This document shows positions 1 to 64,000 of a stretch of DNA of 64,000 nt, in pieces. Numbering within the stretch: position 1 is the first letter of the stretch; each line of letters begins with the position of its first letter. The DNA is taken from the IMG/VR virus record IMGVR_UViG_3300045988_184255; one strand, written 5' to 3'. The translations under genes and the position numbers were made by a program. The stretch comes from a virus. The notes below the pieces were generated by a model. That model had not been told where the DNA came from and ran no database searches. It saw only the letters and a list, made by a program, of their open reading frames with translations.

Positions 1-275
1 GATACGCTCGGTACGAGTTTTGTGCTTACCGAAATCTTTCCGGATGCACGGACAAACATCTTTGGTGCTGTCTGCTGTGATGCAGACTCCCCCGAATATG
101 GACACCGTGTTCTTTTCGGGTGGGACCTCATCGAGCGCATGGCGGAATGCAGAAATTCTGATTGACTCAGGCAGGCACGGGAGAGGTTCGCCTCTCCCCT
201 GCTCTGCGCGGTTCGGGCAGCGGTGCAGCGTGCGTCGCCGCCTGAACTGCAGAAGACAAAAGAAAGGAGAACACC

Positions 276-1295
276 ATGGATTTAGATGCTCTGGACACCG
301 CATATGGTGCCGAGCAAATCGACTCCGATTTGCTGTTGACAGACATTCGCACAGGGCTTGAATACACTCTTCGGAACAAGACCTATTGTGGACAAGACCC
401 GTTCGGTAAAAGGCGCTACGGTGCTGATGCTGGGGATATGTGTTATGTCTTCGGTAAGGAGAACAACATCTTAAAGTTGGTCATCAACATTGCGTTGGAT
501 GGCGGCTACGGAATAAACCCGCTGCCTCGTGACGTGGCTGCGGCCATTCTGAGGGACGTAAGCGCTGCAATAAAACCTATTGCAAACAAGCACTCGGCAC
601 GAGCTATCATCAAGAAGCAGCCGTTTTGCTCTGCGGCAATGGGTGCCCGTTCAGGTGCCTTATTCCAATCAGCCGCATTATACGGCTACATCATATCAAC
701 GCCCTACGCTAAGGATACCGGCATTCCTGATGAGAAAATCATCTGGGATGCCAACAGAGACATTTGGTGCAAACGCTGCGGTCAGATTCGAGATACGCGA
801 TTTGCTGCCGGCCAGAAAACTGATTACACCATTCAGCCTTCCGATTTTGGGAAGGTATTCCTTCTCGGAGGCTCCCTGTATCGTATCATCGGAATGGGTG
901 AAAACAGCATGGACGAGGTACTCGTGCAAGGTGTAGACGGTCAAGATAAAGGCGATACCGTGGAGATATCTTTGCCCCTCGTTGAACACGCCCTGTACCT
1001 TGCCGAAATGCAAAATGTCAGTGTCTCAAGGGATGTGGAAACTGCTTTCTATGAGAATAAAAAGCATATCCAAGCCCTGCTGGACCGTGTTGGTGTGGAT
1101 GTGATGTACCGTGAGATGTTTGAGCTTGATGGCTTTACCTACGCATTGGTCGGCATCATACCCACCAAAGTAAAGGATATCTTCGGCGCTGTCCGCGTGG
1201 ACGAATCCGGAGAAACCTTTGATGATGTTCTGTTCTTCTCGTTCGGTGATGTCATTGAGGCGATTCGTTCTGAACGTGACGGAAGTAAAAGCTAA
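276..1295 (+). CDS. Paralog A of a four-member tandem family (339 aa), unknown function; conserved Y-C-x-x-DPFG-x-x-R-[YC]-G, [IV]PxxKIxWDA and G[VI]D[VI]xYREMF motifs
   Basis: ATG 276 preceded by aaagaaaggagaacacc; full-length ORF; motifs shared with the three downstream paralogs. Confidence 0.7.
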   Translation: MDLDALDTAYGAEQIDSDLLLTDIRTGLEYTLRNKTYCGQDPFGKRRYGADAGDMCYVFGKENNILKLVINIALDGGYGINPLPRDVAAAILRDVSAAIKPIANKHSARAIIKKQPFCSAAMGARSGALFQSAALYGYIISTPYAKDTGIPDEKIIWDANRDIWCKRCGQIRDTRFAAGQKTDYTIQPSDFGKVFLLGGSLYRIIGMGENSMDEVLVQGVDGQDKGDTVEISLPLVEHALYLAEMQNVSVSRDVETAFYENKKHIQALLDRVGVDVMYREMFELDGFTYALVGIIPTKVKDIFGAVRVDESGETFDDVLFFSFGDVIEAIRSERDGSKS

Positions 1296-1313
1296 AAAGA
1301 AAGGAGAAACGCT

Positions 1314-2351
1314 ATGAACCTGCACACACTTGACACCACCGTTGGTGCGGGAACAATCACCAGCAAGAATGGGCTCTGTGAGTTCATCAAACAGGTTGTT
1401 GAGTTCAACGTGAAGGGACAGGCCTATTGCTGTAAAGACCCCTTCGGAAAAGAACGCTACGGAAATGACCCCGACCTTCCCCACCCGTGCAAGGTATCGT
1501 ACGAAAAAGCTAATATCACAGAAGTCACACTCAACCTCATCGTAGACGCAGACAATCACAAGTACGTTGAGTCATGTGTTGGTGAGATGCGCGATGATAT
1601 TAAGGCGGCTTTGTGGTATGTGGCGGACACGTATAAGGCTCGGATTTTCGTGCAAAAGCCGTCATTCGGGACAAAGCGCAATGGTGCTGGACGGAGATTC
1701 AGGTTTGCGGTGTTCGGTATCGAGTTCATCCGGACGCCGTACCACAACAACCCCAACGTGCCTGATGAGAAAATCGTCTGGGATGCCCGATGCCTGCGAT
1801 TGCAAGAGGATATTGAAGATGAAAAAGGACGCACCAGCGGCCCTCCTCATATGCCTTTCTATCCGCTAAAATCAACCGATTATGAGCGTGAGTTTCTCTA
1901 TGAGGGTGCCATGTATCGTATTGTTGGCTTTGCGGACGAGTTCAGTTATCTGGACGTGCGACTGCAGCCTGCGGGAAGTACGGGAGACGAAGGCATCATA
2001 GTGGTTCCGTTGGCAAATCTTCGGCGACCTCTTTTTGATGATGACGCCGATATCCCCGCACGAAAACTGAAGGCGGCAAAGGAGGAAGAAGTAGACTTTT
2101 ACGAAGGCAGGGATTGTATCAAAGCCGCCCTCGCTCGTGATGGAGTATCCCTTATGTATCGTGAAATGTTCCAGTACGCCAAGCGCACCTATGCATTAAC
2201 TGCAATTACACCGGACGCGCAAAGTCAATCTTACATCTTCACCGCTACTTGCGTTGAGGACGAAGAAGAAAAAGCTGTCGGTGAAAAGCTCAAGCTCACG
2301 TATCAAGAGGTAATTAAACGAGTTATCGCCGACCGCAGACAGTGGGCTTAA
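1314..2351 (+). CDS. Paralog B of the Cys-x-x-DPFG tandem family (345 aa)
   Basis: RBS aaagaaaggagaaacgct then ATG; shares YCCKDPFGKERYG, VPDEKIVWDA, LMYREMFQ with neighbours. Confidence 0.7.
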   Translation: MNLHTLDTTVGAGTITSKNGLCEFIKQVVEFNVKGQAYCCKDPFGKERYGNDPDLPHPCKVSYEKANITEVTLNLIVDADNHKYVESCVGEMRDDIKAALWYVADTYKARIFVQKPSFGTKRNGAGRRFRFAVFGIEFIRTPYHNNPNVPDEKIVWDARCLRLQEDIEDEKGRTSGPPHMPFYPLKSTDYEREFLYEGAMYRIVGFADEFSYLDVRLQPAGSTGDEGIIVVPLANLRRPLFDDDADIPARKLKAAKEEEVDFYEGRDCIKAALARDGVSLMYREMFQYAKRTYALTAITPDAQSQSYIFTATCVEDEEEKAVGEKLKLTYQEVIKRVIADRRQWA

Positions 2352-2372
2352 AAAGCAAGAAAGGAGAAAGCT

Positions 2373-3467
2373 ATGGATTTGAAAACCATTGACACTGCAG
2401 CCGACATAGGACGTGCAGAGGGTTCATCCCTCTGCACGACACTGTGCAATTACGTCTATGAAGCGCTAAAGGACAAGGATTACTGTTGCAAGGACCCCTT
2501 TGGCGAGGCTCGCTGTGGCAACCGCCGCATCAACATTTGCTACGTATCCGGCGGAGCCGCAACCATCACCCATGTATCGCTTGCAATCTGCCTCAACAAT
2601 ATGCTCTTCGCAGATAATAAGCGTGGGATGAAGCTCTGTTGGACGGATATGTATAATGATGTCATGGCTGCTGCAAAGCAGGCTGCGGCGAAGCACAGTG
2701 CTCGTGTATTTGCACCGAAACAGGTGCTGGGTACTGTACCACGTATTCAGACGGACTGGGCCAGTATGTCGAAGAGTGTCTACTCAAATGAAAAGCCTGA
2801 TTCTTTGCCGCGAGTCGAGAAATCCTATGTTGCAAAGTTTTCCTTTGCCTTCTATCGGACATCCTACTATGCCGACAAGGATATTCCTGATTCCAAAATC
2901 ATCTGGGATGCCTTCTGCCGGCAGAGGGAGGAACACTTCAGGCTTCACAAAGCGGATAAAACTATCATGCAGCCGGTCTATAAACTGAAGTATTCCGATT
3001 ACGGCAGGTTGTTCTCTTATATTGAAACGACCTACTGTATCGAGGGCATCGACAAAAACAGCCTCCCCATCGGAGTATCCCTCCGCCAGATGGACGGCAG
3101 GGAACCCGGCAAGACTGTTGAATGGCCTTTCAACCGCGTGGAAGAGATTCTACGTGATATTGAGGACAGCATGGCTGCTGACCAGCATATTGAGTCAGGC
3201 AAGGAAGAGGAGGCTATGTTCTACAAGAACAAGCAGGTCATCCAACGCCGACTCGACGAGGAGGGCATCGACATCGTCTACCGTGAAATGTTTGACTTCT
3301 GCGGATGCAGTTATGTTCTTACTGCCATCCACCCCAAGGCACGAAAGCACGTCTTCACAGCTATTTGCCTTGGCGACGAGGAGGGGAAGGAGAAGGCTCA
3401 CAAAAAGACCTTTGGCTGGGAGCTGCTCCGCATTATCAGCACACACAGATTTACCGCCACCGCCTGA
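2373..3467 (+). CDS. Paralog C of the Cys-x-x-DPFG tandem family (364 aa)
   Basis: RBS aagaaaggagaaagct then ATG; YCCKDPFGEARCG, IPDSKIIWDA, IVYREMFD. Confidence 0.7.
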   Translation: MDLKTIDTAADIGRAEGSSLCTTLCNYVYEALKDKDYCCKDPFGEARCGNRRINICYVSGGAATITHVSLAICLNNMLFADNKRGMKLCWTDMYNDVMAAAKQAAAKHSARVFAPKQVLGTVPRIQTDWASMSKSVYSNEKPDSLPRVEKSYVAKFSFAFYRTSYYADKDIPDSKIIWDAFCRQREEHFRLHKADKTIMQPVYKLKYSDYGRLFSYIETTYCIEGIDKNSLPIGVSLRQMDGREPGKTVEWPFNRVEEILRDIEDSMAADQHIESGKEEEAMFYKNKQVIQRRLDEEGIDIVYREMFDFCGCSYVLTAIHPKARKHVFTAICLGDEEGKEKAHKKTFGWELLRIISTHRFTATA

Positions 3468-3487
3468 AAGGAGAGACCTTACGACCG

Positions 3488-3517
3488 AAAAGCGCCCCTA
3501 CGGGCGCTTTTCTTTTG
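3488..3517 (+). terminator. Rho-independent terminator closing the paralog A-C operon (aaaagcgcccctacgggcgcttttctttt)
   Basis: GC stem with tacg loop followed by T-run; first element of the repeated cassette. Confidence 0.7.
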
Positions 3518-3527
3518 CCTGAAATCA

Positions 3528-3661
3528 TTGACAAAATATCAAACTGTGGTAGTATAGAATTATAATTACGAAGCTATTTTTATAAAGGAGAGTATCTCCG
3601 TTTCAAGTCACCATACATAAATTCAGACAGTTATCCCAATCTTGGGTGGCTGTCTTTTTTT
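3528..3661 (+). promoter_or_regulatory. Cassette copy 1: promoter TTGACA-N16-TGgTAGTATAGAAT, SD-sequestering hairpin (GGAGA gta TCTCC), and leader hairpin agacagttatcccaa/ttgggtggctgtct plus T7
   Basis: Near-identical sequence occurs six times in the window at operon heads. Confidence 0.75.
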
Positions 3662-3726
3662 ATATATTTTTATACATTTTATATGCCCATAAGTCCTCTT
3701 AATAGGCAGGGAGAAAGGAGAAAAAT

Positions 3727-4758
3727 ATGGATGTGAAATCTCTCAACGGCTCATCCGGAAGATGGAGCGATATTAGTCTGGCCGTACCATTTGATACCGG
3801 CATGGATAGAAAGATTCGTGACAAGCTGATGGATGCCGTGGCGGAAGAACTGAAAGGCAACGCCAACTGCGGCTACGACCCTTTCGGTGCAGAACGCTTC
3901 GGCATCAAGCGCCATAACTGTGGCTACATTCAGAAAAACGGCAGCTACATCGTCGGTATTGGTATCCGCATTGTGATGGATACAAATTACGATTCAGACG
4001 TGTCCCGCGAGCTTATTCGTCAGGATATGCTTCCTGCTGTGCAGCGTGTGGCAGCACAGTTCGGCGTAAGGGCAACCGTTGTGGAACGGAGTTCGCAACT
4101 CTTCGATGCGGAGTTGGAGGACAAAACAATCAGGCGCAATGTTCTCATCAATCTGTTTGAGTGCAGATTTTACCGCACAGTATTCCATGACGAAGCGCAA
4201 GTTCCGACCGAAAAAATCGAGTGGGATGCCTACTGCGCTCACTGTGCGACTTTGCCACGGGACGTTCCGCCAAAACGTTTGCTGAATCCGAACGATTTCG
4301 GCATCACCTTCAAGAAGGGACGATATGAGTACGAACTCGTTGGTGTCTACAAGTACCGTCCGTGGAAGTACGTTGTTGGAAAGCGAATCGGCGAAGTCTC
4401 TACTGGCAAGGAAATCCTCATTCCCCGTGAGGAGATGGAGCAGATTTGCTACGAGCTGCAATGCACAGACAAGGATGCTCTGGCCTTGGAAAATGCCAAG
4501 GACGAAGAAGCCGCATTCTACCGCAACAAAGAGTATATCCGGCATCGACTTGAACGCTTTGGCATCGACATTTCCTACCGTGAGATGTACTCGTATGACG
4601 GACATGACTTTATCATCATCGGCATCCAGCCGAAAGCCCATACCTACCCCTTCGTGGTGCGTTGTGTGGATGAGGACGGTCCGATGTCCGGTAAGGTGAG
4701 CAAGCAGCGGTTATGGAACGTTTTGGACGTGATTGCTGCGGAACGCAGAAAGCAATAG
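3727..4758 (+). CDS. Paralog D of the Cys-x-x-DPFG tandem family (343 aa), first gene after cassette 1
   Basis: RBS gggagaaaggagaaaaat then ATG; NCGYDPFGAERFG, VPTEKIEWDA, ISYREMYS. Confidence 0.7.
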   Translation: MDVKSLNGSSGRWSDISLAVPFDTGMDRKIRDKLMDAVAEELKGNANCGYDPFGAERFGIKRHNCGYIQKNGSYIVGIGIRIVMDTNYDSDVSRELIRQDMLPAVQRVAAQFGVRATVVERSSQLFDAELEDKTIRRNVLINLFECRFYRTVFHDEAQVPTEKIEWDAYCAHCATLPRDVPPKRLLNPNDFGITFKKGRYEYELVGVYKYRPWKYVVGKRIGEVSTGKEILIPREEMEQICYELQCTDKDALALENAKDEEAAFYRNKEYIRHRLERFGIDISYREMYSYDGHDFIIIGIQPKAHTYPFVVRCVDEDGPMSGKVSKQRLWNVLDVIAAERRKQ

Positions 4759-4772
4759 AAAGGAGAATACCC

Positions 4773-5006
4773 ATGCAGACATTCTTAGGCACTGTCAGAG
4801 GTGTTGGTGTGATGCTGTTTGTGGCGTTCCTGCTGGTCGGCTCGTTGTGGCTCGGCCTTCATCACGTCACCTTCATCGGCGAAAAGTTCAAGGGACGTAC
4901 CGGCAGCTTGCTGGCCTACCTTGCACTCATCATCATCTTTGGCGGCGGGCTGGCATTGGCGGTCATTATCTCCATCCAGTGTCCTATCAGCCCGCTTCAT
5001 CAGTAG
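4773..5006 (+). CDS. Small membrane protein (77 aa, two predicted TM helices)
   Basis: RBS agaaaggagaataccc then ATG; hydrophobic stretches VMLFVAFLLVGSLWLGL and LLAYLALIIIFGGGLALAVIISI. Confidence 0.5.
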   Translation: MQTFLGTVRGVGVMLFVAFLLVGSLWLGLHHVTFIGEKFKGRTGSLLAYLALIIIFGGGLALAVIISIQCPISPLHQ

Positions 5007-5059
5007 GAATACATTTTGTTTCCCGTAAGACCTTTAAGGCTGGGAGAAAGGAGAAAATA

Positions 5060-7081
5060 ATGAGCAAAATTCATCTGTCCTTTTTAGCCCCCGGAAAGAA
5101 TTCCGGATACAAAGATACCGTAACGGACATCTACTACAAGGGTATGAATGTGGGGTACATCCTTGAGAACAGAGATACCCTCCGCGATGACACCAAGAAC
5201 TATATGGCATATCGGTTCGCCCATTGCGGCACTGATTATTGGGCTCGCGGCGAGTACATCTATGGCAGCCAATCTTCTACCATCGCAGGGGCAAAGGAGA
5301 AGTTCAGAGCTTGGTTCGAACGCGACGGCGTGGGCACTTACGAGAAGTCCGCGCCCAAGGTCAGACAGCGGCACGCCACCGCACCTGAAACTCTCACCTC
5401 TTACGTCTGCGGTAAGGCACTCCGCATGGTGGACTGGTCTGCCGTGCGCGATGGCGACATTCTGAACCCCATTTGCGGGGACATGAGTGAGCTGCAGCTT
5501 CACGAGTGCTTCCGTCGTTTTGCCGGCTGGTACAGAAACAAGAACAAGGTCTGGCAGCACGAAAGTGCATATTACGGTGAAAAGTATTTGGATACCGTGG
5601 TAGAAGATGTTTGTGTGGCGGAAACGCTGAAGGAAGAAGGCATCCGTGTCGTCTACGACGACTTTGCAAAGTTCAACACACTGAAACCCTATCCCCTCAT
5701 CATGTTCGCCCACACATCGGCGGTCTCCCCTGCTTTCGCTGCACGGTGGATTGGCAAATCTTTGACCATGCTGCGAAAATGCGGCGGTCAGCTTCTCGCC
5801 ATCCTTCCCTACTCCACACTGGCTGCAGACACTTCGCTGTCTTATATGCTGGAAACGAAGAGAATCAATGCCTCTATGTTCTATGTGGAGAAGGAGTTCA
5901 AGCGTGACAGAACGAGACGGACGGCTCCTGAGTGGGTAATTATCCATGTCAACGTCAAGCCGACGAACGCATATAGCCGGAATGAAGCGGATGTATTGAG
6001 CGAGAATCTTACGACTATGCGTGACTACGAGGTTCAGAAGCCGTTCCTTCCCGATTGGAGGAAGAAGTTTCCGCAGGACATCATTGAGGAATTTGAGCTC
6101 AAGGCTCGTATTTGCAACTCCTTCATTGGCTCCTACGAAGAGGTTAAGCCCTTTATAATGAGCGGCTCTGAGTGTTACGACCAGCCCTATGTCAAACTGG
6201 CCGTGGACGACCATCCTTGGAGGGATTCCGGCGTTGAACTTCGAATGGCGTGCTTGGAGAAGATTCGAGCACACTTTTGGAACGTTTTCATGAGCAGAGC
6301 TGCGAACACCGACTGTATGCCTGATGGACTGAAGTCCGATTATGAGCGGCTTCTTACGGAGCTGAAGGACTATGACCTCAACGACTACACGGTGAAGCGG
6401 GTACTGGAGGACATCCACAGGAAGCTGCATAGGGGTTGCACCACTTCCCTGCTGAACCTGTTCGATAGGCTTGGGAGTATGGGAAGTAGGCAACGGTATG
6501 ATGTGTACGATTACGATGTGGACACGCTATCAAGTGAGAACACCCAGAAATATTGCTCTTTCGACAAGAAACAGACCGCTGGGTTCCGTTTGGTGTTCCC
6601 GAACCTCTCTATGTACTACTACGTCTTCGACTGCTACAGAAATGCTTTCAATCAGGGTAAAGCCGCATATGTGGTGCATGATATGGAAAGCGCTCTGCAT
6701 CTTCTCAACGGTGGCAAGAATATACCTAACGCTATCGACCCGATGACTGCTGTCAACGATAATGTCACAAACGGGAAAAGCGCCGGTAAAAGTATCGCAT
6801 TCACGTTCTTTACCGGTTCTTTCTATAAGAAAGGCATTCTGAAGTTGAAGTTCAAGGACTCCGCCAAACTGCTCATCGACCGGCTGAACATTTTCGTCGG
6901 TATGAAGCGCGGCTGGTTGCCTGCTGACTACGGCACCAAGCCGTATGATGCTTTGAGTAACGCTGAAAAGAAAGTCATTGACAGCTTCCAAAGCCGTGAG
7001 GAGTACGATGCAGTCGTTGCAAATCCTGATGAGTACATCATCAAGGATTTCGACATTGAGAAGCTGTTTGAAGCGCGTTAA
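5060..7081 (+). CDS. Large protein of unknown function (673 aa)
   Basis: ATG 5060 preceded by an orphan copy of the cassette 3-prime motif (ttcccgtaagacctttaaggctgggagaaaggagaaaataATG); long ORF. Confidence 0.65.
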   Translation: MSKIHLSFLAPGKNSGYKDTVTDIYYKGMNVGYILENRDTLRDDTKNYMAYRFAHCGTDYWARGEYIYGSQSSTIAGAKEKFRAWFERDGVGTYEKSAPKVRQRHATAPETLTSYVCGKALRMVDWSAVRDGDILNPICGDMSELQLHECFRRFAGWYRNKNKVWQHESAYYGEKYLDTVVEDVCVAETLKEEGIRVVYDDFAKFNTLKPYPLIMFAHTSAVSPAFAARWIGKSLTMLRKCGGQLLAILPYSTLAADTSLSYMLETKRINASMFYVEKEFKRDRTRRTAPEWVIIHVNVKPTNAYSRNEADVLSENLTTMRDYEVQKPFLPDWRKKFPQDIIEEFELKARICNSFIGSYEEVKPFIMSGSECYDQPYVKLAVDDHPWRDSGVELRMACLEKIRAHFWNVFMSRAANTDCMPDGLKSDYERLLTELKDYDLNDYTVKRVLEDIHRKLHRGCTTSLLNLFDRLGSMGSRQRYDVYDYDVDTLSSENTQKYCSFDKKQTAGFRLVFPNLSMYYYVFDCYRNAFNQGKAAYVVHDMESALHLLNGGKNIPNAIDPMTAVNDNVTNGKSAGKSIAFTFFTGSFYKKGILKLKFKDSAKLLIDRLNIFVGMKRGWLPADYGTKPYDALSNAEKKVIDSFQSREEYDAVVANPDEYIIKDFDIEKLFEAR

Positions 7082-7106
7082 TTGTGAAAGGAGAATCATC
7101 TACTGC

Positions 7107-7139
7107 GAAAAGCGTCCCTGACGGGGCGCTTTTCTTTTC
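7107..7139 (+). terminator. Rho-independent terminator (gaaaagcgtccctgacggggcgcttttcttttc)
   Basis: GC hairpin plus T-run immediately 3-prime of the 5060..7081 stop. Confidence 0.7.
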
Positions 7140-7150
7140 GACTAAAACGA

Positions 7151-7286
7151 TTGACAAAATATCAAACTGTGGTAGTATAGAATTATAATTACGAAGCTAT
7201 TTTTATAAAGGAGATTATCTCCATTTTCCAAGTCACCATACGTAAATTCAGACAGTTATCCCAATCTTGGGGTAGCTGTCTTTTTT
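7151..7286 (+). promoter_or_regulatory. Cassette copy 2 (promoter plus leader hairpins)
   Basis: Same TTGACAaaatatcaaactgtggtagtatagaat ... agacagttatcccaatcttggggtagctgtcttttttat as copy 1. Confidence 0.75.
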
Positions 7287-7352
7287 ATATATTTTCATAC
7301 ATTTTGAGTTCCCGTAAGTCCTTATTACAGGCAGGGAGAAAGGAGAAAAACA

Positions 7353-7937
7353 ATGAGTGTCATCAACACCCGACTCGCCTATCTCTATCGTGATGCGGAC
7401 AACTACAAAGTTCGTCACGAGGTCGTTTTCGCCGGCCAGATGTCGGAGGAGGAAAAGATGCGTATTATCGCCAGTCTCGATGACGGCGAATACTTCATCC
7501 CCGGCCCTCTCGGTCTGAACGACGAGCGTTTCGGCAGTGAGACGGAGGCCGACCATCCCTTCTTTGAGTTCTGCTACTTCGAGGAAACCACGGATAAGCC
7601 GACGACCGATATCTCCATCGCCGAAATCGTCAAACGGTTCGAGGACAATGCCCATCTCTGGAAGGATTACGAGACTTCCTTGGAAGACGTTGAACTCAAC
7701 GAGGTAAACGACATCAAGATGCCCGCACCTGACACTGAGGAAGACCTCTCCCCCCGTGCCAAGGCTCTCCTGTTTGAGACGCTGGAGCTGTTCCGGAAGG
7801 AAATCAGCCCCAAGTTCTCCGACTGGAAGGATGCCGACGATTGGCTGTTCAGCAGCCTGAGTATCACCAAGGACGAGCTGCAGGATATCTACGCCGACCA
7901 TGACGTGATGGTCTATGGCGAGTCTGCGGCGGACTGA
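7353..7937 (+). CDS. Strongly acidic protein (194 aa, D/E-rich); speculative DNA-mimic or anti-restriction-like candidate
   Basis: RBS gggagaaaggagaaaaaca then ATG; high Asp/Glu content; first gene after the cassette. Confidence 0.6.
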   Translation: MSVINTRLAYLYRDADNYKVRHEVVFAGQMSEEEKMRIIASLDDGEYFIPGPLGLNDERFGSETEADHPFFEFCYFEETTDKPTTDISIAEIVKRFEDNAHLWKDYETSLEDVELNEVNDIKMPAPDTEEDLSPRAKALLFETLELFRKEISPKFSDWKDADDWLFSSLSITKDELQDIYADHDVMVYGESAAD

Positions 7938-7946
7938 GAGGCTGCT

Positions 7947-8195
7947 ATGGGCATTGGACGAGTCCTCACGTGGAAGTACGTCATCCGTGACAGCGATGGC
8001 TATACGCTTTGCGCTGACCCCAGAGCATCCGGCTACGCCTATTACTGGTCGAAAATCGACCATGATGGCGTGCAGCCCATCGTCTTCGGCGATAGGGCTC
8101 AGGCGCAGAGCTATCTCGACGCTATGCGGCACAACGAGCCGCTCAATCGCAGATGGGACCAATGTCGGGTCGAAGGCCCGTTCATGGATTTGTAA
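7947..8195 (+). CDS. Small protein (82 aa), unknown
   Basis: ORF closely follows the previous stop; weak RBS gagagg. Confidence 0.4.
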   Translation: MGIGRVLTWKYVIRDSDGYTLCADPRASGYAYYWSKIDHDGVQPIVFGDRAQAQSYLDAMRHNEPLNRRWDQCRVEGPFMDL

Positions 8196-8222
8196 GTCAA
8201 AAAATTGAAAGGAGAAAAAACA

Positions 8223-8885
8223 ATGTTCAAAATCATCAGCATCGACGAAACTCAGTTTTTCTGCAACGGCTGCGGGGAGGTATTCGTATGGGAGTTCAAC
8301 ACCCCCGACAAGAAGCCCCCCAAGGACTGGGATGGGCGGTATGACACCGCTTCCCTGTGCAGCATCAACGTTCCCGACTATCGCGGCGTGCCCGGACTGT
8401 ACCCCTCCGGCTTCGATACCAAGCTCGCCGAGTACGATAAGGAAAAGTACGAAGCATTCCTGAAGGGAGAGTATCAGCCTCCTGTGGAAGACATGGACTG
8501 GTACACGAAGGTGCCTCCCCTGCTGCGCTGGGCCTATTTCACCTGCTGGGCCGACAGCCTGAACTTCCCCACCTACATCGCCACTGTGAACGGCCAGCCG
8601 TGTTTGCTGATTATCGCAGAGGCCGGTGAGGAGATGTCCAAAAAGGACGGAAAGCGGGACGTCAGCATCCGCAAGGCGCTGATGGAATCTGGCCGCAAGC
8701 TGGCCGAGAAGCTGAACGCGGATGAGAAGCTGAAGAAGCTGCACGCAGATGTGCTGTTCCCCAAGGACACGGATACCCCGTTTTGCCAGTGGGAACTGTA
8801 TGTCGCCATCCCCGTGACGGAGAATGTCACCTTTGAGGACATCAAGGCCGTAGCGGACGTGATGGACGAGTGCATCGACTACTGA
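8223..8885 (+). CDS. Protein of unknown function (220 aa) with N-terminal CxxC pair
   Basis: RBS ttgaaaggagaaaaaaca then ATG. Confidence 0.6.
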   Translation: MFKIISIDETQFFCNGCGEVFVWEFNTPDKKPPKDWDGRYDTASLCSINVPDYRGVPGLYPSGFDTKLAEYDKEKYEAFLKGEYQPPVEDMDWYTKVPPLLRWAYFTCWADSLNFPTYIATVNGQPCLLIIAEAGEEMSKKDGKRDVSIRKALMESGRKLAEKLNADEKLKKLHADVLFPKDTDTPFCQWELYVAIPVTENVTFEDIKAVADVMDECIDY

Positions 8886-8946
8886 TGCCCAAATGAGGGC
8901 GGGGAAGTCCCCGCCCTCTCTTGCGAAGAAGAAAGGAGAATACATT

Positions 8947-9630
8947 ATGACCTTTAAGTCTGACAGACCTGTCGGGCGGTACTGCATTGTGCCGAATAGT
9001 TTGGTCGTGGACTACGACAAGACCATCATCTTCCGTGACCGGCGAGGTAATCCCGTGTTCACCCTGCCCAATGGCGGGAAACTGCTGATTACCGATGGGC
9101 CTCGTGCTGAACCCAAAGTCTACACCTGCCGGTTCATCGACGAGTCGCACTTCAAGCTGGCCGCAAAGGGCGAGGGTTCTTGGCCGTATCATCACGACCA
9201 GTTCATTGAGCGTATGGAGTCCATGCGCGGCTGTACCTATCGTCCTGAAAAGTTCGACACACGGCTGGGTGTCTATCAGCGCATCTATTCTGACAGAACC
9301 CGACTGACAGAGGAAGGAAAGCCTGTCACGTTTCGTGTCATGTTGGCACAGGAGTTTGACGACTTCGAGCGCCGCTGTTATGTGTCCTACTGCCGCAGCG
9401 AGAGCGTTGTGGCTGTGTCCACCTCTATCGTGTATCCCAAGAAAGAACGCTATAAGGAGTTCATTCCTGCAAAGGAATTTCTGGAGATGCTGCACGGTGA
9501 GCGTACGATGTCCGAAACGCTCAACAGGATGCCGCCGTTTACTGACCTCAATATTGAGTTCATGACGGCGTTCATCACCGACAACGACGAGGTTGGTCAT
9601 ATGGAACCCGCCGACGAGAAAGGAGACTGA
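8947..9630 (+). CDS. Protein of unknown function (227 aa)
   Basis: RBS gaagaaaggagaatacatt then ATG. Confidence 0.6.
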   Translation: MTFKSDRPVGRYCIVPNSLVVDYDKTIIFRDRRGNPVFTLPNGGKLLITDGPRAEPKVYTCRFIDESHFKLAAKGEGSWPYHHDQFIERMESMRGCTYRPEKFDTRLGVYQRIYSDRTRLTEEGKPVTFRVMLAQEFDDFERRCYVSYCRSESVVAVSTSIVYPKKERYKEFIPAKEFLEMLHGERTMSETLNRMPPFTDLNIEFMTAFITDNDEVGHMEPADEKGD

Positions 9631-9632
9631 AA

Positions 9633-10538
9633 ATGGAACGACTCACCATCCGCCTTCCTGATGGACAGGCCTGTGTGGACTGCAACCGGTGTAAGTCTGA
9701 GCGCACGGGCGAATCCGACGCTGTAAAGGAGATGTGCTCTACACTCTATTGCCGCAACCGGCTGAAAGACCGGCTGGCGGCTTTCGAGGACACCTTCCTT
9801 GACCCTGAAGAGCTGCTGAAGCTCAAGCAGGAGAACGAGACTCTCCGCCGCATTCTGGGCAAGAGGTTCGGACCCGCCCCAGACGCCTCCGTACCTGAAC
9901 TGGTCGGAGCCATCAGCGATAAGATGCGAGAGACAGACGAAACCATCTACGCGCTTCGGCACGAGTTGGATGTTCTCAAGTCTACTTATCGCCCGAACTG
10001 CGTCAACTGTGAGCATATGCACAAGGACAACTTCAACTGTACCGCTGTCGGCGGTTTCTGTACGGCTGTTCCTGCTGCTCATTGCCCGAAGCTGAAAGAG
10101 CTGATAGAGAAAGAGGCTGCGTCTCAGACCAAGGAGGTCAAAGACGACACCCATGCCGAGTTTCTGGAACGTTGGGCTGCGGAGCTGAACAACAGAAACG
10201 AACGGAGCGTTGTTCCTGCGGCTCTGGGGGCCGTCAAGGGCCTCGTAGTGGTGTATGCCGCATCGGATGACCTCGTGGAAATCGAGGGTGCTATGACGCA
10301 GGAAATCGGCGCCTTTAATGGTGTCAAGCTGACTGCGAGTAAAGCTCAAGGTTTCTACGAGACAGCCGCTGGCGAGCCGGACATCGAGTTTCGTTGGTGC
10401 GATGACAACTCTGGCGACTCTGTCTGCCCGTGGTCTGTCATCTGCAATCTCCCCCATCGAAAGTTCGACATTCTCGATGACGAGGGCTATGTGTCCAGTG
10501 TTGGCATCGTGCTGCACATCGACGACATTCCGGAGTAA
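9633..10538 (+). CDS. Cys-rich protein of unknown function (301 aa)
   Basis: RBS gagaaaggagactgaaa then ATG; several CxxC pairs. Confidence 0.6.
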   Translation: MERLTIRLPDGQACVDCNRCKSERTGESDAVKEMCSTLYCRNRLKDRLAAFEDTFLDPEELLKLKQENETLRRILGKRFGPAPDASVPELVGAISDKMRETDETIYALRHELDVLKSTYRPNCVNCEHMHKDNFNCTAVGGFCTAVPAAHCPKLKELIEKEAASQTKEVKDDTHAEFLERWAAELNNRNERSVVPAALGAVKGLVVVYAASDDLVEIEGAMTQEIGAFNGVKLTASKAQGFYETAAGEPDIEFRWCDDNSGDSVCPWSVICNLPHRKFDILDDEGYVSSVGIVLHIDDIPE

Positions 10539-10572
10539 GTGAGTTTCCAAAAAGTGAAAGGAGTATATCTTT

Positions 10573-11811
10573 ATGAACAAGAACGACAAGGGCTATGTTA
10601 TCTGCGTCACACCTACCGGCAGCGACCTGCCATTTGTGCCCAACGTGGAGCACATTCGGAGAAGTGATTCGAGTGACCTCCCAAACCGTGCGGCGGCGCG
10701 TAAGGCAGAAAAGGATGGTATCAAAATCATCCATGATATGCCCAACGTACCGGACTGGACGTACATTGACACGCCGCAGAACCGTGAGAAAATCACCGCG
10801 TGGCTGAAGGAGCATCCTGAGATGTGCTTCAAGAAGAATGAGCCTGCCGTGTCTACGCGGTATAAGGCTACCCTTCTTGTCCCTTCCAAGGATGCCGAAA
10901 TGTGTCAGGAACTGCTGGATATGCCTTGTGGCGAGGAGCATATTCCCGCTGTGGAGTCCGGTATTGGCAAGTATGCCGGTGTTCGTTGCTTCGGCCTGAC
11001 GTTCCCTGATGGCTATACCGCAACCGTCACTGTTTGCTCTGATGACAAGGGATTCTATGTCAATCCCGTCCTCTGGAATGAGGAAATGTCTGATGTCATG
11101 TGTCTGGCTTCTGAAAGCGAGCTGGAGGGCATCTACACCTTTGATTACTGCGACAATGTGTATGTCATGGAAGTCGTCAAAGATACGTCCACACCGGCGC
11201 TCCACGCAACTACTATCAGAATTCCTGCTGTGGTCGCAACGAAGTATATCAGCTATATGCAGGGCGAGAATGTTCCCAACAATATCATCTATGCAACAAA
11301 TGTCGTTATCGCTGAATATACCAACAAGTTTGACAACGGCTTCACCGCCGTCCTTCAGATTATCCGAAGGGAAGCTAAAGTTGTTGCGAATCTCGCACTG
11401 TATGATGCGAACGGCATCAACGTCTGGAACATGGATGATGACCGTTTGTTGCTGTGTACCAGCAGGTTCAACTACGGCAACGGCACCTACGAGGTCACAA
11501 TCACAGACGAGCCGGCACCCAGCGACGAGAAGCAGGGATACTGGACGGAAATCCGTCACGATTTTCACGAGGAGTCTCCCATCGGCTACGGCGATGTTAT
11601 TACCGCTGTTTCCATTGATGGCTGGCGTACTCCCGACGATGACGCTGAAGGCGAGGTCATTGCCCGTGTTTTCCTGACCAAGAAAGGTGATATGGTTATT
11701 GATTATATCAATGCCATTGCCCGTATTGATGTGCTGGCACAGGAGGCTATCGACGAAACCGTGAAGGAACTGCGCGAGCAGTTCGTCAGCGAGGAAGGCT
11801 CAGATGAGTAG
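10573..11811 (+). CDS. Protein of unknown function (412 aa)
   Basis: RBS agtgaaaggagtatatcttt then ATG. Confidence 0.6.
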   Translation: MNKNDKGYVICVTPTGSDLPFVPNVEHIRRSDSSDLPNRAAARKAEKDGIKIIHDMPNVPDWTYIDTPQNREKITAWLKEHPEMCFKKNEPAVSTRYKATLLVPSKDAEMCQELLDMPCGEEHIPAVESGIGKYAGVRCFGLTFPDGYTATVTVCSDDKGFYVNPVLWNEEMSDVMCLASESELEGIYTFDYCDNVYVMEVVKDTSTPALHATTIRIPAVVATKYISYMQGENVPNNIIYATNVVIAEYTNKFDNGFTAVLQIIRREAKVVANLALYDANGINVWNMDDDRLLLCTSRFNYGNGTYEVTITDEPAPSDEKQGYWTEIRHDFHEESPIGYGDVITAVSIDGWRTPDDDAEGEVIARVFLTKKGDMVIDYINAIARIDVLAQEAIDETVKELREQFVSEEGSDE

Positions 11812-12148
11812 ACCGAAAAGAGGCGATATCATTATCGCCAAATTCGACCCCACTGATGGGGCGATGAAGTTTGGTGTTACAAGCACCCTTCTCGTCGTAA
11901 GCAACGATACGCTGCACGGAGTAACAGATTTCGTCTGGGTGTGTCCGTTGTCCTACGAAACTGAGTACGGCCCATACCATGTTATACTCGATGAGAAGAC
12001 GTGTCCTCCTCGTAGCGGAACCGTCCTGTGTGAGTATGTAAGCTATTTCAACATCATGGCGAACAAGTACGATGTTGTAGGTCATCTGCCCGATGAGGTT
12101 CTCACTGAGGTACGGTCTGTCCTCTGTAACATTTTTTCTTGTTCTTAA
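11804..12148 (+). CDS. MazF/PemK-like protein (114 aa); putative orphan toxin-fold protein
   Basis: N-terminal RGDIIIAKFDPTDG...TLLVVSND resembles the PemK/MazF signature RGDI..vdfdP..G.E..k.RPalVvSnd; overlaps the upstream gene by 8 nt. Confidence 0.45.
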   Translation: MSRPKRGDIIIAKFDPTDGAMKFGVTSTLLVVSNDTLHGVTDFVWVCPLSYETEYGPYHVILDEKTCPPRSGTVLCEYVSYFNIMANKYDVVGHLPDEVLTEVRSVLCNIFSCS

Positions 12149-12154
12149 CCCGCG

Positions 12155-12186
12155 AAAAAGCTCCCTTCGGGGAGCTTTTTCTTTTG
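12155..12186 (+). terminator. Rho-independent terminator (gaaaaagctcccttcggggagctttttcttttg)
   Basis: ttcg-loop hairpin plus T-run. Confidence 0.7.
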
Positions 12187-12196
12187 CCTGAAATCA

Positions 12197-12332
12197 TTGA
12201 CAAAATATCAAACTGTGGTAGTATAGAATTATAATTACGAAGCTATTTTTATAAAGGAGATTATCTCCGTTTTCCAAGTCACCTTAAAGAATCAAGACAG
12301 TTATCCCAATCTTGGGATGGCTGTCTTTTTTT
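12197..12332 (+). promoter_or_regulatory. Cassette copy 3 (promoter plus leader hairpins; leader variant accttaaagaatcaagacag)
   Basis: Repeat of the cassette; hairpin agacagttatcccaatcttgggatggctgtct plus T7. Confidence 0.75.
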
Positions 12333-12395
12333 ATATATCTACATACATTTTTGTGTTCCCGTAAGTCCTTCAAGGCTGGGAGAAAGGAGAAACAA

Positions 12396-13559
12396 GTGAA
12401 AACCAAAGTTATCTTCGAGCGCACTGGCAAAAACATGGAGGCTATCCGTGAGGAAGTCATCGTCAACGGCGAAATCACTAAGGATGGTTTTGCTGTAATG
12501 ATGGCAGCTACCAACGGCGATGGCACATTCGTACCGGCTGTTGTCGGTCTCCATGAGGTGAACGCCGCTGATGAGGCTGTGTATGCGAAGCTGGTCGGCA
12601 TCGAATTCTGCGAAGCTAATCTCATCGCAACGTGCAGCGCGGACGTCCTCGTGGGGCGTTTCGTGAACGCGAACGGTGCGTGGGACGAGCTGCCCGTCAA
12701 GGGTCAGGCGCAGAGTGGTACTGCCCGTGTCGGCATTCCCTTTGTCTACGGACTTTACAACTTCACGCCGGTGCGTAACGGGGTGAACAAGAAGATTTCG
12801 TGGTGGATTTCCCGTCAGGGTATCGGCCACGCACTCTACTGCTTCACCTCCAACTACACCGCCGAAATCGGCTATCAGTTCCAGCACATCAGCAGCTATA
12901 TCTCTATGTTCGAGGCACAGTTCGGCACCATCGACGGTAAGCCGGCGCCCGTACAGACACCTGCTGGTGGACGAAATGCGGATGATACCCGCTTCAAGGT
13001 CTACCCCAATGTAGGCCCTGCCTACATCGTCGAGGTTCCCTCTGCCGAGGTCGATAACATCGACGATTGGCTGAGTGAGCATATGGAGAGTGATGCCACC
13101 TTTGTGGAGCTGAAAAGCACCGATTCCACCTCCAAAAACACGTCCTCTGACGACAATGCCGACATCCGCGTGCGGGACATCTGCGGCGATAAGTGCCAGT
13201 GCCATGTCTACTACGACAAGGCTTCCGGCCAGAACAAGATGCGTTTTTGGCTGAGAGCTGCTTTCCCCCGTCCCGCCGATATGATTGAGGTACGCACGGC
13301 GCTGAAAGCGAACTTCGGCAGCGGCGCCGGCACTCACACCTATGATGATGGCTCCTTCGACGTCATCATTCAGAGGTTGGTGCCGTTCGCTTTCTCCAAT
13401 GCGGATTTTGAGAGCTTCGCAGACAATGCGGTTACACTCATTGAGAATGTTCTGCACGCCAAGGCAACCAGTGTGAGCTGGAACGCCGGCCATTGTGAGA
13501 GCGATGATGATGTACTTCTCACTGCGGAAGAGCAGAGCATCGTAAGCCGGCAAGCGTAA
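12396..13559 (+). CDS. Protein of unknown function (388 aa), GTG start
   Basis: GTG 12396 is 7 nt after agaaaggagaaacaa; the ORF-track upstream extension overlaps the leader terminator and has no RBS. Confidence 0.55.
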   Translation: MKTKVIFERTGKNMEAIREEVIVNGEITKDGFAVMMAATNGDGTFVPAVVGLHEVNAADEAVYAKLVGIEFCEANLIATCSADVLVGRFVNANGAWDELPVKGQAQSGTARVGIPFVYGLYNFTPVRNGVNKKISWWISRQGIGHALYCFTSNYTAEIGYQFQHISSYISMFEAQFGTIDGKPAPVQTPAGGRNADDTRFKVYPNVGPAYIVEVPSAEVDNIDDWLSEHMESDATFVELKSTDSTSKNTSSDDNADIRVRDICGDKCQCHVYYDKASGQNKMRFWLRAAFPRPADMIEVRTALKANFGSGAGTHTYDDGSFDVIIQRLVPFAFSNADFESFADNAVTLIENVLHAKATSVSWNAGHCESDDDVLLTAEEQSIVSRQA

Positions 13560-13572
13560 GGAGGTGTCTTCA

Positions 13573-13725
13573 GTGAACACAGTGATTTTTCCTGAGGACG
13601 TCGCCAACGCGGTACAGTCGGCTTACCTCCAAACCGAAGACGAGGATGTCAGAAATTTGCTTTTGTCCGTCGGCGCCGAGCTTCTTGATATCTCTCCTGA
13701 TGAGATGTTTGAGATGATTCGTTGA
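13573..13725 (+). CDS. Possible small ORF (50 aa) missed by the 60 aa ORF cutoff
   Basis: GTG 8 nt after aaggaggtgtcttca; fills the gap between flanking genes. Confidence 0.3.
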   Translation: MNTVIFPEDVANAVQSAYLQTEDEDVRNLLLSVGAELLDISPDEMFEMIR

Positions 13726-13750
13726 CAGTTGAAAGAAAGGAGAGACAGAA

Positions 13751-14020
13751 ATGACCCTGAAGGAGTTTGTTGAAAAAAACGGTAAAGAGAGATGCGTTAG
13801 CAAGATGAGACAGTGGCAGTCTGTTACCATTGGCTTCATCGACGCCGATGGAAAAGACGATGAGACGGAATTCGACGTATACCGCGTGGACACTTCCGCC
13901 GGTCTTGAAGAGCTGGCGCAGCTTTTCAACGATTTCTGTGCTGAAAACAATTTCCCCACGAACACGGTGCAGTCGGTTCGTGTGGTGAAGAGCGCGGACG
14001 ACTACTCTGACCTTGCGTAA
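13751..14020 (+). CDS. Small protein (89 aa), unknown
   Basis: RBS gaaagaaaggagagacagaa then ATG. Confidence 0.55.
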   Translation: MTLKEFVEKNGKERCVSKMRQWQSVTIGFIDADGKDDETEFDVYRVDTSAGLEELAQLFNDFCAENNFPTNTVQSVRVVKSADDYSDLA

Positions 14021-14052
14021 ATGCTCTGAAAAAAAGAAAGGAGAAAATAATC

Positions 14053-14898
14053 ATGGATTCCAAGAAAAAGACAAACAAGACTCGTTGTAGGGCTTGCCCC
14101 GCATCCGGTTTTTGCTCCGATGTCTGCTACAATAGGGATGTTCCTGATGCCACCTGTGCTCATGCCGTGAAGTACGATAAGCTGAATAAGCGTGTCGCTT
14201 CGCTGGAGGGACAGGTTGAGACGGTGAAGTTCATGCCGCTGAAGCAGCGAGACGCCGAGCTGGAAAAACTGTGGGATGAGTTCACGGATGTCCCGATGAA
14301 TCCGGACACCGAGAAGATGGAGGATGCGTTCCTCCACTTCCCCGCCGGCACTCCTCGTGAAGACATCTGGCACTGGTTCGACGAACGCTATTCCAAGGGC
14401 ATCGCTGCGCTGCTTTACGGTCGTGGCGAGGACAACACAGCTACCATCGCTACTCTGACTTATCGGAACGAGCTGTGCTGCGAGTGCGACTCTGAGTTGT
14501 GCGCCTTTGCGGATGCTTCCGGTATTTGCCGTGCTCCGTTCATTACCGGCGCCGCGCCGCGTATCCACGAGGATGGCTGCGACGATTTCTGCAGTAAGTG
14601 CGATGCGGGCTGCACGGCCAGCGTCGCAGACAAGACTTCTGAGGCTGGACGGTATATGGTCTTCACGGACAGTCCCTACGTCAGAGACGCTCAGATTTAC
14701 TGCGGCACCATCGACGAAGATATCTATTCCGAGGAAAACGAGGATAACTGGTACGATACCAGCGGTCCTGTTCTGCTCGTTGACAGAGATTTCAAGACCC
14801 TCGATGAGCTGCGGAAAACGGTGATGAACTTCTATCCCGACATGGACCTTTGTACCCTGCGTGCCATTCGGGTCTCAGCGGAAACTGTCTGCCTGTAA
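14053..14898 (+). CDS. Cys-rich protein (281 aa), unknown
   Basis: RBS aaagaaaggagaaaataatc then ATG; many CxxC-type pairs. Confidence 0.6.
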   Translation: MDSKKKTNKTRCRACPASGFCSDVCYNRDVPDATCAHAVKYDKLNKRVASLEGQVETVKFMPLKQRDAELEKLWDEFTDVPMNPDTEKMEDAFLHFPAGTPREDIWHWFDERYSKGIAALLYGRGEDNTATIATLTYRNELCCECDSELCAFADASGICRAPFITGAAPRIHEDGCDDFCSKCDAGCTASVADKTSEAGRYMVFTDSPYVRDAQIYCGTIDEDIYSEENEDNWYDTSGPVLLVDRDFKTLDELRKTVMNFYPDMDLCTLRAIRVSAETVCL

Positions 14899-14912
14899 GG
14901 GAGGTGCCCACA

Positions 14913-15365
14913 ATGGATGCCTTTTTGGAAAAGCTCAAAAAGTCTTTTGTCGAACGTTTTACGTCTTTGATGGAAGACAACGGCGACTCCGTGACGGAAG
15001 CTGCGAGGATTATCGGTGTTGCTCCGGAAGCTGTCTCAACGTGGCTGCGTGGGCGTATCGTGCCGAGCATTGATTACTTCGCTAAAATTGCGGATGTTTA
15101 CAATGTCTCTGTTGATTATCTGCTGGGTCAATCTGAGACCCAGCAGATAAAAGACATCCCCGATGAGGCGGCATATCCGGCTGTTCCCGCACGAGCCTTC
15201 TACAACTCGGCACTACAGCTTATGGCAAAACAGAATTCTCTCATTTCCCAACAGAATGCGTTGTTGCAGCAACAGAACGCTATTCTGAAGGCAATGCAGC
15301 AGAAGGCCACTGTTGAGAACACATCTCTGCCTTCGACAGATGTGCCTCTTGGTTTGCCATTTTGA
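14913..15365 (+). CDS. XRE-family (Cro/cI-type) helix-turn-helix regulator (150 aa)
   Basis: TEAARIIGVAPEAVSTWLRGRIVPSIDYFAKIADVYNVSVDYLLG is a classic HTH_3 pattern; RBS gggaggtgcccaca. Confidence 0.7.
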   Translation: MDAFLEKLKKSFVERFTSLMEDNGDSVTEAARIIGVAPEAVSTWLRGRIVPSIDYFAKIADVYNVSVDYLLGQSETQQIKDIPDEAAYPAVPARAFYNSALQLMAKQNSLISQQNALLQQQNAILKAMQQKATVENTSLPSTDVPLGLPF

Positions 15366-15440
15366 GCAGAAAGGAGATTTTATAACCTTGGAGGGGGCTG
15401 TTGTTTGCAGCAGTCCTCTCTTTCTATACATAGTCTGTTT

Positions 15441-15470
15441 GACAGAGAGCGTACAAATGGGCTATAATAG
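15441..15470 (+). promoter_or_regulatory. Internal sigma-A-type promoter TTGACA-N18-TATAAT upstream of the small-gene/kinase pair
   Basis: Consensus -35 and -10 hexamers seen in the sequence; the flanking ctctct...gagag inverted repeat overlaps the -35. Confidence 0.55.
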
Positions 15471-15498
15471 AGTTGAAAATTGAAAGGAGGATACAACT

Positions 15499-15714
15499 AT
15501 GGAAGAATTCGTAAAGGGCGTATCCAAAACTTGCCTATATGAAGACCCTCACTGTGACGAAGAGGATGCGGAAATGGACCGTCGGATTTCGTCGGTAGCC
15601 TTTGAAGCCTATCAACGGGCAAAAATGAAAGGTATTCCTGTTGCTCGCTATGATGCAGAGAAAAAGTGTGCCTATTTACTGTATCCGGATGGGAGAATCG
15701 AGTATGTCAAATGA
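15499..15714 (+). CDS. Small protein (71 aa); epsilon-antitoxin-like partner candidate
   Basis: RBS ttgaaaggaggatacaact then ATG; overlaps the start of the downstream P-loop kinase by 11 nt. Confidence 0.45.
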   Translation: MEEFVKGVSKTCLYEDPHCDEEDAEMDRRISSVAFEAYQRAKMKGIPVARYDAEKKCAYLLYPDGRIEYVK

Positions 15715-16384
15715 GAAACAGCGGAAACCTTGCATTATCGTTTTCGCTGGGCCTAACGGGTCAGGTAAAAGCTCACTTACAAGTAGAGTAGATATACTAC
15801 CCCCGTATATCAACGCAGACGACATCAAAAAAGAAACTGGATGCAGCGATTTGGAAGCGGCACAGAAGGCTGATGCAATGCGCTTACAGTGTGTAGAATG
15901 GGGCGAAGATTTTACCTTCGAGACAGTTTTGTCCACGAATAAAAAACTGGAATTTCTAAAATATGCAAAAGAGCATGGGTATTTCATAAAAGGCTTTTTC
16001 GTTCTTACGAAAGACGCATCCGTAAACGTACTTCGTGTATGGGAACGTGTTCAATCTGGAGGCCACGACGTACCTGAAGAAAAGATTCGGTCTCGGTACG
16101 AAAAGTCTTTGGCAAGGGTTCAGGCCTTTGTTGACCTATGCGACATCTGCCATATTTATGACAACTCCGGCTCTTCAACGGATAGAATATTCAAGAAGGC
16201 ACATGGCGACACCTATAAATGCAGGGAAAATGCTTTCTGGAGCAAACAGGAAATCTGTGACCTCGTAGGCATCAAAAGCAATAATGTTGGAGAACTTCTG
16301 CTTTCCGACTATGAGAAGAAGCTCTGTAATTCACTTAATAGTGCTACTGAGACTGAGGAGGACGTAGATAGAAATGACAAGTAG
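15704..16384 (+). CDS. P-loop kinase resembling zeta-toxin family (226 aa)
   Basis: Walker A VFAGPNGSGKSS near the N-terminus; size and the overlapping small upstream gene fit an epsilon/zeta-like module. Confidence 0.5.
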   Translation: MSNEKQRKPCIIVFAGPNGSGKSSLTSRVDILPPYINADDIKKETGCSDLEAAQKADAMRLQCVEWGEDFTFETVLSTNKKLEFLKYAKEHGYFIKGFFVLTKDASVNVLRVWERVQSGGHDVPEEKIRSRYEKSLARVQAFVDLCDICHIYDNSGSSTDRIFKKAHGDTYKCRENAFWSKQEICDLVGIKSNNVGELLLSDYEKKLCNSLNSATETEEDVDRNDK

Positions 16385-17084
16385 CCTTGAGGTATTACGC
16401 TCTCATGCTATCTACATCAACCCGTCATTCAGCGAAAAGCCTATTAAGATACCTTCACAGATGTATCCGCTGACGGGGACAATGGAAGTGTTTAGCTACG
16501 GCAACACACTTCCATTTCCCTCAGGTGTAGAGACCGACACCATTCGACAGGCCTTCGATGCCACGGAGGTCGATGTCGGCTACTGCTATCAGAACACCCA
16601 GCGCATTCTGGACGCTCTGGTTGCCGCAGGCGTGAAGAACGCCGTTCCGTATGCCGGCTGGCTCTTCGTAGGCGATGCCGTCCCTACCCACCACAGCTTC
16701 ATCGTCGTAGATGGCAAGCATATCATCGACCCTCTCATTCGATTCGATAAGATGAATCTGGAAGCCTATGCCAACGAGGATGGAACCAAGACACCGGATT
16801 CAATCCGTGGGGCTTTCACGGACGAGGTCATCGAGATGATGAAGCGTCCCCATTCCGAAGTTATGACATTCGGGCAGGCCAGTCCGTTGAACTACTATGT
16901 GGCCGCAAAATGCAAGCCTTCAGAGGCGGTGGCGCGGTTCAGAAAGCTCATGACGGCTTTTCCAAAACATCCATCATATCAGAACATCAGACCGGATGGG
17001 ACAAACAAGACGCAGACGCTCTTCTATGAGAAACAAGGTAAGGATATGTACGCGCCGAAAATCAAAATGAAAGGAAATCTGTGA
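16374..17084 (+). CDS. Protein of unknown function (236 aa)
   Basis: ORF overlaps the previous stop; RBS gaggaggacgtagatagaa. Confidence 0.5.
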   Translation: MTSSLEVLRSHAIYINPSFSEKPIKIPSQMYPLTGTMEVFSYGNTLPFPSGVETDTIRQAFDATEVDVGYCYQNTQRILDALVAAGVKNAVPYAGWLFVGDAVPTHHSFIVVDGKHIIDPLIRFDKMNLEAYANEDGTKTPDSIRGAFTDEVIEMMKRPHSEVMTFGQASPLNYYVAAKCKPSEAVARFRKLMTAFPKHPSYQNIRPDGTNKTQTLFYEKQGKDMYAPKIKMKGNL

Positions 17085-17086
17085 GT

Positions 17087-17308
17087 ATGGATTATCCTTA
17101 TATCCGTGCATGGAACAGGCTCATGAACGCCACTTCGGACGTCATCGAAAATGAAGTCGCGGCTGCCCGTAAAGAGAAGGCTCCACCGACTTCAGTTTAC
17201 AAGCGTAAGGATGGTGTGTGGGAGATTTTCGAGGGAATCGTCCGTGGCGAAACGAAGCAGCAGCTTGCTGAACTTGTAGCAAAGATGGAAAAGCGCTCTA
17301 AGAAGTAA
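17087..17308 (+). CDS. Small protein (73 aa), unknown
   Basis: ATG after aaaggaaatctgtgagt. Confidence 0.45.
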   Translation: MDYPYIRAWNRLMNATSDVIENEVAAARKEKAPPTSVYKRKDGVWEIFEGIVRGETKQQLAELVAKMEKRSKK

Positions 17309-17310
17309 TT

Positions 17311-17340
17311 AAAGAGGCCCGAAAGGGCTTCTTTTTTTTT
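17311..17340 (+). terminator. Rho-independent terminator (aaagaggcccgaaagggcttcttttttttt)
   Basis: GNRA-type loop hairpin plus T9. Confidence 0.7.
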
Positions 17341-17353
17341 GGCTCTGTAATGA

Positions 17354-17489
17354 TTGACAAAATATCAAACTGTGGTAGTATAGAATTATAATTACGAAGC
17401 TATTTTTATAAAGGAGATTATCTCCGTTTTCCAAGTCACCATACGTAAATTCAGACAGTTATCCCGTTTCGGGGATAGCTGTCTTTTTT
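17354..17489 (+). promoter_or_regulatory. Cassette copy 4 (promoter plus leader hairpins; hairpin variant agacagttatcccg tttc ggggatagctgtct with compensatory changes)
   Basis: Repeat of the cassette; the stem changes preserve pairing. Confidence 0.75.
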
Positions 17490-17553
17490 ATATATTTTCA
17501 TACATTTGTGTTCCCATAAGTCCTTATCATAGGCAGGGAGAAAGGAGAAATTC

Positions 17554-18117
17554 ATGACTGACTATCCTAATGAAATTGCCCGTTTAGACGCACAGCGTCG
17601 AAAGAATCACGATGCCACCGCCTATGAGGAGCTTGACAAGGCCTATACCGAATCCGGTCATACCGTGTTCATTATGGCACTCAACGCCCTCATTTCGCTG
17701 GGACGTGATACCGTCGCGGCCATGGCGCATCCTGCGGCTATCGCTGCGACTATCCAAGGGAACATCTTTTCCGAGGATTTCAAGCTGGAGGTCGGACGTA
17801 TCGCACTGATGATGGCAAACGCCGACATCGACGTTCTGTTGGCCGTTATTCAGCGCATAGTCGTCCCCTTCACTGACCCTCAGGGCAAGCGCATCCCGTT
17901 CCTGCACCCCAACGGCGACGAGGAGGACGTCTGCCCCGTGTGTGGCGCCGAGGTCGAATATCAGGGCGACCGTGAAATCGACTACAACGATGGTACGGAG
18001 GTGAGCTGGGAATGCCCCGTCTGCAAGGCGTTTGGCAAGGCACTGTACCACGACACCTTCCTCCAGCACGATTCTGTGATTGATGGGAATGGTGATTGCG
18101 TACACGACCGTGTCTGA
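17554..18117 (+). CDS. Protein of unknown function (187 aa) with C-terminal CxxC...CxxC
   Basis: RBS gggagaaaggagaaattc then ATG. Confidence 0.6.
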   Translation: MTDYPNEIARLDAQRRKNHDATAYEELDKAYTESGHTVFIMALNALISLGRDTVAAMAHPAAIAATIQGNIFSEDFKLEVGRIALMMANADIDVLLAVIQRIVVPFTDPQGKRIPFLHPNGDEEDVCPVCGAEVEYQGDREIDYNDGTEVSWECPVCKAFGKALYHDTFLQHDSVIDGNGDCVHDRV

Positions 18118-18159
18118 GCATTCCCGCACGCTATACTCAAGAAGAAAGGAGAAAGCACC

Positions 18160-18783
18160 ATGACCAAGAACTTCAAGACGGTCGTTGAAGCACTGAACGA
18201 GACCGGCTTCTATCTGGCCTTCTGCAATCTTGTCGTAAACAAGATTGTAAGAATCCCCATCAAGAAAATTATCTCCGCTGCGGAGGGAAACATTGATGGC
18301 ATTTCCAACTGGCTGGAACACGCTGTGAAAGACGCCTGCTCCGCTTTTAATCAGGACGTTACCATCGACGACCGGATTATGAAGATGGAGGGCGAGATTC
18401 TGCGTGTCACCCATTTCTGCTTTGACCCCCGCATCCGCGAGGCTTTCAAAGAAATGGGCTATGAGCGCATCTCAGAGGTGTACGAGTCCCGTGGCATCAA
18501 CATCGAGGACACCGGTATGTTGGAGAAGGTCAAAAGCGTGTTCTGTACCTACGTCTTTCTGCTGAACCAGCAGGATAAGACGCTTGGTATCGACCTCTCC
18601 GTTGTCCCTTCTGTGGGTTCCTACAGCATTCGTTTCAACGAGTGCATTCAGGACTCCATCGTATTCAAGGACGAGGCGGCAGCGAAAGCATTTGCCAAGG
18701 CAAACGGATTGGAGAAGCCGTTCATTTCCTTCTACAAGATGACTGCTTATTGGCAGCCCCTTGAGGAAGGAGATGCGGTGTGA
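18160..18783 (+). CDS. Protein of unknown function (207 aa)
   Basis: RBS gaagaaaggagaaagcacc then ATG. Confidence 0.6.
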   Translation: MTKNFKTVVEALNETGFYLAFCNLVVNKIVRIPIKKIISAAEGNIDGISNWLEHAVKDACSAFNQDVTIDDRIMKMEGEILRVTHFCFDPRIREAFKEMGYERISEVYESRGINIEDTGMLEKVKSVFCTYVFLLNQQDKTLGIDLSVVPSVGSYSIRFNECIQDSIVFKDEAAAKAFAKANGLEKPFISFYKMTAYWQPLEEGDAV

Positions 18784-19223
18784 GCACTTCTCAAACCACT
18801 TCCCTGCCGCTTGCTGCTGTCCGCATTAAAAATGCACGGCTGTCTCTGGAACTATCTCAGAGTCAGCTTGCAGAAAGGTGTGAGGTGACTCCACAGACCA
18901 TCTACAAGTATGAGTCTGGGCGAGTGGAGAATATCCCCCTGAAGACTTTGGAACGCTTCGCCGAGGTACTGGGCGTCTCCCCTGCTTATCTGGCGGGCTG
19001 GACGAACTCACCTGCCGGCACCAGCGTTCTGGATATTCAGGTACGAGGAGCCACTCTGCTCTGTGCCACCTGCCCCATCTGCGGAAGCCTGAAGTTCGGC
19101 CCGAAGCACGGAAGTGCCTATGGACCCGAAGCCCGTTGCTCCGACTGCGGTACAACATTCCGTCTCGATGCCGACCAGTTTCCTCTGAAGACTGTTCGGC
19201 TTGGTATGTCACTGCTGGCCTGA
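18780..19223 (+). CDS. XRE-family HTH regulator with C-terminal zinc ribbon (147 aa)
   Basis: LSQSQLAERCEVTPQTIYKYESGRVENIPLKTLERFAEVLGVSPAYL is an HTH_3 pattern; C-terminal CPICG...CSDCG. Confidence 0.7.
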   Translation: MSTSQTTSLPLAAVRIKNARLSLELSQSQLAERCEVTPQTIYKYESGRVENIPLKTLERFAEVLGVSPAYLAGWTNSPAGTSVLDIQVRGATLLCATCPICGSLKFGPKHGSAYGPEARCSDCGTTFRLDADQFPLKTVRLGMSLLA

Positions 19224-19255
19224 GCGCCAGCTTTTTGAAAGAAAGGAGAAAAAAC

Positions 19256-19681
19256 ATGACTATCACCCGTAATATTCCGATTCCCGACCCCAAGGCCACT
19301 ATCACTTTCGAAATCGAGCTGACCCGCAGCGAGCTGGAGACCGCGTATCGTGAACAGGAGCGATACTACCGGCTGATGGATGCGGAAGGCCAGCTCTGCA
19401 CATATCTGGGTTTCGATGTCAGTGACTTCGACCCCGATAACGAGGACGACGCCGAGAAGCTGGAGAGCTTCAAGGAAAAGTTCGGTGACACTGAGCCGGC
19501 ATCTCTGGTCGATGAGGAGTCTCCGAACTATGTGCTGAACGATATCGTCGCTCAGTTCGAGCACGATGCTGACTGCAACAATGACGTGAACTCCACGTGG
19601 CAGAACGCCGTCGAGAAAGTGCTGAACATCCTGCAGGCGCGTCTCAACTACGAGGCGGTCAGCGGCGGTGATGAGGCATGA
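19256..19681 (+). CDS. Acidic protein of unknown function (141 aa)
   Basis: RBS gaaagaaaggagaaaaaac then ATG. Confidence 0.6.
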   Translation: MTITRNIPIPDPKATITFEIELTRSELETAYREQERYYRLMDAEGQLCTYLGFDVSDFDPDNEDDAEKLESFKEKFGDTEPASLVDEESPNYVLNDIVAQFEHDADCNNDVNSTWQNAVEKVLNILQARLNYEAVSGGDEA

Positions 19682-19998
19682 GTATTCTGAGATTCCCTGA
19701 CAAGCGTTATCTCAAGAATGCCATTTGCGGCACTGTCACGTTGCTGCCCATTGCGGTGGTAGACCCGAAACCTTGTGTTGTCTCTGCGAGGCTGTACCCG
19801 CATCGCTATGATGGTGCGGCACTGTATCGTTATATCGTAGTGGATGCGGAGAACATCGGCATTATCTACGATGACGCGCAGGGGTACGGGTACAAGAACG
19901 CTGAGGCCGCAAAACGAGCGTTTTCACACAAGTATCGCGGAATGTATCCCTTTAACTATGTGTGGCCTCCCGTGCGGGAAGCCGAATTTTACGAATAA
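19678..19998 (+). CDS. Small protein (106 aa) with DDAQGYGY...AAK motif; paralog of 40487..40885
   Basis: ATGA overlap with the upstream gene; shared motif DDAQG[FY]GY(x4-5)AAK[RA][AY]. Confidence 0.5.
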   Translation: MSILRFPDKRYLKNAICGTVTLLPIAVVDPKPCVVSARLYPHRYDGAALYRYIVVDAENIGIIYDDAQGYGYKNAEAAKRAFSHKYRGMYPFNYVWPPVREAEFYE

Positions 19999-20059
19999 CA
20001 CAGAAGCCCCTGCGTCCTCTCTTTTTGGAGAGGACGCGGGGCTGAAAGGAGAAAAAACT

Positions 20060-20866
20060 ATGATAAGGACTGTTGAGATGCCTATTTTGCATCGTGAAAT
20101 CGCGGAGTTCCTCGACCCTCGCATCCATGAGGCTGCGCCGGGAACTCCGTCGTTTGCACTGCATGGTTTTCGCATCGACGACCGCGAGTATGTGATGGAC
20201 TGCCTGCCCACCGTGGGACTCATGGTGGGCTACCGCATCGTCGAGACCGGTGAACTGGTTTCAGCGCTGCAGTTCGACAAGGGTGTTTCTGAGGAAAAAC
20301 AGATTTTCCATGCGTTGCTGTTTGCACCTTGTGCGAAATATCTGGCGACGAAAAACTGCGTGTCTTCCCTGCCTGACGGGTCGTATGGTGATATTGAGTG
20401 CTTCTATATCATCTACAAAAACCCTGAGGCACGATGCTGGCTGCCTCGCTGTGAGACTCCTGTCATCGGGGCCGGCAATGCCGAGCAGCGATTCACGACA
20501 GAAGTGCGGCTGAATACGATGGATGGCTTTGTAAGCTATCTGTATTTCGATTTCACAACCCGTGGCTCTTGCGGTACAAACTTCTTCAACTCCGTCTGCG
20601 AGAACGTCCAGCGTATGCTGCGTGAGGATTGGGACGCTCTGGCTGCCACCGTACCCGCCGTTTCTTACGATGCGGGAAGTGAAATTCTGTCCATCCCCTT
20701 CTCGAATGTAAATGGCGATTATACGCTGATGGATTTCGAGAAGAAGTGGGCAGGGGCGCATGAGCTCACCTCACTGGTCACGTCGATTCGGCTGGTCAAA
20801 AACGACATCACACTGTATAAAGACAGTCGTTTCGATGCGCCGGAAGTGGAGGTCGTCCATGAGTAA
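20060..20866 (+). CDS. Protein of unknown function (268 aa)
   Basis: RBS gctgaaaggagaaaaaact then ATG; preceded by hairpin gaagcccctgcgtcctctctttttggagaggacgcggggctg. Confidence 0.6.
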   Translation: MIRTVEMPILHREIAEFLDPRIHEAAPGTPSFALHGFRIDDREYVMDCLPTVGLMVGYRIVETGELVSALQFDKGVSEEKQIFHALLFAPCAKYLATKNCVSSLPDGSYGDIECFYIIYKNPEARCWLPRCETPVIGAGNAEQRFTTEVRLNTMDGFVSYLYFDFTTRGSCGTNFFNSVCENVQRMLREDWDALAATVPAVSYDAGSEILSIPFSNVNGDYTLMDFEKKWAGAHELTSLVTSIRLVKNDITLYKDSRFDAPEVEVVHE

Positions 20867-21092
20867 GAAGGCTGATGACCGCGTATACAAAGTCAAAATC
20901 CAGCGGCCAATCTTTCCTCCCGATGCTCCGTTTCTGGCAATGAGCGAGTGCGGCTGCATCCAGCCGACACTTCTTCAGGCAACACCGGAGCTGAAGGGCC
21001 TGCTTGGGGAAAGGCTGAAGGTGTATTGTGATTGCAAAATCGTGGACACAAAACTTGTCATCCTGCGGGAACGCACGGGCGACAACTGGTGA
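20859..21092 (+). CDS. Small Cys-containing protein (77 aa)
   Basis: ATG overlaps the upstream stop by 8 nt (translational coupling). Confidence 0.45.
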   Translation: MSKKADDRVYKVKIQRPIFPPDAPFLAMSECGCIQPTLLQATPELKGLLGERLKVYCDCKIVDTKLVILRERTGDNW

Positions 21093-21104
21093 AAGGAGAA
21101 AGAT

Positions 21105-21689
21105 ATGGGACGTAAAGCAACTCGTTCCGCCGAAGAAATAGCCAAGGCAAAACGGGATATGTTCATCAGAACCGCCGAAAAGCGTGTCGGACGTATTCTG
21201 GACGGTCTGGATATGCTGGAGTGCCTGTCTACCCGTTATAGCGGGTACTACACTGAGGAACAGGTCAATGCCATGTTCAGTGCCATCCGCAAGAAGGTGG
21301 ATGAAGCCGAGAAGAGCTTCCGGACGAACGGGAAAACAAAGCTGTTTTCCTTTTCCGATGAATCCACTTCCTGCGGAGAGTTCAACCTCGAAGCCGGCGA
21401 GCGCATCGGTATCTCGTTGAAGGTCATCAATGACTGCAATATGAGCGTAGCACCCAATAAGCTGGAAGTTGAGACCTTCCCTGACGGCAGCGAACCGACT
21501 TACTATGAGCTATTCAACAGCGAAGGTATGCTTTGCTGCTGTGATGGCGAGGTCGTCACTGTGGTACGCACCGGCGTCGATAAAAATGGCGTCGAAGCTG
21601 CGTGGTTGTATGCCACTGACTCCAACGGTGAGACTGGGCCTGAGTTTTCTCTGCCCATTGAAGCTCTGAAGGTCGGCGTGTTCCGCTGA
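21105..21689 (+). CDS. Protein of unknown function (194 aa)
   Basis: RBS gtgaaaggagaaagat then ATG. Confidence 0.6.
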   Translation: MGRKATRSAEEIAKAKRDMFIRTAEKRVGRILDGLDMLECLSTRYSGYYTEEQVNAMFSAIRKKVDEAEKSFRTNGKTKLFSFSDESTSCGEFNLEAGERIGISLKVINDCNMSVAPNKLEVETFPDGSEPTYYELFNSEGMLCCCDGEVVTVVRTGVDKNGVEAAWLYATDSNGETGPEFSLPIEALKVGVFR

Positions 21690-21709
21690 AAAAGGAAAGG
21701 AGAAAAAGA

Positions 21710-23113
21710 ATGAATCATTTTTGCTACAACTCTCTATTCGGGTTTTCTGAGAAGAAGCTGAAAAAAATGGAAGACAACCACCGTATCGTAGTGGATGGCG
21801 ACCTCATCGACTCTGCAAAGGCATACGAAGACATTATGCAGAGTGATGTTTTCAGGCATATATCATGCCGATTCGTCCCGGAGGGCGATGTAAAAAATAA
21901 GAGGGGCATCAGAATATACGATAACGTTTTTCGGGCCTATGTAAAGGAACGCGGCTACGTGCTGCCTACTTCCGAGGCGAGCGACGTTTTCTTTGCCGAG
22001 GCTGAGAAGGGCGTTGTCGTGAATGTGACTGCCACGGAACTGGCGGAGCGCTATATTCGTGAACGGCTGCATCAGACCAAGGAAAAGCTCATTCCTTTGT
22101 CTATGCTTGAGCTTCACCTCCTGCTGGTCATGGGCATCTGCAGCATAAAGGACGGCAAGCCGTTTGGCAAGGACGGGAAGTGGCTGAATGGCTACATCAA
22201 TGTCTACAATGCTGCGACCTTCCCTGATTTGGTTTGCTACATCACCGGCAAGGATTGCAGAGTGGCGCCGTTTGCCTCGTACACATGGAACGAAATTCTC
22301 GCCGTGTGTGAAGGCAACAACAATCTGGCTGTTCGGGTATTCAACGCGCTTCGGGAGGATGCGACACACTCATGGACTCCTGAGGGAGTCGTTGCTTTCT
22401 TCACCGATTTAGGCATGGAGGACAGTGCCGGTGAGGATGACGACGAGGACAACCTCATCCACGTGGAGAAGCACTACGAGGTCTCTGACGGTCTGGCGAA
22501 GGCACTCGGTTACAAGGGCGACCTGTTCACCATGGACGTTGCGGATTTCAACCGTGTCTCTTCGCGGCTGGGGAACCTGCACTGCCTCGTCGAAGCCATC
22601 CCTGAAATCATCCATGACAGAGACTTCAGCCGGTTTTCTTCCATGAGCATGAACGGCTACTGGAACGTGCTTCTGAATTTGGCGCTGACCAATCTCATTG
22701 AGGACCTGCGTATCCATGCTATTGCACGTAACTCCGATACTGGCGTTGTCATTGATGTCGATGGCAAGAAGCAGGAAGTCACTGGCGGCAAGAATACCTC
22801 CAAGGAGGAGTCATCGGAAAGTGAAGCCTTCTGGGACTTCAAGACCATTTGGCTGTACTGCCGAACGGCTGATTTTGCCAAGTCAAAGGACCGTGAGATG
22901 TTGCGGACTCTTTGGGACAATATGGTTGAGGACCAGCACATCGTTCCAAAGAGCGCTGAGTACAAGCTGCTGCTTGTTAAGCTCTGGGGCATCTTGAATG
23001 CCGAAGAAACCGATGGACATATCACTGCCGGCAATCGCCCCACTCTTATCCGCAATCGTTTTTTCGGATTCTGGGATGATTTTGCCAAGTTCATGGGTGA
23101 GCATCTTTCCTGA
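21710..23113 (+). CDS. Protein of unknown function (467 aa)
   Basis: RBS aaaaggaaaggagaaaaaga then ATG. Confidence 0.6.
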   Translation: MNHFCYNSLFGFSEKKLKKMEDNHRIVVDGDLIDSAKAYEDIMQSDVFRHISCRFVPEGDVKNKRGIRIYDNVFRAYVKERGYVLPTSEASDVFFAEAEKGVVVNVTATELAERYIRERLHQTKEKLIPLSMLELHLLLVMGICSIKDGKPFGKDGKWLNGYINVYNAATFPDLVCYITGKDCRVAPFASYTWNEILAVCEGNNNLAVRVFNALREDATHSWTPEGVVAFFTDLGMEDSAGEDDDEDNLIHVEKHYEVSDGLAKALGYKGDLFTMDVADFNRVSSRLGNLHCLVEAIPEIIHDRDFSRFSSMSMNGYWNVLLNLALTNLIEDLRIHAIARNSDTGVVIDVDGKKQEVTGGKNTSKEESSESEAFWDFKTIWLYCRTADFAKSKDREMLRTLWDNMVEDQHIVPKSAEYKLLLVKLWGILNAEETDGHITAGNRPTLIRNRFFGFWDDFAKFMGEHLS

Positions 23114-23148
23114 AAACTTTTCACAGCAAAGCACTGATTTTTCCACTA

Positions 23149-23180
23149 AGAAAAGCTCCTTCGGGGGCTTTTCTTTTTTT
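23149..23180 (+). terminator. Rho-independent terminator (gaaaagctccttcgggggcttttctttttttctc)
   Basis: ttcg-loop hairpin plus T-run. Confidence 0.7.
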
Positions 23181-23267
23181 CTCAATTTTTGCTGAATTTG
23201 AAAGAAAGAAAACGCTCGAAAATGGCTTGGTTATGCGGTTTTCATGGACTATGTTTGTTCCTGTTCT

Positions 23268-23379
23268 CCCGACTAAAATCTCAAATTTTTATTCGGTTTT
23301 TCCCGACTAAAGTTTAGTTCTTATAACTCTGATTTCCCGACTAAAATTGCAATTTGAAAATTCGGAAATCCCGACTAAA
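23268..23379 (+). repeat. Four direct iterons CCCGACTAAA (starts 23268, 23302, 23336, 23370) at exact 34 bp periodicity; ttcgg motif upstream of copies 2 and 4 (tattcgg / aattcgg)
   Basis: Found by direct counting in the noncoding gap between the terminator and cassette 5. Confidence 0.7.
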
Positions 23380-23427
23380 ATCAAAAAACAGTGCAAATGT
23401 AATAAACGCAATTTGGTGCCTAAAATG

Positions 23428-23563
23428 ATTGACAAAATATCAAACTGTGGTAGTATAGAATTATAATTACGAAGCTATTTTTATAAAGGAGATTATCTCC
23501 GTTTTCCAAGTCACCACATAAATTCAGACAGTTATCCCAATCTTGGGGTAGCTGTCTTTTTTT
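23428..23563 (+). promoter_or_regulatory. Cassette copy 5 (promoter plus leader hairpins; lacks the ttcccgtaagtcct pre-RBS motif)
   Basis: Repeat of the cassette. Confidence 0.75.
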
Positions 23564-23607
23564 ATATATTTATTGCATTTTTCGACAACAAAGAAAGGAG
23601 AAACACC

Positions 23608-23790
23608 ATGAAGTACAAGAAGCTCACCAAACATGAGCGAGACACGCACCCGTCCATTCACTGTACGGGCAGCGTGCGCGGCATGAAGGAACGTGGGTTG
23701 TGGGACAAGGATGCCGAGTGTGTTCGCTGCGGCAACCACATCTACAACCTGTCCGTTACCATCCCGCCCTACCCTGCTGATGGCTGCTGA
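23608..23790 (+). CDS. Small Cys-containing protein (60 aa)
   Basis: RBS aaagaaaggagaaacacc then ATG. Confidence 0.45.
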   Translation: MKYKKLTKHERDTHPSIHCTGSVRGMKERGLWDKDAECVRCGNHIYNLSVTIPPYPADGC

Positions 23791-23823
23791 TGCAATCGAC
23801 TTCAAAAGAAAGGAGAAATTATT

Positions 23824-24129
23824 ATGAATACATCTACGCTGCATTTCATCGACTGCACTCTGTCCACGTATCGGAACGAGCTGCTGTTCAACCCTTCCAA
23901 CAAGATGCCTGCCCGTGAGGTCAACGACGCACTGAGCAAGCTACTGGAGCTGCCGGAGGTCTGCGGTAAGGTGCGCGATACCCTGACCACCCACCTGAAC
24001 GACCGGCGTGGCTATGCCCGTGATTTGAGCAAGCCCGCGCCCACTGTCGCCGAGGTGATTACGTCCATGGAGTTCGCACTGGGTGCCGCATATGCGGCAG
24101 CAATGAAGAAGAGAGGTGAGCAGAAGTGA
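23824..24129 (+). CDS. Small protein (101 aa), unknown
   Basis: RBS aaaagaaaggagaaattatt then ATG. Confidence 0.55.
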   Translation: MNTSTLHFIDCTLSTYRNELLFNPSNKMPAREVNDALSKLLELPEVCGKVRDTLTTHLNDRRGYARDLSKPAPTVAEVITSMEFALGAAYAAAMKKRGEQK

Positions 24130-24335
24130 GTAAGCATCGTTGGACTATCGAGGAACTGAAGAACGTCAATGACGCTCAGTTCGCTATGGCGATTCTGATG
24201 GAACGCCGCAGTGAGTTATCGAATCCCTACACCCCGTTCGCACAGCGCCTTACCAGCGTCATCAATACGCTGACGGACATGGCTGTGGATGGCGGGCTGA
24301 CAGACGAAGAAAGGAGTAAGAACAATGGCCGCTGA
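24126..24335 (+). CDS. Small protein (69 aa) whose C-terminal 34 aa tail is duplicated at the end of the next gene
   Basis: GTG start overlapping the upstream stop; the tail YTPFAQRLTSVINTLTDMAVDGGLTDEERSKNNG recurs at 24670..24777. Confidence 0.45.
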   Translation: MSKHRWTIEELKNVNDAQFAMAILMERRSELSNPYTPFAQRLTSVINTLTDMAVDGGLTDEERSKNNGR

Positions 24336-24777
24336 AATGAGACTTTACCGCGTAACGGTTATCGGCAGCAATGCCGAAAGGAAGCGCGGAAAAGTGGTGG
24401 AAGAGGTCACAGTCAAGGTCGGAACCAAGTGGCTGACGGACGATAACGGTCGGCGTTACTACAAGGTGCCGCTTGAGGACGCAAACCGAAACCTCTACTT
24501 CCAGCTCAACACCATGTACTGCATGGACTACCGGCTGTATCAGACAGAGCAGGCCGCCAAGGATTACCTTCGGCAAGCGGAACTGCGTGTGGCGCTTTGC
24601 AAGGCGGTGAGCAATTTCGGCTTCAACGCTCCCCTGCCTGTGCTGGAGAAGGTCATGGATACGCTGAAATACACCCCGTTCGCACAGCGTCTCACCAGCG
24701 TCTTCAATACGCTGACGGACATGGCTGTGGATGGCGGGTTGACGGACGAAGAAAGGAGCAAGAACAATGGCTGTTGA
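24325..24777 (+). CDS. Protein (150 aa), first copy of a tandem duplicate pair
   Basis: ATG embedded in the upstream gene tail (aacaATGgccgctgaaatgag); N-terminal MAAEMRLYRVTVIGSNAERKRGKVVEEVTVKVGTKWLTD. Confidence 0.55.
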   Translation: MAAEMRLYRVTVIGSNAERKRGKVVEEVTVKVGTKWLTDDNGRRYYKVPLEDANRNLYFQLNTMYCMDYRLYQTEQAAKDYLRQAELRVALCKAVSNFGFNAPLPVLEKVMDTLKYTPFAQRLTSVFNTLTDMAVDGGLTDEERSKNNGC

Positions 24778-25135
24778 GATGAGACTCTACCGCGTGCCTA
24801 TTATCGGTAGTAATGCCGAACGGCGGCACGGAAAGGTGGTGGATGAGGTCACGGTCAAGGTTGGAACCAAGTGGCTGACAGACAATAGAGACTGTCGATA
24901 CTACAAGGCTCCTTCCGAAGATGCGAACAGAAATCCCTATTTCCAGCAGAACTCCATGTACTGGAGTACAGATTACCGGCTGTATCAGACGGAACAGGCT
25001 GCCAAGGACTATCACCATCAGGCGGAATTGCTCATAGCTCTTCGCAGAGCCGTTGGCGACTTCGGCTTCAACGCCCCGTTGACCGTGCTGGAGAAGGTCA
25101 TGGACACTCTCAAGGAAGGCGGATGCTTGAAATGA
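24767..25135 (+). CDS. Protein (122 aa), second copy of the tandem duplicate (MAVEMRLYRVPIIGSNAERRHGKVVDEVTVKVGTKWLTD)
   Basis: Same junction sequence as the upstream copy; about 70 percent identical. Confidence 0.55.
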   Translation: MAVEMRLYRVPIIGSNAERRHGKVVDEVTVKVGTKWLTDNRDCRYYKAPSEDANRNPYFQQNSMYWSTDYRLYQTEQAAKDYHHQAELLIALRRAVGDFGFNAPLTVLEKVMDTLKEGGCLK

Positions 25136-25911
25136 GTACAAAAATCTTTGACGCTTGGCGTATCAACTCTACCGACATCGGGGAGTTGGTCAAGCTCGGC
25201 AATGAGATTCGGGAAGTGCAGCAGAAGTCCTTCGTGGACGCTGTCTACAACTCGCTCGATTTCTGCCAGCTCGCTATCATCTTCGCCAAAAGGTCTGTAG
25301 AGAATGTCGAGGAACTCAGGCCTGTTTTTGCGTCAATCGCCGCGAACGTCGTTCACAAGTGTGTTCTGATGTACGACTGGACGCCGTCTTTCACGATGAC
25401 GGATAACGCCAAAAGCTCTGCGGAACAGATTCTGCAGAAGGAGGCTCAGAAACGGAAGATTTCATTGACAGTAGAGCAGAAGAAAAATTTGCTCGACGTT
25501 ATCACTGAAATCTACGAAATCGTCTCCCGTGATTGGCAGGCGTCACTGCTGTTCCTCAGGGGCGATAATGGCAGTACCTACATGAAAGGGTTCAATCTCA
25601 CCAGAGAAGCGACCCATTTCATCGACTCCCAATATCCCCGCTTTGAGTACACCGACCAGACGGAGATGAATATTTCAGACTTCAACGAGTACACACGGCA
25701 GTACATTGACGCTGCAAAGACGGAAGAAGAACGCTATGAGAGGCTCTTGGAGGCCCAGCACGAACGTGGAGAACTGTGGGACAAAGCATTCGCAGGCCAA
25801 AGTGTATGGCGCGATGCCGGTCTCTCCATCTCCCTTGTGCCGGCACAGCTTCAGGAACAGTTCGTGGCTATTCATTCCATCTGCAAAAAGGTGTTCGGTG
25901 TCGAAGCCTGA
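25132..25911 (+). CDS. Protein of unknown function (about 260 aa)
   Basis: ATG 25132, 13 nt after aaggaagg; the ORF could alternatively start at 25123. Confidence 0.5.
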   Translation: MSTKIFDAWRINSTDIGELVKLGNEIREVQQKSFVDAVYNSLDFCQLAIIFAKRSVENVEELRPVFASIAANVVHKCVLMYDWTPSFTMTDNAKSSAEQILQKEAQKRKISLTVEQKKNLLDVITEIYEIVSRDWQASLLFLRGDNGSTYMKGFNLTREATHFIDSQYPRFEYTDQTEMNISDFNEYTRQYIDAAKTEEERYERLLEAQHERGELWDKAFAGQSVWRDAGLSISLVPAQLQEQFVAIHSICKKVFGVEA

Positions 25912-25935
25912 CGAAAAAAAGAAAGGAGAAAAATC

Positions 25936-26577
25936 ATGGAGAATAACCAAAAAAACGCTGCGGAGGTCAAGACCAGCGTCCCTGACCTGATTCCGTCCAA
26001 CTACCGCGAAAAGGCAGAAGCACTGGGCTGGGTCATCGACGAGGACAAGGTCTGTGGTGTGTTCACGTTCAGGCAGTGGTCGCCTGCCGGCGAGGACTAT
26101 TCCTTCGACCTGTACGCCGACGATGACTTCTGCGACGGTGTGGCTGCTGCGGTGCGCCGTGTCTACGATGACTTTGACATCGACGAACACGTTGGACTGT
26201 TCGCAGAGGCTTCTATGAGAGGTGAGTCCGGCGTTCCGAAGCTGTCGATTCTTGTCGATGACGCTAAGGAAATCGACGAGATGCTTCTCACGCTCGCCGA
26301 AGCGTTTGAAGACATCGAATCTGATACATCAGAGCGGGAGCAGAAGGCATATACCCGCTGCTGCCCCAACTGTGGTGGCGTATCTTTCTCTGGTCATCAG
26401 GTCCTCCACATTGATGTGTTGGTTGACATCGAAACGGGAGATTTCCTCGGAAATATCAACGACGAAATCGAATCTAACATCTACGAGTCGTCTGACCCCT
26501 ACGGTCCATATCACTGCATGACCTGCGGATTTGAATGCGACAACCTTTCCGAGCTGGAAAAGAGCGAGGTGGAGTAA
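25936..26577 (+). CDS. Acidic protein with C-terminal zinc ribbon (213 aa)
   Basis: RBS aaaaagaaaggagaaaaatc then ATG; CCPNCGG...CMTCGFEC. Confidence 0.6.
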   Translation: MENNQKNAAEVKTSVPDLIPSNYREKAEALGWVIDEDKVCGVFTFRQWSPAGEDYSFDLYADDDFCDGVAAAVRRVYDDFDIDEHVGLFAEASMRGESGVPKLSILVDDAKEIDEMLLTLAEAFEDIESDTSEREQKAYTRCCPNCGGVSFSGHQVLHIDVLVDIETGDFLGNINDEIESNIYESSDPYGPYHCMTCGFECDNLSELEKSEVE

Positions 26578-26582
26578 CTCTA

Positions 26583-26744
26583 ATGTCGATTATTCTTTAC
26601 TTCGCACTGACCATTCTCGTGATGTGCGGCATATTCCTTGGCATAAGGAGACTGGACACACAGGACCTCTTGCCGCCAATCATCTGCAGCGTTTCTGTGG
26701 GCGTTATTATGGTGGAACTGTTCGCCCTTGTTCGGTGGTATTAA
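26583..26744 (+). CDS. Possible small hydrophobic peptide (53 aa)
   Basis: Hydrophobic ORF following gaggtggag. Confidence 0.3.
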   Translation: MSIILYFALTILVMCGIFLGIRRLDTQDLLPPIICSVSVGVIMVELFALVRWY

Positions 26745-26767
26745 CGGAGGTGAAGGACGTGTTCAAA

Positions 26768-26935
26768 ATGCTGACGAACCCCTTGTTTATAGCCTATGTC
26801 GTTCTTATCATCGCCGCAATGGTCGTCTCAGTCATAGCCGCAAAAAAATCAGACCAGCCAGAAATGCTTCCGGCTGCCTTTGGTACTATTGCGCTCACCA
26901 TCGTTTTGGTTATTGTAGCGGTCATAACCGGTTAA
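26768..26935 (+). CDS. Possible small membrane peptide (55 aa)
   Basis: RBS ggaggtgaaggacgtgttcaaa then ATG; TM-like sequence IAYVVLIIAAMVVSVIAA...IALTIVLVIVAVI. Confidence 0.35.
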   Translation: MLTNPLFIAYVVLIIAAMVVSVIAAKKSDQPEMLPAAFGTIALTIVLVIVAVITG

Positions 26936-27003
26936 ATTAAAGCCAGCGGGAGGGGCGCTCTGCCTCTCCCCTGCTTAAAAAAGAAAAGGAAGGAGATATT
27001 CGA

Positions 27004-27222
27004 ATGGCATACAGCATTGCTGAAATCGCGGCCATCAAAGCGGAGTATCCCGCAGGCACAAGAATCAGACTGAAACACATGGACGAAAGCAAGTTTCCTG
27101 TGGCAGACGGCACGACCGGTAAAGTCACTTATGTGGACGATAACGGCCAGATTCATATGCGTTGGGATAATGGCCGCACGCTGCCGCTCGTTCCGGGCGT
27201 CGATGATTTCGACAAAATCTGA
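27004..27222 (+). CDS. DUF4314-like small protein (72 aa)
   Basis: Pattern G(T/K)VTYVDDNGQIHMRWDNGRTLPLVPGVDDF matches the DUF4314 family as I recall it; RBS aaaaggaaggagatattcga. Confidence 0.5.
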   Translation: MAYSIAEIAAIKAEYPAGTRIRLKHMDESKFPVADGTTGKVTYVDDNGQIHMRWDNGRTLPLVPGVDDFDKI

Positions 27223-27254
27223 GCTGTTTTTTTCAAAAAGAAAGGAGAAAAATT

Positions 27255-28295
27255 ATGGGTAATACATCTATCGGAGCCGCTGCATCTTTCTGCAACGAGA
27301 ACACGCTGGTCAAGGTCTACCGCTATAATCCTAAGTACGACAGGTTCGAGACGACCTTCGTTCCTTTCAAGGACATCCGCAAGAGCGATTCTGTGAGCGT
27401 CTTTGCCAGTGATGGGCACGAGATGCACTTTTCCGTTCTCACAAATGCTTCTTTTAAGAAGGACGAGCGATACGGGAACGAGTGCGGTTGGTCTGTGAAA
27501 GTCACTGAGGACGGCGGCAAGACGGAGATGGTTCTTCGTCCCACCGATTTCGCGCCCTACATCATCAGCCTTTCCGTTACCGACGAAGGAGAGTGGCGCG
27601 GCTGCCGGCTGCTTTTCGAAAGCGTCCTCAACGACACCGAAGCTATCGTCAACAATATGCGGGCGCGATTCGAGCCGCGTGTTGCGCCGGAAAACACCTG
27701 CGGGCGGCATTCCGACACAGTTGCGGCCATGGCGAAGAGAGACCTTACTCGTGAGTGGACGGAGCAGTTCGGCTTCCGGCTCATTTCGGACAGCGTAAAC
27801 TTCGCCCAGTGCAGTGTGAAGGACATTCTCTCTGATAAGTTCTTCAATCCCCCTGCCATGGAGTTGACGTTCTTCGCCTATTCCGACGGCGAGTATTCAG
27901 CGTCCCCCCTGTTCTTTGCCAAACTGCCCGATTTGGGCGAACGGTACAACAAGCCTGAGGGACGTGCTGCAATCGCAGAACTGCTGCAGAAGCTGGATGA
28001 GATGTACGGCGACCTGCCTGAAGACACAACAAAATGGGCTCTGGAGTATCAGCTTTGGGCTCGTATGCTGCTGGCAGAAGGTGCGGTCATGCTGAATCCG
28101 AAGCACCTCGACCTCCCCGACTGCGCCTACGAATTCAAAACGCTGGCTTTCGGTAATAAAATGCTGAAAGACAGCGGTGACGGTATTGCGTGGGCAAAGG
28201 CTGTCAAAACACCTATCAGCGTAATCGCCGAGGCGTGGGAGAATGACATGAGCGAGTCCGGCGATGAGGCTTTTACCTGCATCGTGACGGGCTGA
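27255..28295 (+). CDS. Protein of unknown function (346 aa), first of a tandem paralog pair
   Basis: RBS aaagaaaggagaaaaatt then ATG; shares LTFFAYSDGEYS..PLFFAKLP...YQLWARMLL.EGAVMLNPK with the next gene. Confidence 0.6.
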   Translation: MGNTSIGAAASFCNENTLVKVYRYNPKYDRFETTFVPFKDIRKSDSVSVFASDGHEMHFSVLTNASFKKDERYGNECGWSVKVTEDGGKTEMVLRPTDFAPYIISLSVTDEGEWRGCRLLFESVLNDTEAIVNNMRARFEPRVAPENTCGRHSDTVAAMAKRDLTREWTEQFGFRLISDSVNFAQCSVKDILSDKFFNPPAMELTFFAYSDGEYSASPLFFAKLPDLGERYNKPEGRAAIAELLQKLDEMYGDLPEDTTKWALEYQLWARMLLAEGAVMLNPKHLDLPDCAYEFKTLAFGNKMLKDSGDGIAWAKAVKTPISVIAEAWENDMSESGDEAFTCIVTG

Positions 28296-28309
28296 AAGGA
28301 GAAAAACAT

Positions 28310-29362
28310 ATGGATATGCCGATTTCGAACAAGCGAAAGCTGCACTGCGACGAGAACGTACTGGTCCACATTGTGCGCTACTGCCATGATACGGATGACG
28401 CAGATGGCGACGGCGTCAGAGAGGTGGAAATGTACGTCCCCTTCAAGCACATTTGCAAGGGCGATGCCATTGATATTCCTGATAAGGACACCGACGATGC
28501 CTTCAGAACAACCGCCTATGCTGCGGAAGACGCTTCGTACAACGAGGCTAAGGCGGGTGGTTGGTTTGTGCCGGTCGCCTGCACTGGGCAGAAAGATTAC
28601 ATTCTGAAGCCCGACGATTTCGCACCTTGGCTCGTGACACTGAGCGTTGTGTTCACGAACGGGTCGTCCTGCAAGCTCTTTTTCGAGTGCGTGGAACGAA
28701 GCGAAGAGAAGCTGCGGGCAAACATCCGCAGAATCTTTGACGATGTGCCGACGCTGCGGCATGAGATGGGCTTCGTTGCCCTCGTCCGCCATATGGCATG
28801 GAAGTACCTCACACCGGAAAGAACGGAGCCTCTCGGCTTCAGATTCCTTTCGGATGATGTCGTCTGGAGCAACTGCAAAGTGAAGGACATCCTTCCTGAC
28901 CGGTTCTTCGCGGCGGCTGACATGAAGCTGACGTTTTACGCCTATGCGGAAGATGAGTATTCTGGGAATCCTCTGTTCTTTGCAAAGCTGCCGTATCTCG
29001 GTACGCATCACGGACATCCTGAAGGTTGTGTGATTTGCGCTTCCATCCTGCGGAAACTGGATGAGCTGTATGGCGACCTGCCGACGGAAACGTCCCGTTG
29101 GTCGCTGGAATACCAGCTCTGGGCGCGTATGCTGCTCTCTGAGGGAGCAGTTATGCTCAATCCGAAGTACATTGACTTGCGCCAAGACGGTGCGCTTGAT
29201 GCGCTTCTGGAGGACATTCCGATGATTGATGGTTTCGCCGATGACGTCGCTTGGCGTCGTGTGGCAGGTGTACCCATCGACGAAATCCATGAAGTGTGGG
29301 ATGCGAGTTCGGATGATGGTGTCGCTCCGTTCACCTATACCGTCCGAGCAAAAATCCTTTGA
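28310..29362 (+). CDS. Protein of unknown function (350 aa), second paralog
   Basis: RBS ctgaaaggagaaaaacat then ATG; about 45 percent identical to the upstream neighbour over the C-terminal 200 aa. Confidence 0.6.
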   Translation: MDMPISNKRKLHCDENVLVHIVRYCHDTDDADGDGVREVEMYVPFKHICKGDAIDIPDKDTDDAFRTTAYAAEDASYNEAKAGGWFVPVACTGQKDYILKPDDFAPWLVTLSVVFTNGSSCKLFFECVERSEEKLRANIRRIFDDVPTLRHEMGFVALVRHMAWKYLTPERTEPLGFRFLSDDVVWSNCKVKDILPDRFFAAADMKLTFYAYAEDEYSGNPLFFAKLPYLGTHHGHPEGCVICASILRKLDELYGDLPTETSRWSLEYQLWARMLLSEGAVMLNPKYIDLRQDGALDALLEDIPMIDGFADDVAWRRVAGVPIDEIHEVWDASSDDGVAPFTYTVRAKIL

Positions 29363-29395
29363 TTCTTTCGCTTCAAGACAAACCACATTTTTTCA

Positions 29396-29426
29396 AAAGA
29401 AGCTCCTTCGGGAGCTTCTTTTTTTG
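29396..29426 (+). terminator. Rho-independent terminator (aaaagaagctccttcgggagcttctttttttg)
   Basis: ttcg-loop hairpin plus T-run. Confidence 0.7.
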
Positions 29427-29437
29427 CGCCAAAAGGA

Positions 29438-29575
29438 ATTGACAAAATATCAAACTGTGGTAGTATAGAATTATAATTACGAAGCTATTTTTATAAAGGA
29501 GATTATCTCCGTTTTCAAGTCACCACAAAGAATCAAGACAGTTACTTCCCTTTTCTGGGAAGTGACTGTCTTTTT
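29438..29575 (+). promoter_or_regulatory. Cassette copy 6 (promoter plus leader hairpins; hairpin variant agacagttacttccc ttttct gggaagtgactgtct)
   Basis: Repeat of the cassette with covarying stem bases. Confidence 0.75.
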
Positions 29576-29642
29576 CTATATATAACATTTTTTGGATTCC
29601 CGTAAGTCCTTATTACAGGCTGGGAGAAAGGAGAAAAAGACC

Positions 29643-31520
29643 ATGGCAAATTGTGTACTCTTCAGAAGTAAGAAAGGGTTCGACATCAGTACCCTCCCCT
29701 TCGGGCTGAACCAAATGCCTAACCGCAGCACGACGACGTTCTCCAAGTGGAATGCGCCGCAGAGACCGTCTATGAAGGGGCAATCTACGCTGCACGCCTA
29801 TGCAACCAGAGCATTTCTGGCATATCTGGGTATCCCCGGCTTTGTTGAGGACTATGCTCTGCTGCAGGTCTCTGACAATCTGTGGAGTGCTGAGTTCCGC
29901 GACAACTCTACCGGCACGACCGTGAAGACGCTGCTGTTCACTTATAAGACGGTGTTCCAGACCAATGCGCCTTCTGTCGGTAAACTGGGTGCCGCCGTGA
30001 CGATGCCTTCCGGCCAGTGGGCGGGTACTCCGTCTATCGGTTCTGAGTCTGACGACATCGACCTCAGCGGCGCTATGCTGGCAATGACACCCCAAGTCCT
30101 GTCCCTCTACTACGAGGCACCGGAGTTGGCTGTCGTGGATGACAACTCGGAACTCAAGACCGTCCGTGACGAGATTCTCGCCCTGTGCGCCAAGTACCCC
30201 GCTGATTGGGGCGCTCACATGGTGGAAGCATCTACCGCCTTCAACTATCTGTATATCTTCAGTGATATGTTCTACTATGGCTGTGAGACGGGCAAAGTCC
30301 CGCTGAACGTCCAGAACGGGAACATGGATACGTTGACGCGGCAGAAGGTCAACAACGGCGCTTTCAACGGCACCATCATTGTCGGCACACCTACCATCAT
30401 CGGTGGCACAATGGCCGCCAACAGCACCTCAAGCTCTACCAAGGGCATGACCGTGAAGGCTGCCAAGCTCAGATACGCAGCGTGGGCTGACGCACACCCG
30501 TGGACGCCCGACGAGGAACTGCTGATTCCCACCTTCGATGATGACTTCAAGGTTCAGCCTGAGGTTATCGAGATGGCCGACAAAATCGTCGCTACGTCCA
30601 ATATGCGCGTACCCTTCCGCAACTTCCTGTGGCGCGGCATTACCGGTTACGGTAAGTCTACCGGCACGAAGGTTCTGGCGTGCATCCTGCACACTCCTCG
30701 GCTGGAGCTGACCTGCCATACCGATATGCTGGCGAAGGACCTGATTTCTGAGTTCGTCCCCTGCAATCCCGTGGATGCGGCGCGTGGAGAACTTCCCACG
30801 TTCGATGAGATTTCCTTCGACCCCGAATCCGCGTGGACGACCATGACGGGCGAGGATGGCACGGGCATCACATCTGAGGAATGCTTCGCAAAGTATTCTG
30901 AGCTGTTGGTTGCCCGCGCCGGCTGCACTTCCCCTGTGAAGGTGGTCGAGTCCGCTTTCGTGAAAGCCGTTTCTCGCGGTTACATCTGCGAGATTCAGGA
31001 AATCAGCCGTATCAAGGACTCCGGCGTTATGGTCGCACTGAACCAGTACGACCTGCCGGGTGCTATGATTCCGCTGGTGGACGGCGGTTTCACGTATCGT
31101 CAGAAGGATGCCGTTGTGGTATTCACGGATAACGTCGGCTATGCTTCCTGCCGCCCCATCGACCAGTCTGTTATTCGGCGTTGCCGGATGATTTTCGACA
31201 GCACTGAAATCGAAAAGCAGGCTATGCTGGAGCGCATCAAGTACAACACCGGCTGGAGCCGTGACGACAAGACGCTGAACGCTCTGTACGACGTGTTCGA
31301 GCAGATTCGGAGCTACTGCGCCGACAAGGAAATCACGGAAGGTTCCTGCACTATTTGCGAGCTGGAGTCTCTCGTCTGCTGTGTGCAGTGTGACGACAGA
31401 TACATGGCTCATTTGGAAGATTACATTGACACGTGCCTCATCGCCAAATGCACGAATGACCCCGTCGAGCAGAACGAGATTCGTTCCAATGCGGCGCAGG
31501 TCATCAGCAAGGTGGCGTAG
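29643..31520 (+). CDS. AAA-type ATPase with about 340 aa N-terminal extension (626 aa)
   Basis: Walker A GITGYGKSTGT; hydrophobic-D stretch VVVFTDN; start at ATG 29643 after gggagaaaggagaaaaagacc (the upstream extension overlaps the leader). Confidence 0.55.
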   Translation: MANCVLFRSKKGFDISTLPFGLNQMPNRSTTTFSKWNAPQRPSMKGQSTLHAYATRAFLAYLGIPGFVEDYALLQVSDNLWSAEFRDNSTGTTVKTLLFTYKTVFQTNAPSVGKLGAAVTMPSGQWAGTPSIGSESDDIDLSGAMLAMTPQVLSLYYEAPELAVVDDNSELKTVRDEILALCAKYPADWGAHMVEASTAFNYLYIFSDMFYYGCETGKVPLNVQNGNMDTLTRQKVNNGAFNGTIIVGTPTIIGGTMAANSTSSSTKGMTVKAAKLRYAAWADAHPWTPDEELLIPTFDDDFKVQPEVIEMADKIVATSNMRVPFRNFLWRGITGYGKSTGTKVLACILHTPRLELTCHTDMLAKDLISEFVPCNPVDAARGELPTFDEISFDPESAWTTMTGEDGTGITSEECFAKYSELLVARAGCTSPVKVVESAFVKAVSRGYICEIQEISRIKDSGVMVALNQYDLPGAMIPLVDGGFTYRQKDAVVVFTDNVGYASCRPIDQSVIRRCRMIFDSTEIEKQAMLERIKYNTGWSRDDKTLNALYDVFEQIRSYCADKEITEGSCTICELESLVCCVQCDDRYMAHLEDYIDTCLIAKCTNDPVEQNEIRSNAAQVISKVA

Positions 31521-31599
31521 GCTTGTCCTGAAAGGAGAAGAGAGGCATGGAGCCTCTTTTCTTGCTTTCAGGACCGAAAGCAAGAAAGGAGAAAACATC

Positions 31600-32022
31600 A
31601 TGACTCACAACTATGAGAACGCCAAGTTCTTTAATCACGAGAGCTATAAGGCGCTTTGCGCTAAGGTCGGTGAGTGCATCAAAAACGGCGTCCAGTACGC
31701 TGATAAGATGCTCGACAACATCGAACGGCGCTGCGCCGGTGCTTTCCTCGACTATGTGACGACCGTTGATATGAGCGAAACTCGCATCATCATCGCCCAT
31801 AATCGTCTCGAAGGCGAAGACCTCATCGACACGCTGCAGACTATCGACGCGGGACGCCGGTCGGCACACGAGGCAGCTATGGCTGGATGCAGCATTCTCA
31901 ACCGAATGGCTGTCGCCAACGGTATTGACCCCGTGTTCACTGGCAATCCTGAAGACCGTTTGCAGGTGGCAGATTTCTGCCTTGAGTTTACCGTTGAGAT
32001 TTTCAAGAACCGGCACAAGTGA
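31600..32022 (+). CDS. Small protein (140 aa), unknown
   Basis: RBS gcaagaaaggagaaaacatc then ATG. Confidence 0.5.
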   Translation: MTHNYENAKFFNHESYKALCAKVGECIKNGVQYADKMLDNIERRCAGAFLDYVTTVDMSETRIIIAHNRLEGEDLIDTLQTIDAGRRSAHEAAMAGCSILNRMAVANGIDPVFTGNPEDRLQVADFCLEFTVEIFKNRHK

Positions 32023-32044
32023 ATTTAGAAAGGAGAAATGACGC

Positions 32045-34273
32045 ATGGACCAGAAATCTATCTGGAGGCAAATCCGTGTGGGTGCCAATGAAATGAGCGA
32101 GAAGCTCACGGATGCTGACATCTACACCAGTGAAGCGTTTCGGAGTCATGTGCAGGCGACGGTCGATTCGATGACGAAGGACCTTGACAAGCACATCTCC
32201 GTTTCTCTGATGCATAACCCAAACTCAGACATCACCGCCTGTACTGATGGGAATAATCTTTATCAGAATACGGCGAATAGTGTCATCACGTGGTATAAGC
32301 TCCCCTCCTCACGATTCGCAACGGTTATGGGTATCGTCTATCACGAGTTGGCCCACATCCGATTCCACGACTTCCGCGCCGATGCGCTGGCAGACAAGGA
32401 ATTGGAAGAGAACGGCACACTCTACGGACGGATGCCTGAACCGGACGACGAGACAGAACTGGATGAGATGAAGGAGGCGCTGAAGCATCCTGAATACCGC
32501 AAGGTGTTCAAGTCGCTGCGGGACGAACTCGTCAACTGCATCATCGACGCACACGACGAGGAGCGTATGAGCGACTACTACGGCGGCATTGTTGCACGTG
32601 GTATTGAGATGGCAGCATCTTCCCTTCAGGGACAGCTTCACACGCTGGAAGGCTATACGAATAACAAGAATGAGCCTCTGTCTATCATGACAAGCCTCGT
32701 TCTCCAGTTCGCACGATTTGGTGAAATCCTTGTTGCGGATGAGCAGACGCTCTATACCAATGAGTACGCCAAGAAGCTGACAGACATCTCACAGGCCATT
32801 GAGCTTGCCACCAACACGGATAACCCTAAAGAGCTGTATGCTCAAATCAATGTGATGCTTCTCTTTATGTGGCCTTACATCAAGGACGCAATAGATAAGT
32901 GTGACAAGCAGCAGAATGCTCAGGCAGGCCAAGGCCAGCAGGGGCAAGGTCAGCAGTCCGGCTCCGACCAGAACGGTCAGGGTGGGCAGCAGGGCCAGTC
33001 CTCTTCCGGCGGCAACTCCGGCGGCGGTCAAAACAGCCAGAACCAGCAGGGCGGCGGAGGTGTCTCCCAGCCCAGCGCAAATGCCATTCAGCAGGTGCTC
33101 CAGCAAATCGCTCAGGGCGCACAGAATGGCGGCGGCTCTCAGATGCCCAAGAACCAGAAGGCTTCCAACGTAGCCAAGCAAGCTACCAAGGATGCTCAGT
33201 CTGCTGGTAAGAAAAAGGGCAAGAAGGGCGGCAGCGGTTCCGGCGGTAATGATGCCAATAAGGGCAACGTTCCCGCTGCTGTGGCTGGTAAGAACGGCGA
33301 TGGAAAGGATAAGAATGAGAAGCAGGAGCAAGCTGACAATATGTTGGCAAATGTCCTGCAGACCATCATCTCCTCCGTTGCAGGCGACATGGCCGAAGCC
33401 CAGATGGAACAGGATTTGAAGTCACAAATCATCGCTGATGTTGACATCATGGACCGCAGCTCCACGCACAAGGGTCATAAAATCGACGTCAAACGCGAGG
33501 TTGAAGTAACACCCGCAAACATCAAGCTCTACGGAGAAATGATGGAGGATGTGAAACAGTATTCCAAGCGTTTGGCGAAGCTGATGCAGCAGGAACTGAA
33601 AGACCTGCAAGATGGCGATGTCCGCAGAAATCGGATGTACGGTAGGGATATCGTAGCCAATGATATGTGGCGTCCCGACTGCCGGTACTTCAGCGACACC
33701 AAGCTGCCGCAGGACCTGCCTGACATGGCCGTGGCTGTTCTCGTTGACCAGTCCGGCTCCATGTGCGGACAGCGCATGGGCGCCGCTATGAAGGCCACCA
33801 TGCTCCTGCATGACTTTGCAGAGCGTGTTCATGTTCCTGTCGCTGTGTACGGTCACAATGTGACCATGCATGGTAGGGTCAACCTGTTCGTCTATACGGA
33901 CTTCCTGAAGGCTGGTAAGCGTGACAAGTATCGCCTTGCCAAGCTCTCCACCGGAGGCTGTAACCGTGACGGTGCAGCGCTGGAGGTCGTTGCGAACCTG
34001 CTGAATGCGAGACCTGAGCGCACGAAGCTCCTCATTATCATTTCGGATGGCAAGCCGAATGATGATTCCTATGGTGGAGATTCTGCGGCGAAGGACATCA
34101 AAGACATCGTAGCCCGCAATCGCCGGCGCGGTGTTGAGATTGTTGCAGCAGCTATCGGCGACGACAAAGCGTACCTCAAGAAGATTTACGGCGACCAGTT
34201 CCTTGACATTACTGACCTTTCCACCTTCCCCAAGGCAATGGTCAAAATCGTCAAGAAGCGGTTGAAGGTCTAA
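32045..34273 (+). CDS. Protein with N-terminal HExxH motif, Gln/Gly-rich low-complexity linker, and C-terminal von Willebrand factor A (vWA) domain (742 aa)
   Basis: VYHELAHIRFHD; linker QGQQGQGQQSGSDQNGQGGQQGQSSSGGNSGGG; MIDAS-like LVDQSGSM and LLIIISDGKPND. Confidence 0.7.
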   Translation: MDQKSIWRQIRVGANEMSEKLTDADIYTSEAFRSHVQATVDSMTKDLDKHISVSLMHNPNSDITACTDGNNLYQNTANSVITWYKLPSSRFATVMGIVYHELAHIRFHDFRADALADKELEENGTLYGRMPEPDDETELDEMKEALKHPEYRKVFKSLRDELVNCIIDAHDEERMSDYYGGIVARGIEMAASSLQGQLHTLEGYTNNKNEPLSIMTSLVLQFARFGEILVADEQTLYTNEYAKKLTDISQAIELATNTDNPKELYAQINVMLLFMWPYIKDAIDKCDKQQNAQAGQGQQGQGQQSGSDQNGQGGQQGQSSSGGNSGGGQNSQNQQGGGGVSQPSANAIQQVLQQIAQGAQNGGGSQMPKNQKASNVAKQATKDAQSAGKKKGKKGGSGSGGNDANKGNVPAAVAGKNGDGKDKNEKQEQADNMLANVLQTIISSVAGDMAEAQMEQDLKSQIIADVDIMDRSSTHKGHKIDVKREVEVTPANIKLYGEMMEDVKQYSKRLAKLMQQELKDLQDGDVRRNRMYGRDIVANDMWRPDCRYFSDTKLPQDLPDMAVAVLVDQSGSMCGQRMGAAMKATMLLHDFAERVHVPVAVYGHNVTMHGRVNLFVYTDFLKAGKRDKYRLAKLSTGGCNRDGAALEVVANLLNARPERTKLLIIISDGKPNDDSYGGDSAAKDIKDIVARNRRRGVEIVAAAIGDDKAYLKKIYGDQFLDITDLSTFPKAMVKIVKKRLKV

Positions 34274-34284
34274 CAACAATTAAA

Positions 34285-34311
34285 GAGCCACCCTTCGGGG
34301 TGGCTCTCTTT
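34285..34311 (+). terminator. Hairpin agagccacccttcggggtggctctctttg; a weak terminator or attenuator
   Basis: ttcg-loop GC hairpin with a short T-run; the operon appears to continue past it. Confidence 0.35.
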
Positions 34312-34327
34312 GAAAGGAGATAATGCT

Positions 34328-34564
34328 ATGGATTTAGGTTACATTGCTCCCTGCCCCGTGTGTGGTGGCAAAATCAAGCTGTATTCCCACTGTGGCAAGC
34401 CCGATTGTAAGGCTGTATGTCAGAGTTGCAAAAAGGGGTTTCCGTTCCACGCAAACCTGAAGACCTATGCCGGCACCAAAATCTACGCCAGCAGTATCAG
34501 GAAGAGTGTGCGGATGTGGAACAACACGGTTTCCAAGGAAGTTCTTGCTGATGTTGTTCTTTAA
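34328..34564 (+). CDS. Small zinc-ribbon protein (78 aa)
   Basis: CPVCGG...CGKPDC...CQSC; RBS gaaaggagataatgct. Confidence 0.45.
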   Translation: MDLGYIAPCPVCGGKIKLYSHCGKPDCKAVCQSCKKGFPFHANLKTYAGTKIYASSIRKSVRMWNNTVSKEVLADVVL

Positions 34565-34639
34565 GCCCATTTGCTGCAGGAAGGAGTTGATTTTCTGCAT
34601 ATAAAGATGTATAATAATGTGCAGAAAGGAACTGGTGTT

Positions 34640-35686
34640 ATGAGAAAGTTTGATTATTCTTTCCTCGATACCGGGCTGCTTCCTGCAAGCCTTGTGAACA
34701 TCACGAGCAAAATCTACTCTCTTCGGACTGAAGCCGGCTTCCGCAAGCAGGAGTTTGGAAAAATCTTCACTGAACTGGAATCCATTGCGCGAGTTCAGTC
34801 AGTAAAGAGCTCCAACGCCATTGAGGGCATCGTGACCAGCGACAAGCGCATTGCGGAAATCGTAAACCACAGCAGTGCGCCTCTGAACCATGATGAGGCG
34901 GAAATTGCCGGATACAGAGATGCGCTCAACGCTGTGCATTCAGGATATGAGTACCTGTCCTTCGGCGTTCGTGACATTCTGCAGCTTCATGAAACCATGA
35001 TGGCAGTCGCAGGCGACGAGCACGGTGGACAGTACAAAACGGATGACAATGTGATTCTGGAAGTCGCGGCGGATGGCACGCGGCGTGTGAGGTTTCGTCC
35101 CACACCTGCGGCAGAGACACCGGCTGCTATGGAGCAACTGGAACTGGCCTATTTGGATGCCTGTTCCAACTCCAATATCAGCCAGCTTCTTCTTATTCCC
35201 TGCGTTATTTTGGACTTCCTTTGTATCCATCCATTCCGTGACGGCAACGGCAGAATGTCGAGGTTGCTCTCCCTTCTGCTGCTCTACAAAAACGGCTTCG
35301 ATGTAGGAAAGTACATTTCTTTCGAGGAACAAATCAACCATCACAAGGCGTATTATTACGACGCACTGGAGCAATCCTCGAAGGGCTGGATGGAGAACAA
35401 CAACGACTATGCGCCATTTATTCAAAACTTCTTGTCCATACTGTATCAGTGCTATAAGGAGTTGGATAAGCGGTTTGCAGTCGTCAATGGGAAGAAAATC
35501 ACGAAGATGACGCGAATCGAAGCTACGGTACTTGGCAGCCTGATGCCAATTTCCAAAGCGGAGATATGCGCCATTCATCCTGATGTCAGCCCGTCCACCG
35601 TGGAGGCTGTGCTTGGACGCATGGTGAAGGAAGGGAGCATTAAACGTATCGGAATGTCCAAGAAGGCACGATATGTAAGAGCCTGA
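34640..35686 (+). CDS. Fic-family protein (putative AMPylase or related) (348 aa)
   Basis: Canonical Fic motif HPFRDGNGRMSRLL (HPFx[DE]GNGR) seen directly. Confidence 0.8.
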   Translation: MRKFDYSFLDTGLLPASLVNITSKIYSLRTEAGFRKQEFGKIFTELESIARVQSVKSSNAIEGIVTSDKRIAEIVNHSSAPLNHDEAEIAGYRDALNAVHSGYEYLSFGVRDILQLHETMMAVAGDEHGGQYKTDDNVILEVAADGTRRVRFRPTPAAETPAAMEQLELAYLDACSNSNISQLLLIPCVILDFLCIHPFRDGNGRMSRLLSLLLLYKNGFDVGKYISFEEQINHHKAYYYDALEQSSKGWMENNNDYAPFIQNFLSILYQCYKELDKRFAVVNGKKITKMTRIEATVLGSLMPISKAEICAIHPDVSPSTVEAVLGRMVKEGSIKRIGMSKKARYVRA

Positions 35687-35721
35687 TTAAAGTCTATTAA
35701 GACAAGAAAGGAGAAAGCACA

Positions 35722-35931
35722 ATGACAGCCAAGCTGAAAAGTGATGCGCTGAGAGTTGTCAAGAGACTCCGCTGCTACGGCACGGACGCTGAAGACAACT
35801 TCGGCTGTGGCGATAAGCGGTGCAAGTACCGAGATGTGGACGGTGCCTGCAACATTAACAGCCTTGAAGCTGATGCTGCCGAAGTGATAGAGAAATTGTT
35901 GAAGGAGGTTGAAAAGTTTGAACATCGCTGA
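35722..35931 (+). CDS. Small Cys-containing protein (69 aa)
   Basis: RBS gacaagaaaggagaaagcaca then ATG. Confidence 0.45.
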   Translation: MTAKLKSDALRVVKRLRCYGTDAEDNFGCGDKRCKYRDVDGACNINSLEADAAEVIEKLLKEVEKFEHR

Positions 35932-44162: not shown

Positions 44163-44600
44163 ATGAGCAGCTATGAAAAATTTAAGACGGTGTGGACCGT
44201 AGGCAACATCATCGTTATCTACCTCCTCAATGCATTCATTTTGAAGAAGGCGGGGTATCCCATCTGGGCTGGCTTCACGCCGATTTACAACATCTTCTGC
44301 CTTTTCTATTCCACTTACGGACATACCCGTTACGTATGGCTGATGCTGGTGCCTATCGTCAACATCGTCCTTACCATCGTAACGTGGGTGAAGTTCGTAT
44401 CCATGTTTGGTGTGGACTATCAGGGGTTTACCAGCTATCACAGACCGAAAATGGTGTTCTGGATGGCTCTGTTCCCTGCTATCGTCTATGCGATTTTGGC
44501 TTTTGACCCCACAGAGTACAAAGGCCCCTACCCCGGCCCTGACCCCTTTAAGAAAAATCCTATTCCCGCCGCTGACAACAACGGTGGTGCGAATATGTAA
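44163..44600 (+). CDS. Membrane protein (145 aa, about 4 TM)
   Basis: RBS ctgaaaggacaattact then ATG. Confidence 0.5.
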   Translation: MSSYEKFKTVWTVGNIIVIYLLNAFILKKAGYPIWAGFTPIYNIFCLFYSTYGHTRYVWLMLVPIVNIVLTIVTWVKFVSMFGVDYQGFTSYHRPKMVFWMALFPAIVYAILAFDPTEYKGPYPGPDPFKKNPIPAADNNGGANM

Positions 44601-44629
44601 AACCACAGAAAGAAAGGAAGTAGATACCC

Positions 44630-46123
44630 GTGGCACGAGATAACACGTGGACTTTCACTGCAGAGGAAGTTGCACAAATCACCAAGTTGCCCAAGCGTCA
44701 GTTCAAGCTGGGCGCCGGCAACATCTGCACCGGATATTTCGATGATGCCAACAGTCGCTTCTATGAGTGCGACGATAACGGTAAGCTGACCGGACGTGTA
44801 GGCAGCGCAAAGAAGCAGACGACCATCGTTGTACCCGCAACCAATGGAGGAGATGACCCGCCCCCTGTTCCCCCTGAAAAGAAGGAACCTCCCAAGAAAG
44901 AGCCCGCAAAGAAGCCTGAACCTCCGAAGCCTGAACCGACACCTCCCCCCTCAGGTACGGCTGACGCTCCCGACTGGCGGGAGCTGAAGCGGCAGGAGGA
45001 GGAACGCCTGAAAGCCGAGAAGCAGCGGGAACGTGAGGAAAAGAAAAAGCGCAAGCCCGTCGTGTCCGCCAGTGATGCTGCTGGAACCAGTATGGTGCCT
45101 GTAAGCCCGTTCAAGCGGTTTATGAAAAAGGTCGTCCTGCCCATCGTGGCCGTGGTCGCCTGCGGCGCTATTGCTTTCTGTGTATATTCCATTCTGGCAA
45201 ACCGCTCTACGCCCATCGGTTATCAGTACCCCACAGTGCTTCAGCGTTCCGATGGTACGACTGTTACCACGTCTTACGTACACGGCGACAGTGTTCAGGT
45301 CATTCAGGTCACGGACGATGTCCTGCCGGGGACGCAGTTCTCCAAGGACAATCTGGCCGTGGCTACCATTCCCGCTGACGTCTACAACTGTGCTGTAGCT
45401 ATCGGCTCCAAGTTGTGCAACGTGGATATGGCGAACACAGTCGTAGGAAAGTATGCCACCGAGTACATCGGCGCAGGTCAAATCCTTCGTATCGACCAGT
45501 TCAGCGTCAACAGCACTACAGGAGCTTCCGTTGCTGCAAATCCTTGGCTGGCTGAGGATGGCGAGGATGTCCGCGATTACCTGTGGGAAGATGATACCAG
45601 CTTCCTGATGTTCGGTCGTGAGGCGGTCATCACTATCACCCGCACTGTGGACGATAACAACGCCGCTCTCCGCGAGGAGCTGTATGCAGATGACCCCACT
45701 ATCGAGTACACCATCAGCGAGAAAGACGAGCATAATCGTCGGCATGAGACCATCAAGCTGAACGCTGTTGTCAGTGACCTCTTGAACTCCGACGGCACCC
45801 TGTTGTATGATGTATACGCCAAGTTGGGTGCTATCCCGCAGGGCGAACTGAGCCAGTATGTGAAGAACCATGTCAGTGTTGCAAAGATGGTTCCCACCAT
45901 CGTGCGCTTCCGCATGACAGAGAAGGCTGCCACCGTGTATGATGCAGCAATGGTCACGGGCGCTGATGTGACGCTCACCAGCGGCACAGTAACGACCGTG
46001 GAGCTGCTGGAGGAACTGGAAGCCAACACTCCCGAACGTGCCGCACAGCTCAACATCTGCCAGTTCGTAGACCGTATCCTCTGCGGAGATAACACCGTAC
46101 AGAACACTGACCCTGTGCAGTAA
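44630..46123 (+). CDS. Membrane protein with Pro/Lys-rich and charged coiled-coil linker, single TM and large C-terminal domain (497 aa)
   Basis: RBS agaaaggaagtagatacccgtg; PPPVPPEKKEPPKKEPAKKPEPPKPEP; KQREREEKKKRK; TM VVLPIVAVVACGAIAFCVYSIL. Confidence 0.55.
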   Translation: MARDNTWTFTAEEVAQITKLPKRQFKLGAGNICTGYFDDANSRFYECDDNGKLTGRVGSAKKQTTIVVPATNGGDDPPPVPPEKKEPPKKEPAKKPEPPKPEPTPPPSGTADAPDWRELKRQEEERLKAEKQREREEKKKRKPVVSASDAAGTSMVPVSPFKRFMKKVVLPIVAVVACGAIAFCVYSILANRSTPIGYQYPTVLQRSDGTTVTTSYVHGDSVQVIQVTDDVLPGTQFSKDNLAVATIPADVYNCAVAIGSKLCNVDMANTVVGKYATEYIGAGQILRIDQFSVNSTTGASVAANPWLAEDGEDVRDYLWEDDTSFLMFGREAVITITRTVDDNNAALREELYADDPTIEYTISEKDEHNRRHETIKLNAVVSDLLNSDGTLLYDVYAKLGAIPQGELSQYVKNHVSVAKMVPTIVRFRMTEKAATVYDAAMVTGADVTLTSGTVTTVELLEELEANTPERAAQLNICQFVDRILCGDNTVQNTDPVQ

Positions 46124-46145
46124 AAGTTTTGAGGAGGACAAAAAC

Positions 46146-46835
46146 ATGAAAAAGTATCTTGTCTTGGTGCTGGCTGCGCTGATGCTGCTGACTATCGCCG
46201 GCTGCGGAAAGAAGAACGGAGACAATCCCGCTGACGACCCGAAGTACAATCTGGAAAATCCAGAACCTATTCCCGATGGTATGGAGGATACCAAGGGCTA
46301 TATCGGTGATGGAAAGTACCGCAACGACGTGAAGCTGACCTGCACCCTGCAGTCTGGCTACGAGGTCACGCTGGGCATGGGCGACAAGGACGCAGGTTCC
46401 AACGCCGTCTACCTGAACCCCACCTGTTCCAACCCCAACGGCGCGGTTTTCTATATCGAAGCCGAGCGCATGATGTTCCCTCAGTATTCTACCCCGATGG
46501 AACTCGCCACTGTTAAGCTGGCCGACTTCCCCGCCATGGATACCAACAGCATCGTTGCTTTCCAGTGGTATGAAGACATCATGGGTGTGGATGCCGTCTA
46601 TCACGACGTAGATAACTACGGCGTGGCATGGCAGGACTCCAGCCTTGTGGATGGCGACTCCGGTTCTGAAACGCTGACCATCAAGGTCTGCGATAAGGTT
46701 ACTGGCGAAGAGCTGGGAACAGTCGTTGCCCACATCGACTATGATGCTGAGAATGACATCTACTTCCTCGCCGATATGAGCGAGGTCATCGAAAACGCCG
46801 ACGGTGCTGTTGACACCACAGTTCCTGCGACATAA
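46146..46835 (+). CDS. Lipoprotein (229 aa); paralog of 63137..63967
   Basis: Signal plus lipobox LLTIAGCGKK; shared block YRNDV.L.C.L.SGY.VTLGMGD...G..A.YLNPT..NP.G. Confidence 0.6.
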   Translation: MKKYLVLVLAALMLLTIAGCGKKNGDNPADDPKYNLENPEPIPDGMEDTKGYIGDGKYRNDVKLTCTLQSGYEVTLGMGDKDAGSNAVYLNPTCSNPNGAVFYIEAERMMFPQYSTPMELATVKLADFPAMDTNSIVAFQWYEDIMGVDAVYHDVDNYGVAWQDSSLVDGDSGSETLTIKVCDKVTGEELGTVVAHIDYDAENDIYFLADMSEVIENADGAVDTTVPAT

Positions 46836-46854
46836 AAAAGAAAGGAGAACAAAT

Positions 46855-47307
46855 ATGCCCGCTATTATCAGTGATTCCAAGCAGCAGCAGGCACTTCAGC
46901 AGGTCATGGATGGCCTGAAAGCTGTTTCCGACATCAATACTATGCTGGATATTGCCGCGAAGGATAACGCCTTTACAGTGTCCGCAAAGAGCCGCAAGAA
47001 GCCCACAATCGTCGTTGATGAACAGGCTGCCACCCGTATTCAGGGCGCTATTAAGGCGTACCGCGATAAGATGGTCAAGAAGATTCGTGATACAGCCGAC
47101 AAACAGCGTATTGCTTTGTCCGATGAGGACGAGGCAATCCTCGACTGGGGCGTTGGTACTTCCGCAGCAGAACCCGTCGAGGACACCGCCGAGGCTTCCG
47201 ATGCCGATGAGGACGATACCGCTGACGGCGAATCCGCAGAGGAAATCGCGGAAGCCGATGAACCTACAGGGACTCCCGAAAACGCCAATCCCTACACACT
47301 GTATTAA
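46855..47307 (+). CDS. Acidic protein (150 aa) with D/E-rich C-terminal tail
   Basis: RBS aaaagaaaggagaacaaat then ATG; followed by terminator aagccctcgcctatcggcgggggcttttctttt. Confidence 0.55.
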   Translation: MPAIISDSKQQQALQQVMDGLKAVSDINTMLDIAAKDNAFTVSAKSRKKPTIVVDEQAATRIQGAIKAYRDKMVKKIRDTADKQRIALSDEDEAILDWGVGTSAAEPVEDTAEASDADEDDTADGESAEEIAEADEPTGTPENANPYTLY

Positions 47308-47387
47308 GCCAAATCGGAAGCCCTCGCCTATCGGCGGGGGCTTTTCTTTTATATGCTGAAGAAAGCCGGCCCTTTAGGGCCGGCTGT

Positions 47388-47924
47388 TTAGTTATCACGA
47401 GAGTTCAGTTCCGCTTTGACTTCCTCGGTATCCTTGGCATCCGCAGGAACGTAAATTTCCTGATAGGCCAGAAGGCGCGTAGCATCTTTGGCGCGGACGT
47501 AGATGGTATATTTGAAGCCGGGGAACAGGTCTTTGTTCTTCCGGTCAGGAAGATTGAACACATGAGCTTCCTGTTCCTCGTCCTCTCCAGTTACAAAGAT
47601 GACTTCCTTGCTGTCACGCGGCCAATTCCGCGACCGCACAGAACGGCACGTAGCCACATGGCAGATGATGTCGCCGTTTTCCCATTCTGTTCGCAGATGC
47701 AGTGCGGTGTAGACCACATATGCTGCCAGCAGAAGAATGGCACAGGCAAAAGGAATCATGGATGCAAAGTGTGTTTTTTGAAGGACGAGGGTCGCAATCA
47801 GAATGACTACAATAGCTCCAGCCATCAACAGGCCTTTGGTCGTCATCTGCTGCAGAGCTGCGGGATAAGGGCGTTCTTCGTCGAGGTGCTCGTCATAATT
47901 GCACACGGAGTTTTTGTCGGACAT
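47388..47924 (-). CDS. Membrane protein (178 aa); possible anti-sigma-like partner of the upstream HTH protein
   Basis: Two TM helices; ATGA-type overlap with the upstream gene. Confidence 0.45.
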   Translation of the reverse strand: MSDKNSVCNYDEHLDEERPYPAALQQMTTKGLLMAGAIVVILIATLVLQKTHFASMIPFACAILLLAAYVVYTALHLRTEWENGDIICHVATCRSVRSRNWPRDSKEVIFVTGEDEEQEAHVFNLPDRKNKDLFPGFKYTIYVRAKDATRLLAYQEIYVPADAKDTEEVKAELNSRDN

Positions 47925-48574
47925 TATGCATCACCTCCAATACGAGACCGCGAGGGTGCGATACGGCGTCCGCGATAGAACAGACGGGTATTCGCTTCAC
48001 GACCAGTCACGGAGCCAATGACCAAGGCCATTTCCTCAGGAGTAGCCATTCCATTTGCCATGTTGCAGGATGCAAACGCAACCGCCATCATCTTCTCCAC
48101 AGGAACGTCGATAACCGCCGCAACTGCCTTTGCACGGGACTGGGGCATCTCCTTATAGGGGTATGTGGAGAACAAATACTGAGCAAGGCCCTGCACGCCT
48201 GCAAGCTGCTCCAGATAATCCAGCGTGACTCCCTCCTTGTTCAGATAATCCGCAATGAGGGGATATCCTTCGCTGAAATACCATGAGTGAGCGCCACGAA
48301 TGTTGTTGCAGAGCATCGTAACATCGGACAGGGAAATTCCAGTTGCCTCCGCAGCAGAGGTGACAGATGAATCTTTGTTGGTGGCAAAGTAACTGATGAC
48401 AGCACGTACCTGCTCCTCATCCAGAACAGGACGGGGATATCGCCTTGCCTTCTCGTTGGGAAAGGGAATTTTCTGCAGGTGCAGATACACCTGCTGGCGA
48501 GAGATGTTGAGATTTTCGGCAATCTCCTGAACAGAGTAGCCGTTCCACCTCATAAGACCTACATAGGTCGCCAT
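47924..48574 (-). CDS. HTH protein resembling sigma-70 region 4 / small sigma-factor-like regulators (217 aa)
   Basis: GYSVQEIAENLNISRQQVYLHLQKI; start chosen at MATYVGL (ATG 48574) rather than the longer ORF. Confidence 0.45.
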   Translation of the reverse strand: MATYVGLMRWNGYSVQEIAENLNISRQQVYLHLQKIPFPNEKARRYPRPVLDEEQVRAVISYFATNKDSSVTSAAEATGISLSDVTMLCNNIRGAHSWYFSEGYPLIADYLNKEGVTLDYLEQLAGVQGLAQYLFSTYPYKEMPQSRAKAVAAVIDVPVEKMMAVAFASCNMANGMATPEEMALVIGSVTGREANTRLFYRGRRIAPSRSRIGGDA

Positions 48575-48623
48575 GCGCTCGCCCCACTGCACGTTTTCTG
48601 ACTTACGTGTATCATTTGTTGAC

Positions 48624-49172
48624 TCACACAAATCTAATCGCCTCCTTGAAAAAATCGCCGGACTCGTAGACAAAACTGACAGTACAGAGAATGGCAACAC
48701 ACGCCAAAATGAACGAGAAAGTATGTCCAGATGCACCATCGGTCTTGATGCCGAAAATCCAGAAGCGGTGGGAAATCGGCCAAAGAAGAGGAACGCCGGC
48801 TTTGTTGAAAAGGTCGAGCAAGATATGAGTTGCTCCACCAATTACAAACGCGAGGATATAGGGCAGCCATTCAATGCCCAGAAACAGCCTCAGGGCTGCG
48901 TACAAGGCCGCCCAAATGAAAGGAGCATGAGTGATACCCCTATGCCCAAAGAGGGCGTTTACGGCAGCGGAGACGGGTTTATTCTTACGCCCCGCCTTGC
49001 TGCACGGAAGGTCGATGTCAGGCGCGAGAGAACCTGCCATGGACAGACCAACCACTCCGAGGGCCGGAAGCAATCCCTCCGGTGCCGGAAGCTCGAACAG
49101 TCCGTTGATTTGTGCCTGCACAAGCAGCAGGCCAGCCGTGTAACCGGCAAAAGTATGGGTTCGCCCGTCCAT
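48624..49172 (-). CDS. YdjM-like membrane-bound metal-dependent hydrolase (182 aa)
   Basis: APDIDLPCSKAG and FGHRGITHA motifs as in E. coli YdjM; several TM helices. Confidence 0.6.
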   Translation of the reverse strand: MDGRTHTFAGYTAGLLLVQAQINGLFELPAPEGLLPALGVVGLSMAGSLAPDIDLPCSKAGRKNKPVSAAVNALFGHRGITHAPFIWAALYAALRLFLGIEWLPYILAFVIGGATHILLDLFNKAGVPLLWPISHRFWIFGIKTDGASGHTFSFILACVAILCTVSFVYESGDFFKEAIRFV

Positions 49173-49373
49173 AGTTCACCTCCTATAAAAGTGGACGGGG
49201 TACAGCACAATAACAAGAATCTTGTTATTCCTATCGAAAATTGCAGAAAAATAACAAGCATCTTGAACAAATGTTCTGGCGAATTTTTGTTAATTGGAAC
49301 ACTTGTACTATACCACAAAGTATGATAGAATGTCAATCACGATATGACGATACCGCATTGATAGGAACGCAGA

Positions 49374-51611
49374 TTACCTACGACCGGAACGCCGGCCACG
49401 AGAGCTGCTGCGCGATGTGCTGCGGCTACCGGAACGGCTGCCGCTGCCAGAACGCGAGGACGTACCTGCAGGCTTGGTATTGTTGAACTGAAGCGTGAAG
49501 TTCGGTCCCCAATCGCTGCGCTGGCTATCATCCATCACGAGGTCTGCGGCGAACGTGCCGCCGTCCTTCTTGGTCAGCTTCGTCTTGTGGACGGGCTTGC
49601 CGTCGAGAAAGTTCTTGACATCCTTCTCGGTAAAGGTAATGTGCTGGAACAGTGAAGGTTTGGGCTTCTTCCAGATGGTAAACTTACAACCGTTCTTCCA
49701 GTTGGAGCAACCGAAGCCAATCTTTCCTTCGATGATGTTCCCGCCACAGCGGGGACACACACCAATCGGTGTATAGCCCTTTCGAGTAGGGATAATGCTG
49801 GGGTCAACTTTCGGATGCGGCTGCTGCAAGAAATCCTTGAGCATAGCGAGAACGTTCTGTTCCAGCTTTTCCGGTGTTGCCTTCCCCTCATGTATCTCTT
49901 CCTGAATGACCCACCACAAAGCGGTAAGGTCAGGACCACGAAGAGCGTCAGGGAGAATGCGATACAGCTCGCGTCCGAGAGGTGTCGAGATAAGGGACTT
50001 CCCTTTCTCCTGTAAGAAACCTCTGGAGATAAGTCCGGAGATTATCTGGTCGCGGGTAGCACTGGTTCCAATGGCGCCGTTATTTTCCTCCACGTCAGCA
50101 TCCTTCTTGAGAAGCGTGCTTTTGATGAAAGGGTCGGTCACATATTTGGCGATACGGCTCATGTCCTTTGCCAATGTGTACTGGGTATAGCGAGGAGGCG
50201 GATTGGTCTCCTTCTCCAAAACCTGAGCATCGGAAACAAAGGCGTCGTAGCTGCCGGCAGGTATCATACTCAATGCCGTAGGTGTATCAACACCCTCGCG
50301 CATCATCACCAGATAACCGGGCTTCAGGACGCCAGTGCTGGAAGCCTCCAATGTGGCGCCGTCCGGCAGGGGAACGGCCAGCTTTGTAGTTTCCTTCTCG
50401 GCAGGCGGGAAAAACTGGATAAGGTAATACTTGCAGATTGCAAGATATACGTTCCGTTCCCTCTCTGTCATCTTATTGAGGTCGAGGCTCACATTCTGGG
50501 GGATGATACCGAAATGGGCTTCAATTTTGGAGTCATCAAAGCAGCGGCCCTTCGTCTTGAAATCCATGCCTTGAATGGGATTGAAGTTGCCCTTCCCTAC
50601 CGTGTTGATGTTTGCGATGACAGTACGGGACGTGGCAGGTGCTTCCGCGAAGTAGTTTTCGGGGAGGTAGCGCACCTGAGTACGGTTGTAGGTAATGGCG
50701 TTATAGTTATCACGCAAGGACTGTGTGATTTCCATTGTGTCATCCAGCTTATAGCCAAAATTCTTCAGGCAGTAGCCCTGCAGCTCCAGCATATCGAATG
50801 GCAGAGGCGGCTGCTCCTTGGAGACCTTCTTCGTGATGGTCGCTCCGGAGAACTGCTTTCCCGCAACCATCGCAGCCTTGCTCTCTGCGTAAGGCTTATC
50901 CAAGATAAGCCCGTCGGTCAGATGAGGGTCATCCTTCTTCGGCTTGTACTTTGCTTCAATGACTTTACCCGCAACGGAGGTGTTTGCCATGACTTCATAG
51001 TATTTCGTCTTTACGTGGTTCTCAATGAGCTTATCACGCTCTACCACGAGCCCCAGCGTCGGGGACTGCACACGGCCAACCGTCAGCGAAGCATTATTGA
51101 CCAAAGAATAATAGCGGCTCATATTGACGCCAACCATCAGGTCCGCAACGCTGCGGGCATAGGCAGACCACCCCATGTTCTCAAAGGAACGGTTATCTTT
51201 GAGGTTATTGAGCGCACGCTGCAACGCAGGGATAGAAGTGTCGCCTGTCGCCAGACGGTAGACAGGCCCACGATAGTGATGCCAGCGAAGCAGTTCATCA
51301 ATAAGGAGCTGTCCCTCTTCGTCAGGGTCGCCGGCGTGTATAACACAGCTACACTGTTTTAGCAGCTCGCCAATGCGGGTAACGCGCTCATTGGGGTTCA
51401 CTCCCCTTCCATTGTATTCTTTGATTTTGGTCTGCCAGTTAGGAAAGTAAATGGGCAGTGCAGACAAATCCCATTTCCCCAGAGTGGTATCGTAATCTTC
51501 AGGTTCTTTCAAAGACAAAAGGTGGCCCTGAGAACACACAATGACGTAATCACCTTTTACGGTCGCTCCACGGTCAGAACGTGCCGTGCCGGGGATAGCT
51601 TGAGCAATCAA
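49374..51611 (-). CDS. topB: DNA topoisomerase III (type IA) with C-terminal zinc ribbons and Ser/Arg-rich basic tail (about 745 aa)
   Basis: TOPRIM/type-IA signatures (GHLLSL, SPTLGLVVERD, ATRDQIISGL); C-terminal CPRCGG..CSNWKNGC; tail SRSGSGSRSGSRSTSRSSSRGRRSGRR; the N-terminus is longer than the ORF-track call (see findings). Confidence 0.85.
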   Translation of the reverse strand: MIAQAIPGTARSDRGATVKGDYVIVCSQGHLLSLKEPEDYDTTLGKWDLSALPIYFPNWQTKIKEYNGRGVNPNERVTRIGELLKQCSCVIHAGDPDEEGQLLIDELLRWHHYRGPVYRLATGDTSIPALQRALNNLKDNRSFENMGWSAYARSVADLMVGVNMSRYYSLVNNASLTVGRVQSPTLGLVVERDKLIENHVKTKYYEVMANTSVAGKVIEAKYKPKKDDPHLTDGLILDKPYAESKAAMVAGKQFSGATITKKVSKEQPPLPFDMLELQGYCLKNFGYKLDDTMEITQSLRDNYNAITYNRTQVRYLPENYFAEAPATSRTVIANINTVGKGNFNPIQGMDFKTKGRCFDDSKIEAHFGIIPQNVSLDLNKMTERERNVYLAICKYYLIQFFPPAEKETTKLAVPLPDGATLEASSTGVLKPGYLVMMREGVDTPTALSMIPAGSYDAFVSDAQVLEKETNPPPRYTQYTLAKDMSRIAKYVTDPFIKSTLLKKDADVEENNGAIGTSATRDQIISGLISRGFLQEKGKSLISTPLGRELYRILPDALRGPDLTALWWVIQEEIHEGKATPEKLEQNVLAMLKDFLQQPHPKVDPSIIPTRKGYTPIGVCPRCGGNIIEGKIGFGCSNWKNGCKFTIWKKPKPSLFQHITFTEKDVKNFLDGKPVHKTKLTKKDGGTFAADLVMDDSQRSDWGPNFTLQFNNTKPAGTSSRSGSGSRSGSRSTSRSSSRGRRSGRR

Positions 51612-52028
51612 ATCTCCAAGCTGTTTTTTCTCAGCAAGTATTAGTTTAATGTGGAAACACGACCTTTCCTTGGAAATGATGAAATCTGTCGTTTTTTATT
51701 CCCGTTTATAACTCTATACTATCATGTGTATAAAATTTTGTCAAGTTCGCAAAGAGGTGATGTCTATATCTTGTATGTGGAAGGTGAACATGATAGAAGG
51801 ACAAATTGGAAGTATTTGGAAACATTAGAATTGTAACCTTTCTGCGTAAAACTTTGTGAAAATCGGACAAAATTAACTGTTTTCAGCAGTATATTCTGCT
51901 ATAGATTGCTTTCGCAATAAGACACATTGCACAAAATAATTTCACAATTATCCGTCAAAATGACGGTAAATTTTGCACAAAAGAGCATGAAAACCGCAAA
52001 ATCAACGAACGCTTAATACAGGAGCCCC

Positions 52029-52063
52029 TTGACATTTTCCTACATCTGTGCTACACTCAAGCC
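52029..52063 (+). promoter_or_regulatory. Candidate promoter TTGACA-N17-TACACT about 320 nt upstream of the 52382 gene
   Basis: Hexamers read in the AT-rich intergenic region. Confidence 0.35.
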
Positions 52064-52381
52064 GTAATCTAAACGATGCTGGTGGGGAAGTACCACTGCC
52101 CCGAAACTGGTCGAGTTTAGGTTCAATAAAGTGAAACACATAAGTGCTGGTAGAGACCTGTCAAAGTCCATCTGCCGCAAAAAGCACTCACTATCTCTTT
52201 TGCGGCTAAGGATTTAATCAAGGGGATATCAGCGCTATTTTTTGTGCTTCATTTCCGGTTTCTCTCTCCCTACGAAAGATTGAAACCGAGTTCGAATGCC
52301 AGTGGAATTGGCATCGTTTATATGGCAGAAAGGTATAAAACAAGCGCTCAGGTTTACAGGAAAAGAGGAGGTCGGTAACAT

Positions 52382-52951
52382 ATGGCGGCGCAGCACGGCA
52401 GCACTAACAAGCATGGAAGCAGCAACAAAAAAGGCCCCACCGAAGGGGGCAAAATCGACGACCTAATTGAAGATTTCCTCAAATATTTGAGGTGCGAAGA
52501 CAACGAAGTAGTTCGCAAATCAGTAGAGAAAGCGGTGCAGGACCCTCTCTCCCTGATGGACATGATGATAAGCGTCATGGAATTTATGGGAGACGACCCC
52601 GACACAGCAAAACACCTTCTCGACATGGCAGAGCTCCGGCTCGCCACGTTGGTGAAAAATGCGGAAATATACGGTGTCATTGCCAAGCATGAGCTCACCC
52701 CTGAAGAAAAATGCCTTAATCACGCATTCACAGCCAGACAGGTTCTCTCGATGTGGCGCTACAGGAAGGAGCACCTCATCATCACGCCGATTGACCGCAT
52801 TTACACCTGCATGGAGGACTTCATCACCGATGTGGCGAACGATAACGACTTCTCCCGTCAGAAGGCCAGTGCGGTCATTCAACAGAACGAGGCTGGTTAC
52901 TATCAGTTCGTCGAGGGCATCGGACTTATCGTTTACGCCAAGGACGACTAA
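52382..52951 (+). CDS. Protein of unknown function (189 aa)
   Basis: RBS aaaagaggaggtcggtaacat then ATG. Confidence 0.5.
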   Translation: MAAQHGSTNKHGSSNKKGPTEGGKIDDLIEDFLKYLRCEDNEVVRKSVEKAVQDPLSLMDMMISVMEFMGDDPDTAKHLLDMAELRLATLVKNAEIYGVIAKHELTPEEKCLNHAFTARQVLSMWRYRKEHLIITPIDRIYTCMEDFITDVANDNDFSRQKASAVIQQNEAGYYQFVEGIGLIVYAKDD

Positions 52952-53073
52952 TCGGCGACTTAACCTTACCGACAACTTAATATAGGAACGCACAAAGATT
53001 GCGGTTATGATTATTATAATACATGATATAATTTAAGGAGAGCAACCCGACTATGGATTGCTCTCCTTTTTTC

Positions 53074-54591
53074 TTATTCAGTTTTATCGTTCCCTCCGTC
53101 CGGCTTTTGTCGCAAACGCAAAACACGCCGGATGAATGGGCGGACGTATGTCTCGTCAGGTGCAAGGGAGTAGCCCAGCGCCTCCGCGTACTCCACCGCT
53201 TCGCGGGAGGGGGTTCTCCCCTCACCTACCTTACGGATAAAGCCCTGAATGGCTCTGGGAGCCTCCTCATAGGCTTCGTCGCCCTTGCGGGTGTATCCAC
53301 CCTTCCCTGTCGCTTCCGCGCCGTCGTAGACGTTCCTGAGGCGTCCTCCGCGACCGTAGTAGCTTATGGAAACATCATCAAACTTCCGGATACCCTTATC
53401 ATCGAGGGACAGGTACTTGATATGGTCGCTTAGGTGCGCCAGCAGCTCTGGACCTTTGCGCGTTACGGCACAGGCGTAGAGTGTCAGGATGAGCCTCTCG
53501 AAGTTTCCGTAAATGACTCTATCTTCCGAATCGAGGAAAATCGAAAAGAAGAACCCAGTCTTGGTATCATAGTACCCACTCAAGTCTCCCTCGCAGGTGT
53601 CCAGACGGTAAAGCATATAGATGGAATCACCGTATAGAGTTTCCTTGAGCAAGACCTTTCGGATGATGTCTTTATCGCTTGTGAACTCGAATACAGCACC
53701 GTTTGCAGGGAGCGTCGAGCTTCGTTTCGTTCGCAGCAGTTCATGCATCTCATCAGGCAGCATCGGAGGCAGCGCAACAATAGAAAAGAACTTATTTGCG
53801 ATGGCAGAAAAGCGGTTCTGCGGGAGTATGTCAAAGGTGTACTCATTGATGAGCGCCGCCATACTTGCAATCTGGTTGGAGAAGATTCTATCCACCTGCG
53901 TGTAGAGTTCTAAATCATCTGTGTTTTGGATATAGTCATATCCCCACTTACCGTAGATTTCCTTGATTTGAGCATTCAGTTCCAATGGGGAACGGATTTT
54001 CCCGTCGAGATGACGACGCTCCAGTTCAAAGGATGGTTTGTCCAAGAAGGGGTAGGTATCTTCCATAACCAGTAGTTCACCGGTTGTTTTCATACCGCAG
54101 ACGACCTTGGTCAAATCGAACTTGTCAGGGCGCAGGTATTCCGTCTGTTGCAGGAGGATACTGAAGTAACAGTACACCACATCAATATTGATGTTCGATT
54201 GATTCTCTTCCTTTGCGGTAAAGAGGAGCCGAGATGCGGCCATGAGGAAATCAAAGAACAAGGCGTACTCGGATTCCTTCTTGATTTTGTGAGCCGTAGC
54301 ATTGAAGAAGCTGTGCAGTCCCTTGATAAATTTGTCGGGATTGGCGCCGGCCAGCTCTACCTGAGACTCGTATAGCCGAGAAAACGCCTTGCCCTCGATG
54401 TCACTGCAGAAGAAATACAACGACGATGACAACTCCGAGAACGGAATATTTTGCAATGTACTCACAGTGACGACCGCAGTATTCATAGTCCTCCGCTGCA
54501 ATAGGTTTGCCGGTCCATAACCGTCACCGTATTTCCGGTCGAACCAGTTGCGCCACTTTTTTACGAGGGTGTAATCTGCATCCATTGCCAT
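53074..54591 (-). CDS. Protein of unknown function (505 aa)
   Basis: Long ORF; lower GC than its surroundings. Confidence 0.55.
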   Translation of the reverse strand: MAMDADYTLVKKWRNWFDRKYGDGYGPANLLQRRTMNTAVVTVSTLQNIPFSELSSSLYFFCSDIEGKAFSRLYESQVELAGANPDKFIKGLHSFFNATAHKIKKESEYALFFDFLMAASRLLFTAKEENQSNINIDVVYCYFSILLQQTEYLRPDKFDLTKVVCGMKTTGELLVMEDTYPFLDKPSFELERRHLDGKIRSPLELNAQIKEIYGKWGYDYIQNTDDLELYTQVDRIFSNQIASMAALINEYTFDILPQNRFSAIANKFFSIVALPPMLPDEMHELLRTKRSSTLPANGAVFEFTSDKDIIRKVLLKETLYGDSIYMLYRLDTCEGDLSGYYDTKTGFFFSIFLDSEDRVIYGNFERLILTLYACAVTRKGPELLAHLSDHIKYLSLDDKGIRKFDDVSISYYGRGGRLRNVYDGAEATGKGGYTRKGDEAYEEAPRAIQGFIRKVGEGRTPSREAVEYAEALGYSLAPDETYVRPFIRRVLRLRQKPDGGNDKTE

Positions 54592-54627
54592 TTCCGTCTA
54601 CACTCCTTTTGCTTTACGTCGTTCTTT

Positions 54628-55338
54628 TTATTTTACCCCATTAAAAGGAAAATTTCCACACGTTTCTTTTTCATATAACCGTTTTCTTATTTTGTCAGTT
54701 ATTCCAGTGGAAATCAAAACGCTATTCATTCTTTGCATTTCTTTGTATAATTCAGGTTTTGCGGCATTACAGTGACCAATAGGAAAGAGCACAATATTAC
54801 CCGTACAACAATTACCCTTAATATTCTTGAGCGCCGTTGTTGTACGTATATCATCCCATGCAGAAATTATGAACAAACGATATGCACTTATAAAGCGAGC
54901 CACAATTAAGGAATCTTTCGTTCCTACTTGCAGATTAAGCAAAGGCATTGCCATCAGTTCATATTGTTCCAATAAGTCAACTTTGTGTTTTAGCGCAGTA
55001 TTCATAAGCCAAGGGTCATCTTCAAAGTCTAAGAAACAATAATTATTAAAAATATTTACTAATGTCTGATATTCAAGGAGCCCTTCTGTATATGACCCAA
55101 TAGCATCTACAAACTCCTCAATACAAAAAGATGCATCCTGAACACATTGTAACAATCCTACTAAATCTCTTTTATATTGAATTGCCGTGCTTTCACGTAT
55201 CTGCTTACGTGTTTCTATTAAGGAGAAATAAGCAATAACAAGCGAAATCATCGCAACAATGGGTGTAGCCAAATCAGCAATTAAACATATTTGCTCATAA
55301 GTAAAAAATGGCAACATGATTGGCACATACAAAAGCAT
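54628..55338 (-). CDS. Membrane protein of unknown function (236 aa), AT-rich gene
   Basis: N-terminal TM helices; markedly AT-rich codons. Confidence 0.5.
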   Translation of the reverse strand: MLLYVPIMLPFFTYEQICLIADLATPIVAMISLVIAYFSLIETRKQIRESTAIQYKRDLVGLLQCVQDASFCIEEFVDAIGSYTEGLLEYQTLVNIFNNYCFLDFEDDPWLMNTALKHKVDLLEQYELMAMPLLNLQVGTKDSLIVARFISAYRLFIISAWDDIRTTTALKNIKGNCCTGNIVLFPIGHCNAAKPELYKEMQRMNSVLISTGITDKIRKRLYEKETCGNFPFNGVK

Positions 55339-55457
55339 ATAGAGTCATCCTTTCTATAAAATTATAATAGGAGCATGAGCACTTTTTACAGGCTCATGCT
55401 CCCGTTATAGACCTTCTCTTTTTAGTAGTTACGAATAAGCAAGGATACGGCCTAAAC

Positions 55458-55838
55458 CTACTCGGCATCATCCTCTTTGCGCCGGAAGTCTGAATTGGGC
55501 TGATTTGCTTCATCCTTAGCCCTATTATTGCTTTTCTTAAAAGCAATAATCCCACAGACCAATCCTCCGATAGCGAAGATAGGCATAAGCACTCCGAGGG
55601 CACCGATAATACAACAGCCAACACCTACGCTGCTGAGGATAATAACAGTCTTGTTGTTAGCCTTAATGCCGCGTACCAAACCGATAATAGAAAATACGGC
55701 ACCTACGCAAAGAATAAGGTAGAAAATGATTGCCACTACAATGAGTCCACCAGTCAATGCAAGCAATGTGTCAGTAGGAAAAGACTGAACACCATTGACA
55801 ATAACATCGCTTCCATTCCCACCATAAGGAAAATCCAT
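55458..55838 (-). CDS. Small membrane protein (126 aa, about 4 TM)
   Basis: Start at MDFPYGG (ATG 55838); hydrophobic segments. Confidence 0.4.
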   Translation of the reverse strand: MDFPYGGNGSDVIVNGVQSFPTDTLLALTGGLIVVAIIFYLILCVGAVFSIIGLVRGIKANNKTVIILSSVGVGCCIIGALGVLMPIFAIGGLVCGIIAFKKSNNRAKDEANQPNSDFRRKEDDAE

Positions 55839-55960
55839 AGTTTTACTCTCTTTCCGGGGAGGTCCACTCCCCTGCTTTTTATTTTTGTAAAAACAGGGGC
55901 GCAGGCACAAGGTCTGCGCCCCTGAATTCACTTTTGAGTGATGCTCAGGCGGGGTTATGC

Positions 55961-58900
55961 TTACTCGGCGAACTGCTCCTTCTTGCGACGGAACATGAAC
56001 ATCGCCGTAGCGCAGCAAGCGATGGCACTGAACGTACCCAGCATAGCCCACAGGCCGATGCCTTCATCGCCGGTCTGGACGCTATCGCGGAAGTACACCG
56101 TCTGAGCGCCGTCCATCAGGTCGTTGTGCGTTGCAATGACATTGCCGGCTTCGGCCTTGCCTTCGTACAGTGTCTCGAACACAACGATGGCGTGGTCCTT
56201 CAGCTTGGATGCGTCGAACTTGAACGTAACGTTCACAGCGCCATTGGCGGACTTGGGAGTGAAGGTGGTGGAGGCGGTAATCAGGTTGCCGTTGTTGTCC
56301 TTCAGGGCAACGCCGGTATCCTTATCCATCAGCGTACCAACCAGCACGTAGGTCTTACCCACGGTCAGGCCGGTGTAGTTGACAGTATCCACGATTTTCA
56401 CGTTCTTGCCAGCCACGGAGTTCTTCTTGTCCTTGCCGTCGAAGGTGGCAGTCGTAGAGATGCTCGGACCGGAATAGGTCGGGATGCGCTTGATGGTCAC
56501 AGTCTGGTCAACATCGTTGATGTCGGTGTGCGTAGCGACCGTAGTGCCATTGCGGGTCAGAGTCTCGAACACGACCAGCGTCTTGCCGCCCAGAATGGAC
56601 GCATCGAACACGAAGCTCACATCCACAGTACCGTCAGCAGACTTAGCCTCGAACTCGGTAGTAGCGGTGATTTCCTTGTTGTTGCGGCCCAGAACGGGCT
56701 TGCCGGTGGCCTTATCCATCAGAGTACCTGTCACGGTATACTTGTTACCAGCAATCAGGCCCTTATAGGACACGGTATCAATCAGTTCAACCTTGCTGTA
56801 GGCCCAGAATTCCTTCTTGCCATCAGCAGCGTTCTTGGCAGAGGTCTTGATTTCGGGATTATTGACGGTCACGGTCTGGTCAGCATCATTGATGTCGGCG
56901 TGGACAGCGATTTCAATATCCTTGTACTGCAGGGACTCGAACACGACGATGGACTCGCCACGCAGCAGAGAAGCGTCGAGGACGAAGATGACGTCCACGG
57001 TGCCCTTGGAAGCCTCGGCGGTGAAGGTGGTGGAAGCGGTAATTTCCTTACCGTCCTTATCCTTCAGAGGCTCGTTGGTGGCCTTGTTCATCAGCTTACC
57101 GGAGACAGTGTACTTCTCACCGACAATCAGGCCGGAGTAAGACACGGTATCCTTGATTTCAGCGCGAGCTTCGGGGTCAAGAGTCTTGCCGTTGGTGGCG
57201 TTGTTCACGGCCTTGGTGCCGATTTCGGGAACGCCGATGGTAACGGTCTGGCCCTCATCGTTGATGTCCTCATGGCTCACAAACACGGGCTTATCGGAGT
57301 CACCGGGAACAATCTCGTTGCCCAGATACACACGCTCGAATACCACCAGAGACTTGCCGGCCAGCTCAGTGGCATTGAAGACGAACTTCACGTCCACAGT
57401 GTCAGTAGCCTGCTCAGGAGTGAACACCTTGTAGGCGGTAATGGGCTCGCCCTTGGCATCGGTGACGGGCTTACCGGTTGCCTTATCCATCAGAGTACCG
57501 ATAGCAATGAACTCCTTGCCCACAGGCATATTCTCATAGGAGATGGTATCAACCAGAATCACATCGTCCAGAGGCATAAATTCCTTGCCGCCGGCGGAGT
57601 TCTTCGCGGTAGTACCAATCTTGGGATTCAGGACGGTCACGGTCTGGTCAACATCGTTGATGTCGGCATGAGTAGCAACGACCTTCTCACCACGCTTCAG
57701 GTCCTCGAAAGCAACGAGGGACTCGCCGCCCAGCAGAGAAGCATCGAAGGTGAACTCCAGCTCCACATAGCCGGTAAAGTCAGCCTCGGCCTTGAAGGTC
57801 TTGGAAGCAGTGATGCGGTTGCCCTGAGCATCCAGCAGAGGCTCACCGGTGGACTTGACCACCAGATAGCCCTCGACCGTATAGGTCTTGTTGGGGATGA
57901 CATCAGTGCATTCCACCTTATCAATGATAGTGACGGAGGTGGAAGGAATGATTTCCTTGTTGCCGTCCTTATCGGTGGCAGTGGTCTTGACCTTGGGGGT
58001 CACGGCCTCATCCTCAGCGACGATGCTCACGGTCACAAGACCGGTCTCAGCGTCCAGAGAGATGGTGTCGGGAGTGACGTCGAAGCGGATGGGAGTGTCC
58101 ATCAGCTCGTAGCCCTTGGGGGCCTTGGTCTCGACCAGATGATAGCCCTCACCATAAGGCAGGACCAGAGGAGTCACAAAGTAACCCTCGTCATTGGTCA
58201 CGAATGTATCAATATACTTGACAGTGGGATAAGTGACCTTCTGAGACACCTTGTTGCCATCGGGGTCATAAATCTGGAACTCAGCGCCGCCCCAAGGAAT
58301 GACTTCGCCATCGAACTCATCGACCTTCACAACGCGCAGATACGCAGTGATGGGGCCGTTGTTGACAGCCAAATCATGATGGTCACGGTCAACTTCGCCA
58401 ACCAGAACGGTGAACTCAGGCGCGAGCCCCGCACCCTTATCCCCGGCCTTGGTCTGATGCACCACATAGGTGCCGTAGGGCAGCTCGATGGACTTGCCGC
58501 TGTAACCCAAGTCGTTGGTCGTCAGGATACCGCGCTCGTCATCCTTAGCGTTCTCGTAAGAGCCGGCGGACTGCAGCCAATACTTGAACTCTGCACCGCC
58601 CTCGAACTTAGCGGGACCGGAGGTGCCGTCGGAGATGAACTTGGTGATGGCGAAGGTGCCGCGATTGATGACCTCGACAGAGGTAATCTGGGGAGCAACG
58701 TTGTGTTCGATACGGTAGTTCTCCGGCTCGGCGCCGACGCGATACACGCCCTCATCAATCTGATAGCCAGTGGGCGCCTTGATTTCACGGATGGTGTAAT
58801 CATAGCCGCAGATGTACTCGTCAGTGGTGAACTTGCCATCGCTGCCGATAACGTACTCCTTCACCAGCTCGTCACCCTTATACAGACCGTACACAGCACC

Positions 58901-61654
58901 CTCAAAGACACCATCGCCGCGAGGGATGTTGCCAGTCTCAGCGTCCGTCTTCTCCACAGTGACCTTCCACTTCTTCAGTACGTTGGTCACAGCGGTGTCG
59001 GTAACTTTCTGGAACTCCACAGCGAGACCTGTCTGCACGGCAGGAATAACATACTTCACCGCCGTATCGACTTCCTCCAGCGTGTAGTTATTGCCAATCA
59101 GGACATCCTTGAAGATGGCAACGCCGTCAGCGTTGGTGGTAGCGGTCATATCCACAGCATCGCCGGAAATGGCCGTGCCGTACAGACGGAAGGTAATACC
59201 CTCGACCAGACCATCCTCGGAGGTCTTGGTCACGCGCAGGTCGCCGCGCTTGAGCTTGTTGTAGACTTCCACATCAGTGGTGTTGCCCAGCGTCACCTTG
59301 ACGCCAGCCTTTACCTCAGGAACAACGTACTTCGCAGCGGTGTTGACTTCTTCAACGCTGTAATTGTTGCCAATCAGAACGTTATTGAAAGTAGCGATAC
59401 CGTTTGCGTCAGTAACAGCGGTCATATCAACGGTCTCGCCGTTGATGGCCGTACCGTACAGCCGGAACGTGATACCGGCGGTCTTGCCGTCCTCAGAGGT
59501 CTTCTTGACCTCAACGGCACCGCGAGCCAGCTTGTTCTCAAACTGCAGGTTTGTCGTCTTGTTCAGAGAAATGGTTACGCCCTCCTGAATGGCAGGAACA
59601 ACGTATCTCTCAGCGGTGTTGATTTCCTGAACAGTGTAGTTGTTACCGATAAGGATATCCTTGAACAGAATCACACCGTTCTCATCGGTGGTAGCTGTCT
59701 CGTTGACAGCAGCACCGGAGATGGAAGTACCGGACAGGCGGAAAGTCATACCGGACACGAAGCCATCCTCAGAAGTCTTCGTGATTTTCAGATTGCCGCG
59801 AGCCAGCTTGTTCTCGAACTTGGCTTCAGTGGCGGCGTTGTACTCGACAACAACACCAGCCTGAACTTCAGGAACCACATACTTTGCAGCGGTATTGATT
59901 TCCTCAAGTTTGTAGTTTTTACCAATAGGAACGTTGTTGAAAGTGGCAACGCCGTTCGCATCGGTAGTAGCGGTCATGTTCACGGACGTACCGGCGGCGG
60001 AAGTGCCGGACAGCCGGAAGGTATGACCGGCAACCTGACCATCCTCAGACATCTTTGTAATCTTGACAGTGCCCTTCTTCAGAACGTTGTTGAAGCTCGC
60101 TGTCTTGACGTCTCCGATTGCGATGGTCACAGTCTGAGATGTCGTCGGAATGTAGTTTTCCGACGTCTTCTCTGTCACAGTGTACGTACCGGGCTGCAGG
60201 TCAGCAATGGTGATTTTGCCGTTGGCAGCAGTCGTCACGGTTTTATTGAAACCGTTGGGACCGGTCACGGTGAAGCTCACGCCGCTGACCTTGCCATCCT
60301 CAGAGGTCTTGGCAATGGTCAGGTCGCCGGTGGTCTTCGTGACCTTGGCGCGGACGTAGGCAGTAACGGGGTCAGGTGTACCGTTAAGGGCAACGCAGTC
60401 CTGCTTGCTGCCACCTGCGACGAGAAGGTAAGCATTGACGCTGTCGGGGTCAATCACATTGCCCTCGGAAGCATACGATACAATACCGTTCAGCATATTC
60501 TTTGCAGCTTCAGGGGTGGCAGTAATTGTCAGGCTGTTTCCACTCTGGAAGGTGCTCACACCGGGCAGGCCAAACTCGAAGTCGTCAAAATTTCTCAGGA
60601 CTCTATTTGTGTCGGTTCTTGTCAACGACCAAGAAGTGCCGTCCCAAGCCAACTCGAAATCATTATATGTAGAGCGAGGATTAGGTACAGCAAAACTCGG
60701 TATAACGGTCTGCTGGTTAATCTTGTCCCAAATATAATCATGTGCCGCCTTGATAGGCTCTGCAACAGAGGCATCATAGGAATGGCCGGGACCCACAAAC
60801 AGGTCACTCAGGTCTCTGTAGCCACCAACGATTTCCCAGATAACTTCCTGTGTGGCACACCACGCATAAGTGCCGTTGCCAGCATACCAGAGCAATGTCG
60901 AGTCGTCTACCCCACCGTAGCCATAGGCAAGCGCAAGGCGAACCCGCTGGTCTCCCCAATACGCGCTGGCGTCAACGGAGGTGCCGGAGCCGGGTGCGCC
61001 CTTGTGAGGTTCGATACAATAAGCGGGCTGGCCGTTGAAATATTTTACAACAGCGCTTGTATACGGCTCAAATGCTGACAGCCACGTACTGTTGTAACTC
61101 ATATCGTCACCGGTCGTAATGGTTCCGGAGGAACGAGCGGGTGCTCTCATGGCACTGATAGCTCTGGGTGCGTTCTGCGCTGACCCGTAAAGGACGGAAA
61201 CGCTCACGGGAGTGTCCCCACCCGCATAAGGGTCGGAAACTTCTTCGCTTACAGAAACCTTATCAGATTCCTTCTTTCCGTCCTCAGACTTTCCAGCGTT
61301 AGACTGAACAGGTTGCTCATCCTTAGAAGAGTTATCCTTGGAAACGTCCTTTTTTTCTTCGTCTCCATTGCTTGCGACATCCTTATCAGCGTCGCTCTTA
61401 CCCTCAACGGCAGGAGCCTCGGCATCCTTCTTACCATCATCGGGAGTCTTCGTGTCTTCTGTGGCGTTATAGACCAAATCGCCATCGCCAGAATCAGTCT
61501 TCCCAACCTCTACAGGGTCAGAAACACTTTCGACAACGACCGAATTGCTGCCGCCATCCGCATCCGCTGCATACACGGACGTCGGGAGCAATCCAACCAC
61601 CATCACCAGCGTCAGCAACATAGCTACTACGCCACGCAGCTTCTTGTGTTTCAT
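55961..61654 (-). CDS. Giant cell-wall-anchored surface adhesin (1,897 aa): signal peptide, acidic region, about 5-6 Cna-B/SpaA-type Ig-like repeats, about 6 VaFE-type repeats, C-terminal sorting-signal-like tail
   Basis: N-terminal MKHKKLRGVVAMLLTLVMVVGLLPTSVYA; repeats TFRLSGTS..G..V..TATTD.NGVA.F..V.IG.NY...E; repeats ..VVFE.L.....A.H.DINDVDQTVTV; C-terminal VQTGDEG plus hydrophobic stretch plus RRKKEQ. Confidence 0.8.
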   Translation of the reverse strand: MKHKKLRGVVAMLLTLVMVVGLLPTSVYAADADGGSNSVVVESVSDPVEVGKTDSGDGDLVYNATEDTKTPDDGKKDAEAPAVEGKSDADKDVASNGDEEKKDVSKDNSSKDEQPVQSNAGKSEDGKKESDKVSVSEEVSDPYAGGDTPVSVSVLYGSAQNAPRAISAMRAPARSSGTITTGDDMSYNSTWLSAFEPYTSAVVKYFNGQPAYCIEPHKGAPGSGTSVDASAYWGDQRVRLALAYGYGGVDDSTLLWYAGNGTYAWCATQEVIWEIVGGYRDLSDLFVGPGHSYDASVAEPIKAAHDYIWDKINQQTVIPSFAVPNPRSTYNDFELAWDGTSWSLTRTDTNRVLRNFDDFEFGLPGVSTFQSGNSLTITATPEAAKNMLNGIVSYASEGNVIDPDSVNAYLLVAGGSKQDCVALNGTPDPVTAYVRAKVTKTTGDLTIAKTSEDGKVSGVSFTVTGPNGFNKTVTTAANGKITIADLQPGTYTVTEKTSENYIPTTSQTVTIAIGDVKTASFNNVLKKGTVKITKMSEDGQVAGHTFRLSGTSAAGTSVNMTATTDANGVATFNNVPIGKNYKLEEINTAAKYVVPEVQAGVVVEYNAATEAKFENKLARGNLKITKTSEDGFVSGMTFRLSGTSISGAAVNETATTDENGVILFKDILIGNNYTVQEINTAERYVVPAIQEGVTISLNKTTNLQFENKLARGAVEVKKTSEDGKTAGITFRLYGTAINGETVDMTAVTDANGIATFNNVLIGNNYSVEEVNTAAKYVVPEVKAGVKVTLGNTTDVEVYNKLKRGDLRVTKTSEDGLVEGITFRLYGTAISGDAVDMTATTNADGVAIFKDVLIGNNYTLEEVDTAVKYVIPAVQTGLAVEFQKVTDTAVTNVLKKWKVTVEKTDAETGNIPRGDGVFEGAVYGLYKGDELVKEYVIGSDGKFTTDEYICGYDYTIREIKAPTGYQIDEGVYRVGAEPENYRIEHNVAPQITSVEVINRGTFAITKFISDGTSGPAKFEGGAEFKYWLQSAGSYENAKDDERGILTTNDLGYSGKSIELPYGTYVVHQTKAGDKGAGLAPEFTVLVGEVDRDHHDLAVNNGPITAYLRVVKVDEFDGEVIPWGGAEFQIYDPDGNKVSQKVTYPTVKYIDTFVTNDEGYFVTPLVLPYGEGYHLVETKAPKGYELMDTPIRFDVTPDTISLDAETGLVTVSIVAEDEAVTPKVKTTATDKDGNKEIIPSTSVTIIDKVECTDVIPNKTYTVEGYLVVKSTGEPLLDAQGNRITASKTFKAEADFTGYVELEFTFDASLLGGESLVAFEDLKRGEKVVATHADINDVDQTVTVLNPKIGTTAKNSAGGKEFMPLDDVILVDTISYENMPVGKEFIAIGTLMDKATGKPVTDAKGEPITAYKVFTPEQATDTVDVKFVFNATELAGKSLVVFERVYLGNEIVPGDSDKPVFVSHEDINDEGQTVTIGVPEIGTKAVNNATNGKTLDPEARAEIKDTVSYSGLIVGEKYTVSGKLMNKATNEPLKDKDGKEITASTTFTAEASKGTVDVIFVLDASLLRGESIVVFESLQYKDIEIAVHADINDADQTVTVNNPEIKTSAKNAADGKKEFWAYSKVELIDTVSYKGLIAGNKYTVTGTLMDKATGKPVLGRNNKEITATTEFEAKSADGTVDVSFVFDASILGGKTLVVFETLTRNGTTVATHTDINDVDQTVTIKRIPTYSGPSISTTATFDGKDKKNSVAGKNVKIVDTVNYTGLTVGKTYVLVGTLMDKDTGVALKDNNGNLITASTTFTPKSANGAVNVTFKFDASKLKDHAIVVFETLYEGKAEAGNVIATHNDLMDGAQTVYFRDSVQTGDEGIGLWAMLGTFSAIACCATAMFMFRRKKEQFAE
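56100..58250 (-). repeat. Tandem in-frame DNA repeats (about 375 nt period) encoding VaFE-type domains
   Basis: Recurring cggtctggtcaacatcgttgatgtcggtgtg-like blocks at 56498, 56870, 57247, 57636. Confidence 0.6.
58960..60360 (-). repeat. Tandem in-frame repeats (about 285 nt period) encoding Cna-B-type domains
   Basis: Recurring gttgccaatcaggacatccttgaagatggcaacgcc-like blocks near 59080, 59370, 59640, 59920. Confidence 0.6.
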
Positions 61655-61856
61655 GGTTTTTGAAATCTCCTTTCAAAAATTTTGAAGATTAACCGGCCAA
61701 TCGACCTTTACACGAATACAACATTTTGCCAAGTTCGAGATGTGAAAAAGGTAGGAGGCCGACGCTCTCCATAATCCCATAGTAGCATATTCGATTATAT
61801 TGTCAACACATCTGAAGCTGCAAATTTTTTGATGTTTTATAAAGAGTTCAAAGCAA

Positions 61857-61890
61857 AAAAAGCAGCGGCATCGCCGCTGCTTTTCTAAAT
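61857..61890 (-). terminator. Rho-independent terminator for the minus-strand lipoprotein genes (gcagcggcgatgccgctgc plus T7 on the minus strand)
   Basis: GC hairpin followed by T-run in the minus orientation. Confidence 0.6.
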
Positions 61891-61904
61891 TTAATTGAAA
61901 CTTG

Positions 61905-63107
61905 TTACGCTGCGTAGTAAACGTAAATCTCATGGTATCCAGCAGAGGCGTTCCAATTAACGACACAGTTGATACTCATAACGTAGCGAGGGTCTTCGGG
62001 GTGCCAGCGGCCCGCAGCATCAACACGTTCTTTCACGTAGTCAACAGCCTGCTTTATTGTAGATTCGACCCACTCCTGATTCCAACAGGACTCAGGGCAA
62101 TCGCGTTCCAAATAAATGGGAGGAAAATAACTCCGTGCGCCATCCCAGTTATCAGTGAAACCAATACTAATGGCGTATTCGTTACCTACGCGCATCGCCT
62201 TATCACAGTCGATATCAGCCTTAGTAGGCTTTGTAGGCTTGGTGGGTTCAGTGGGAGTAGTAGAACCGCCACCAGTGGAACCGCTGTTGTCGTCAGAGGG
62301 CTTGCCGGGAGTAGTGCTGCCACCGTTGTTGCCAGTGTTACCGGTGTTACCAGTATTGCCGGTGTTGCCGCCGGAGGGCTGGTCAGGCGTGGTAGTCTGC
62401 TTGTTGTTCTGGTAGTAGGCCCAAGCCTCGTCAGCGGTACGACCGCCGGCTGCCTTCTTGGAACCCGCGCCCCACTGACCATCAGCGGTCACGCCATACC
62501 AACGCTGCAGCTCCTTCACCTGAGCAGTAGTCAGGCTGCCGTTGTCATAGCTGGGAGTAGAGGGCTTCTGAGAGGGAGTCTCCGTCTTGGTGTCATTCTT
62601 GGTATCGCTCTTGTTGTCAGACTTGTTATCCGTCTTCGTGTCGGTCTTTGTGTCCGTCTTGGAGGTATCCTGCTTATTGTCAGCGGGCTTCTTCTCATCC
62701 TTCTTGGACTCGTCAACCTTGGTCTCGGTCTTCTTGTCGTCGGCCTTGACCTCATCCTTGGCATCGGTCTTATCCTCGGTCTTCTGAGCATCATCGACCT
62801 TGGGTTCCTCCGCCTTCTCATCTGTCACGTTTCCGGACTGCTCGACATAAGCGGTGATATTCTCCGCCTTGACGACCACATTGCCATCCGCATCCAGCAC
62901 ATTGCCGTCCGCATCCAGCGTGAAGTCGGTCACTGCCTTGCCGTCCTTGTCCACCAGAACCTTTTCGCCGGTCTCAGTCGTCTGCACGTAGCATCCGATT
63001 TCCTCGCCGGTCTTGGTTTCCTCGCTGGCCTTGTTGCCACAGGCCACCAAACTCATGGTCATCACCAGAGCCAGCAGCAGGGCCATAAAATTCTTCATCT
63101 TTTTCAT
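61905..63107 (-). CDS. Lipoprotein with low-complexity K/T/D and GNT repeats, peptidoglycan-binding-like domain and C-terminal Cys-containing domain (about 400 aa)
   Basis: Lipobox LVACG; KTDTKTDTKTDNKSDNKSD; GNTGNTGNTGNTGNNGG; LQRWYGVTADGQWGAGSKKA resembles PG_binding_1; start at ATG 63107, 9 nt after AAAGGA. Confidence 0.6.
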   Translation of the reverse strand: MKKMKNFMALLLALVMTMSLVACGNKASEETKTGEEIGCYVQTTETGEKVLVDKDGKAVTDFTLDADGNVLDADGNVVVKAENITAYVEQSGNVTDEKAEEPKVDDAQKTEDKTDAKDEVKADDKKTETKVDESKKDEKKPADNKQDTSKTDTKTDTKTDNKSDNKSDTKNDTKTETPSQKPSTPSYDNGSLTTAQVKELQRWYGVTADGQWGAGSKKAAGGRTADEAWAYYQNNKQTTTPDQPSGGNTGNTGNTGNTGNNGGSTTPGKPSDDNSGSTGGGSTTPTEPTKPTKPTKADIDCDKAMRVGNEYAISIGFTDNWDGARSYFPPIYLERDCPESCWNQEWVESTIKQAVDYVKERVDAAGRWHPEDPRYVMSINCVVNWNASAGYHEIYVYYAA

Positions 63108-63136
63108 TGTCATAGTTCCTTTCTTCGCCGTGTATT

Positions 63137-63967
63137 TCAAGAAGCTGCTTGGTCCGCAGATGAATCTACCAATTCACTGACACCGGCAAGATAATACTGG
63201 TCATTCGTACCGTCATAAAGGACGGAAACGCGGATAATCCCCATTTCTTTGTGTGTCCCGTTTTCATACAGTTCCAAAATGAACTCGTCATTTCGGTAGG
63301 CGTCGAAACCTCTCTTTAGGGACAGCTCTTCAGAATAGAAGAAATTATGCGTCCATGCCGCGCCGTACTTATATGTCCCTTTATAGCTCATGTCCAGCCC
63401 GACCATGCCTTCATTGCCGGCATTATCGTTCTCGTATCTCTCGAAGATATTTTGGACACCCTCATTCACAATTTCCGCATAGGTGGTCTCGGCCGTCTTT
63501 TTCTCCGCCTCATAATCGAATTCGACCCTGCCGGTCATGCTGCTGTTTGTCTTGTGGTTGTACTTACTCCAAAGGTAGGTGGTTCCCTTGGGGTTGTCCG
63601 TGGTGGGGTTCAGGTAGATGGCGCCGGTTCCAACACTGGCATCGCCCATGCCCAGCGTGACGGTGTACCCCGATGCCAGCTTGCAGGAGACCGTAACGTC
63701 GTTGCGGTAGTTCTTGGTGTGCGCCACGCCATCTGCGGCGTCCCCCATTCTCTCCCCATTTGCATCATAGTAAATGCCGTCTGCTGTCTCCAACGAATAG
63801 TTGTGTAGGTTGTACTTGTCCCCCTCCAGTTCTGCAGGAATCGAATCGTCATACTGCCGCTTGCTGCCGCCGCTTTTGGGGGTATCCGTACCATCGCCGC
63901 AGGCGATCAGCACCAGCGGCAGCGACAGGGCAAGCAGAAACCCAATGATTTGCTTCGCAATTTTCAT
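63137..63967 (-). CDS. Lipoprotein (276 aa); paralog of 46146..46835
   Basis: Signal plus lipobox LVLIACG; shared YRNDVTVSCKLASGYTVTLGMGD...YLNPTTDNPKG block. Confidence 0.6.
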   Translation of the reverse strand: MKIAKQIIGFLLALSLPLVLIACGDGTDTPKSGGSKRQYDDSIPAELEGDKYNLHNYSLETADGIYYDANGERMGDAADGVAHTKNYRNDVTVSCKLASGYTVTLGMGDASVGTGAIYLNPTTDNPKGTTYLWSKYNHKTNSSMTGRVEFDYEAEKKTAETTYAEIVNEGVQNIFERYENDNAGNEGMVGLDMSYKGTYKYGAAWTHNFFYSEELSLKRGFDAYRNDEFILELYENGTHKEMGIIRVSVLYDGTNDQYYLAGVSELVDSSADQAAS

Positions 63968-64000
63968 CTTTCTTTCGTCCTTTCCCTGTGCGCGGCATGT

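Follow-up and report, generated by a model that had tools for sequence, protein, structure and literature searches.

Six near-identical noncoding cassettes lie on the + strand of the window, the 64,000-nucleotide stretch of DNA analysed here (3488-3726, 7107-7352, 12155-12395, 17311-17553, 23149-23607 and 29396-29642). Their near-identity, which the earlier note had claimed, is borne out by a common 33-bp promoter sequence (TTGACAAAATATCAAACTGTGGTAGTATAGAAT) with exact occurrences at 3528, 7151, 12197, 17354, 23429 and 29439, where shuffled sequences give an expectation of 0. The five-part layout proposed for them (upstream terminator, promoter, hairpin with a Shine-Dalgarno sequence, leader terminator and pre-RBS motif) is correct as a list of parts, considering the alignment and the feature coordinates (Table 1), and the details were corrected part by part. 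The repeat proper begins about 10 nt 5′ of the -35 element and ends at the start codon, which corrects the span given previously and leaves a module of about 200 bp, made up of a promoter and a leader with a built-in terminator. A GC-rich hairpin with a T-run ends the upstream operon before each copy, as had been proposed, but these terminators are mutually non-homologous and lie outside the repeat. Copy 5 spans 459 bp, about 250 bp of which is an unrelated insert where CCCGACTAAAAT occurs four times with a period of 34 bp. Apart from the upstream terminator and the two leader hairpins, the cassette has a single inverted repeat, an A/T palindrome where transcription starts. Neither terminal inverted repeats nor target duplications were found, effectively ruling out identity with a MITE or IS.

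Table 1. Coordinates of the cassette parts and of the related seventh promoter.
Feature	Position	Strand	Details
Operon-end terminator before copy 1	3487..3518	+	hairpin GAAAAGCGCCCC/GGGCGCTTTTC and T-run; outside the repeat, sequence unique to copy 1
Copy 1 promoter	3528..3566	+	-35 3528-3533; TG and TAGTAT 3550-3555; TATAAT 3561-3566; exact 33-mer, promoter scan
Copy 1 leader	3567..3661	+	5′ motif TTACGAAG; hairpin 1 3587-3599; terminator 3625-3661
Copy 1 5′UTR	3662..3729	+	class A motif; RBS 3713-3721; ATG 3727
Operon-end terminator before copy 2	7107..7140	+	inverted repeat 7107-7118 / 7123-7134, then T-run
Copy 2 promoter	7151..7189	+	-35 7151-7156; -10 7173-7178; TATAAT 7184-7189
Copy 2 leader	7190..7286	+	hairpin 1 7210-7222; terminator 7250-7286
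Copy 2 5′UTR	7287..7355	+	class A motif; RBS 7338-7346; ATG 7353
Operon-end terminator before copy 3	12154..12187	+	
Copy 3 promoter	12197..12235	+	-35 12197-12202; -10 12219-12224; TATAAT 12230-12235
Copy 3 leader	12236..12332	+	hairpin 1 12256-12268; terminator 12294-12332
Copy 3 5′UTR	12333..12398	+	class A motif, short variant; RBS 12382-12390; GTG 12396
Operon-end terminator before copy 4	17311..17343	+	
Copy 4 promoter	17354..17392	+	-35 17354-17359; -10 17376-17381; TATAAT 17387-17392
Copy 4 leader	17393..17489	+	hairpin 1 17413-17425; terminator 17453-17489
Copy 4 5′UTR	17490..17556	+	class A motif; RBS 17540-17548; ATG 17554
Operon-end terminator before copy 5	23148..23182	+	
Copy 5 promoter	23429..23467	+	-35 23429-23434; -10 23451-23456; TATAAT 23462-23467
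Copy 5 leader	23468..23563	+	hairpin 1 23488-23500; terminator 23526-23563
Copy 5 5′UTR	23564..23610	+	class D, short, unstructured, without pre-RBS motif; RBS 23593-23601; ATG 23608
Operon-end terminator before copy 6	29395..29425	+	AAAAGAAGCTCC/GGGAGCTTCTTTT and T-run
Copy 6 promoter	29439..29477	+	-35 29439-29444; -10 29461-29466; TATAAT 29472-29477
Copy 6 leader	29478..29575	+	hairpin 1 29498-29510; terminator 29535-29575
Copy 6 5′UTR	29576..29645	+	class A motif; RBS 29626-29634; ATG 29643
Seventh promoter, same class	43789..43821	+	TTGACA-N13-TGTGGTAATATAGAAT; unrelated leader, no terminator

The promoter reads TTGACA-N16-TAGTAT with TG before the -10, in agreement with the TTGACA-N16 assignment made earlier, and is of a near-consensus housekeeping-sigma type with an extended -10. 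A second -10-like element (TATAAT) follows TAGTAT in all six copies, at about -1 to +5. Across the family the -35 TTGACA and TGGTAGTAT are invariant and the spacer and upstream flank vary; apart from this spacer, the DNA is invariant from -35 to +45. Conservation within the cassette is lowest in the spacer, which, as the place where lambda Q binds, speaks against antitermination. Promoter and leader are separable, as the same promoter class occurs without the leader at 43789, where it heads a + strand operon at about 43.9-47.3 kb.

Related contigs from gut metagenomes and IMG/VR contained 183 cassette instances (115 distinct). In all 115, an RBS and gene adjoin the cassette within 100 nt, always in the same orientation, and the leader terminator is present at a fixed position: counted from TATAAT, its hairpin starts at 62-64 nt and its T-run ends at 99-106 nt, with the RBS and start codon 30-100 nt beyond. 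In the window copies it is a 13-16 bp hairpin followed by T5-T7, so that the hairpin and T-run reported earlier stand with their sizes adjusted. The stem is paired in 97.4% of cells, compared with 38-61% in slid-partner controls, 8 of its 13 pairs have compensatory changes, and the observed score is reached in 0/500 shuffles; together these point to a selected plus-strand RNA structure rather than a chance palindrome. G-U pairs are abundant in the stem and fit plus-strand RNA only, and in copy 6 the upper stem was rebuilt through compensatory changes. The stem base (AAGACAGUU) is invariant. Whole leaders fold at -26 to -33 kcal/mol (z-scores of -5 to -5.7), and folds cut before the 3′ arm are inconsistent in structure and reach just -6 to -10 kcal/mol. 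As these truncated folds contained no stable competing helix, i.e. no alternative antiterminator within the leader, any regulated read-through must use a factor outside the leader.

Upstream of the terminator, the transcript start is invariant over roughly 45 nt, which comprise AUAAUUACGAAG... and then the 5-bp hairpin 1, GGAGA-tta-TCTCC, with a copy of the array's ribosome-binding site as its 5′ arm. The earlier description of an embedded Shine-Dalgarno sequence without a start holds, with no AUG, GUG or UUG at translating distance. A purine-rich segment at the leader's 5′ end is complementary to its 3′ U-tract, and in the minimum-free-energy fold of one full leader UCUCCAUUUUCC base-pairs to the true RBS. 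No Rfam family matches the leader. Beyond the terminator, the pre-RBS motif that had been assigned to every cassette occurs in all window copies except copy 5; family-wide, the 5′UTR modules are interchangeable and number at least four, this class A motif among them. The exchangeable 5′UTR ends in the RBS GAAAGGAGA, of which the + strand has 33 occurrences within 1-36 kb and the rest of the window only two (0.6 expected). Chimeric leader/gene combinations among the copies are signs of recombination or gene conversion, and gene conversion between copies could be part of the cause of the 5′ leader's invariance within a lineage.

One relative (L050) builds the same layout from different sequence, with cassettes that are unalignable to those above except for the promoter and 5′ motif. 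Its five cassettes run TTGACA-17-TATAAT, N5, TAtATTAAAGAAG, a hairpin that is not RBS-like, a covarying terminator, a pre-RBS hairpin and an RBS; downstream of one of them comes a minus-strand ORF, the next plus-strand gene being about 570 nt away.

The window's cargo includes a DUF4942 methyltransferase, MazF, zeta, Fic, HD, MoxR-VWA and DpnD/PcfM proteins and a weak Lar-like match. A RecD2-like helicase, SSB, YqaJ, RecG and HNH are encoded elsewhere, and Tmk, ThyX and NrdD in relatives. The cassette-driven set comprises genes of early and establishment type, genes for replication and recombination, and candidate anti-defence genes, and an early or establishment function fits this cargo. HTH_3 proteins, i.e. 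XRE-type repressor genes, lie within cassette operons at 14850-15365 and 18780-19223, a placement kept in the diverged lineage, and PHROG "transcriptional repressor" families were matched among the cassette-linked small proteins. Such XRE-type genes fit promoter repression at least as well as read-through dependent on a trans-acting factor. The NusG/LoaP-like or Q-like antiterminator that the earlier note suggested looking for was searched for and not found: about 70 ORFs of the window and 89 families of small proteins gave no match (Pfam, PHROGs) to NusG/KOW, Q, ANTAR, CAT_RBD or RinA-like families, a screen that covered part of the element and in which most proteins were without annotation.

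The view that this architecture was undescribed was too strong, as the pKM101 CUP, EGeRS1/2 of pLS20/p576 and the lambda N and Q designs are comparable. Lambda pR′-qut-tR′ (Q) and pL/pR-nut-terminator (N) combine a strong promoter, a recognition element and an intrinsic terminator, so that the default product is a short RNA; transcription of the genes beyond depends on a modified polymerase, and there are one or two such sites per genome. The cassette's TATAAT lies where lambda has its sigma-dependent pause element, and a short hairpin after a conserved single-stranded motif recalls the boxA-boxB layout, but the element has at least 12 sites, the screen above found no Q or N homologue, the spacer is variable at Q's binding place, boxA/boxB similarity is absent and the hairpin differs between lineages. 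Another array of operons, the host-takeover module of Bacillus phage SPO1, is a dense set of short early operons, each with a terminator, a strong sigma-A promoter and an RBS that is uniform and unusually strong, features that the cassette array shares, but SPO1 promoters are not known to precede a conserved leader terminator. The cry3A counterpart of AAAGGAGA is presumably GAAAGGAGG. As in the cry3A STAB-SD, this perfect Shine-Dalgarno-like sequence sits in a 5′UTR without a start codon and could bind 30S subunits and block 5′-to-3′ decay, but in the cassette it is paired with its complement in a hairpin 5′ of a terminator, and it is absent in the second lineage (PMC4113751).

Repeated regulatory cassettes precede establishment operons as CUP in pKM101 and EGeRS1/2 in pLS20/p576; EGeRS2 (p576) has a strong sigma-A promoter and dual TTATCCC operators bound by the RHH repressor Reg576, and EGeRS1 (pLS20) gives an orientation-specific block of read-through and is 420-750 bp, GC-rich and highly structured (PMC6294495, PMC8708921). 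As here, the EGeRS sequence is a tag that defines a regulon, one conserved copy preceding each of several operons that share an orientation and hold variable "establishment" genes, most of them unknown. However, neither has sequence similarity to the cassette, EGeRS2 lacks a leader terminator and EGeRS1 a constitutive promoter, whereas the cassette fits a promoter and intrinsic terminator into about 200 bp, at least 12 times over about 86 kb, on an element that is only putatively conjugative. The CUP likewise puts about seven anti-restriction/establishment units each behind a long conserved repeat with a promoter and regulatory sites, but on a Gram-negative plasmid, with repeats of more than 400 bp, DNA-binding repressors and no leader terminator described. 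The cassette resembles such repeated plasmid control sequences, with the leader terminator as the added feature. Terminator-plus-antiterminator control is documented for conAn (pLS20) and canT/T1 (Tn916) (PMC8191782, PMC11658703), where mobile-element operons are also guarded, and insulated, by intrinsic terminators passable only to specially equipped polymerases. There, one antiterminator heads one long conjugation operon, whereas here every operon head has a terminator directly behind its promoter; neither a conAn1-like protein nor a structured RNA like canT was identified.

We tentatively favour, with the chances leaning slightly against it, an early or establishment regulon under coordinate control, where passage through the leader terminator would need a factor supplied in trans. 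By default, most polymerases would halt at the leader terminator and release an RNA of about 100 nt, and the operon would be expressed only once polymerase is let through by a factor encoded outside the leader. This factor may be a protein or an RNA, element-encoded or from the host; its target would be the invariant 5′ leader or the invariant base of the terminator stem, and it could either make polymerase termination-resistant, like lambda N or Q, or block hairpin formation. The RBS-like hairpin and the purine segment/U-tract complementarity would probably serve RNA stabilisation or tune translation of the first gene. Of the earlier proposal that expression depends on read-through, the selected terminator in all copies and a factor outside the leader are retained, but no antiterminator was found in the screen above. 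Processive antitermination would leave little need for terminators and promoters between operons, which counts against this reading.

Control at the DNA level is possible too, if rather unlikely: an element-encoded repressor (e.g. an XRE-type HTH) would bind the invariant promoter/+1..+45 region of every cassette, allowing brief firing on entry to a new cell and then shut-off, as with Reg576/p576 or ArdK/CUP, and the terminator would be constitutive, leaky and never regulated, merely scaling down a very strong promoter and filtering noise. The HTH_3 genes with their kept placement, the PHROG repressor matches, the invariant DNA from -35 to +45 and published precedents (PMC6294495, PMC8708921, PMC6289460) agree with this. 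However, no repeated operator motif was found around the promoter, where spacer and upstream flank are most variable, and the dual TTATCCC of the Reg576 operator is missing: only some copies have TTATCCC, once, within the terminator stem. A dampener, for which a weaker promoter would do equally well, also leaves unexplained a fixed-position, covarying 13-16 bp terminator in two lineages whose terminator sequences cannot be aligned. It is barely credible that the copies have no regulatory function and represent selfish repeats (a MITE or an IS remnant) or a neutral duplication of recent date: they are highly identical and show signs of recombination or gene conversion, but they lack terminal inverted repeats and target duplications, all abut a start codon in the same orientation, and keep their architecture in the unalignable lineage, and selection is indicated by their hexamers, which never vary, their spacer, which does, and the compensatory changes in the stem.

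Two further explanations place the function in the leader RNA itself. It is improbable that the terminated leader of about 100 nt is a functional multi-copy small RNA with operon read-through secondary, although a strong promoter and strong terminator define a short transcript at at least 12 loci. Hairpin 1 pairs the exact RBS copy AAAGGAGA with an anti-RBS, UCUCCGUUUU, resembling the 16S 3′ end, and an abundant leader could bind 30S subunits or the array's uniform RBS and thereby set translation globally; the frequency of GAAAGGAGA and the full-leader fold onto the true RBS are in keeping with this, and purine-segment/U-tail complementarity would close the released RNA as a panhandle. Against this, all 115 distinct copies abut an RBS and gene, the non-RBS-like first hairpin of L050 makes the mimicry lineage-specific, mimic and anti-mimic are both locked in hairpin 1, and complementary targets other than RBS-type sequences were not found. 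The 5′ leader could also act in cis as an RNA antiterminator like put, EAR or canT, modifying its own polymerase and leaving the terminator to halt unmodified polymerases only, as a checkpoint or insulator, but this seems quite improbable. A conserved RNA segment does lie immediately 5′ of the terminator, but put and EAR are larger multi-stem RNAs, and the leader has just one 4-5 bp hairpin there and no Rfam match. The logic of canT and conAn exists in Gram-positive mobile elements (PMC11658703, PMC8191782), but polymerases from upstream also transcribe the element, leaving no discrimination, and an always-bypassed terminator has no obvious reason to be conserved.

Considering the wider element, broad control of the gene array, as claimed earlier, stands, but the extent of "most of 37 kb" was too low, since full-length relatives carry about 86 kb: a 190,756-bp contig has at least 12 cassettes on a single strand over an arc of that length. 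The element is an uncultured one of about 190 kb from the human gut with Firmicutes-type expression signals. Its large set of co-regulated genes is divided into operons, each with a cassette as its expression module, and together the cassettes head at least 12 co-oriented operons, almost half of this mobile element.

Alignment of the six window intervals that the earlier note had described as cassettes returned one block of near-identity shared by all of them (copies 1–6), beginning about 10 nt 5' of TTGACA and extending as far as the next gene's start codon. Within the window the 33-mer TTGACAAAATATCAAACTGTGGTAGTATAGAAT has exactly six matches, always on the + strand, and it appeared in none of 100 shuffles. 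A GC-rich hairpin and T-run stand 5' of each copy and terminate the previous operon; these terminators differ in sequence and lie outside the repeat. Copy 5 owes its extra length to an unrelated insert of ~250 bp that separates its promoter from the upstream terminator. This insert contains a CCCGACTAAAAT repeat, with four units of (T)CCCGACTAAA[A/G]T recurring exactly every 34 bp, an iteron-like arrangement to which a replication, partition or regulatory protein could bind. Our comparison set comprised 183 cassette instances, 115 of them distinct, and the layout at every operon head is the same: a near-consensus promoter, a strongly selected terminator structure ~100 nt on, and then the operon.

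The window promoter is TTGACA-16-TAGTAT with TG 5' of the -10, matching 10/12 hexamer positions in a promoter scan. Across ~60 promoter variants TTGACA and TGGTA[G/A]TAT are unchanging, whereas the 13 intervening nt and the flank upstream vary freely; judged from sequence, invariant hexamers with a drifting spacer are the signature of a predicted housekeeping-sigma promoter with an extended -10. Transcription probably starts ~7 nt past the -10. Five variable nucleotides 3' of the -10 are followed by the near-invariant TATAATTACGAAG[C/A]TATTT[T/C]TATAA(A)GGAG, and a -10-like TATAAT stands 5 nt past the -10 in all copies of the window type and of the type found at the related locus L044, being degenerate in two of the five copies of the distant lineage L050. 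On direct reading of the sequence, no hexamer pair 3' of the leader terminator made a credible second promoter. On the minus strand, too, every cassette has a promoter-like site, which arises from the A/T palindrome AATTATAATT at the transcription start and is not conserved in L050. Antisense control of the leader from this site was rejected, as a minus-strand transcript would start 5' of the plus-strand start and diverge from it, and so could not pair; the predicted transcript would run away from the leader and be antisense to the 3' end of the upstream operon. Two further promoters lie outside the cassettes. One, of the same class, lies at the front of a small operon encoding, among others, a SAF-domain protein, and as it carries an unrelated leader, promoter and leader are separable modules. 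The other, a perfect consensus promoter inside operon 3 and 5' of a zeta-toxin-like gene, is unrelated to the cassette.

The leader terminator is present in every copy, its hairpin beginning 62–64 nt and its T-run ending 99–106 nt past TATAAT, with stems of 13–16 bp and T5–T8 directly 3' of the stem. Whole-leader folds are at -26 to -33 kcal/mol, mostly contributed by the terminator, with z-scores of -5 to -5.7 against shuffles. The base of the stem (AGACAG/CUGUCU) is invariant and the upper stem has been remade by compensatory changes: 97.4% of cells are paired compared with 38–61% when partners are slid, 8 of the 13 pairs are altered on both sides compared with 0–3 when slid, and none of 500 shuffles reached the observed covariation score. 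Many of the G-U pairs are A-C mismatches on the opposite strand. Since these pairs fit one strand only, the selected object is the plus-strand RNA and not a protein-binding palindrome. The leader terminator is a selected intrinsic (Rho-independent) terminator structure, and termination itself is predicted from it.

The attenuator-type structure put forward in the earlier note is thus real and selected, and the observation reaches beyond the coordinates given there; the regulation read into it is putative, and the architecture, which that note did not recognise, has clear precedents. No competing antiterminator helix was found, as RNA folded only up to the terminator loop leaves the 5' arm essentially unpaired, and folds truncated before the 3' arm (-6 to -10 kcal/mol) take a different structure in each copy. 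Attenuators with an alternative helix (riboswitch, T-box, RAT/LicT, PyrR and leader-peptide types) were rejected accordingly, no structure being mutually exclusive with the terminator. At the gathering threshold, Rfam matched only a tRNA-Ser in the whole window, and an E-value scan of one cassette gave nothing below E = 1, with every match far under threshold. Direct reading revealed no leader peptide, there being no start codon at translating distance from the leader Shine-Dalgarno (SD) sequence. The earlier note had also named membership of a known MITE or IS element as an outcome that would refute its reading; the cassettes have neither terminal inverted repeats nor target-site duplications, and all lie in one orientation. 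Riboswitch, T-box, RAT-type and MITE readings were excluded because no Rfam family, leader peptide, competing helix or terminal repeats were found.

The short RBS-like hairpin 5' of the terminator (hairpin 1) is conserved in sequence without covariation, with its GGAG/CUCC stem kept and its loop variable. Its 5' arm is the SD-like AAAGGAGA at about +22 to +29, which folding predicts to be paired, has no AUG, GUG or UUG within 5–12 nt, and is identical to the RBS of almost every gene in the ~37-kb + strand array headed by the cassettes. The 9-mer RBS GAAAGGAGA occurs 33 times on the + strand in 1–36 kb and twice in the other 28 kb, against a chance expectation of 0.6, and this near-uniform RBS makes the array genes a distinct translation class. 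Two orphan GAAAGGAGA sites stand just past an operon's last stop codon and before its terminator, without an ORF; these may be lost-gene remnants or 3' stabilising elements. The 3' arm of hairpin 1 and the Us that follow form an anti-RBS, UCUCCGUUUU, which pairs with the true RBS in a full-length fold. In addition, UAUAAAGGAGA of the 5' leader is complementary over 11 bp, including two G-U pairs, to UCUUUUUUAUA, which runs from the end of the terminator stem across the U-tract into the conserved UAUA that follows; an analogous long-range helix joins a 5' purine-rich segment to a U-rich stretch 3' of the terminator in L050. The length of the A-run before GGAGA also follows that of the U-tract (two As with T5, three As with T6–7), a putative covariation that is a lead only, coming essentially from one lineage split. 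A search for a trans target of the single-stranded CCAAGUCACC found no complementary site outside the cassettes. The RBS mimic, the anti-RBS and the long-range pairings may equally have a role in mRNA stability, as in STAB-SD (PMC4113751), which likewise is an SD-like 5'UTR sequence without a translation start; in the cassette this sequence is predicted to be paired in hairpin 1.

In 115/115 distinct copies the terminator is followed within 30–100 nt by an RBS and start codon, and no stand-alone cassette was found in the lineages of these copies. The region from terminator to RBS falls into at least four classes. The commonest (~60%) is the pre-RBS motif of the earlier note, TTCCC[G/A]TAAGTCC...AGGCNGGGAG, which holds for this class and is missing from copy 5. 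Two other classes have pre-RBS hairpins of their own, one of these with a compensatory change (CCC...GGG vs CCU...AGG), and one class is short and unstructured. A downstream gene beginning GTG AAA ACC AAA is preceded in the window by the leader variant of copy 3 and in another genome by that of copy 2 (L014:11747-12021, - strand, compared with window 7151-7355 and 12197-12398), so cassettes recombine or undergo gene conversion; they may act as joints for the shuffling of operon modules.

Independent support for the design comes from L050, a lineage found by way of a homologue, 48% identical, of operon 2's first gene; it carries ThyX and NrdD. Its five cassettes cannot be aligned with those of the window outside the promoter and the 5' motif. 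They nevertheless run from TTGACA-17-TATAAT through five variable nucleotides, TA[T/C]ATTAAAGAAG, an 8–9-bp hairpin that is not SD-like and ~25 nt to a hairpin with U-run (different in sequence in nearly every copy), a pre-RBS hairpin and the RBS. The same design in unalignable sequence rules out recent neutral duplication. From this comparison, the promoter, the 5' motif UAUAWUUAMRGAAG, the first hairpin and the terminator are general, and the SD-like sequence is lineage-specific. A specific pattern for further L050-type members gave 0 matches in IMG/VR; a relaxed one gave 13 single matches in unrelated contigs, which we judged to be chance.

Coordinates of cassette-associated and other features (window positions unless a locus is named)
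Feature	Position	Strand	Basis or remark
-35 of copies 1–6	3528, 7151, 12197, 17354, 23429, 29439	+	
GAAAGGAGA sites	262-35714 (33 sites, e.g. 1299, 2359, 4758, 8207, 18144, 28294)	+	exact match
Orphan GAAAGGAGA sites	3466-3474, 7086-7094	+	
UAUAAAGGAGA with UCUUUUUUAUA	7204-7214 with 7279-7289; 17407-17417 with 17482-17492	+	complementarity
Repeat array in copy 5 insert	23268-23381	+	
Seventh promoter, same class: TTGACA-N13-TGTGGTAATATAGAAT	43789-43821	+	unrelated leader, without hairpin or terminator
SAF-domain protein	44630-46123		
Minus-strand promoter-like sites	3586-3559, 7209-7182, 12255-12228, 17412-17385, 23487-23460, 29497-29470	-	TTTATA-16-TATAAT
Consensus promoter in operon 3	15439-15468	+	TTGACA-18-TATAAT
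Toxin-antitoxin-type genes	11804-12148, 15641-16384, 34571-35686; L044:16322-16856; L045:14284-14523		
Phage ProQ C-terminal-like domain	24767-25135	+	sub-threshold Pfam match, E = 0.0015
Lar-type restriction-alleviation zinc ribbon	34310-34564	+	sub-threshold Pfam match, E = 0.0028
tRNA-Ser (anticodon TGA)	41314-41401	-	between + strand array and opposite-strand block, inside mobile element
1,897-aa surface protein	55961-61654	-	thioester, SpaA-like, five T-Q ester-bond domains
276-aa protein	63137-63967		

The window is ~51% GC with Firmicutes-type expression signals. Most genes of the 37-kb array have no Pfam match, and the recognisable ones encode a DUF4942 methyltransferase, MazF, a zeta toxin, two XRE-type HTH proteins, an AAA/VWA pair, Fic and HD. 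Toxin-antitoxin-type genes (MazF/PemK, zeta toxin, Fic, RelB-YafQ, MazE) are spread over the cassette operons, and the set varies by lineage. Elsewhere in the family, cassette operons carry a RecD2-like helicase, an SSB-like protein, a YqaJ-type exonuclease, a RecG-like helicase and HNH endonucleases, and relatives carry Tmk, ThyX, NrdD, YopX and a faint AcrVA2-like match. A Lar-type zinc ribbon was matched below threshold in the window. Past the tRNA-Ser, the opposite-strand block encodes a flotillin, a non-specific endonuclease, topoisomerase III and the 1,897-aa thioester/TQ adhesin, which in full-length relatives adjoins a second adhesin of ~3,800 aa (L138:1-8200). Giant thioester/TQ adhesins are typically proteins of Gram-positive conjugative elements; in a phage they are unusual. 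Topoisomerase III together with the two adhesins suggests, by gene content, a Gram-positive conjugative element, and no relaxase, T4SS gene or oriT was seen beyond a weak TraI_2 match (E = 1e-4). The element contigs are listed in IMG/VR and have phage-like genes; the element may be a conjugative megaplasmid, a phage-plasmid or a large phage. The 276-aa protein near the right end of the window occurs elsewhere only in contigs of ≤50 kb (L123, L124), beside Rep_trans, RelB-like and HTH genes, and not in the 190-kb contigs; because of this restriction to small contexts, the right end (~62000-64000) may be a separate small insert. A search with the 411-aa ORF for sequence beyond the window returned no record.

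Window proteins recur in hundreds of human-gut metagenome contigs, many of 190–195 kb, and the cassette is present in IMG/VR contigs of 36–190 kb. Cohorts in which the element is assembled include the Hadza samples, and IMGVR_UViG_3300045988_183936 is an example of a full-length contig. One contig of 190,756 bp has at least 12 cassettes on one strand, which begin at 127 kb and continue past the contig end to 22 kb, a span of ~86 kb on a circular map; its cassette-free half holds the two giant adhesins and topoisomerase III. Neither the exact 33-mer nor a relaxed leader pattern matched any of 185,579 species-representative genomes. Cultured phage and plasmid collections gave no match by megablast (25 kb of the array) or by sensitive blastn (one cassette), and tblastn there with topoisomerase III and the YqaJ-like protein as queries yielded remote matches only (≤~40% identity). 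A literature search on the cassette sequences returned irrelevant results only.

Both halves of the design are familiar. In the lambda N and Q designs, a strong promoter stands before a terminator, and special polymerase complexes read past it. Terminator-passing complexes are also described in Gram-positive conjugative elements, as conAn (PMC8191782) and canT (PMC11658703), and one conserved regulatory sequence is repeated before many variable establishment or early operons as EGeRS1/2 of the pLS20 family (PMC6294495, PMC8708921) and CUP of pKM101. As with EGeRS2/Reg576 and CUP/ArdK, several operons each stand behind a copy of a conserved promoter-bearing sequence; unlike Reg576, the cassette has no repeated repressor operator (dual TTATCCC). 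A Reg576-type operator was rejected: TTATCCC is single, lies inside the terminator stem of some copies, is not conserved (it is replaced in others, e.g. by TTACTTCCC in copy 6), and the stem covaries as RNA. The promoter-proximal -10-like TATAAT, with a terminator downstream, may be a pause element of the lambda Q kind. Lambda Q binds in the promoter spacer, whereas in the cassette the spacer is the most variable segment and no Q-binding element is conserved. An invariant single-stranded 5' motif and a 4–5-bp hairpin precede the terminator and may be counterparts of boxA and boxB in lambda N/nut; they have no sequence similarity to known boxA or boxB, and the hairpin does not covary. Unlike put, EAR and canT, the ~60 nt hold one short hairpin rather than a multi-stem structure, with no Rfam match to EAR or any other family. 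Lacking a Reg576 operator, a Q-binding element, an alternative helix and a multi-stem cis RNA, the cassette was not assigned to any known family. What is new is the joining of a reiterated regulatory sequence and a promoter-terminator design in one ~200-bp module, its presence in at least 12 copies over ~86 kb with post-terminator 5'UTRs exchanged as modules, and its occurrence in a widespread, uncultured gut element.

The reading we tentatively favour, at somewhat below even probability, is that most transcripts would end at the leader terminator and that read-through would need a factor from outside the leader. Such a factor would recognise one of two invariant parts, the 5' leader or the base of the stem, and would act in the manner of lambda N/nut or Q/qut, or as an RNA-binding protein that blocks the hairpin. 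We hold this reading below even because no such factor was found, XRE-type repressors lie in the regulon and the promoter spacer is the least conserved segment. The NusG/LoaP- or Q-like antiterminator that the earlier note proposed to look for did not appear: among Pfam matches and the PHROG matches listed (best 25 of 39 families) for ~70 window ORFs and 89 small-protein family representatives, which cover part of the ~190-kb element, there was no NusG/KOW, Q, ANTAR, CAT_RBD, RinA/ArpU or sigma region 2. No DxDGD motif of an alternative RNA polymerase was present in ORFs of at least 250 aa in the related loci examined. A ProQ C-terminal-like domain was matched below threshold in the array; ProQ/FinO proteins bind sRNA terminator hairpins.

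The XRE-type HTH genes inside cassette operons (window 14850-15365 and 18780-19223), candidate repressor genes, would fit the main rival, a repressor-controlled burst regulon like Reg576/EGeRS2 or ArdK/CUP in which the terminator would be a fixed dampener (PMC6294495, PMC8708921, PMC6289460); we regard this as somewhat unlikely. Very unlikely, in our view, is that the ~100-nt terminated leader RNA is functional in itself, a reading in line with the identity of AAAGGAGA to the array RBS and the enrichment of GAAAGGAGA, with the predicted pairing of UCUCCGUUUU to the true RBS, and with the UAUAAAGGAGA/UCUUUUUUAUA complementarity and its L050 analogue. These modelled pairings are leads. A combination of factor-dependent read-through and an active leader, which we consider unlikely, would be a regulon-wide attenuation switch of a hitherto undescribed kind: one factor, acting through the invariant 5' leader, would open at least 12 leader terminators and turn on almost half of a 190-kb gut mobile element. 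The leaders, abundant, ~100 nt long and bearing an exact copy of the RBS that pairs with a sequence mimicking the 16S 3' end, would upon release feed back on translation of the ~30-plus array genes that share GAAAGGAGA.

Human-gut metagenomes commonly contain this element family, whose proteins fall into clusters with hundreds of members and whose genes mostly lack annotation. The cassette is a searchable tag of early or establishment operons that makes it possible to delimit the regulon in uncultured relatives, as EGeRS did in pLS20-family plasmids, and yields a shortlist of genes that are candidates for host takeover and anti-defence. At ~200 bp, the promoter-terminator module is compact enough for direct reporter assay. 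To our knowledge, known antitermination systems act at one or two sites; were read-through of the cassettes controlled by a factor, antitermination would serve here as a genome-wide master switch. If the regulon-wide attenuation switch proves true, the cassette would be a tag for mining hundreds of unannotated early and anti-defence genes in uncultured elements.

Follow-up and report, generated by a model that had tools for sequence, protein, structure and literature searches.

The window, a 64,000-nucleotide stretch of an IMG/VR virus record, carries six co-directional copies of a cassette in which an operon-end terminator, a promoter, a leader with a small hairpin, a terminator and a ribosome-binding region follow one another in this order. 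In copy 1, the GC-rich terminator of the preceding operon (3487..3512, + strand) lies approximately 15 nt upstream of the promoter, and promoter and leader together occupy 3528..3624 (+), with a -35 element TTGACA at 3528-3533, a TGTG -16 motif, a -10 element TAGTAT at 3550-3555, a second -10-like TATAAT at 3561-3566 and, within the leader, a small hairpin GGAGA-GUA-UCUCC at 3587-3599. Copies 2-6 share the layout and offsets of copy 1 as far as the small hairpin, with promoter and leader at 7151..7249, 12197..12294, 17354..17452, 23429..23525 and 29439..29535 (all +) and small hairpins at 7210-7222, 12256-12268, 17413-17425, 23488-23500 and 29498-29510, respectively. Equivalent operon-end terminators were located on the + strand at 12154-12181, 17311-17334 and about 29400-29420; in relatives, most modules are likewise preceded by such a terminator.

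Nearly all columns from TTGACA through CAAGTCACC are invariant in the six-copy alignment, the exceptions being one loop base of the small hairpin and a G/T-run just 3' of it. A promoter of the Firmicute consensus, TTGACA-16-TG-n-TAGTAT, is predicted 97-99 nt upstream of each terminator hairpin, the hairpin lies about 60-65 nt into the predicted transcript, and a 10-bp palindrome, AATTATAATT, sits at the predicted start site inside the invariant region. The transcribed leader of about 60 nt is conserved as strongly as the promoter itself. We rejected a leader peptide as the product of this segment: the segment contains an SD-like AAGGAG but lacks a start codon downstream of it, and the copies differ by indels that change the reading frame. 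Beyond the terminator, the 5'UTR of copy 1 (3662..3729, +) consists of an invariant TATAT and then the ribosome-binding region CCCATAAGTCC..AGGCAGGGAGAAAGGAGAAA, with the ATG at 3727; the equivalent UTRs of copies 2-6 end in start codons at 7353, 12396 (GTG), 17554, 23608 and 29643 (all +), that of copy 5 belonging to a shorter class. The post-terminator UTR with its ribosome-binding element also occurs on its own, with neither promoter nor terminator, before an internal DUF4942 gene (5008..5062, +). An XRE-type HTH gene is found at 14850-15365.

The six leader hairpins

Exact matches to AGACAGTTA open the terminator stem-loops at 3625, 7250, 12295, 17453, 23526 and 29536; these are the only six in the window, all on the + strand, against a chance expectation of 0.26, and matching together with folding bears out the six hairpins that the earlier note had placed here. 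Its label of leader terminator also fits, as a stem with a T-run downstream of a predicted promoter. In the window folds, all six copies form stems of 13-16 bp with 5-6 G-C pairs and loops of 4-6 nt, followed by 4-6 further T. Computed with flanks, the fold energies range from -18.6 to -30.1 kcal/mol, at z-scores between -5.5 and -8.9; for the stem-loops alone, they range from -16.4 to -25.8 kcal/mol. The stem of copy 1 (3625..3655; T-run 3656-3661) is the weakest, at -16.4 kcal/mol, because of a 1-nt deletion in its 3' arm, which had been read as a substitution to T. Copy 2 (7250..7281; T-run 7282-7286) forms 14 bp with a 4-nt loop, copy 5 (23526..23557; T-run 23558-23563) has the same sequence, and copy 3 occupies 12295..12326 (T-run 12327-12332). 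Copy 4 (17453..17484; T-run 17485-17489) forms 13 bp around the 6-nt loop GUUUCG, and copy 6 (29536..29571; T-run to 29575), at 15-16 bp and -25.8 kcal/mol, is two pairs longer than the other copies. All six stem-loops lie on the + strand.

The earlier note had seen compensatory changes across these six copies, a claim that survives in part: copy 6 is changed on both sides, whereas most differences are A or G opposite U on the 3' arm and copy 4 is uncompensated. Among copies 1-3 and 5, differences are confined to the 3' arm, where A or G stands opposite U at two stem positions, in addition to the deletion in copy 1; these A/G differences are G.U versus A-U exchanges. In copy 4, CCCAA/TTGGG was thought to have become CCCG/CGGG as a compensated pair, but that register breaks the remaining stem; the minimum-energy fold retains TATCCC/GGGATA, and the difference sits in the loop, where GUUUCG replaces a 4-nt loop closed by A-U. 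Of the three specific substitutions offered as examples, two were thus misread and that of copy 6 stands. Counted from the stem base, its pair 9 is C-G in place of U-A/U.G and its pairs 10 and 11 are U-A in place of C-G, all three exchanged on both arms, and the changes equal a 2-bp insertion with CT on one arm and AG on the other. True compensation within the window is therefore that of copy 6 alone, possibly a single event.

Covariation and concerted evolution in relatives

Homologues were gathered via the promoter/leader or via a neighbouring protein, never via the hairpin, which yielded 169 instances; these comprise 105 unique modules, with 45 distinct hairpins among them. Across the 45 distinct hairpins, standard pairs occupy 98.5% of the cells of a 12-pair stem, and two-sided changes occur at nine of the 12 pairs. 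On each of five pairing measures, the observed value lay beyond all 500 shuffles, and registers displaced by 1-3 columns left 33-56% of cells paired. RNAalifold, run on a MAFFT alignment of the 105 unique modules, predicted the terminator helix alone, with 10 of its 13 pairs compensated. With homologues added, the view that pairing is kept while the sequence drifts is strongly confirmed, and the two-sided changes and the shuffles support selection for secondary structure, not for sequence. Homologues with an uncompensated, broken stem had been named as the observation that would speak against it, and the homologues did not show this pattern: unpaired cells number only 6 of 408, every one of them within the four apical pairs.

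Stem sequence and loop length vary freely across the distinct hairpins, and at least four T follow the stem in all 105 unique modules. The earlier note had allowed for either RNA or DNA structure, of which RNA is upheld and DNA is not: G.U makes up about 15% of stem cells, with the U nearly always in the 5' arm; folded as RNA, the + strand beats its complement by a mean of 6 kcal/mol (in 41 of the 45 hairpins); and the T-run is found on the + strand only. Selection acts on RNA rather than DNA structure, and such covariation is expected of any functional intrinsic terminator. Taken alone, it is routine evidence that a predicted terminator functions, and the context of the hairpin is more useful.

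In relatives, spacer length varies in the promoter while its hexamers are kept, and the TATAAT located 5 nt past the -10 is retained in all clades with varying intervening 5 nt; the collection pattern itself required TATAAT, and two loci retrieved by protein (L038 and L040) carry it as well. The GGAG-loop-CUCC small hairpin is present in 103 of 105 modules, and its 4-bp core is invariant, hence gives no covariation readout; the fifth pair is A-U in 85 modules, C-G (compensated) in three and broken in 14. Promoter and leader are 93% identical among paralogues of one plasmid versus 76-83% between positional orthologues, and judging from these identities they are in concerted evolution. A metagenome scan for a third clade of leaders, with a pattern that excluded the two known leader variants, returned only 13 chance matches.

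A conjugative megaplasmid as the source

By its gene content, the source of the window is an uncultured RepL/ParA conjugative megaplasmid of about 190 kb from a Gram-positive gut bacterium, which IMG/VR labels as viral. Module positions were placed on a contig of 190,756 bp, and contigs of 189.8-192.7 kb recur. The plasmid carries at least 14 co-directional cassettes, six of which fall inside the window. A diverged cassette copy precedes the transfer operon; behind this diverged module lie RepL, ParA, primase-like and TrbC/VirB2-like genes, and behind another module lie an SSB-like gene and TraI_2. The plasmid also encodes giant SpaA/TQ adhesins. A phage identity was considered and rejected: PHROGs matched only regulators, MazF, CobT and proteins of unknown function, with no structural genes, and plasmid genes were found instead. 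Searches of curated phage and plasmid records by blastn, with one module and with an 8-kb stretch, found nothing related, and neither the exact leader pattern nor a protein-based scan produced a match in GTDB genomes. The last gene of the window is found in other elements and is absent from the 190-kb contigs. The plasmid is prevalent in the human gut, including Hadza samples, with the cassette before essentially every forward operon, and a group of contigs classed as viral by IMG/VR can be flagged as carrying plasmid replication, partition and transfer genes.

Proposed attenuation and read-through, and competing explanations

We consider it likely that the hairpin is an ordinary Rho-independent (intrinsic) terminator that attenuates the leader of this repeated cassette, with read-through driven by a factor. 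Termination and read-through are both predictions from sequence. A strong, sigma-A-type host promoter would drive + strand transcription through the cassette; by default, most transcripts would end at the hairpin as an RNA of about 95 nt, the operons would be held low, and productive expression would need read-through. Such read-through would most probably be stimulated by a factor acting in trans, with the conserved leader or promoter-proximal region as its recognition site, in the manner of LoaP with its leader hairpin, lambda N with nut, or Q with qut. The factor is the probable driver because the leader lacks a competing antiterminator fold: without the 3' arm, leaders average -7.6 kcal/mol versus -19 kcal/mol for the terminator, and in 80 of 105 modules the 5' arm is then engaged by at most 3 nt. 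Since a terminator only has to fold, its stem would be free to drift via G.U intermediates and compensatory changes, whereas the recognition part would stay near-identical among copies of one plasmid and change in concert between plasmids, although leader-copy identity could partly reflect gene conversion instead of factor recognition. The hairpin itself is ordinary, and the regulon architecture modestly new.

A candidate factor was sought among about 130 plasmid proteins (about two thirds of the plasmid), where Pfam revealed no NusG/KOW, pXO2-34 (ConAn1, PF17362), ANTAR, CAT_RBD or Q-family match. Downstream of the module that heads the transfer operon, neither of the first two genes matched anything in Pfam or PDB, and a PDB sequence search with the HTH/sigma-r4-like protein at 47924-48841 revealed no antiterminator. 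The good GC-rich operon-end terminator before the next cassette is awkward for an antitermination that is fully processive and blind to terminators. A wider reading, which we put forward tentatively and hold to be possible rather than probable, is that nearly all transfer, establishment and accessory genes form one regulon, with 14 or more operons spread across about 145 kb. Every operon would begin with a shared consensus promoter, a shared leader of nut-like or LoaP-like kind and a terminator serving as checkpoint; one plasmid-encoded antiterminator outside Pfam would open all checkpoints in an all-or-none manner, and the concerted evolution of the leader would be co-evolution with this factor. 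The promoter-leader-terminator cassette offers a compact, testable cis-element of about 130 nt for finding a new antitermination or repression factor, and it could help to explain how costly genes are silenced on very large Gram-positive conjugative plasmids.

It is rather unlikely that the cassette is instead an unregulated dampener or insulator, in which a leaky terminator would set a fixed low output of a very strong promoter and, with the preceding terminator, insulate operons from one another with no dedicated factor, any regulation being exerted by a repressor on the invariant promoter. Such an arrangement agrees with the failure to find an antiterminator gene among the roughly 130 scanned proteins, with the operon-end terminator before every cassette, which sets terminators in tandem, and with an invariant region that covers both the promoter and the palindrome AATTATAATT, which could be an operator; the XRE-type HTH gene at 14850-15365 also counts in its favour. 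However, the stems, at -16 to -26 kcal/mol and with an unbroken run of 5-8 U, resemble efficient rather than leaky terminators, a strong terminator behind a consensus promoter in at least 14 operons is a costly route to low expression, and a DNA operator alone is insufficient to explain a 60-nt transcribed leader as conserved as the promoter.

We regard it as improbable that the terminated transcript of about 95 nt is itself the product, a small RNA (a sponge or an anti-Shine-Dalgarno regulator) expressed from at least 14 near-identical genes with operon read-through as a secondary matter. Small RNAs derived from attenuators are known, for example rnTrpL (PMC6614838), and the first 60 nt or so are near-identical in all copies and include the SD-like AAGGAG together with the anti-SD-like UCUCCGUUUUCC; the full-length minimum-energy fold pairs this second motif with GGGAGAAAGGAGA, the actual ribosome-binding site. 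Yet every copy lies directly before an operon and a conserved ribosome-binding region, none stands alone, and no Rfam family matches. The SD/anti-SD pairing is made of invariant bases, which give no covariation readout, and RNAalifold does not recover it; being a feature of single-sequence folds that is missing from the consensus fold, the long-range pairing of UCUCCGUUUUCC with GGGAGAAAGGAGA was rejected as an element of the leader.

An RNA-only switch (riboswitch, T-box or zipper type), whose leader would respond to a signal by changing between antiterminator and terminator, is very unlikely. Its position in a 5' leader would be typical, and many Gram-positive plasmids have zipper-type attenuators ahead of their conjugation operons (PMC13401043). 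The AU-rich leader, however, offers only about 60 nt, no stable or conserved alternative pairing with the 5' arm of the terminator was found, the RNAalifold consensus fold contains no second helix, and Rfam detected only a tRNA in the window at the gathering threshold, with matches far below threshold in a permissive scan of one module. A DNA-level element, such as a protein-binding palindrome or a hairpin for initiation or priming on the transferred single strand, can be practically dismissed: the conjugative host plasmid does pass through a single-stranded stage and copies are spaced every 3.6-6 kb, but the roughly 15% of stem cells that are G.U (G.T) would be mismatches on the other strand, freely varying stem sequence and loop length leave no conserved half-site, the T-run is always on the + strand directly after the stem and downstream of a promoter, and, in contrast to single-strand promoters, the promoter region lacks self-complementarity.

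Conjugation operons of Gram-positive bacteria are often controlled by attenuators and antitermination (PMC13401043, PMC8191782), and LoaP-controlled operons combine a small leader hairpin with an intrinsic leader terminator (PMC12691694). Like the intrinsic terminators that serve as leader attenuators in Bacillota, the element has a stem (13-16 bp) that runs straight into 5-8 U, is strand-specific and lies between the promoter and the first gene; G.U and compensatory changes preserve its stem, and its loop is variable. Unlike them, it has no sensor or alternative fold, and a single replicon carries the same leader terminator in front of 14 or more operons. In the dfn and mln leaders of Bacillus velezensis, a small RNA hairpin, needed for antitermination by the NusG paralogue LoaP, precedes the intrinsic terminator, as the putative small hairpin of the cassette does, and a near-identical hairpin is common to several operons (PMC12691694). 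The LoaP hairpin has a UNCG tetraloop, whereas the cassette has a UUA/UUUA loop on a GGAG/CUCC stem, and LoaP has two targets against at least 14 cassettes; no NusG/KOW protein was found in the scanned parts of the plasmid, and the host or the rest of the plasmid could encode one. The Gram-positive conjugative plasmid pLS20, with the zipper-type attenuator cATT and processive antitermination by ConAn1/ConAn2, also places a strong promoter and a leader terminator before its transfer genes and uses terminators as checkpoints against spurious transcription (PMC13401043, PMC8191782). Its single 456-nt leader is built around a long central stem with imperfect pairing, to which an antiterminator is complementary, whereas the leader of the cassette is about 95 nt long, lacks such a stem and is multi-copy. 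ConAn1 (Pfam pXO2-34) was not detected in the scanned plasmid proteins.

At the lambdoid late promoter PR', with qut, Q and tR' (where the short 6S transcript ends), as in the N/nut system, a strong constitutive promoter fires into a nearby terminator, and transcripts stop there unless the polymerase has been modified promoter-proximally. The cassette differs in belonging to a different phylum, to a plasmid rather than a phage, and in having many copies as opposed to one or two, and no homologue of Q or N was identified among the scanned plasmid proteins. Its TATAAT, 5 nt after the -10, may correspond to a sigma-dependent pause element, and its 5-bp hairpin recalls boxB.

Covariation of the terminator hairpin

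The six hairpins lie where the earlier note had placed them: the 9-mer AGACAGTTA has six exact occurrences in the window, all on the + strand (chance expectation 0.26), at the sites starting at 3625, 7250, 12295, 17453, 23526 and 29536. At all six, RNA folding gives a stem of 13-16 bp and a loop of 4-6 nt followed by 4-6 further T, at -18.6 to -30.1 kcal/mol with flanks (z-scores -5.5 to -8.9) and -16.4 to -25.8 kcal/mol without; four were also listed, independently, by a simple terminator scan. Compensation among these copies is narrower than had been claimed. Aligned from the stem base, copies 1-5 all carry GACAGUUAUCCC as the 5' arm, and their differences are confined to the 3' arm, save for the loop of copy 4. 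Opposite U7 and U9 stands either A or G, which accounts for the reported exchanges between A-U and G.U. Copy 1, described as having a substitution to T, has a single base deleted on the 3' arm, and the paired CCCG/CGGG change read in copy 4 requires a register that breaks the remaining stem; its minimum-energy fold has a differing, 6-nt loop within the kept UAUCCC/GGGAUA. Only copy 6 has the two-sided changes ascribed to it (U-A in place of C-G at pairs 10 and 11, C-G at pair 9), equal to a 2-bp insertion of CT in one arm and AG in the other. The window alone thus holds one compensated lineage plus wobble toggles, and partly confirms the original observation.

Recurrent metagenome contigs of 189.8-192.7 kb carry the first gene downstream of copy 1. 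Relatives were drawn from two IMG/VR scans, whose patterns were leader or promoter sequence and never the hairpin, and from protein-based retrieval, which added one 86%-identical and one 53%-identical relative. Searching this related DNA (~1 Mb) with a six-copy profile yielded 169 full cassettes, 105 of them unique (105-108 by length compared), with 45 distinct terminator hairpins. Pairs were counted from the stem base, anchored by the flanking T-run, and the 12 basal pairs were scored: 98.5% of 408 cells are standard pairs, and 9 of the 12 pairs show two-sided changes (pair 8, for instance, goes from A-U to G-C and pair 10 from C-G to U-A). Out of 500 column shuffles, none reached the observed value on any of five measures, and sliding the registers by 1-3 columns dropped pairing to 33-56% of cells. 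RNAalifold was given the 105 modules in a plain MAFFT alignment that ran from near the transcription start as far as the start codon. It returned the terminator helix alone, with compensation at 10 of 13 pairs, and the most diverged modules have wholly different stems (GAGACCAUCAUC/GAUGAUGGUCUC and GGCAAUCACUUCC/GGCAGUGAUUGCC) at an unchanged position. Checked for uncompensated stem-breaking substitutions, the homologues therefore remain almost wholly paired, upholding the claim that pairing is kept while sequence drifts.

The hairpin is predicted to act as RNA rather than DNA. G.U pairs make up ~15% of stem cells, with U almost always on the 5' arm, and would be A.C mismatches on the opposite strand; for 41 of the 45 hairpins the + strand RNA gives a more stable fold than the complementary strand (mean margin 6 kcal/mol), and only on the + strand is the stem followed by a T-run. 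The wobble pattern and the one-sided T-run, together with a stem sequence that drifts freely, contradict a palindrome or single-strand hairpin working at the DNA level. By every sequence-level criterion, the hairpin is a predicted intrinsic terminator. Covariation is expected of any working terminator, so the finding as first stated is ordinary. The hairpin is in no curated RNA family, Rfam giving no match for the cassette leader or terminator. The pLS20 zipper attenuator type was ruled out: its long central stem and complementary flanks (PMC13401043) are both absent from the cassette leader.

Layout and distribution of the cassette

The hairpin is one component of a ~200-bp cassette found six times in the window. 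Each copy comprises the preceding operon's GC-rich terminator (e.g. 3487-3512); a Firmicute-type consensus promoter (TTGACA, a 16-nt spacer with a TGTG '-16' motif at its end, TAGTAT); a perfect TATAAT 5 nt past TAGTAT; a leader with a small hairpin, GGAGA-UUA-UCUCC; the terminator hairpin; an invariant TATAT; and a conserved ribosome-binding region, CCCGTAAGTCC..AGGCAGGGAGAAAGGAGAAA, before the start codon. From TTGACA through CAAGTCACC (~90 nt) nearly all columns are invariant across the six copies, and variation starts directly ahead of the terminator. The predicted promoter is consensus and the terminator, ~97-99 nt away, strong.

On the 190,756-bp circle, all 14 located cassettes lie on a single strand, at ~75.6, 127.0, 132.9, 142.6, 150.8, 172.3, 175.4 and 178.7 kb and, as the window's six copies, ~185.2, 188.8, 4.0, 9.1, 16.5 and 22.1 kb, and they head nearly all forward operons. 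Less usual than the covariation is this spread of a multi-copy promoter-leader-terminator cassette, evolving in concert, across a large uncultured plasmid.

A promoter-like site (TTTATA-16-TATAAT, window 3586..3559, -) overlies the start-site region on the opposite strand and recurs in every cassette, a consequence of the perfect palindromy of the conserved AATTATAATT. Its transcription would diverge from that of the main promoter and head for the preceding terminator, which looks bidirectional. The 5'UTR/ribosome-binding element past the terminator (UUCCC-GUAAG-N-CCU..AGG-C-AGGGAGAAAGGAGAAA) also stands alone before an internal DUF4942 gene (window 5008-5062) and ahead of internal genes at 13 more places in related loci (e.g. 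L001:11282-11336, L040:11063-11113); its inner hairpin changes from CCU/AGG to CCG/CGG in L038:13457-13652, and it looks like a separable module for translation or mRNA stability. In the 105-module alignment, the clade with AAAGGAGA before the small hairpin has 6-8 U after the terminator and the AAGGAGA clade has 5 U, a single clade-level correlation. Base pairing is possible between UAUAAAGGAGA and UCUUUUUUAUA, the invariant AUAU past the T-run included.

Proposed read-through and its candidate partners

Most transcripts would stop at the hairpin, and operon expression would require read-through. Folding the 105 modules revealed no RNA-only switch: until the 3' arm has been transcribed, the leader averages -7.6 kcal/mol versus -19 for the terminator, and engages 3 nt or fewer of the 5' arm in 80 of the 105. 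These folds and the lack of an Rfam match make assistance from a factor the likeliest route to read-through. Conservation of the transcribed leader equals that of the promoter and fades directly ahead of the terminator, and identity is 93% among copies on the same plasmid versus 76-83% for positional orthologues between plasmids. All three observations suggest that a putative plasmid-specific partner recognises the promoter-proximal part. Control could instead lie with a repressor on the invariant promoter, the hairpin serving as a fixed leaky dampener, a plausible though less likely reading. That the ~95-nt terminated RNA is a multi-copy small RNA is possible but unsupported, and the folds make an RNA-only switch unlikely.

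For factor-aided read-through, LoaP targets offer a parallel, with a small leader hairpin and then a leader terminator laid out as in the cassette (PMC12691694). Against this reading, the cassette's small hairpin gains no support from covariation, with an invariant core and a fifth pair that 3 modules compensate and 14 break. Lambdoid late promoters have a sigma-dependent pause site, which the conserved TATAAT just past the cassette's -10 may recall. Good operon-end terminators argue against a terminator-blind processive mechanism. It also counts against factor-aided read-through that, among ~130 proteins scanned for antiterminator families, there was no NusG-like, ConAn1-like (PF17362; PMC8191782) or other match. 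Two adjacent small paralogues (window 24325-24777 and 24767-25135) match a phage ProQ C-terminal-like domain weakly and below threshold (E ~0.002). Since U-tailed terminator hairpins are ligands of ProQ/FinO proteins, this pair is a candidate RNA-binding partner, as a lead rather than a finding.

The element carrying the cassettes

In IMG/VR the related contigs are catalogued as viral, yet the one of 190,756 bp encodes ParA, RepL-type replication proteins, a tip-pilin-like adhesin, giant SpaA/TQ/thioester adhesins and a topoisomerase; primase-like and TrbC/VirB2-like proteins are encoded in the operon after the most diverged cassette, and behind another cassette come an SSB-like gene and, close by, one for a TraI_2 domain protein. 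Since plasmid genes are present and PHROGs detected no virion genes in the window, we read the element as a probable conjugative megaplasmid of a Gram-positive gut bacterium; searches of curated phage and plasmid records and of GTDB genomes did not find it. Related plasmid-type contigs listed as viral, L095 (IMGVR_UViG_3300045988_183936: 68207-81951), L050 and L120-L122, carry RepL, ParA, primase-like, TrbC/VirB2-like, SSB-like, TraI_2 and giant LPXTG-type adhesin genes, with no virion genes in the parts seen, and look like conjugative plasmids misfiled as viruses.

A tRNA-Ser (anticodon TGA; window 41314-41401, -) lies near the break point of the circle in several metagenome assemblies. The protein at 63137-63967 (-) is not on the 190-kb contigs in its exact form and is found in other small elements beside RelB, RepB-regulator and Rep_trans genes (L118, L119), so the window may end, on the right, in a segment that is variable or was acquired recently. 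Four tandem paralogues of ~340-365 aa (276-1295, 1314-2351, 2373-3467 and 3727-4758; 26-34% identity to the first) had no confident Pfam match, only a faint Y4mA_C, and cassette copy 1 falls between the third and fourth. Within operon 3, a perfect consensus promoter without the cassette leader (TTGACA-18-TATAAT, 15439-15468) stands between an XRE-type HTH gene (14850-15365) upstream and a zeta-toxin-like gene (15641-16384) downstream. Between cassette-driven genes of relatives lie RRXRR-domain (HNH-like) genes (L038:6088-7473; L040:6959-8443 and 15183-16667), which are absent from the corresponding places in the window and look like mobile endonuclease genes; an additional cassette (L040:8558) comes after one of these insertions.

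Follow-up and report, generated by a model that had tools for sequence, protein, structure and literature searches.

A conserved R-UAAG hairpin adjoining the Shine-Dalgarno site of mobile-element genes as a candidate translation initiation element

Operons in the window, as we call the whole 64,000-nt stretch of DNA analysed here (IMG/VR virus record IMGVR_UViG_3300045988_184255), are headed by repeated regulatory cassettes, and the 3' module that closes these cassettes also occurs by itself inside an operon, at 5009..5059 (+). This locus raises the question whether the orphan module is a working unit, and if so of what kind, or what remains of a cassette that has been lost. A sequence-only reading had named a translation enhancer, an RNase processing site, a protein-binding site and the scar of a deleted cassette as candidates.

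The orphan module and the cassettes of the window

In our reading, the window comes from a large uncultured mobile element of gut Clostridia, either phage or plasmid. Its relatives in IMG/VR number ~25 contigs of 31-190 kb, most of them supplied by one metagenome, and more distant homologues of its AAA protein were found in Oscillospiraceae, Lachnospiraceae and Eubacterium assemblies and on a contig with T4SS-pilin and primase genes. Positions 3400-7400 gave no megablast match to the INPHARED phages or the PLSDB plasmids, and most of the window proteins had no match in Pfam or PHROG. Those recognisable were a DUF4942 protein, an AAA_5-like ATPase followed by a VWA/CobT-like protein, Fic, HD, zeta-toxin-like and SPFH proteins, an NS-type endonuclease, a topoisomerase, YdjM and a 1,897-aa repeat protein, the ORF of which (55961-61654, -) has internal repeats with a period of ~372-399 bp at 56165-57835 and of 276 bp at 59014-60058. 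Besides, the element carries a tRNA-Ser (anticodon TGA) at 41314-41401 (-) and a ~440 bp tandem duplication (83% and 77% identity) across two neighbouring small genes at 24228-25113 (+).

The sequence reported to precede the 673-aa gene was found exactly at 5009-5059 and comprises a U-rich flank (CAUUUUG), a hairpin, a Shine-Dalgarno (SD) sequence and a spacer leading to the ATG at 5060. The gene behind it (5060..7081, +) encodes a DUF4942 domain at residues 400-618. On the 5' side lies a 77-aa hydrophobic ORF (4773..5006, +), also called as a 77-aa gene in the relatives L079 and L080, whose stop codon (5004-5006) stands 2 nt 5' of 5009 and 15 nt 5' of the CCC of the hairpin; the orphan occupies the 53-nt spacer between this ORF and the DUF4942 gene. 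The operon is driven by a cassette at 3528..3655 (+), with a TTGACA-16-TAGTAT promoter with TG (3528-3555) and a leader terminator (3625-3655). Between 3655 and 5060 on the + strand, neither a sigma-70-like promoter nor an intrinsic terminator was found, and none of the cassette parts (TTGACA-16-TAGTAT promoter, conserved leader, leader terminator) occurs in the ~200 nt 5' of 5009, a region that is coding. The description of the orphan as a cassette 3' module without promoter, terminator or leader therefore stands. The region at 276-4758 (+) holds four paralogous genes in series (339-364 aa; repeat families D14 and D15), with a faint Y4mA_C match in the relatives, the last of which is cassette-led.

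Six full cassettes were delineated in the window by alignment of upstream regions, ending at the genes 3727, 7353, 12396, 17554, 23608 and 29643. In each, the preceding operon's terminator comes before a TTGACA-16-TAGTAT promoter that has a TG extension, and this is followed by a conserved leader carrying a small GGAGAUUAUCUCC hairpin and by a strong leader terminator. The 3' module closes five of the six, at 3684..3720 (before gene 3727), 7309..7345 (before gene 7353), 12356..12389 (before the GTG at 12396, with the short loop of the orphan), 17511..17547 (before gene 17554) and 29597..29633 (before the AAA-type gene at 29643), all on the + strand. The cassette at 23408..23607 (+), before gene 23608, has promoter, leader and leader terminator and no module. 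The earlier count of cassettes is accordingly right for the five that bear the module and has to be raised to six for full cassettes.

The motif itself is far more frequent in the window than chance would have it, as CCCRTAAGWCCT has six exact + strand matches against 0.71 expected (seven with one mismatch allowed, a number reached by 0 of 100 shuffles) and GGGAGAAAGGAG has six, also on the + strand, against 0.32 expected. A covariance model of the motif recovered exactly six window copies at 54-61 bits, the next best match scoring <12 bits, and in all six an ATG or GTG follows 6-9 nt 3' of the module SD. No module is present in the remaining window spacers of 54-133 nt, and three cassette-led genes are without it. 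As AGAAAGGAG is the general ribosome-binding site of this genome (families D9-D12), the part specific to the module is CCC..GGG and its interior. Since the module occurs without a cassette and the cassette at 23408-23607 without a module, the two are separable in both directions, and the repeated cassettes of this genome are built from at least two independent functional modules.

The gene led by the module-less cassette (23608-23790, +) encodes a 60-aa Cys-rich, zinc-ribbon-like protein and has no pre-SD hairpin in either cassette clade (orthologues in L004 and L031). Just 5' of this cassette, at 23267-23380 (+), four copies of TCCCGACTAAAR follow one another with a period of exactly 34 bp (0.46 expected by chance), and the array looks like an iteron or centromere-like one.

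In the minimum-energy fold of the full leader, UCUCCAUUUUCC of the leader (7218-7229) pairs with GGGAGAAAGGAGA, and the SD is hidden in a long-range helix around the leader terminator (z = -2.9). The leader segment UCUCCRUUUUCC (7218-7229) is complementary at 11 of 12 positions to GGGAGAAAGGAGA (7334-7346), and the same positions are found in the other cassettes; a competitor for its UCUCC is the leader's own AAAGGAGA, and such anti-SD complementarity would fit any ribosome-binding site of this genome. The hairpin as a trans-pairing target of the terminated leader RNA was rejected, as only this generic complementarity was found and as the orphans and the lineages outside the family have no leader. 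That every operon is preceded by a promoter and then a leader terminator suggests read-through under regulation, comparable to processive antitermination, systems of which occur in Gram-positive conjugative elements (PMC8191782). In L091, a distant relative with an AAA protein 38% identical and a contig with TrbC-like pilin, ERF and primase, a TTGACA-17-TAGTATAAT promoter and then two leader terminators precede the AAA gene (4452-4830), with no R-UAAG hairpin. The layout of promoter and leader terminator is thus older and wider than the module.

Anatomy and covariation of the hairpin

Hairpin and SD of the orphan together (5020-5053, +) match the covariance model. The hairpin core (5022..5044, +), with a fold of -7.4 kcal/mol for 5020-5047 and covariation in the relatives, has an outer stem of 5022-5024 paired with 5042-5044, extended by the pair U5021-A5045, and an inner stem of CCU (5031-5033) paired with AGG (5037-5039) and closed by the loop UUA (5034-5036). 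Between the two stems lie the internal loop G-UAAG-A on the 5' strand (5025-5030) and the bulge C-U on the 3' strand (5040-5041). The maximal SD AGAAAGGAG (5045..5053, +) is flush with the hairpin, its start codon being at 5060.

Against six copies in the window, the ~25 related contigs gave 172 copies of the motif, with 44 distinct sequences. Their consensus runs from the first strand of the outer stem through R-UAAG, 1-3 nt, CCN, a variable middle segment, NGG and C-N to the second strand of the outer stem, followed after 0-2 nt by AGAAAGGAG. The usual form is UCCC-R-UAAG-N-CCU-(3 or 6 nt)-AGG-C-N-GGGA, in which the last A of the stem is also the first base of the SD. Among the 172 copies UAAG, the closing C-G, CC..GG and the 3' C are invariant, and any base is tolerated at R, in the 5' bulge, in the loop and at the 3' N. 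The pairing of two variable positions (W-W) was considered and rejected, as all combinations occur. Likewise, a reading of UAA as the stop codon of an upstream ORF was rejected: there is no in-frame start, the frame of the upstream gene skips the UAA, and upstream indels shift the frame from copy to copy.

The stems change in sequence and stay paired. The third pair of the inner stem, U-A in the usual form, is G-C in L079 (CCG..CGG for CCU..AGG) and C-G in the L001 type, and in the outer stem the pairs 2 and 3 change from C-G to G-C and A-U. In L089, a relative of 67% identity, the outer stem is GCCC/GGGC. A second type of copy has GAGC/GCUC for CCC/GGG as its outer stem, together with a 3-nt bulge and a long apical helix; its 21 copies (L018 11896-11943, L001 4639-4686 and 19 more) stand before one gene of the related genomes, the product of which starts MERAINREQ or MEKAINREQ, and in one clade the inner stem is CCC/GGG as well. 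The string of this second type, GAGCATAAG, is absent from the window. Where 12-17 nt replace the 3-6-nt loop, all nine distinct inserts extend the same helix, and among L093, L109, L105 and L108 the extensions differ by flips of G-C to C-G and by C-G to U-A changes, with one G-U pair. In an alignment of 14 sequences, the covariation score was 0.113 against 0.047 in shuffles and was reached by one of 500 shuffles, and 92% of the cells were paired as against at most 61% with slid partners. The changes that keep the stems paired, the inserts that extend the helix and the covariation tests show that the hairpin is real at the RNA level.

By itself the hairpin has -6 to -7 kcal/mol, which is marginal (z -0.7 to -1.0), and the tests usual for a structured cis-regulatory RNA gave compensatory pair changes but no stability beyond that of shuffled sequence (z -1.0 to +0.84; regions of 61-69 nt no better than shuffles). 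In the predicted hairpin state the SD is single-stranded, and the hairpin always lies on the sense strand with an SD adjoining it.

The earlier claim that a pre-RBS motif forms a unit of its own is thus retained and extended, as the motif is now a base-paired hairpin with covariation and its invariant part is the internal loop of R-UAAG and C-N, which points to a specific partner.

Retention before DUF4942 genes and spread to unrelated elements

All orthologues of the 673-aa gene (76-97% identity) are preceded by the orphan with every invariant position intact and in the short CCUUNAAGG form, and in the related contigs the copies before these orthologues are the only ones without a leader terminator in the 60 nt upstream. 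Four upstream contexts were distinguished, namely the window type, L069, L079 and a second cassette clade with an unrelated upstream gene, in which the 138 nt upstream of the orphan are 0.44 identical, about the random level, and homology starts at CAUUUUG, the very 5' edge of the module. Such an edge would be expected of a recombination junction, and together with the module's usual travelling with the cassette it speaks for a module that has no function of its own and is a recombination scar, a hitch-hiking cassette end, or an operator or recombination site at the level of DNA. In comparison with the nearer orthologues, module and third-codon (synonymous) positions of the adjacent gene are moreover both ~0.90 identical, which leaves that comparison alone indecisive. 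Against the more distant orthologues, however, the module is 0.87 identical and the third-codon positions of identical residues 0.59 and 0.71. The compensatory changes that keep the helix, with the G-U pair in an extension, the constant sense orientation flush with an SD, and the presence in unrelated elements without a cassette also contradict a module without function, and the variable lengths of loop and bulge are unlike a rigid DNA operator or promoter. We consider this explanation largely refuted and extremely improbable.

When the patterns were allowed a long middle segment, the scans found this core again in two lineages outside the family, each with a single copy and neither with the cassette. 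Three metagenome contigs of 67% GC (L105, L107, L108) are Thermaceae plasmid-like, with a toprim protein 46-48% identical to Thermus plasmid proteins. Here the core stands before an SD, and the hairpin precedes a 27-28-aa hydrophobic peptide ORF (MINIRRVLTLSWLGTMLLVLLALLITR) and then an intrinsic terminator (L108 8564-8693; L105 797-930, -); this arrangement recalls type I toxins or small membrane peptides. The other lineage (L093, L106, L109) is a phage-like contig of 50% GC with RecT and a weak small-terminase match, on which the core, again immediately before an SD, sits between a DUF7178 gene and a DUF7666/Imm5-like gene. In the flanks compared, no protein is common to the window and either of these lineages, or to the two lineages themselves. 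The search patterns fixed the flanking bases, and identity there is partly a matter of ascertainment in the outside copies; those within the family may be homogenised by recombination.

Strict and extended-loop patterns gave zero matches in 185,579 species-representative genomes, and relaxed IMG/VR scans, with the SD relaxed or the loop lengthened, gave L093 and no further lineage, from which we take the motif to be rare and apparently confined to mobile elements. The contigs L092, L095, L096, L102, L114, L115, L118 and L124 from the relaxed scans were set aside as chance-like, L096 (25 bits) and L092 (16.5 bits) being possible distant members. Short blastn queries with the motif and with the Thermaceae-type copy had only chance matches in INPHARED and PLSDB, of which MT836781 was rejected as lying in coding sequence.

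As the orphan is kept in four upstream contexts with its invariant positions intact, and as the same core occurs in unrelated lineages, it is not the scar of a deleted cassette. The motif is found beyond the window copies in ~25 related contigs and two outside lineages, and with cassette-free unrelated elements added to the module without cassette and the cassette without module, the claim of a separable unit has become stronger. We regard the orphan as very probably a selected RNA hairpin that acts in cis on the downstream gene.

The surroundings of the hairpin bear on one way in which it could act. An RNase Y-like cut in the U-rich stretch 5' of the hairpin would leave a new 5' end that hairpin and SD-bound ribosome shield from the 5'-exonuclease RNase J, and the level of the downstream mRNA would be uncoupled from the leader or the upstream ORF, a situation known from the operons cggR-gapA and glnRA. 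Within the family CAUUUUG and an AU-rich single strand always lie 5' of the hairpin. RNase Y has a weak preference for G at -1, A at +1, U at -2/-3, AU-rich surroundings and downstream structure (PMC11780869), and some copies read UUUG|A, which would fit this preference and a stabilising 5' stem-loop (PMC11780869). Behind the second ORF of its operon, where the orphan lies, a difference in mRNA stability would also be plausible. But the copies of the Thermaceae-like lineage and of the RecT phage have no U-rich flank, the stem is weak, and to block a 5' end a hairpin can do without an invariant loop or fixed closing pairs. A site of RNA processing or stability is, in our judgement of these sequence features, an unlikely explanation.

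A candidate translation initiation element among known RNA systems

The position of the module and its invariant part suggest another way. As stems and apical loop are free to change and the asymmetric internal loop is invariant, the hairpin would have a specific partner rather than act as a generic structure, and its constant adjacency to a 9-nt SD points to action at translation initiation. AGAAAGGAG is complementary to the 3' tail of 16S rRNA, CCUCCUUUCU. We propose a cis-acting structured RNA of the 5' untranslated region, in which a two-helix hairpin would have stems free to change so long as they stay paired, and the fixed parts would be the asymmetric loop (R-U-A-A-G and 1-3 nt on the 5' strand, opposite C-N on the 3' strand) and the flanking C-G pairs. 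Joined to the 9-nt SD AGAAAGGAG with a gap of 0-2 nt, the hairpin would present the SD unpaired and act on the translation initiation of the next gene. The loop would dock to a partner that very different bacteria have in common, the likeliest being the 30S subunit in the area of mRNA exit and platform, and the outcome would be recruitment or standby of the ribosome and initiation without translational coupling. This would explain why the module stands at the first gene after leaders of ~150 nt that contain a terminator, and at a single internal gene, that for DUF4942, 53 nt from the upstream ORF.

Ribosome docking or enhancement is thus our preferred mechanism, held tentatively. The same loop in Clostridia and Thermaceae without a common element-encoded protein favours a universal partner. 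On the other side, the hairpin is thermodynamically marginal, a generic enhancer or standby site needs no invariant internal loop, and module-less spacers of 54-133 nt and module-less cassette-led genes exist. The gap of 0-2 nt before the SD weakens a strict coaxial-stacking model, and no verifiable complementarity of the motif to rRNA was found.

Stems and an apical loop that vary freely around an invariant loop are also the classic signature of a protein-binding hairpin. The module could be the operator of an RNA-binding regulator, encoded by the element or the host, which would recognise R-UAAG and C-N and, as the hairpin adjoins the SD, repress or activate the translation of the module-bearing genes together, in the manner of T4 RegA, Mu Com or the leaders of ribosomal-protein genes. 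The ~15 operon-first genes with module per genome are regulon-like, and the resemblance to the hairpin-plus-SD leaders of the L31 type, weak and below the Rfam threshold, fits such an operator too. The 60-aa Cys-rich gene is cassette-led and without the module in both clades; that its product is a possible regulator is only a guess, and the protein has no match in Pfam or PHROG, Com included. No RNA-binding domain was found among the ~50 window proteins scanned, the three lineages with the motif have no common protein in the flanks compared, and each of the two outside lineages has but one copy. We consider a regulator's operator rather unlikely.

A core that is identical across phyla, with helices of variable length, recalls the aptamers of riboswitches as well. 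A small molecule or ion reporting the state of the host could bind in the internal loop and lock the register in which the SD is free. The minimum-energy folds of the copies alternate between the hairpin register and one that pairs UUCCC and UCCUU with GGAGAA and AGGGA, and UCUCCRUUUUCC is a further possible pairing partner of the SD in full leaders. However, the alternative register is conserved neither in the second type of copy nor upon change of the 5' bulge base, and the element is very small (~30 nt). The coherent gene association expected of a riboswitch is absent, as the downstream genes are unrelated in function (DUF4942, AAA ATPase, Imm5-like, 27-aa hydrophobic peptide and many ORFans). 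An aptamer of this kind appears very unlikely.

Returning to translation initiation, we think it possible, if doubtful, that the R-UAAG hairpin represents an undescribed class of RNA that directly binds a universal component of the cell, the 30S subunit or a host-state small molecule, and controls translation initiation in mobile elements of distant phyla; its hosts may include Clostridia, Deinococcus-Thermus and at least one other group. It would then be a portable docking or sensing module that phages and plasmids fix to a maximal Shine-Dalgarno site. If ribosome recruitment or host sensing holds true, it would provide a compact (~30-nt), host-independent part for translation control and a new handle on operon expression in large uncultured mobile elements of the gut. 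As the loop nucleotides are identical in three lineages, simple mutants of stem and loop could put this to the test, and on a conservative reading too the hairpin is a clean new candidate for RNA-family curation.

The module matches no described RNA family. Rfam 15 gave only the tRNA in the whole window, and at an E-value limit of 10 the families that the orphan region and the L093 copy matched best were Mu-gpT-DE (12.8 bits, threshold 49) and L31-Firmicutes (12.7 bits, threshold 33.3). These resemblances to Mu-gpT-DE, the L31 leaders and freshwater-2, all of them other motifs of a hairpin followed by an SD, are below threshold and at the level of chance. INPHARED and PLSDB were likewise without a match, and the motif string returned nothing relevant in the literature searched.

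Several known kinds of element were compared and rejected. The module is not an intrinsic terminator, as AGAAAGGAG and no U-tract follows the hairpin and the terminator scan did not list it. In a kink-turn, where a 3-nt bulge precedes tandem sheared G-A and A-G pairs, one would look for a conserved GA, which neither strand has (C-N on the 3' strand, R-UAAG-N on the 5' strand). STAB-SD, an SD-like sequence that no start codon follows, was dismissed as the module SD has a start codon 6-9 nt downstream in all six window copies, and an ssRNAP-type or other fixed-spacing promoter as the length of the middle segment ranges between 3 and 17 nt. RAT, small ribozyme cores and CRISPR-repeat mimicry do not fit the invariant positions. 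The 11-nt receptor of GNRA tetraloops, an adenosine-platform loop, is CCUAAG...UAUGG. The C-R-UAAG of the module resembles its CCUAAG, and both are asymmetric internal loops between short G-C helices, a likeness that serves as a lead only; as an 11-nt tetraloop receptor the module was rejected, its 3' strand being C-N-G with a free N and not UAUGG.

Among regulatory RNAs, the preQ1-I and THF-II/folE aptamers are like the module tiny, with an invariant loop and variable helices, situated at the SD and found across phyla; the module differs in that it has no match in Rfam, is not associated with a coherent set of genes and lacks a conserved expression platform. The 5' stabilisers and RNase Y-processed stem-loops of Firmicutes, such as those of cggR-gapA, glnRA and hbs and the SP82 polypurine stabiliser (PMC11780869, PMC5737220), share with it a strong polypurine SD after a stem-loop, an AU-rich stretch upstream and a place inside operons. 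Their hairpins are stable and not sequence-specific, whereas that of the module is weak with an invariant internal loop. The L31 leaders (RF03156, RF03128) are short bulged hairpins that end a few nt before AAGGAG, as in the module, and are presumed translational, but the score is 12-13 bits against a threshold of ~33, the conserved nucleotides differ, and the L31 leaders precede a ribosomal-protein gene whereas the module precedes many unrelated genes of mobile elements.

Phages offer the remaining parallels. PeSLs are mobile cassettes of T4-type phages that consist of a terminator stem-loop and an early promoter and are not known to have a conserved pre-SD hairpin. The full cassettes of the window are like them repeated, recombining regulatory units ahead of gene blocks, and the orphan, with neither terminator nor promoter, is unlike them. 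Phage translational operators such as the T4 RegA targets and Mu Com-mom give coordinated post-transcriptional control, and the RegA targets and the Com-mom hairpin are, like the module, RNA sites that recur at or near the ribosome-binding sites of several phage genes. The RegA sites are unstructured and AU-rich, and Com binds beside a hairpin that occludes the SD; where the Com-mom hairpin hides the SD, the module leaves it free.

Follow-up and report, generated by a model that had tools for sequence, protein, structure and literature searches.

The DNA analysed here, a stretch of 64,000 nucleotides referred to as the window, carries in front of one of its operons a short sequence that recurs at a fixed distance, and the question raised by this locus is what such a set of sites would serve. 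A preliminary description had reported the decamer CCCGACTAAA four times with a spacing of 34 bp in a gap between genes, and had regarded repeats of this kind as typical binding arrays for a Rep initiator, a ParB or centromere-binding protein or a relaxosome accessory factor. The repeats were confirmed. On the + strand the decamer starts at positions 23268, 23302, 23336 and 23370, i.e. 34/34/34 bp from start to start, and it had no further match on either strand of the window, even with one mismatch; scattered copies lacking phase, which the same description had named as evidence against an array, were thus not found within the 64 kb. The conserved unit proved to be longer than the decamer and comprises 13 nt, TCCCGACTAAA[A/G]T (repeat family D2; Table 1). 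When the window was scanned for 8-mers occurring at least three times within 300 bp, the array was the sole equally spaced match, and in about 0.9 Mb of related loci it was the sole non-coding phased array, apart from a different repeat adjoining parA in L053. By our own estimate for a window of this size, the chance expectation for four identical 10-mers at one fixed offset is about 1e-11, while identical 10-mer pairs alone would be expected a few times. The cores within the array had 12-13 of 13 positions in common, whereas the 21-nt spacers had 4-10 of 21 positions in common, which equals the random expectation for their composition (0.31). Because the spacers are at random similarity and the cores near-identical, the array is no recent product of tandem duplication; what has been retained is a short block at its spacing, and the sequence between has drifted or was never related. 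An additional motif, ATTCGG, had been noted upstream of copies 2 and 4. It is present in both places (23291-23296 and 23360-23365), but the second instance is not conserved and reads ATTCAG, ACTCTG or ATTCTG in relatives.

Table 1. Positions of the repeat copies and of neighbouring features in the window.
Feature	Position	Strand	Remarks
Possible related half-site CGACTAAAACGA, significance doubtful	7139..7150	+	abuts -35 box of cassette 2
Upstream gene, 467 aa	21710..23113	+	orphan family
Intrinsic terminator of upstream operon (operon 4)	23148..23182	+	12-pair stem, then T run; identical in all lineages
Conserved block 5' of copy 1, GGCTTGGTTATGCGGTTTTCATGGACTATG..., with degenerate repeat-like stretch	23220..23266	+	few variable columns
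Repeat copy 1	23267..23279	+	TCCCGACTAAAAT; distal, least conserved
Repeat copy 2	23301..23313	+	TCCCGACTAAAGT
Repeat copy 3	23335..23347	+	TCCCGACTAAAAT
Repeat copy 4	23369..23381	+	TCCCGACTAAAAT; promoter-proximal
Predicted sigma-70-like promoter match TTGAAA-16-TAAAAT	23354..23381	+	consensus scan, 10/12 positions
Cassette 5 promoter TTGACA-16-TG-n-TAGTAT	23429..23456	+	identical in all six window cassettes
Cassette leader	23463..23565	+	small hairpin and strong intrinsic terminator (23526-23557 plus U run)
First gene of downstream operon (operon 5), 60 aa	23608..23790	+	Cys/His-rich

The array is non-coding and lies, as the preliminary description had placed it, between an operon terminator and a promoter cassette, the fifth of the window. 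It occupies part of the 494-bp gap between the 467-codon gene and the 60-codon gene. Only two ORFs overlap it, each of 42 codons and with a TTG start, and 1-base indels in one group of relatives (lineage C, below) fall inside one of them and would disrupt its frame. The GC content of the array region is 33-37%, and other intergenic cassette regions are likewise AT-rich. From the end of copy 4 to the -35 box of the cassette 5 promoter there are 47 bp. The tail of copy 4 is also the -10 hexamer of the predicted TTGAAA-16-TAAAAT promoter, of which the TTGAAA hexamer and the 16-nt spacer length were retained in all lineages. On the other side of the array, the stretch 23231-23251 is 76% identical to 23289-23309 (repeat family D6), and a recognisable homologue of the conserved block to which it belongs, GGCTTTTCAAAGTCGAG, was found in a clade that has no array. 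The leader that follows the cassette promoter is predicted to fold strongly (minimum free energy -29.2 kcal/mol, z = -5.6).

Cassette 5 is one of six copies of a promoter-leader-terminator unit of about 175 nt, located at 3507, 7130, 12176, 17333, 23408 and 29418. The copies are near-identical across the promoter and the first ~85 nt of the leader, and each heads an operon on the + strand. In the other five the terminator of the previous operon abuts the promoter; cassette 5 alone has about 245 extra bp upstream, and these bear the array. In IMG/VR the cassette core was matched exactly at least 83 times; these matches fall on about 25 contigs, 31-190 kb long, of which the large ones carry at least 11-13 copies each. 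Among 81 distinct cassette upstream regions the array occurred in one, that of operon 5, and no repeat array was seen in the others. Half-sites related to the array had been reported just before the cassette 2 promoter. The sequence CGACTAAAACGA does abut the -35 box there, but its relation to the array is indistinguishable from chance, since an A-rich stretch precedes the -35 box in most cassettes (e.g. CTGAAAT, CAAAAG, CTAAAAC); half-sites as a general feature of the cassettes were ruled out on the same ground.

The window is colinear with a 190.7-kb contig (IMGVR_UViG_3300045988_183936) across the ends of that contig, which implies a circle of about 190 kb. The larger contig codes for ParA and two RepL-family proteins at 68.9-75.1 kb. 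Encoded in the window are a topoisomerase III, a 1,897-aa thioester/TQ/SpaA adhesin and a SAF-domain protein, together with Fic, zeta-toxin-like and PemK proteins and an AAA+/VWA pair, and none of ten window proteins tested had a match in PHROGs. Because of this gene content (the adhesin, topoisomerase III and others), the circle with ParA and RepL and the lack of PHROGs matches, the most suitable reading of the element is a large plasmid, probably a conjugative one, from a Gram-positive host, despite its listing as viral in IMG/VR. Megablast and blastn searches of the region against phage and plasmid collections gave no match, and tblastn with the VWA protein and topoisomerase III gave distant matches alone. 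In the assembly collection, 564 blocks index the gene for the 60-aa protein, and the contigs concerned reach about 230 kb. Many contigs of 160-245 kb are available in ENA, and some of its records with the element are named 'Hadza' stool metagenome assemblies.

Relatives of the locus were retrieved by exact flanking proteins and by pattern, and the array was found in five diverged lineages from many metagenomes. Lineage A (the window, L004 and L347) represents the reference form with four copies spaced 34/34/34. The same number and spacing were found in lineage B (L005-L007, L342 and L344), with few SNPs in the spacers, and in lineage E (L345, L348 and L350), in which the spacers are heavily substituted and copy 1 is degenerate. 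Lineage C (L338-L340) has four copies spaced 34/34/33, and its upstream gene is split by an IS605 TnpB; lineage D (L343, L346 and L349) has three copies spaced 38/34, copy 2 being absent. In an alignment of nine distinct variants from the five lineages, i.e. of few and phylogenetically related sequences, 3 of 40 columns were variable in the 10-nt cores, compared with 20 of 72 in the spacers (Fisher p = 0.014) and 60 of 206 in all other intergenic positions (p = 0.003). The individual copies differ in their conservation. Copy 1 reads TTCCGACTCAAAT in lineage E and CCCGACCAAAAT in L343, while the 10-nt core of copy 2 is invariant wherever the copy exists, that of copy 3 is invariant in all nine variants, and copy 4 is invariant at 13 of 13 nt in the nine aligned variants, a further contig (L360) having a single SNP (TCCAGACTAAAAT). 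The most conserved part thus consists of copies 3 and 4 and a 30-nt block that ends in copy 4, TTTGAAAAyTCnGAAATCCCGACTAAAATC, while distal copy 1 decays. Judged from this alignment, selection acts on the cores and on the approximate distance between them. A protein-binding array is indicated by the constrained cores, the free spacers and the near-fixed spacing, together with the absence of predicted RNA structure and of coding capacity; the repeats exist, are conserved and probably have a function. The phased binding array that the preliminary description had in mind in general terms therefore fits the pattern of conservation, but the three roles it had proposed are each disfavoured, as set out below.

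The array is dispensable for maintenance of the plasmid. Two relatives, the 174-kb contig 183830 (L073) and L341, run straight from the end of operon 3 into a cassette that is a hybrid of 4 and 5, after which comes operon 5; operon 4 and the array were evidently lost together by recombination between cassettes. Contig 183830 has the same RepL genes, at 99% identity, with the array deleted, and a scan across IMG/VR gave no array match on it. Both flanks of the array also have homologues in a diverged clade, each behind a variant cassette and with no array. Because operon 5 also exists behind the same cassette where the array is missing, the operon does not need the array in order to have a promoter; the same 60-aa protein is encoded behind the array-less cassette of L073 and L341.

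Our preferred reading, put forward tentatively from the position and conservation of the repeats, is that the array is a lineage-specific and operon-specific set of operators or upstream sites that controls the promoter of operon 5. The adjacency to promoters, the promoter-proximal conservation and the overlap of copy 4 with a conserved promoter-like -10 hexamer link the array to local transcription. Likewise, the presence of the array in one of 81 cassette upstream regions, with its promoter-proximal copies best conserved, suggests local transcriptional control. Sites of an operator array would be short repeats within about 200 bp of a promoter, better conserved than the sequence around them and above all so towards the promoter, and this is what was found; a polarity of conservation from proximal to distal is expected for a promoter-linked element. 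That a protein binds the repeats and which promoter it acts on are inferred from this arrangement, as are the direction and mechanism of its regulation. Three to four head-to-tail sites in the spacer between the operon 4 terminator and the operon 5 promoter would be bound by one sequence-specific DNA-binding protein. With protomers ~34 bp, or about 3.2 helical turns, apart, this protein would cover about 115 bp at approximately -55 to -160 from the cassette -35 box, and the proximal site would overlap the -10 hexamer of the conserved auxiliary promoter-like element. Occupancy would presumably give operon 5 a control input that the other cassette-driven operons are without, and the adjacent promoters may thereby be repressed or activated, possibly through occlusion, looping or a protein filament.

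Several observations weigh against control of operon 5 by the array. It is not required for the operon to have a promoter, as the natural deletion variants and the diverged clade demonstrate. The sites are rather far upstream of the main promoter, with centres at about -88 to -190 relative to the inferred start; at 34 bp from one to the next they do not fall on one face of the helix, and 1-base indels are tolerated (lineage C has a 33-bp and lineage D a 38-bp spacing). The contrast between cores and spacers, moreover, is drawn from the few related sequences of the alignment. Candidates for the regulator are circumstantial: the Cys/His protein of 60 aa and two XRE proteins, one at 14913-15365 and one at 18780-19223, the latter within operon 4 (17554-23113). 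Contigs L356 and L358, in which the tail of operon 4 is replaced, still encode an identical copy of that operon's XRE regulator and have no array within 6.5 kb. Nothing ties the 467-aa upstream gene to the array. A C-terminal extension of about 107 aa in its product had seemed co-inherited with the array and was considered as the binder, but a 371-aa form that does not have this C-terminal part also adjoins the array (L343, L346, L349 and L357), next to both three- and four-copy arrays; an 84-aa 'homologue' is a remnant left by an IS605/TnpB insertion.

A further form of local control, for which we see a modest chance, is that the array is the nucleation site of a plasmid factor, perhaps from the co-deleted operon 4, that switches operon 5 independently of the other cassette operons.

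The remaining readings are all unlikely. The least so is that the array is a centromere-like or incompatibility site, bound by a protein of the ParR, ParG, omega or TubR type or by a second ParB, which would serve segregation or copy control of the plasmid. Such sites typically consist of phased direct repeats between which the spacers are free to vary; each element has one array, and the plasmid carries ParA. The parA gene, however, is located about 52 kb from the array in the colinear 190.7-kb contig and has different repeats of its own upstream, GGTATACAACCCTGT in three copies, besides a palindrome, GTGTGCAATNATTGCACAC, copies of which are found in several intergenic regions. A centromere would be expected beside or within its own par operon, and the genes on either side of the array are not par genes; the scan of window proteins, which took in most but not all ORFs, recognised neither Rep nor Par nor relaxase genes, and two of the ~340-350-aa paralogues, considered as actin-like partition proteins, had no match among PDB sequences. 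The array is, furthermore, missing from contig 183830, with its 99% identical RepL genes, from L341 and from the whole diverged clade. The ParB or centromere role of the preliminary description is accordingly disfavoured.

Somewhat less probable still is an array without function, in which slippage within an AT-rich spacer would have given rise to a tandem repeat that is now decaying or gene-converted. Consistent with this, the copies number three or four and the spacing is 33, 34 or 38 bp depending on the lineage, the distal copy degenerates in some lineages, and the array can be dispensed with; the degenerate extra upstream copy (family D6) suggests an origin by local duplication. Neutral decay, however, would spread change evenly over the 34-bp unit, whereas a block of 10-13 nt is identical and the spacers are random. 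The cores are less variable than the spacers between lineages as well, and lineage E has held the 34-bp spacing despite its many substitutions. Given this contrast between core and spacer, a neutral repeat appears unlikely.

It is improbable, too, that the array acts as RNA, with transcribed UCCCGACUAAAAU repeats that bind or titrate an RNA-binding protein. Transcription would start at promoter-like sites (23227-23255 or 23354-23381) or come as antisense from the cassette, and related ideas are a repeat RNA like a type III antitoxin or a mimic of CRISPR repeats. All copies are oriented as transcription, periods of ~34-36 nt are known from type III antitoxin repeats, and two downstream paralogues have weak, sub-threshold ProQ-C-like matches. 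Against this, the array is located between a strong terminator and the main promoter, and neither strand is predicted to be structured: folding of the two strands gave z = +0.98 and +0.81, i.e. no better than shuffled sequences. The array region had no match to an Rfam family, no hairpin is conserved, and relatives lack the TCGG/CCGA pairing that precedes copy 4. Nor was a ToxN-like protein found, and the genes do not follow the order of a type III system (promoter, near-identical tandem repeats over their full length, terminator, ToxN-family toxin gene); a ToxI-like repeat RNA was rejected, since the repeated part is just 13 of 34 nt, the promoter comes after the array and the downstream proteins have no match to a toxin family. 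The ACTAAAA of the motif presumably resembles the 3' end of some type VI CRISPR repeats. With a repeat of at least ~23 nt with a conserved hairpin and a period of at least ~50 nt taken as the criteria, a CRISPR array or mimic was ruled out by the 13-nt core, the period of 34 nt, which is too short, and the lack of a conserved hairpin. The motif, which we take to resemble a phage-type (T3/T7-like) promoter, was found nowhere else in about 0.9 Mb of related sequence, by which such a promoter was ruled out.

Very improbable is an origin of replication (oriV) with the repeats as iterons for a Rep initiator, in spite of four direct repeats in an AT-rich non-coding region and an adjoining 467-aa gene to which no function is assigned. 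Iterons of an oriV would adjoin a Rep gene, be indispensable and be accompanied by DnaA boxes and an inflection of the skew, none of which was seen. Two RepL-family genes reside elsewhere on the same plasmid, about 57 kb from the array, the rep and par genes together being some 52-57 kb away, and plasmids with those RepL genes have no array. DnaA boxes do not form a cluster, one box with one mismatch nearby being at chance level. The cumulative GC skew, which the preliminary description had proposed as a check, rises smoothly through the array with no inflection. Neither flanking gene has similarity to Rep. The 467-aa gene was rejected as a Rep gene: its product had no match in Pfam, PHROGs or PDB sequences, and an exhaustive HMMER search of 1.8 billion representatives returned close relatives of its own family alone. 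Its AlphaFold model was unusable (mean pLDDT 35.8), and the gene is truncated, IS-split or replaced in plasmids with and without the array.

Just as remote is a set of accessory-protein sites of a relaxosome, forming part of an oriT, for although the element looks conjugative (topoisomerase III, thioester/SpaA-type adhesin, SAF-domain protein) and relaxosome accessory factors often bind direct repeats, no relaxase-like domain was recognised among the scanned proteins from 23 kb upstream to 40 kb downstream, the nick-region inverted repeat next to relaxase or accessory genes that marks an oriT was not found, no notable inverted repeat or nick-site-like hairpin adjoining the array, and related plasmids are without it. 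The site should not be annotated as oriV, parS or oriT.

Matches to the decamer outside the plasmid family were uninformative for the array studied here. Among the matches listed from genome and metagenome collections, CCCGACTAAA occurred in a wide range of unrelated tandem repeats, including a 33-bp array next to housekeeping genes in L156 and, in many Lachnospiraceae MAGs, arrays with a 53-54-bp period; five of the listed arrays alone share a neighbour, which we read as a ComEC-like gene.

The array itself is an ordinary kind of element, namely phased protein-binding sites beside a promoter, and it can be set against several known systems. Plasmid iterons (pSC101, R6K, RK2, P1 and the lactococcal theta replicons) and sopC of F consist of a direct-repeat core at near-constant spacing in one cluster in non-coding AT-rich DNA, and the array is like them in each of these respects. 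Iterons, however, are usually 17-22 bp long with a spacing of ~22 bp (two turns), adjoin a rep gene and an AT-rich unwinding element and are indispensable, and the sopC repeats adjoin sopAB; for the array neither the rep adjacency nor a sopAB-type adjacency, nor the spacing, nor the indispensability holds. The heptads of the omega repressor (pSM19035, inc18) and the RcopLS20 operators (pLS20) are short repeats, including direct ones, upstream of Firmicutes plasmid promoters. Both are bound cooperatively by a plasmid regulator, and the omega array doubles as a centromere. The omega heptads are contiguous 7-bp units at several promoters near par or copy-control genes, whereas the array has 13-bp units with 21 unrelated bases between them, at a single site far from parA. 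As far as the overall architecture can be compared, the establishment regulon of the pLS20 family is the closest published analogue. In Gram-positive conjugative plasmids of this family, conserved sequences (EGeRS1 and EGeRS2) head several 'establishment' operons, and operators for Reg(p576), a ribbon-helix-helix repressor, flank the repeated EGeRS2 promoters in p576 (PMC8708921). The likeness lies in a Gram-positive plasmid of conjugative type with variable accessory operons headed by copies of one regulatory sequence, and in short protein-binding sites beside strong promoters. There is no sequence similarity between these establishment-regulon sequences and the array, and in p576 operators are present at every promoter of the regulon and the repressor is known, whereas the array is found in one of 81 distinct cassette upstream regions, 47-160 bp 5' of the -35 box.

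If the array does nucleate a plasmid factor that switches operon 5 independently, the plasmid family would have a two-layer control of accessory or 'establishment-type' genes, in which a generic cassette is combined with operon-specific arrays. This family is very common in human-gut metagenomes and has been filed as viral in IMG/VR without being described; its accessory genes are arranged in many operons behind copies of a single cassette. The array is the sole operon-specific cis element found among the cassettes of the family and offers a handle on it; the identity of the binder would show how single operons are set apart from the common control.

Many operons of the element are headed by a repeated promoter-leader-terminator cassette, present in the window in six near-identical copies. 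Every cassette comprises an extended -10 promoter of the sigma-70 type, a leader of about 100 nt that contains a small SD-like hairpin, and a strong intrinsic terminator. Because of this terminator, expression of the cassette-headed operons should require read-through or antitermination. A perfect palindrome, AATTATAATT, at positions 23459-23468, coincides with the predicted start site and could be an operator. The cassette core was matched exactly at least 83 times in IMG/VR, and large contigs carried at least 11-13 copies each. Whole operons had been lost through recombination between cassettes in the related loci L073 and L341.

Coordinates of features in the window and in related loci (L-numbers)
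Feature	Location	Strand	Description
Cassettes, ~175 nt	window 3507-3681, 7130-7304, 12176-12350, 17333-17507, 23408-23582, 29418-29592	+	six near-identical copies, each heading an operon
Gene triad	window 14913-16384		XRE-type HTH protein (150 aa), 71-aa protein, zeta-toxin-like protein (226 aa)
Non-coding region, ~430 bp	window 40886-41316		adjoins tRNA-Ser(tga), 41314-41401, - strand
Surface protein, 1,897 aa	window 55961-61654	-	thioester (TED), five TQ ester-bond and seven SpaA-type domains
Loci of the element	L053 672-1460, 5385-6864		
IS605-family TnpB (OrfB_IS605, Cas12f1-like TNB)	L338 4750-5868, L340 422-1540, L350 44-1162		
Tandem arrays, 53-54-bp units	L103 65-700, L123 7300-7640, L138 500-830		

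The non-coding region adjoining tRNA-Ser contains a palindrome, GTGTGCAATCATTGCACAC, at 41039-41057, and repeated units of the form GGTATACAAyCCTGTTATTTCAG ... CCGGTTATACCGTCCGTACT. The palindrome was found in at least four intergenic regions of the related 190-kb contig, where palindrome and unit motifs also lie upstream of parA, with three copies of the unit (L053 1480-1940). No Rfam family was detected in the region at or above the gathering score. Here the plasmid backbone may have a regulatory or centromere-like region of a second type; alternatively, the sequence may specify a structured RNA.

The gene triad resembles the omega-epsilon-zeta arrangement of inc18 plasmids, the XRE protein standing where omega would be. 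The repeat scan of the window was dominated by internal DNA repeats of 276 bp and about 380 bp in the surface protein gene. Tandem paralogue families, all orphans in Pfam, were also observed at 276-4758, 24325-25135 and 27255-29362; their members are four genes of ~340 aa, a 150-aa and a 122-aa protein that show weak ProQ-C-like matches and share 83% DNA identity over part of their length, and two genes of ~348 aa.

In one lineage, TnpB interrupts the upstream neighbour of the plasmid array (the four phased 13-nt direct repeats preceding the cassette 5 promoter), a 467-aa gene, and leaves an 84-aa C-terminal remnant ORF. The 53-54-bp tandem arrays, found at no fewer than about 25 further Lachnospiraceae MAG loci among the matches listed, appear unrelated to the plasmid array. 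Each unit includes (G)CCCGACTAAAAC plus a partial inverted copy (AGTCGGGC), so that hairpins are predicted. In five loci among the matches listed, the array adjoins a gene which, from its protein, we take to be a putative ComEC gene.

IMG/VR files the element under viruses (UViG), as contigs 3300045988_183936, _183585, _183830 and others. It encodes ParA, two RepL-family genes, topoisomerase III and Gram-positive surface adhesins, and the ten element proteins tested against PHROGs gave no match. Despite its cataloguing, the element looks like a circular plasmid of ~190 kb. In ENA assemblies of gut metagenomes its genes occur very commonly; the 60-aa gene, the first of operon 5, is indexed there in 564 blocks.
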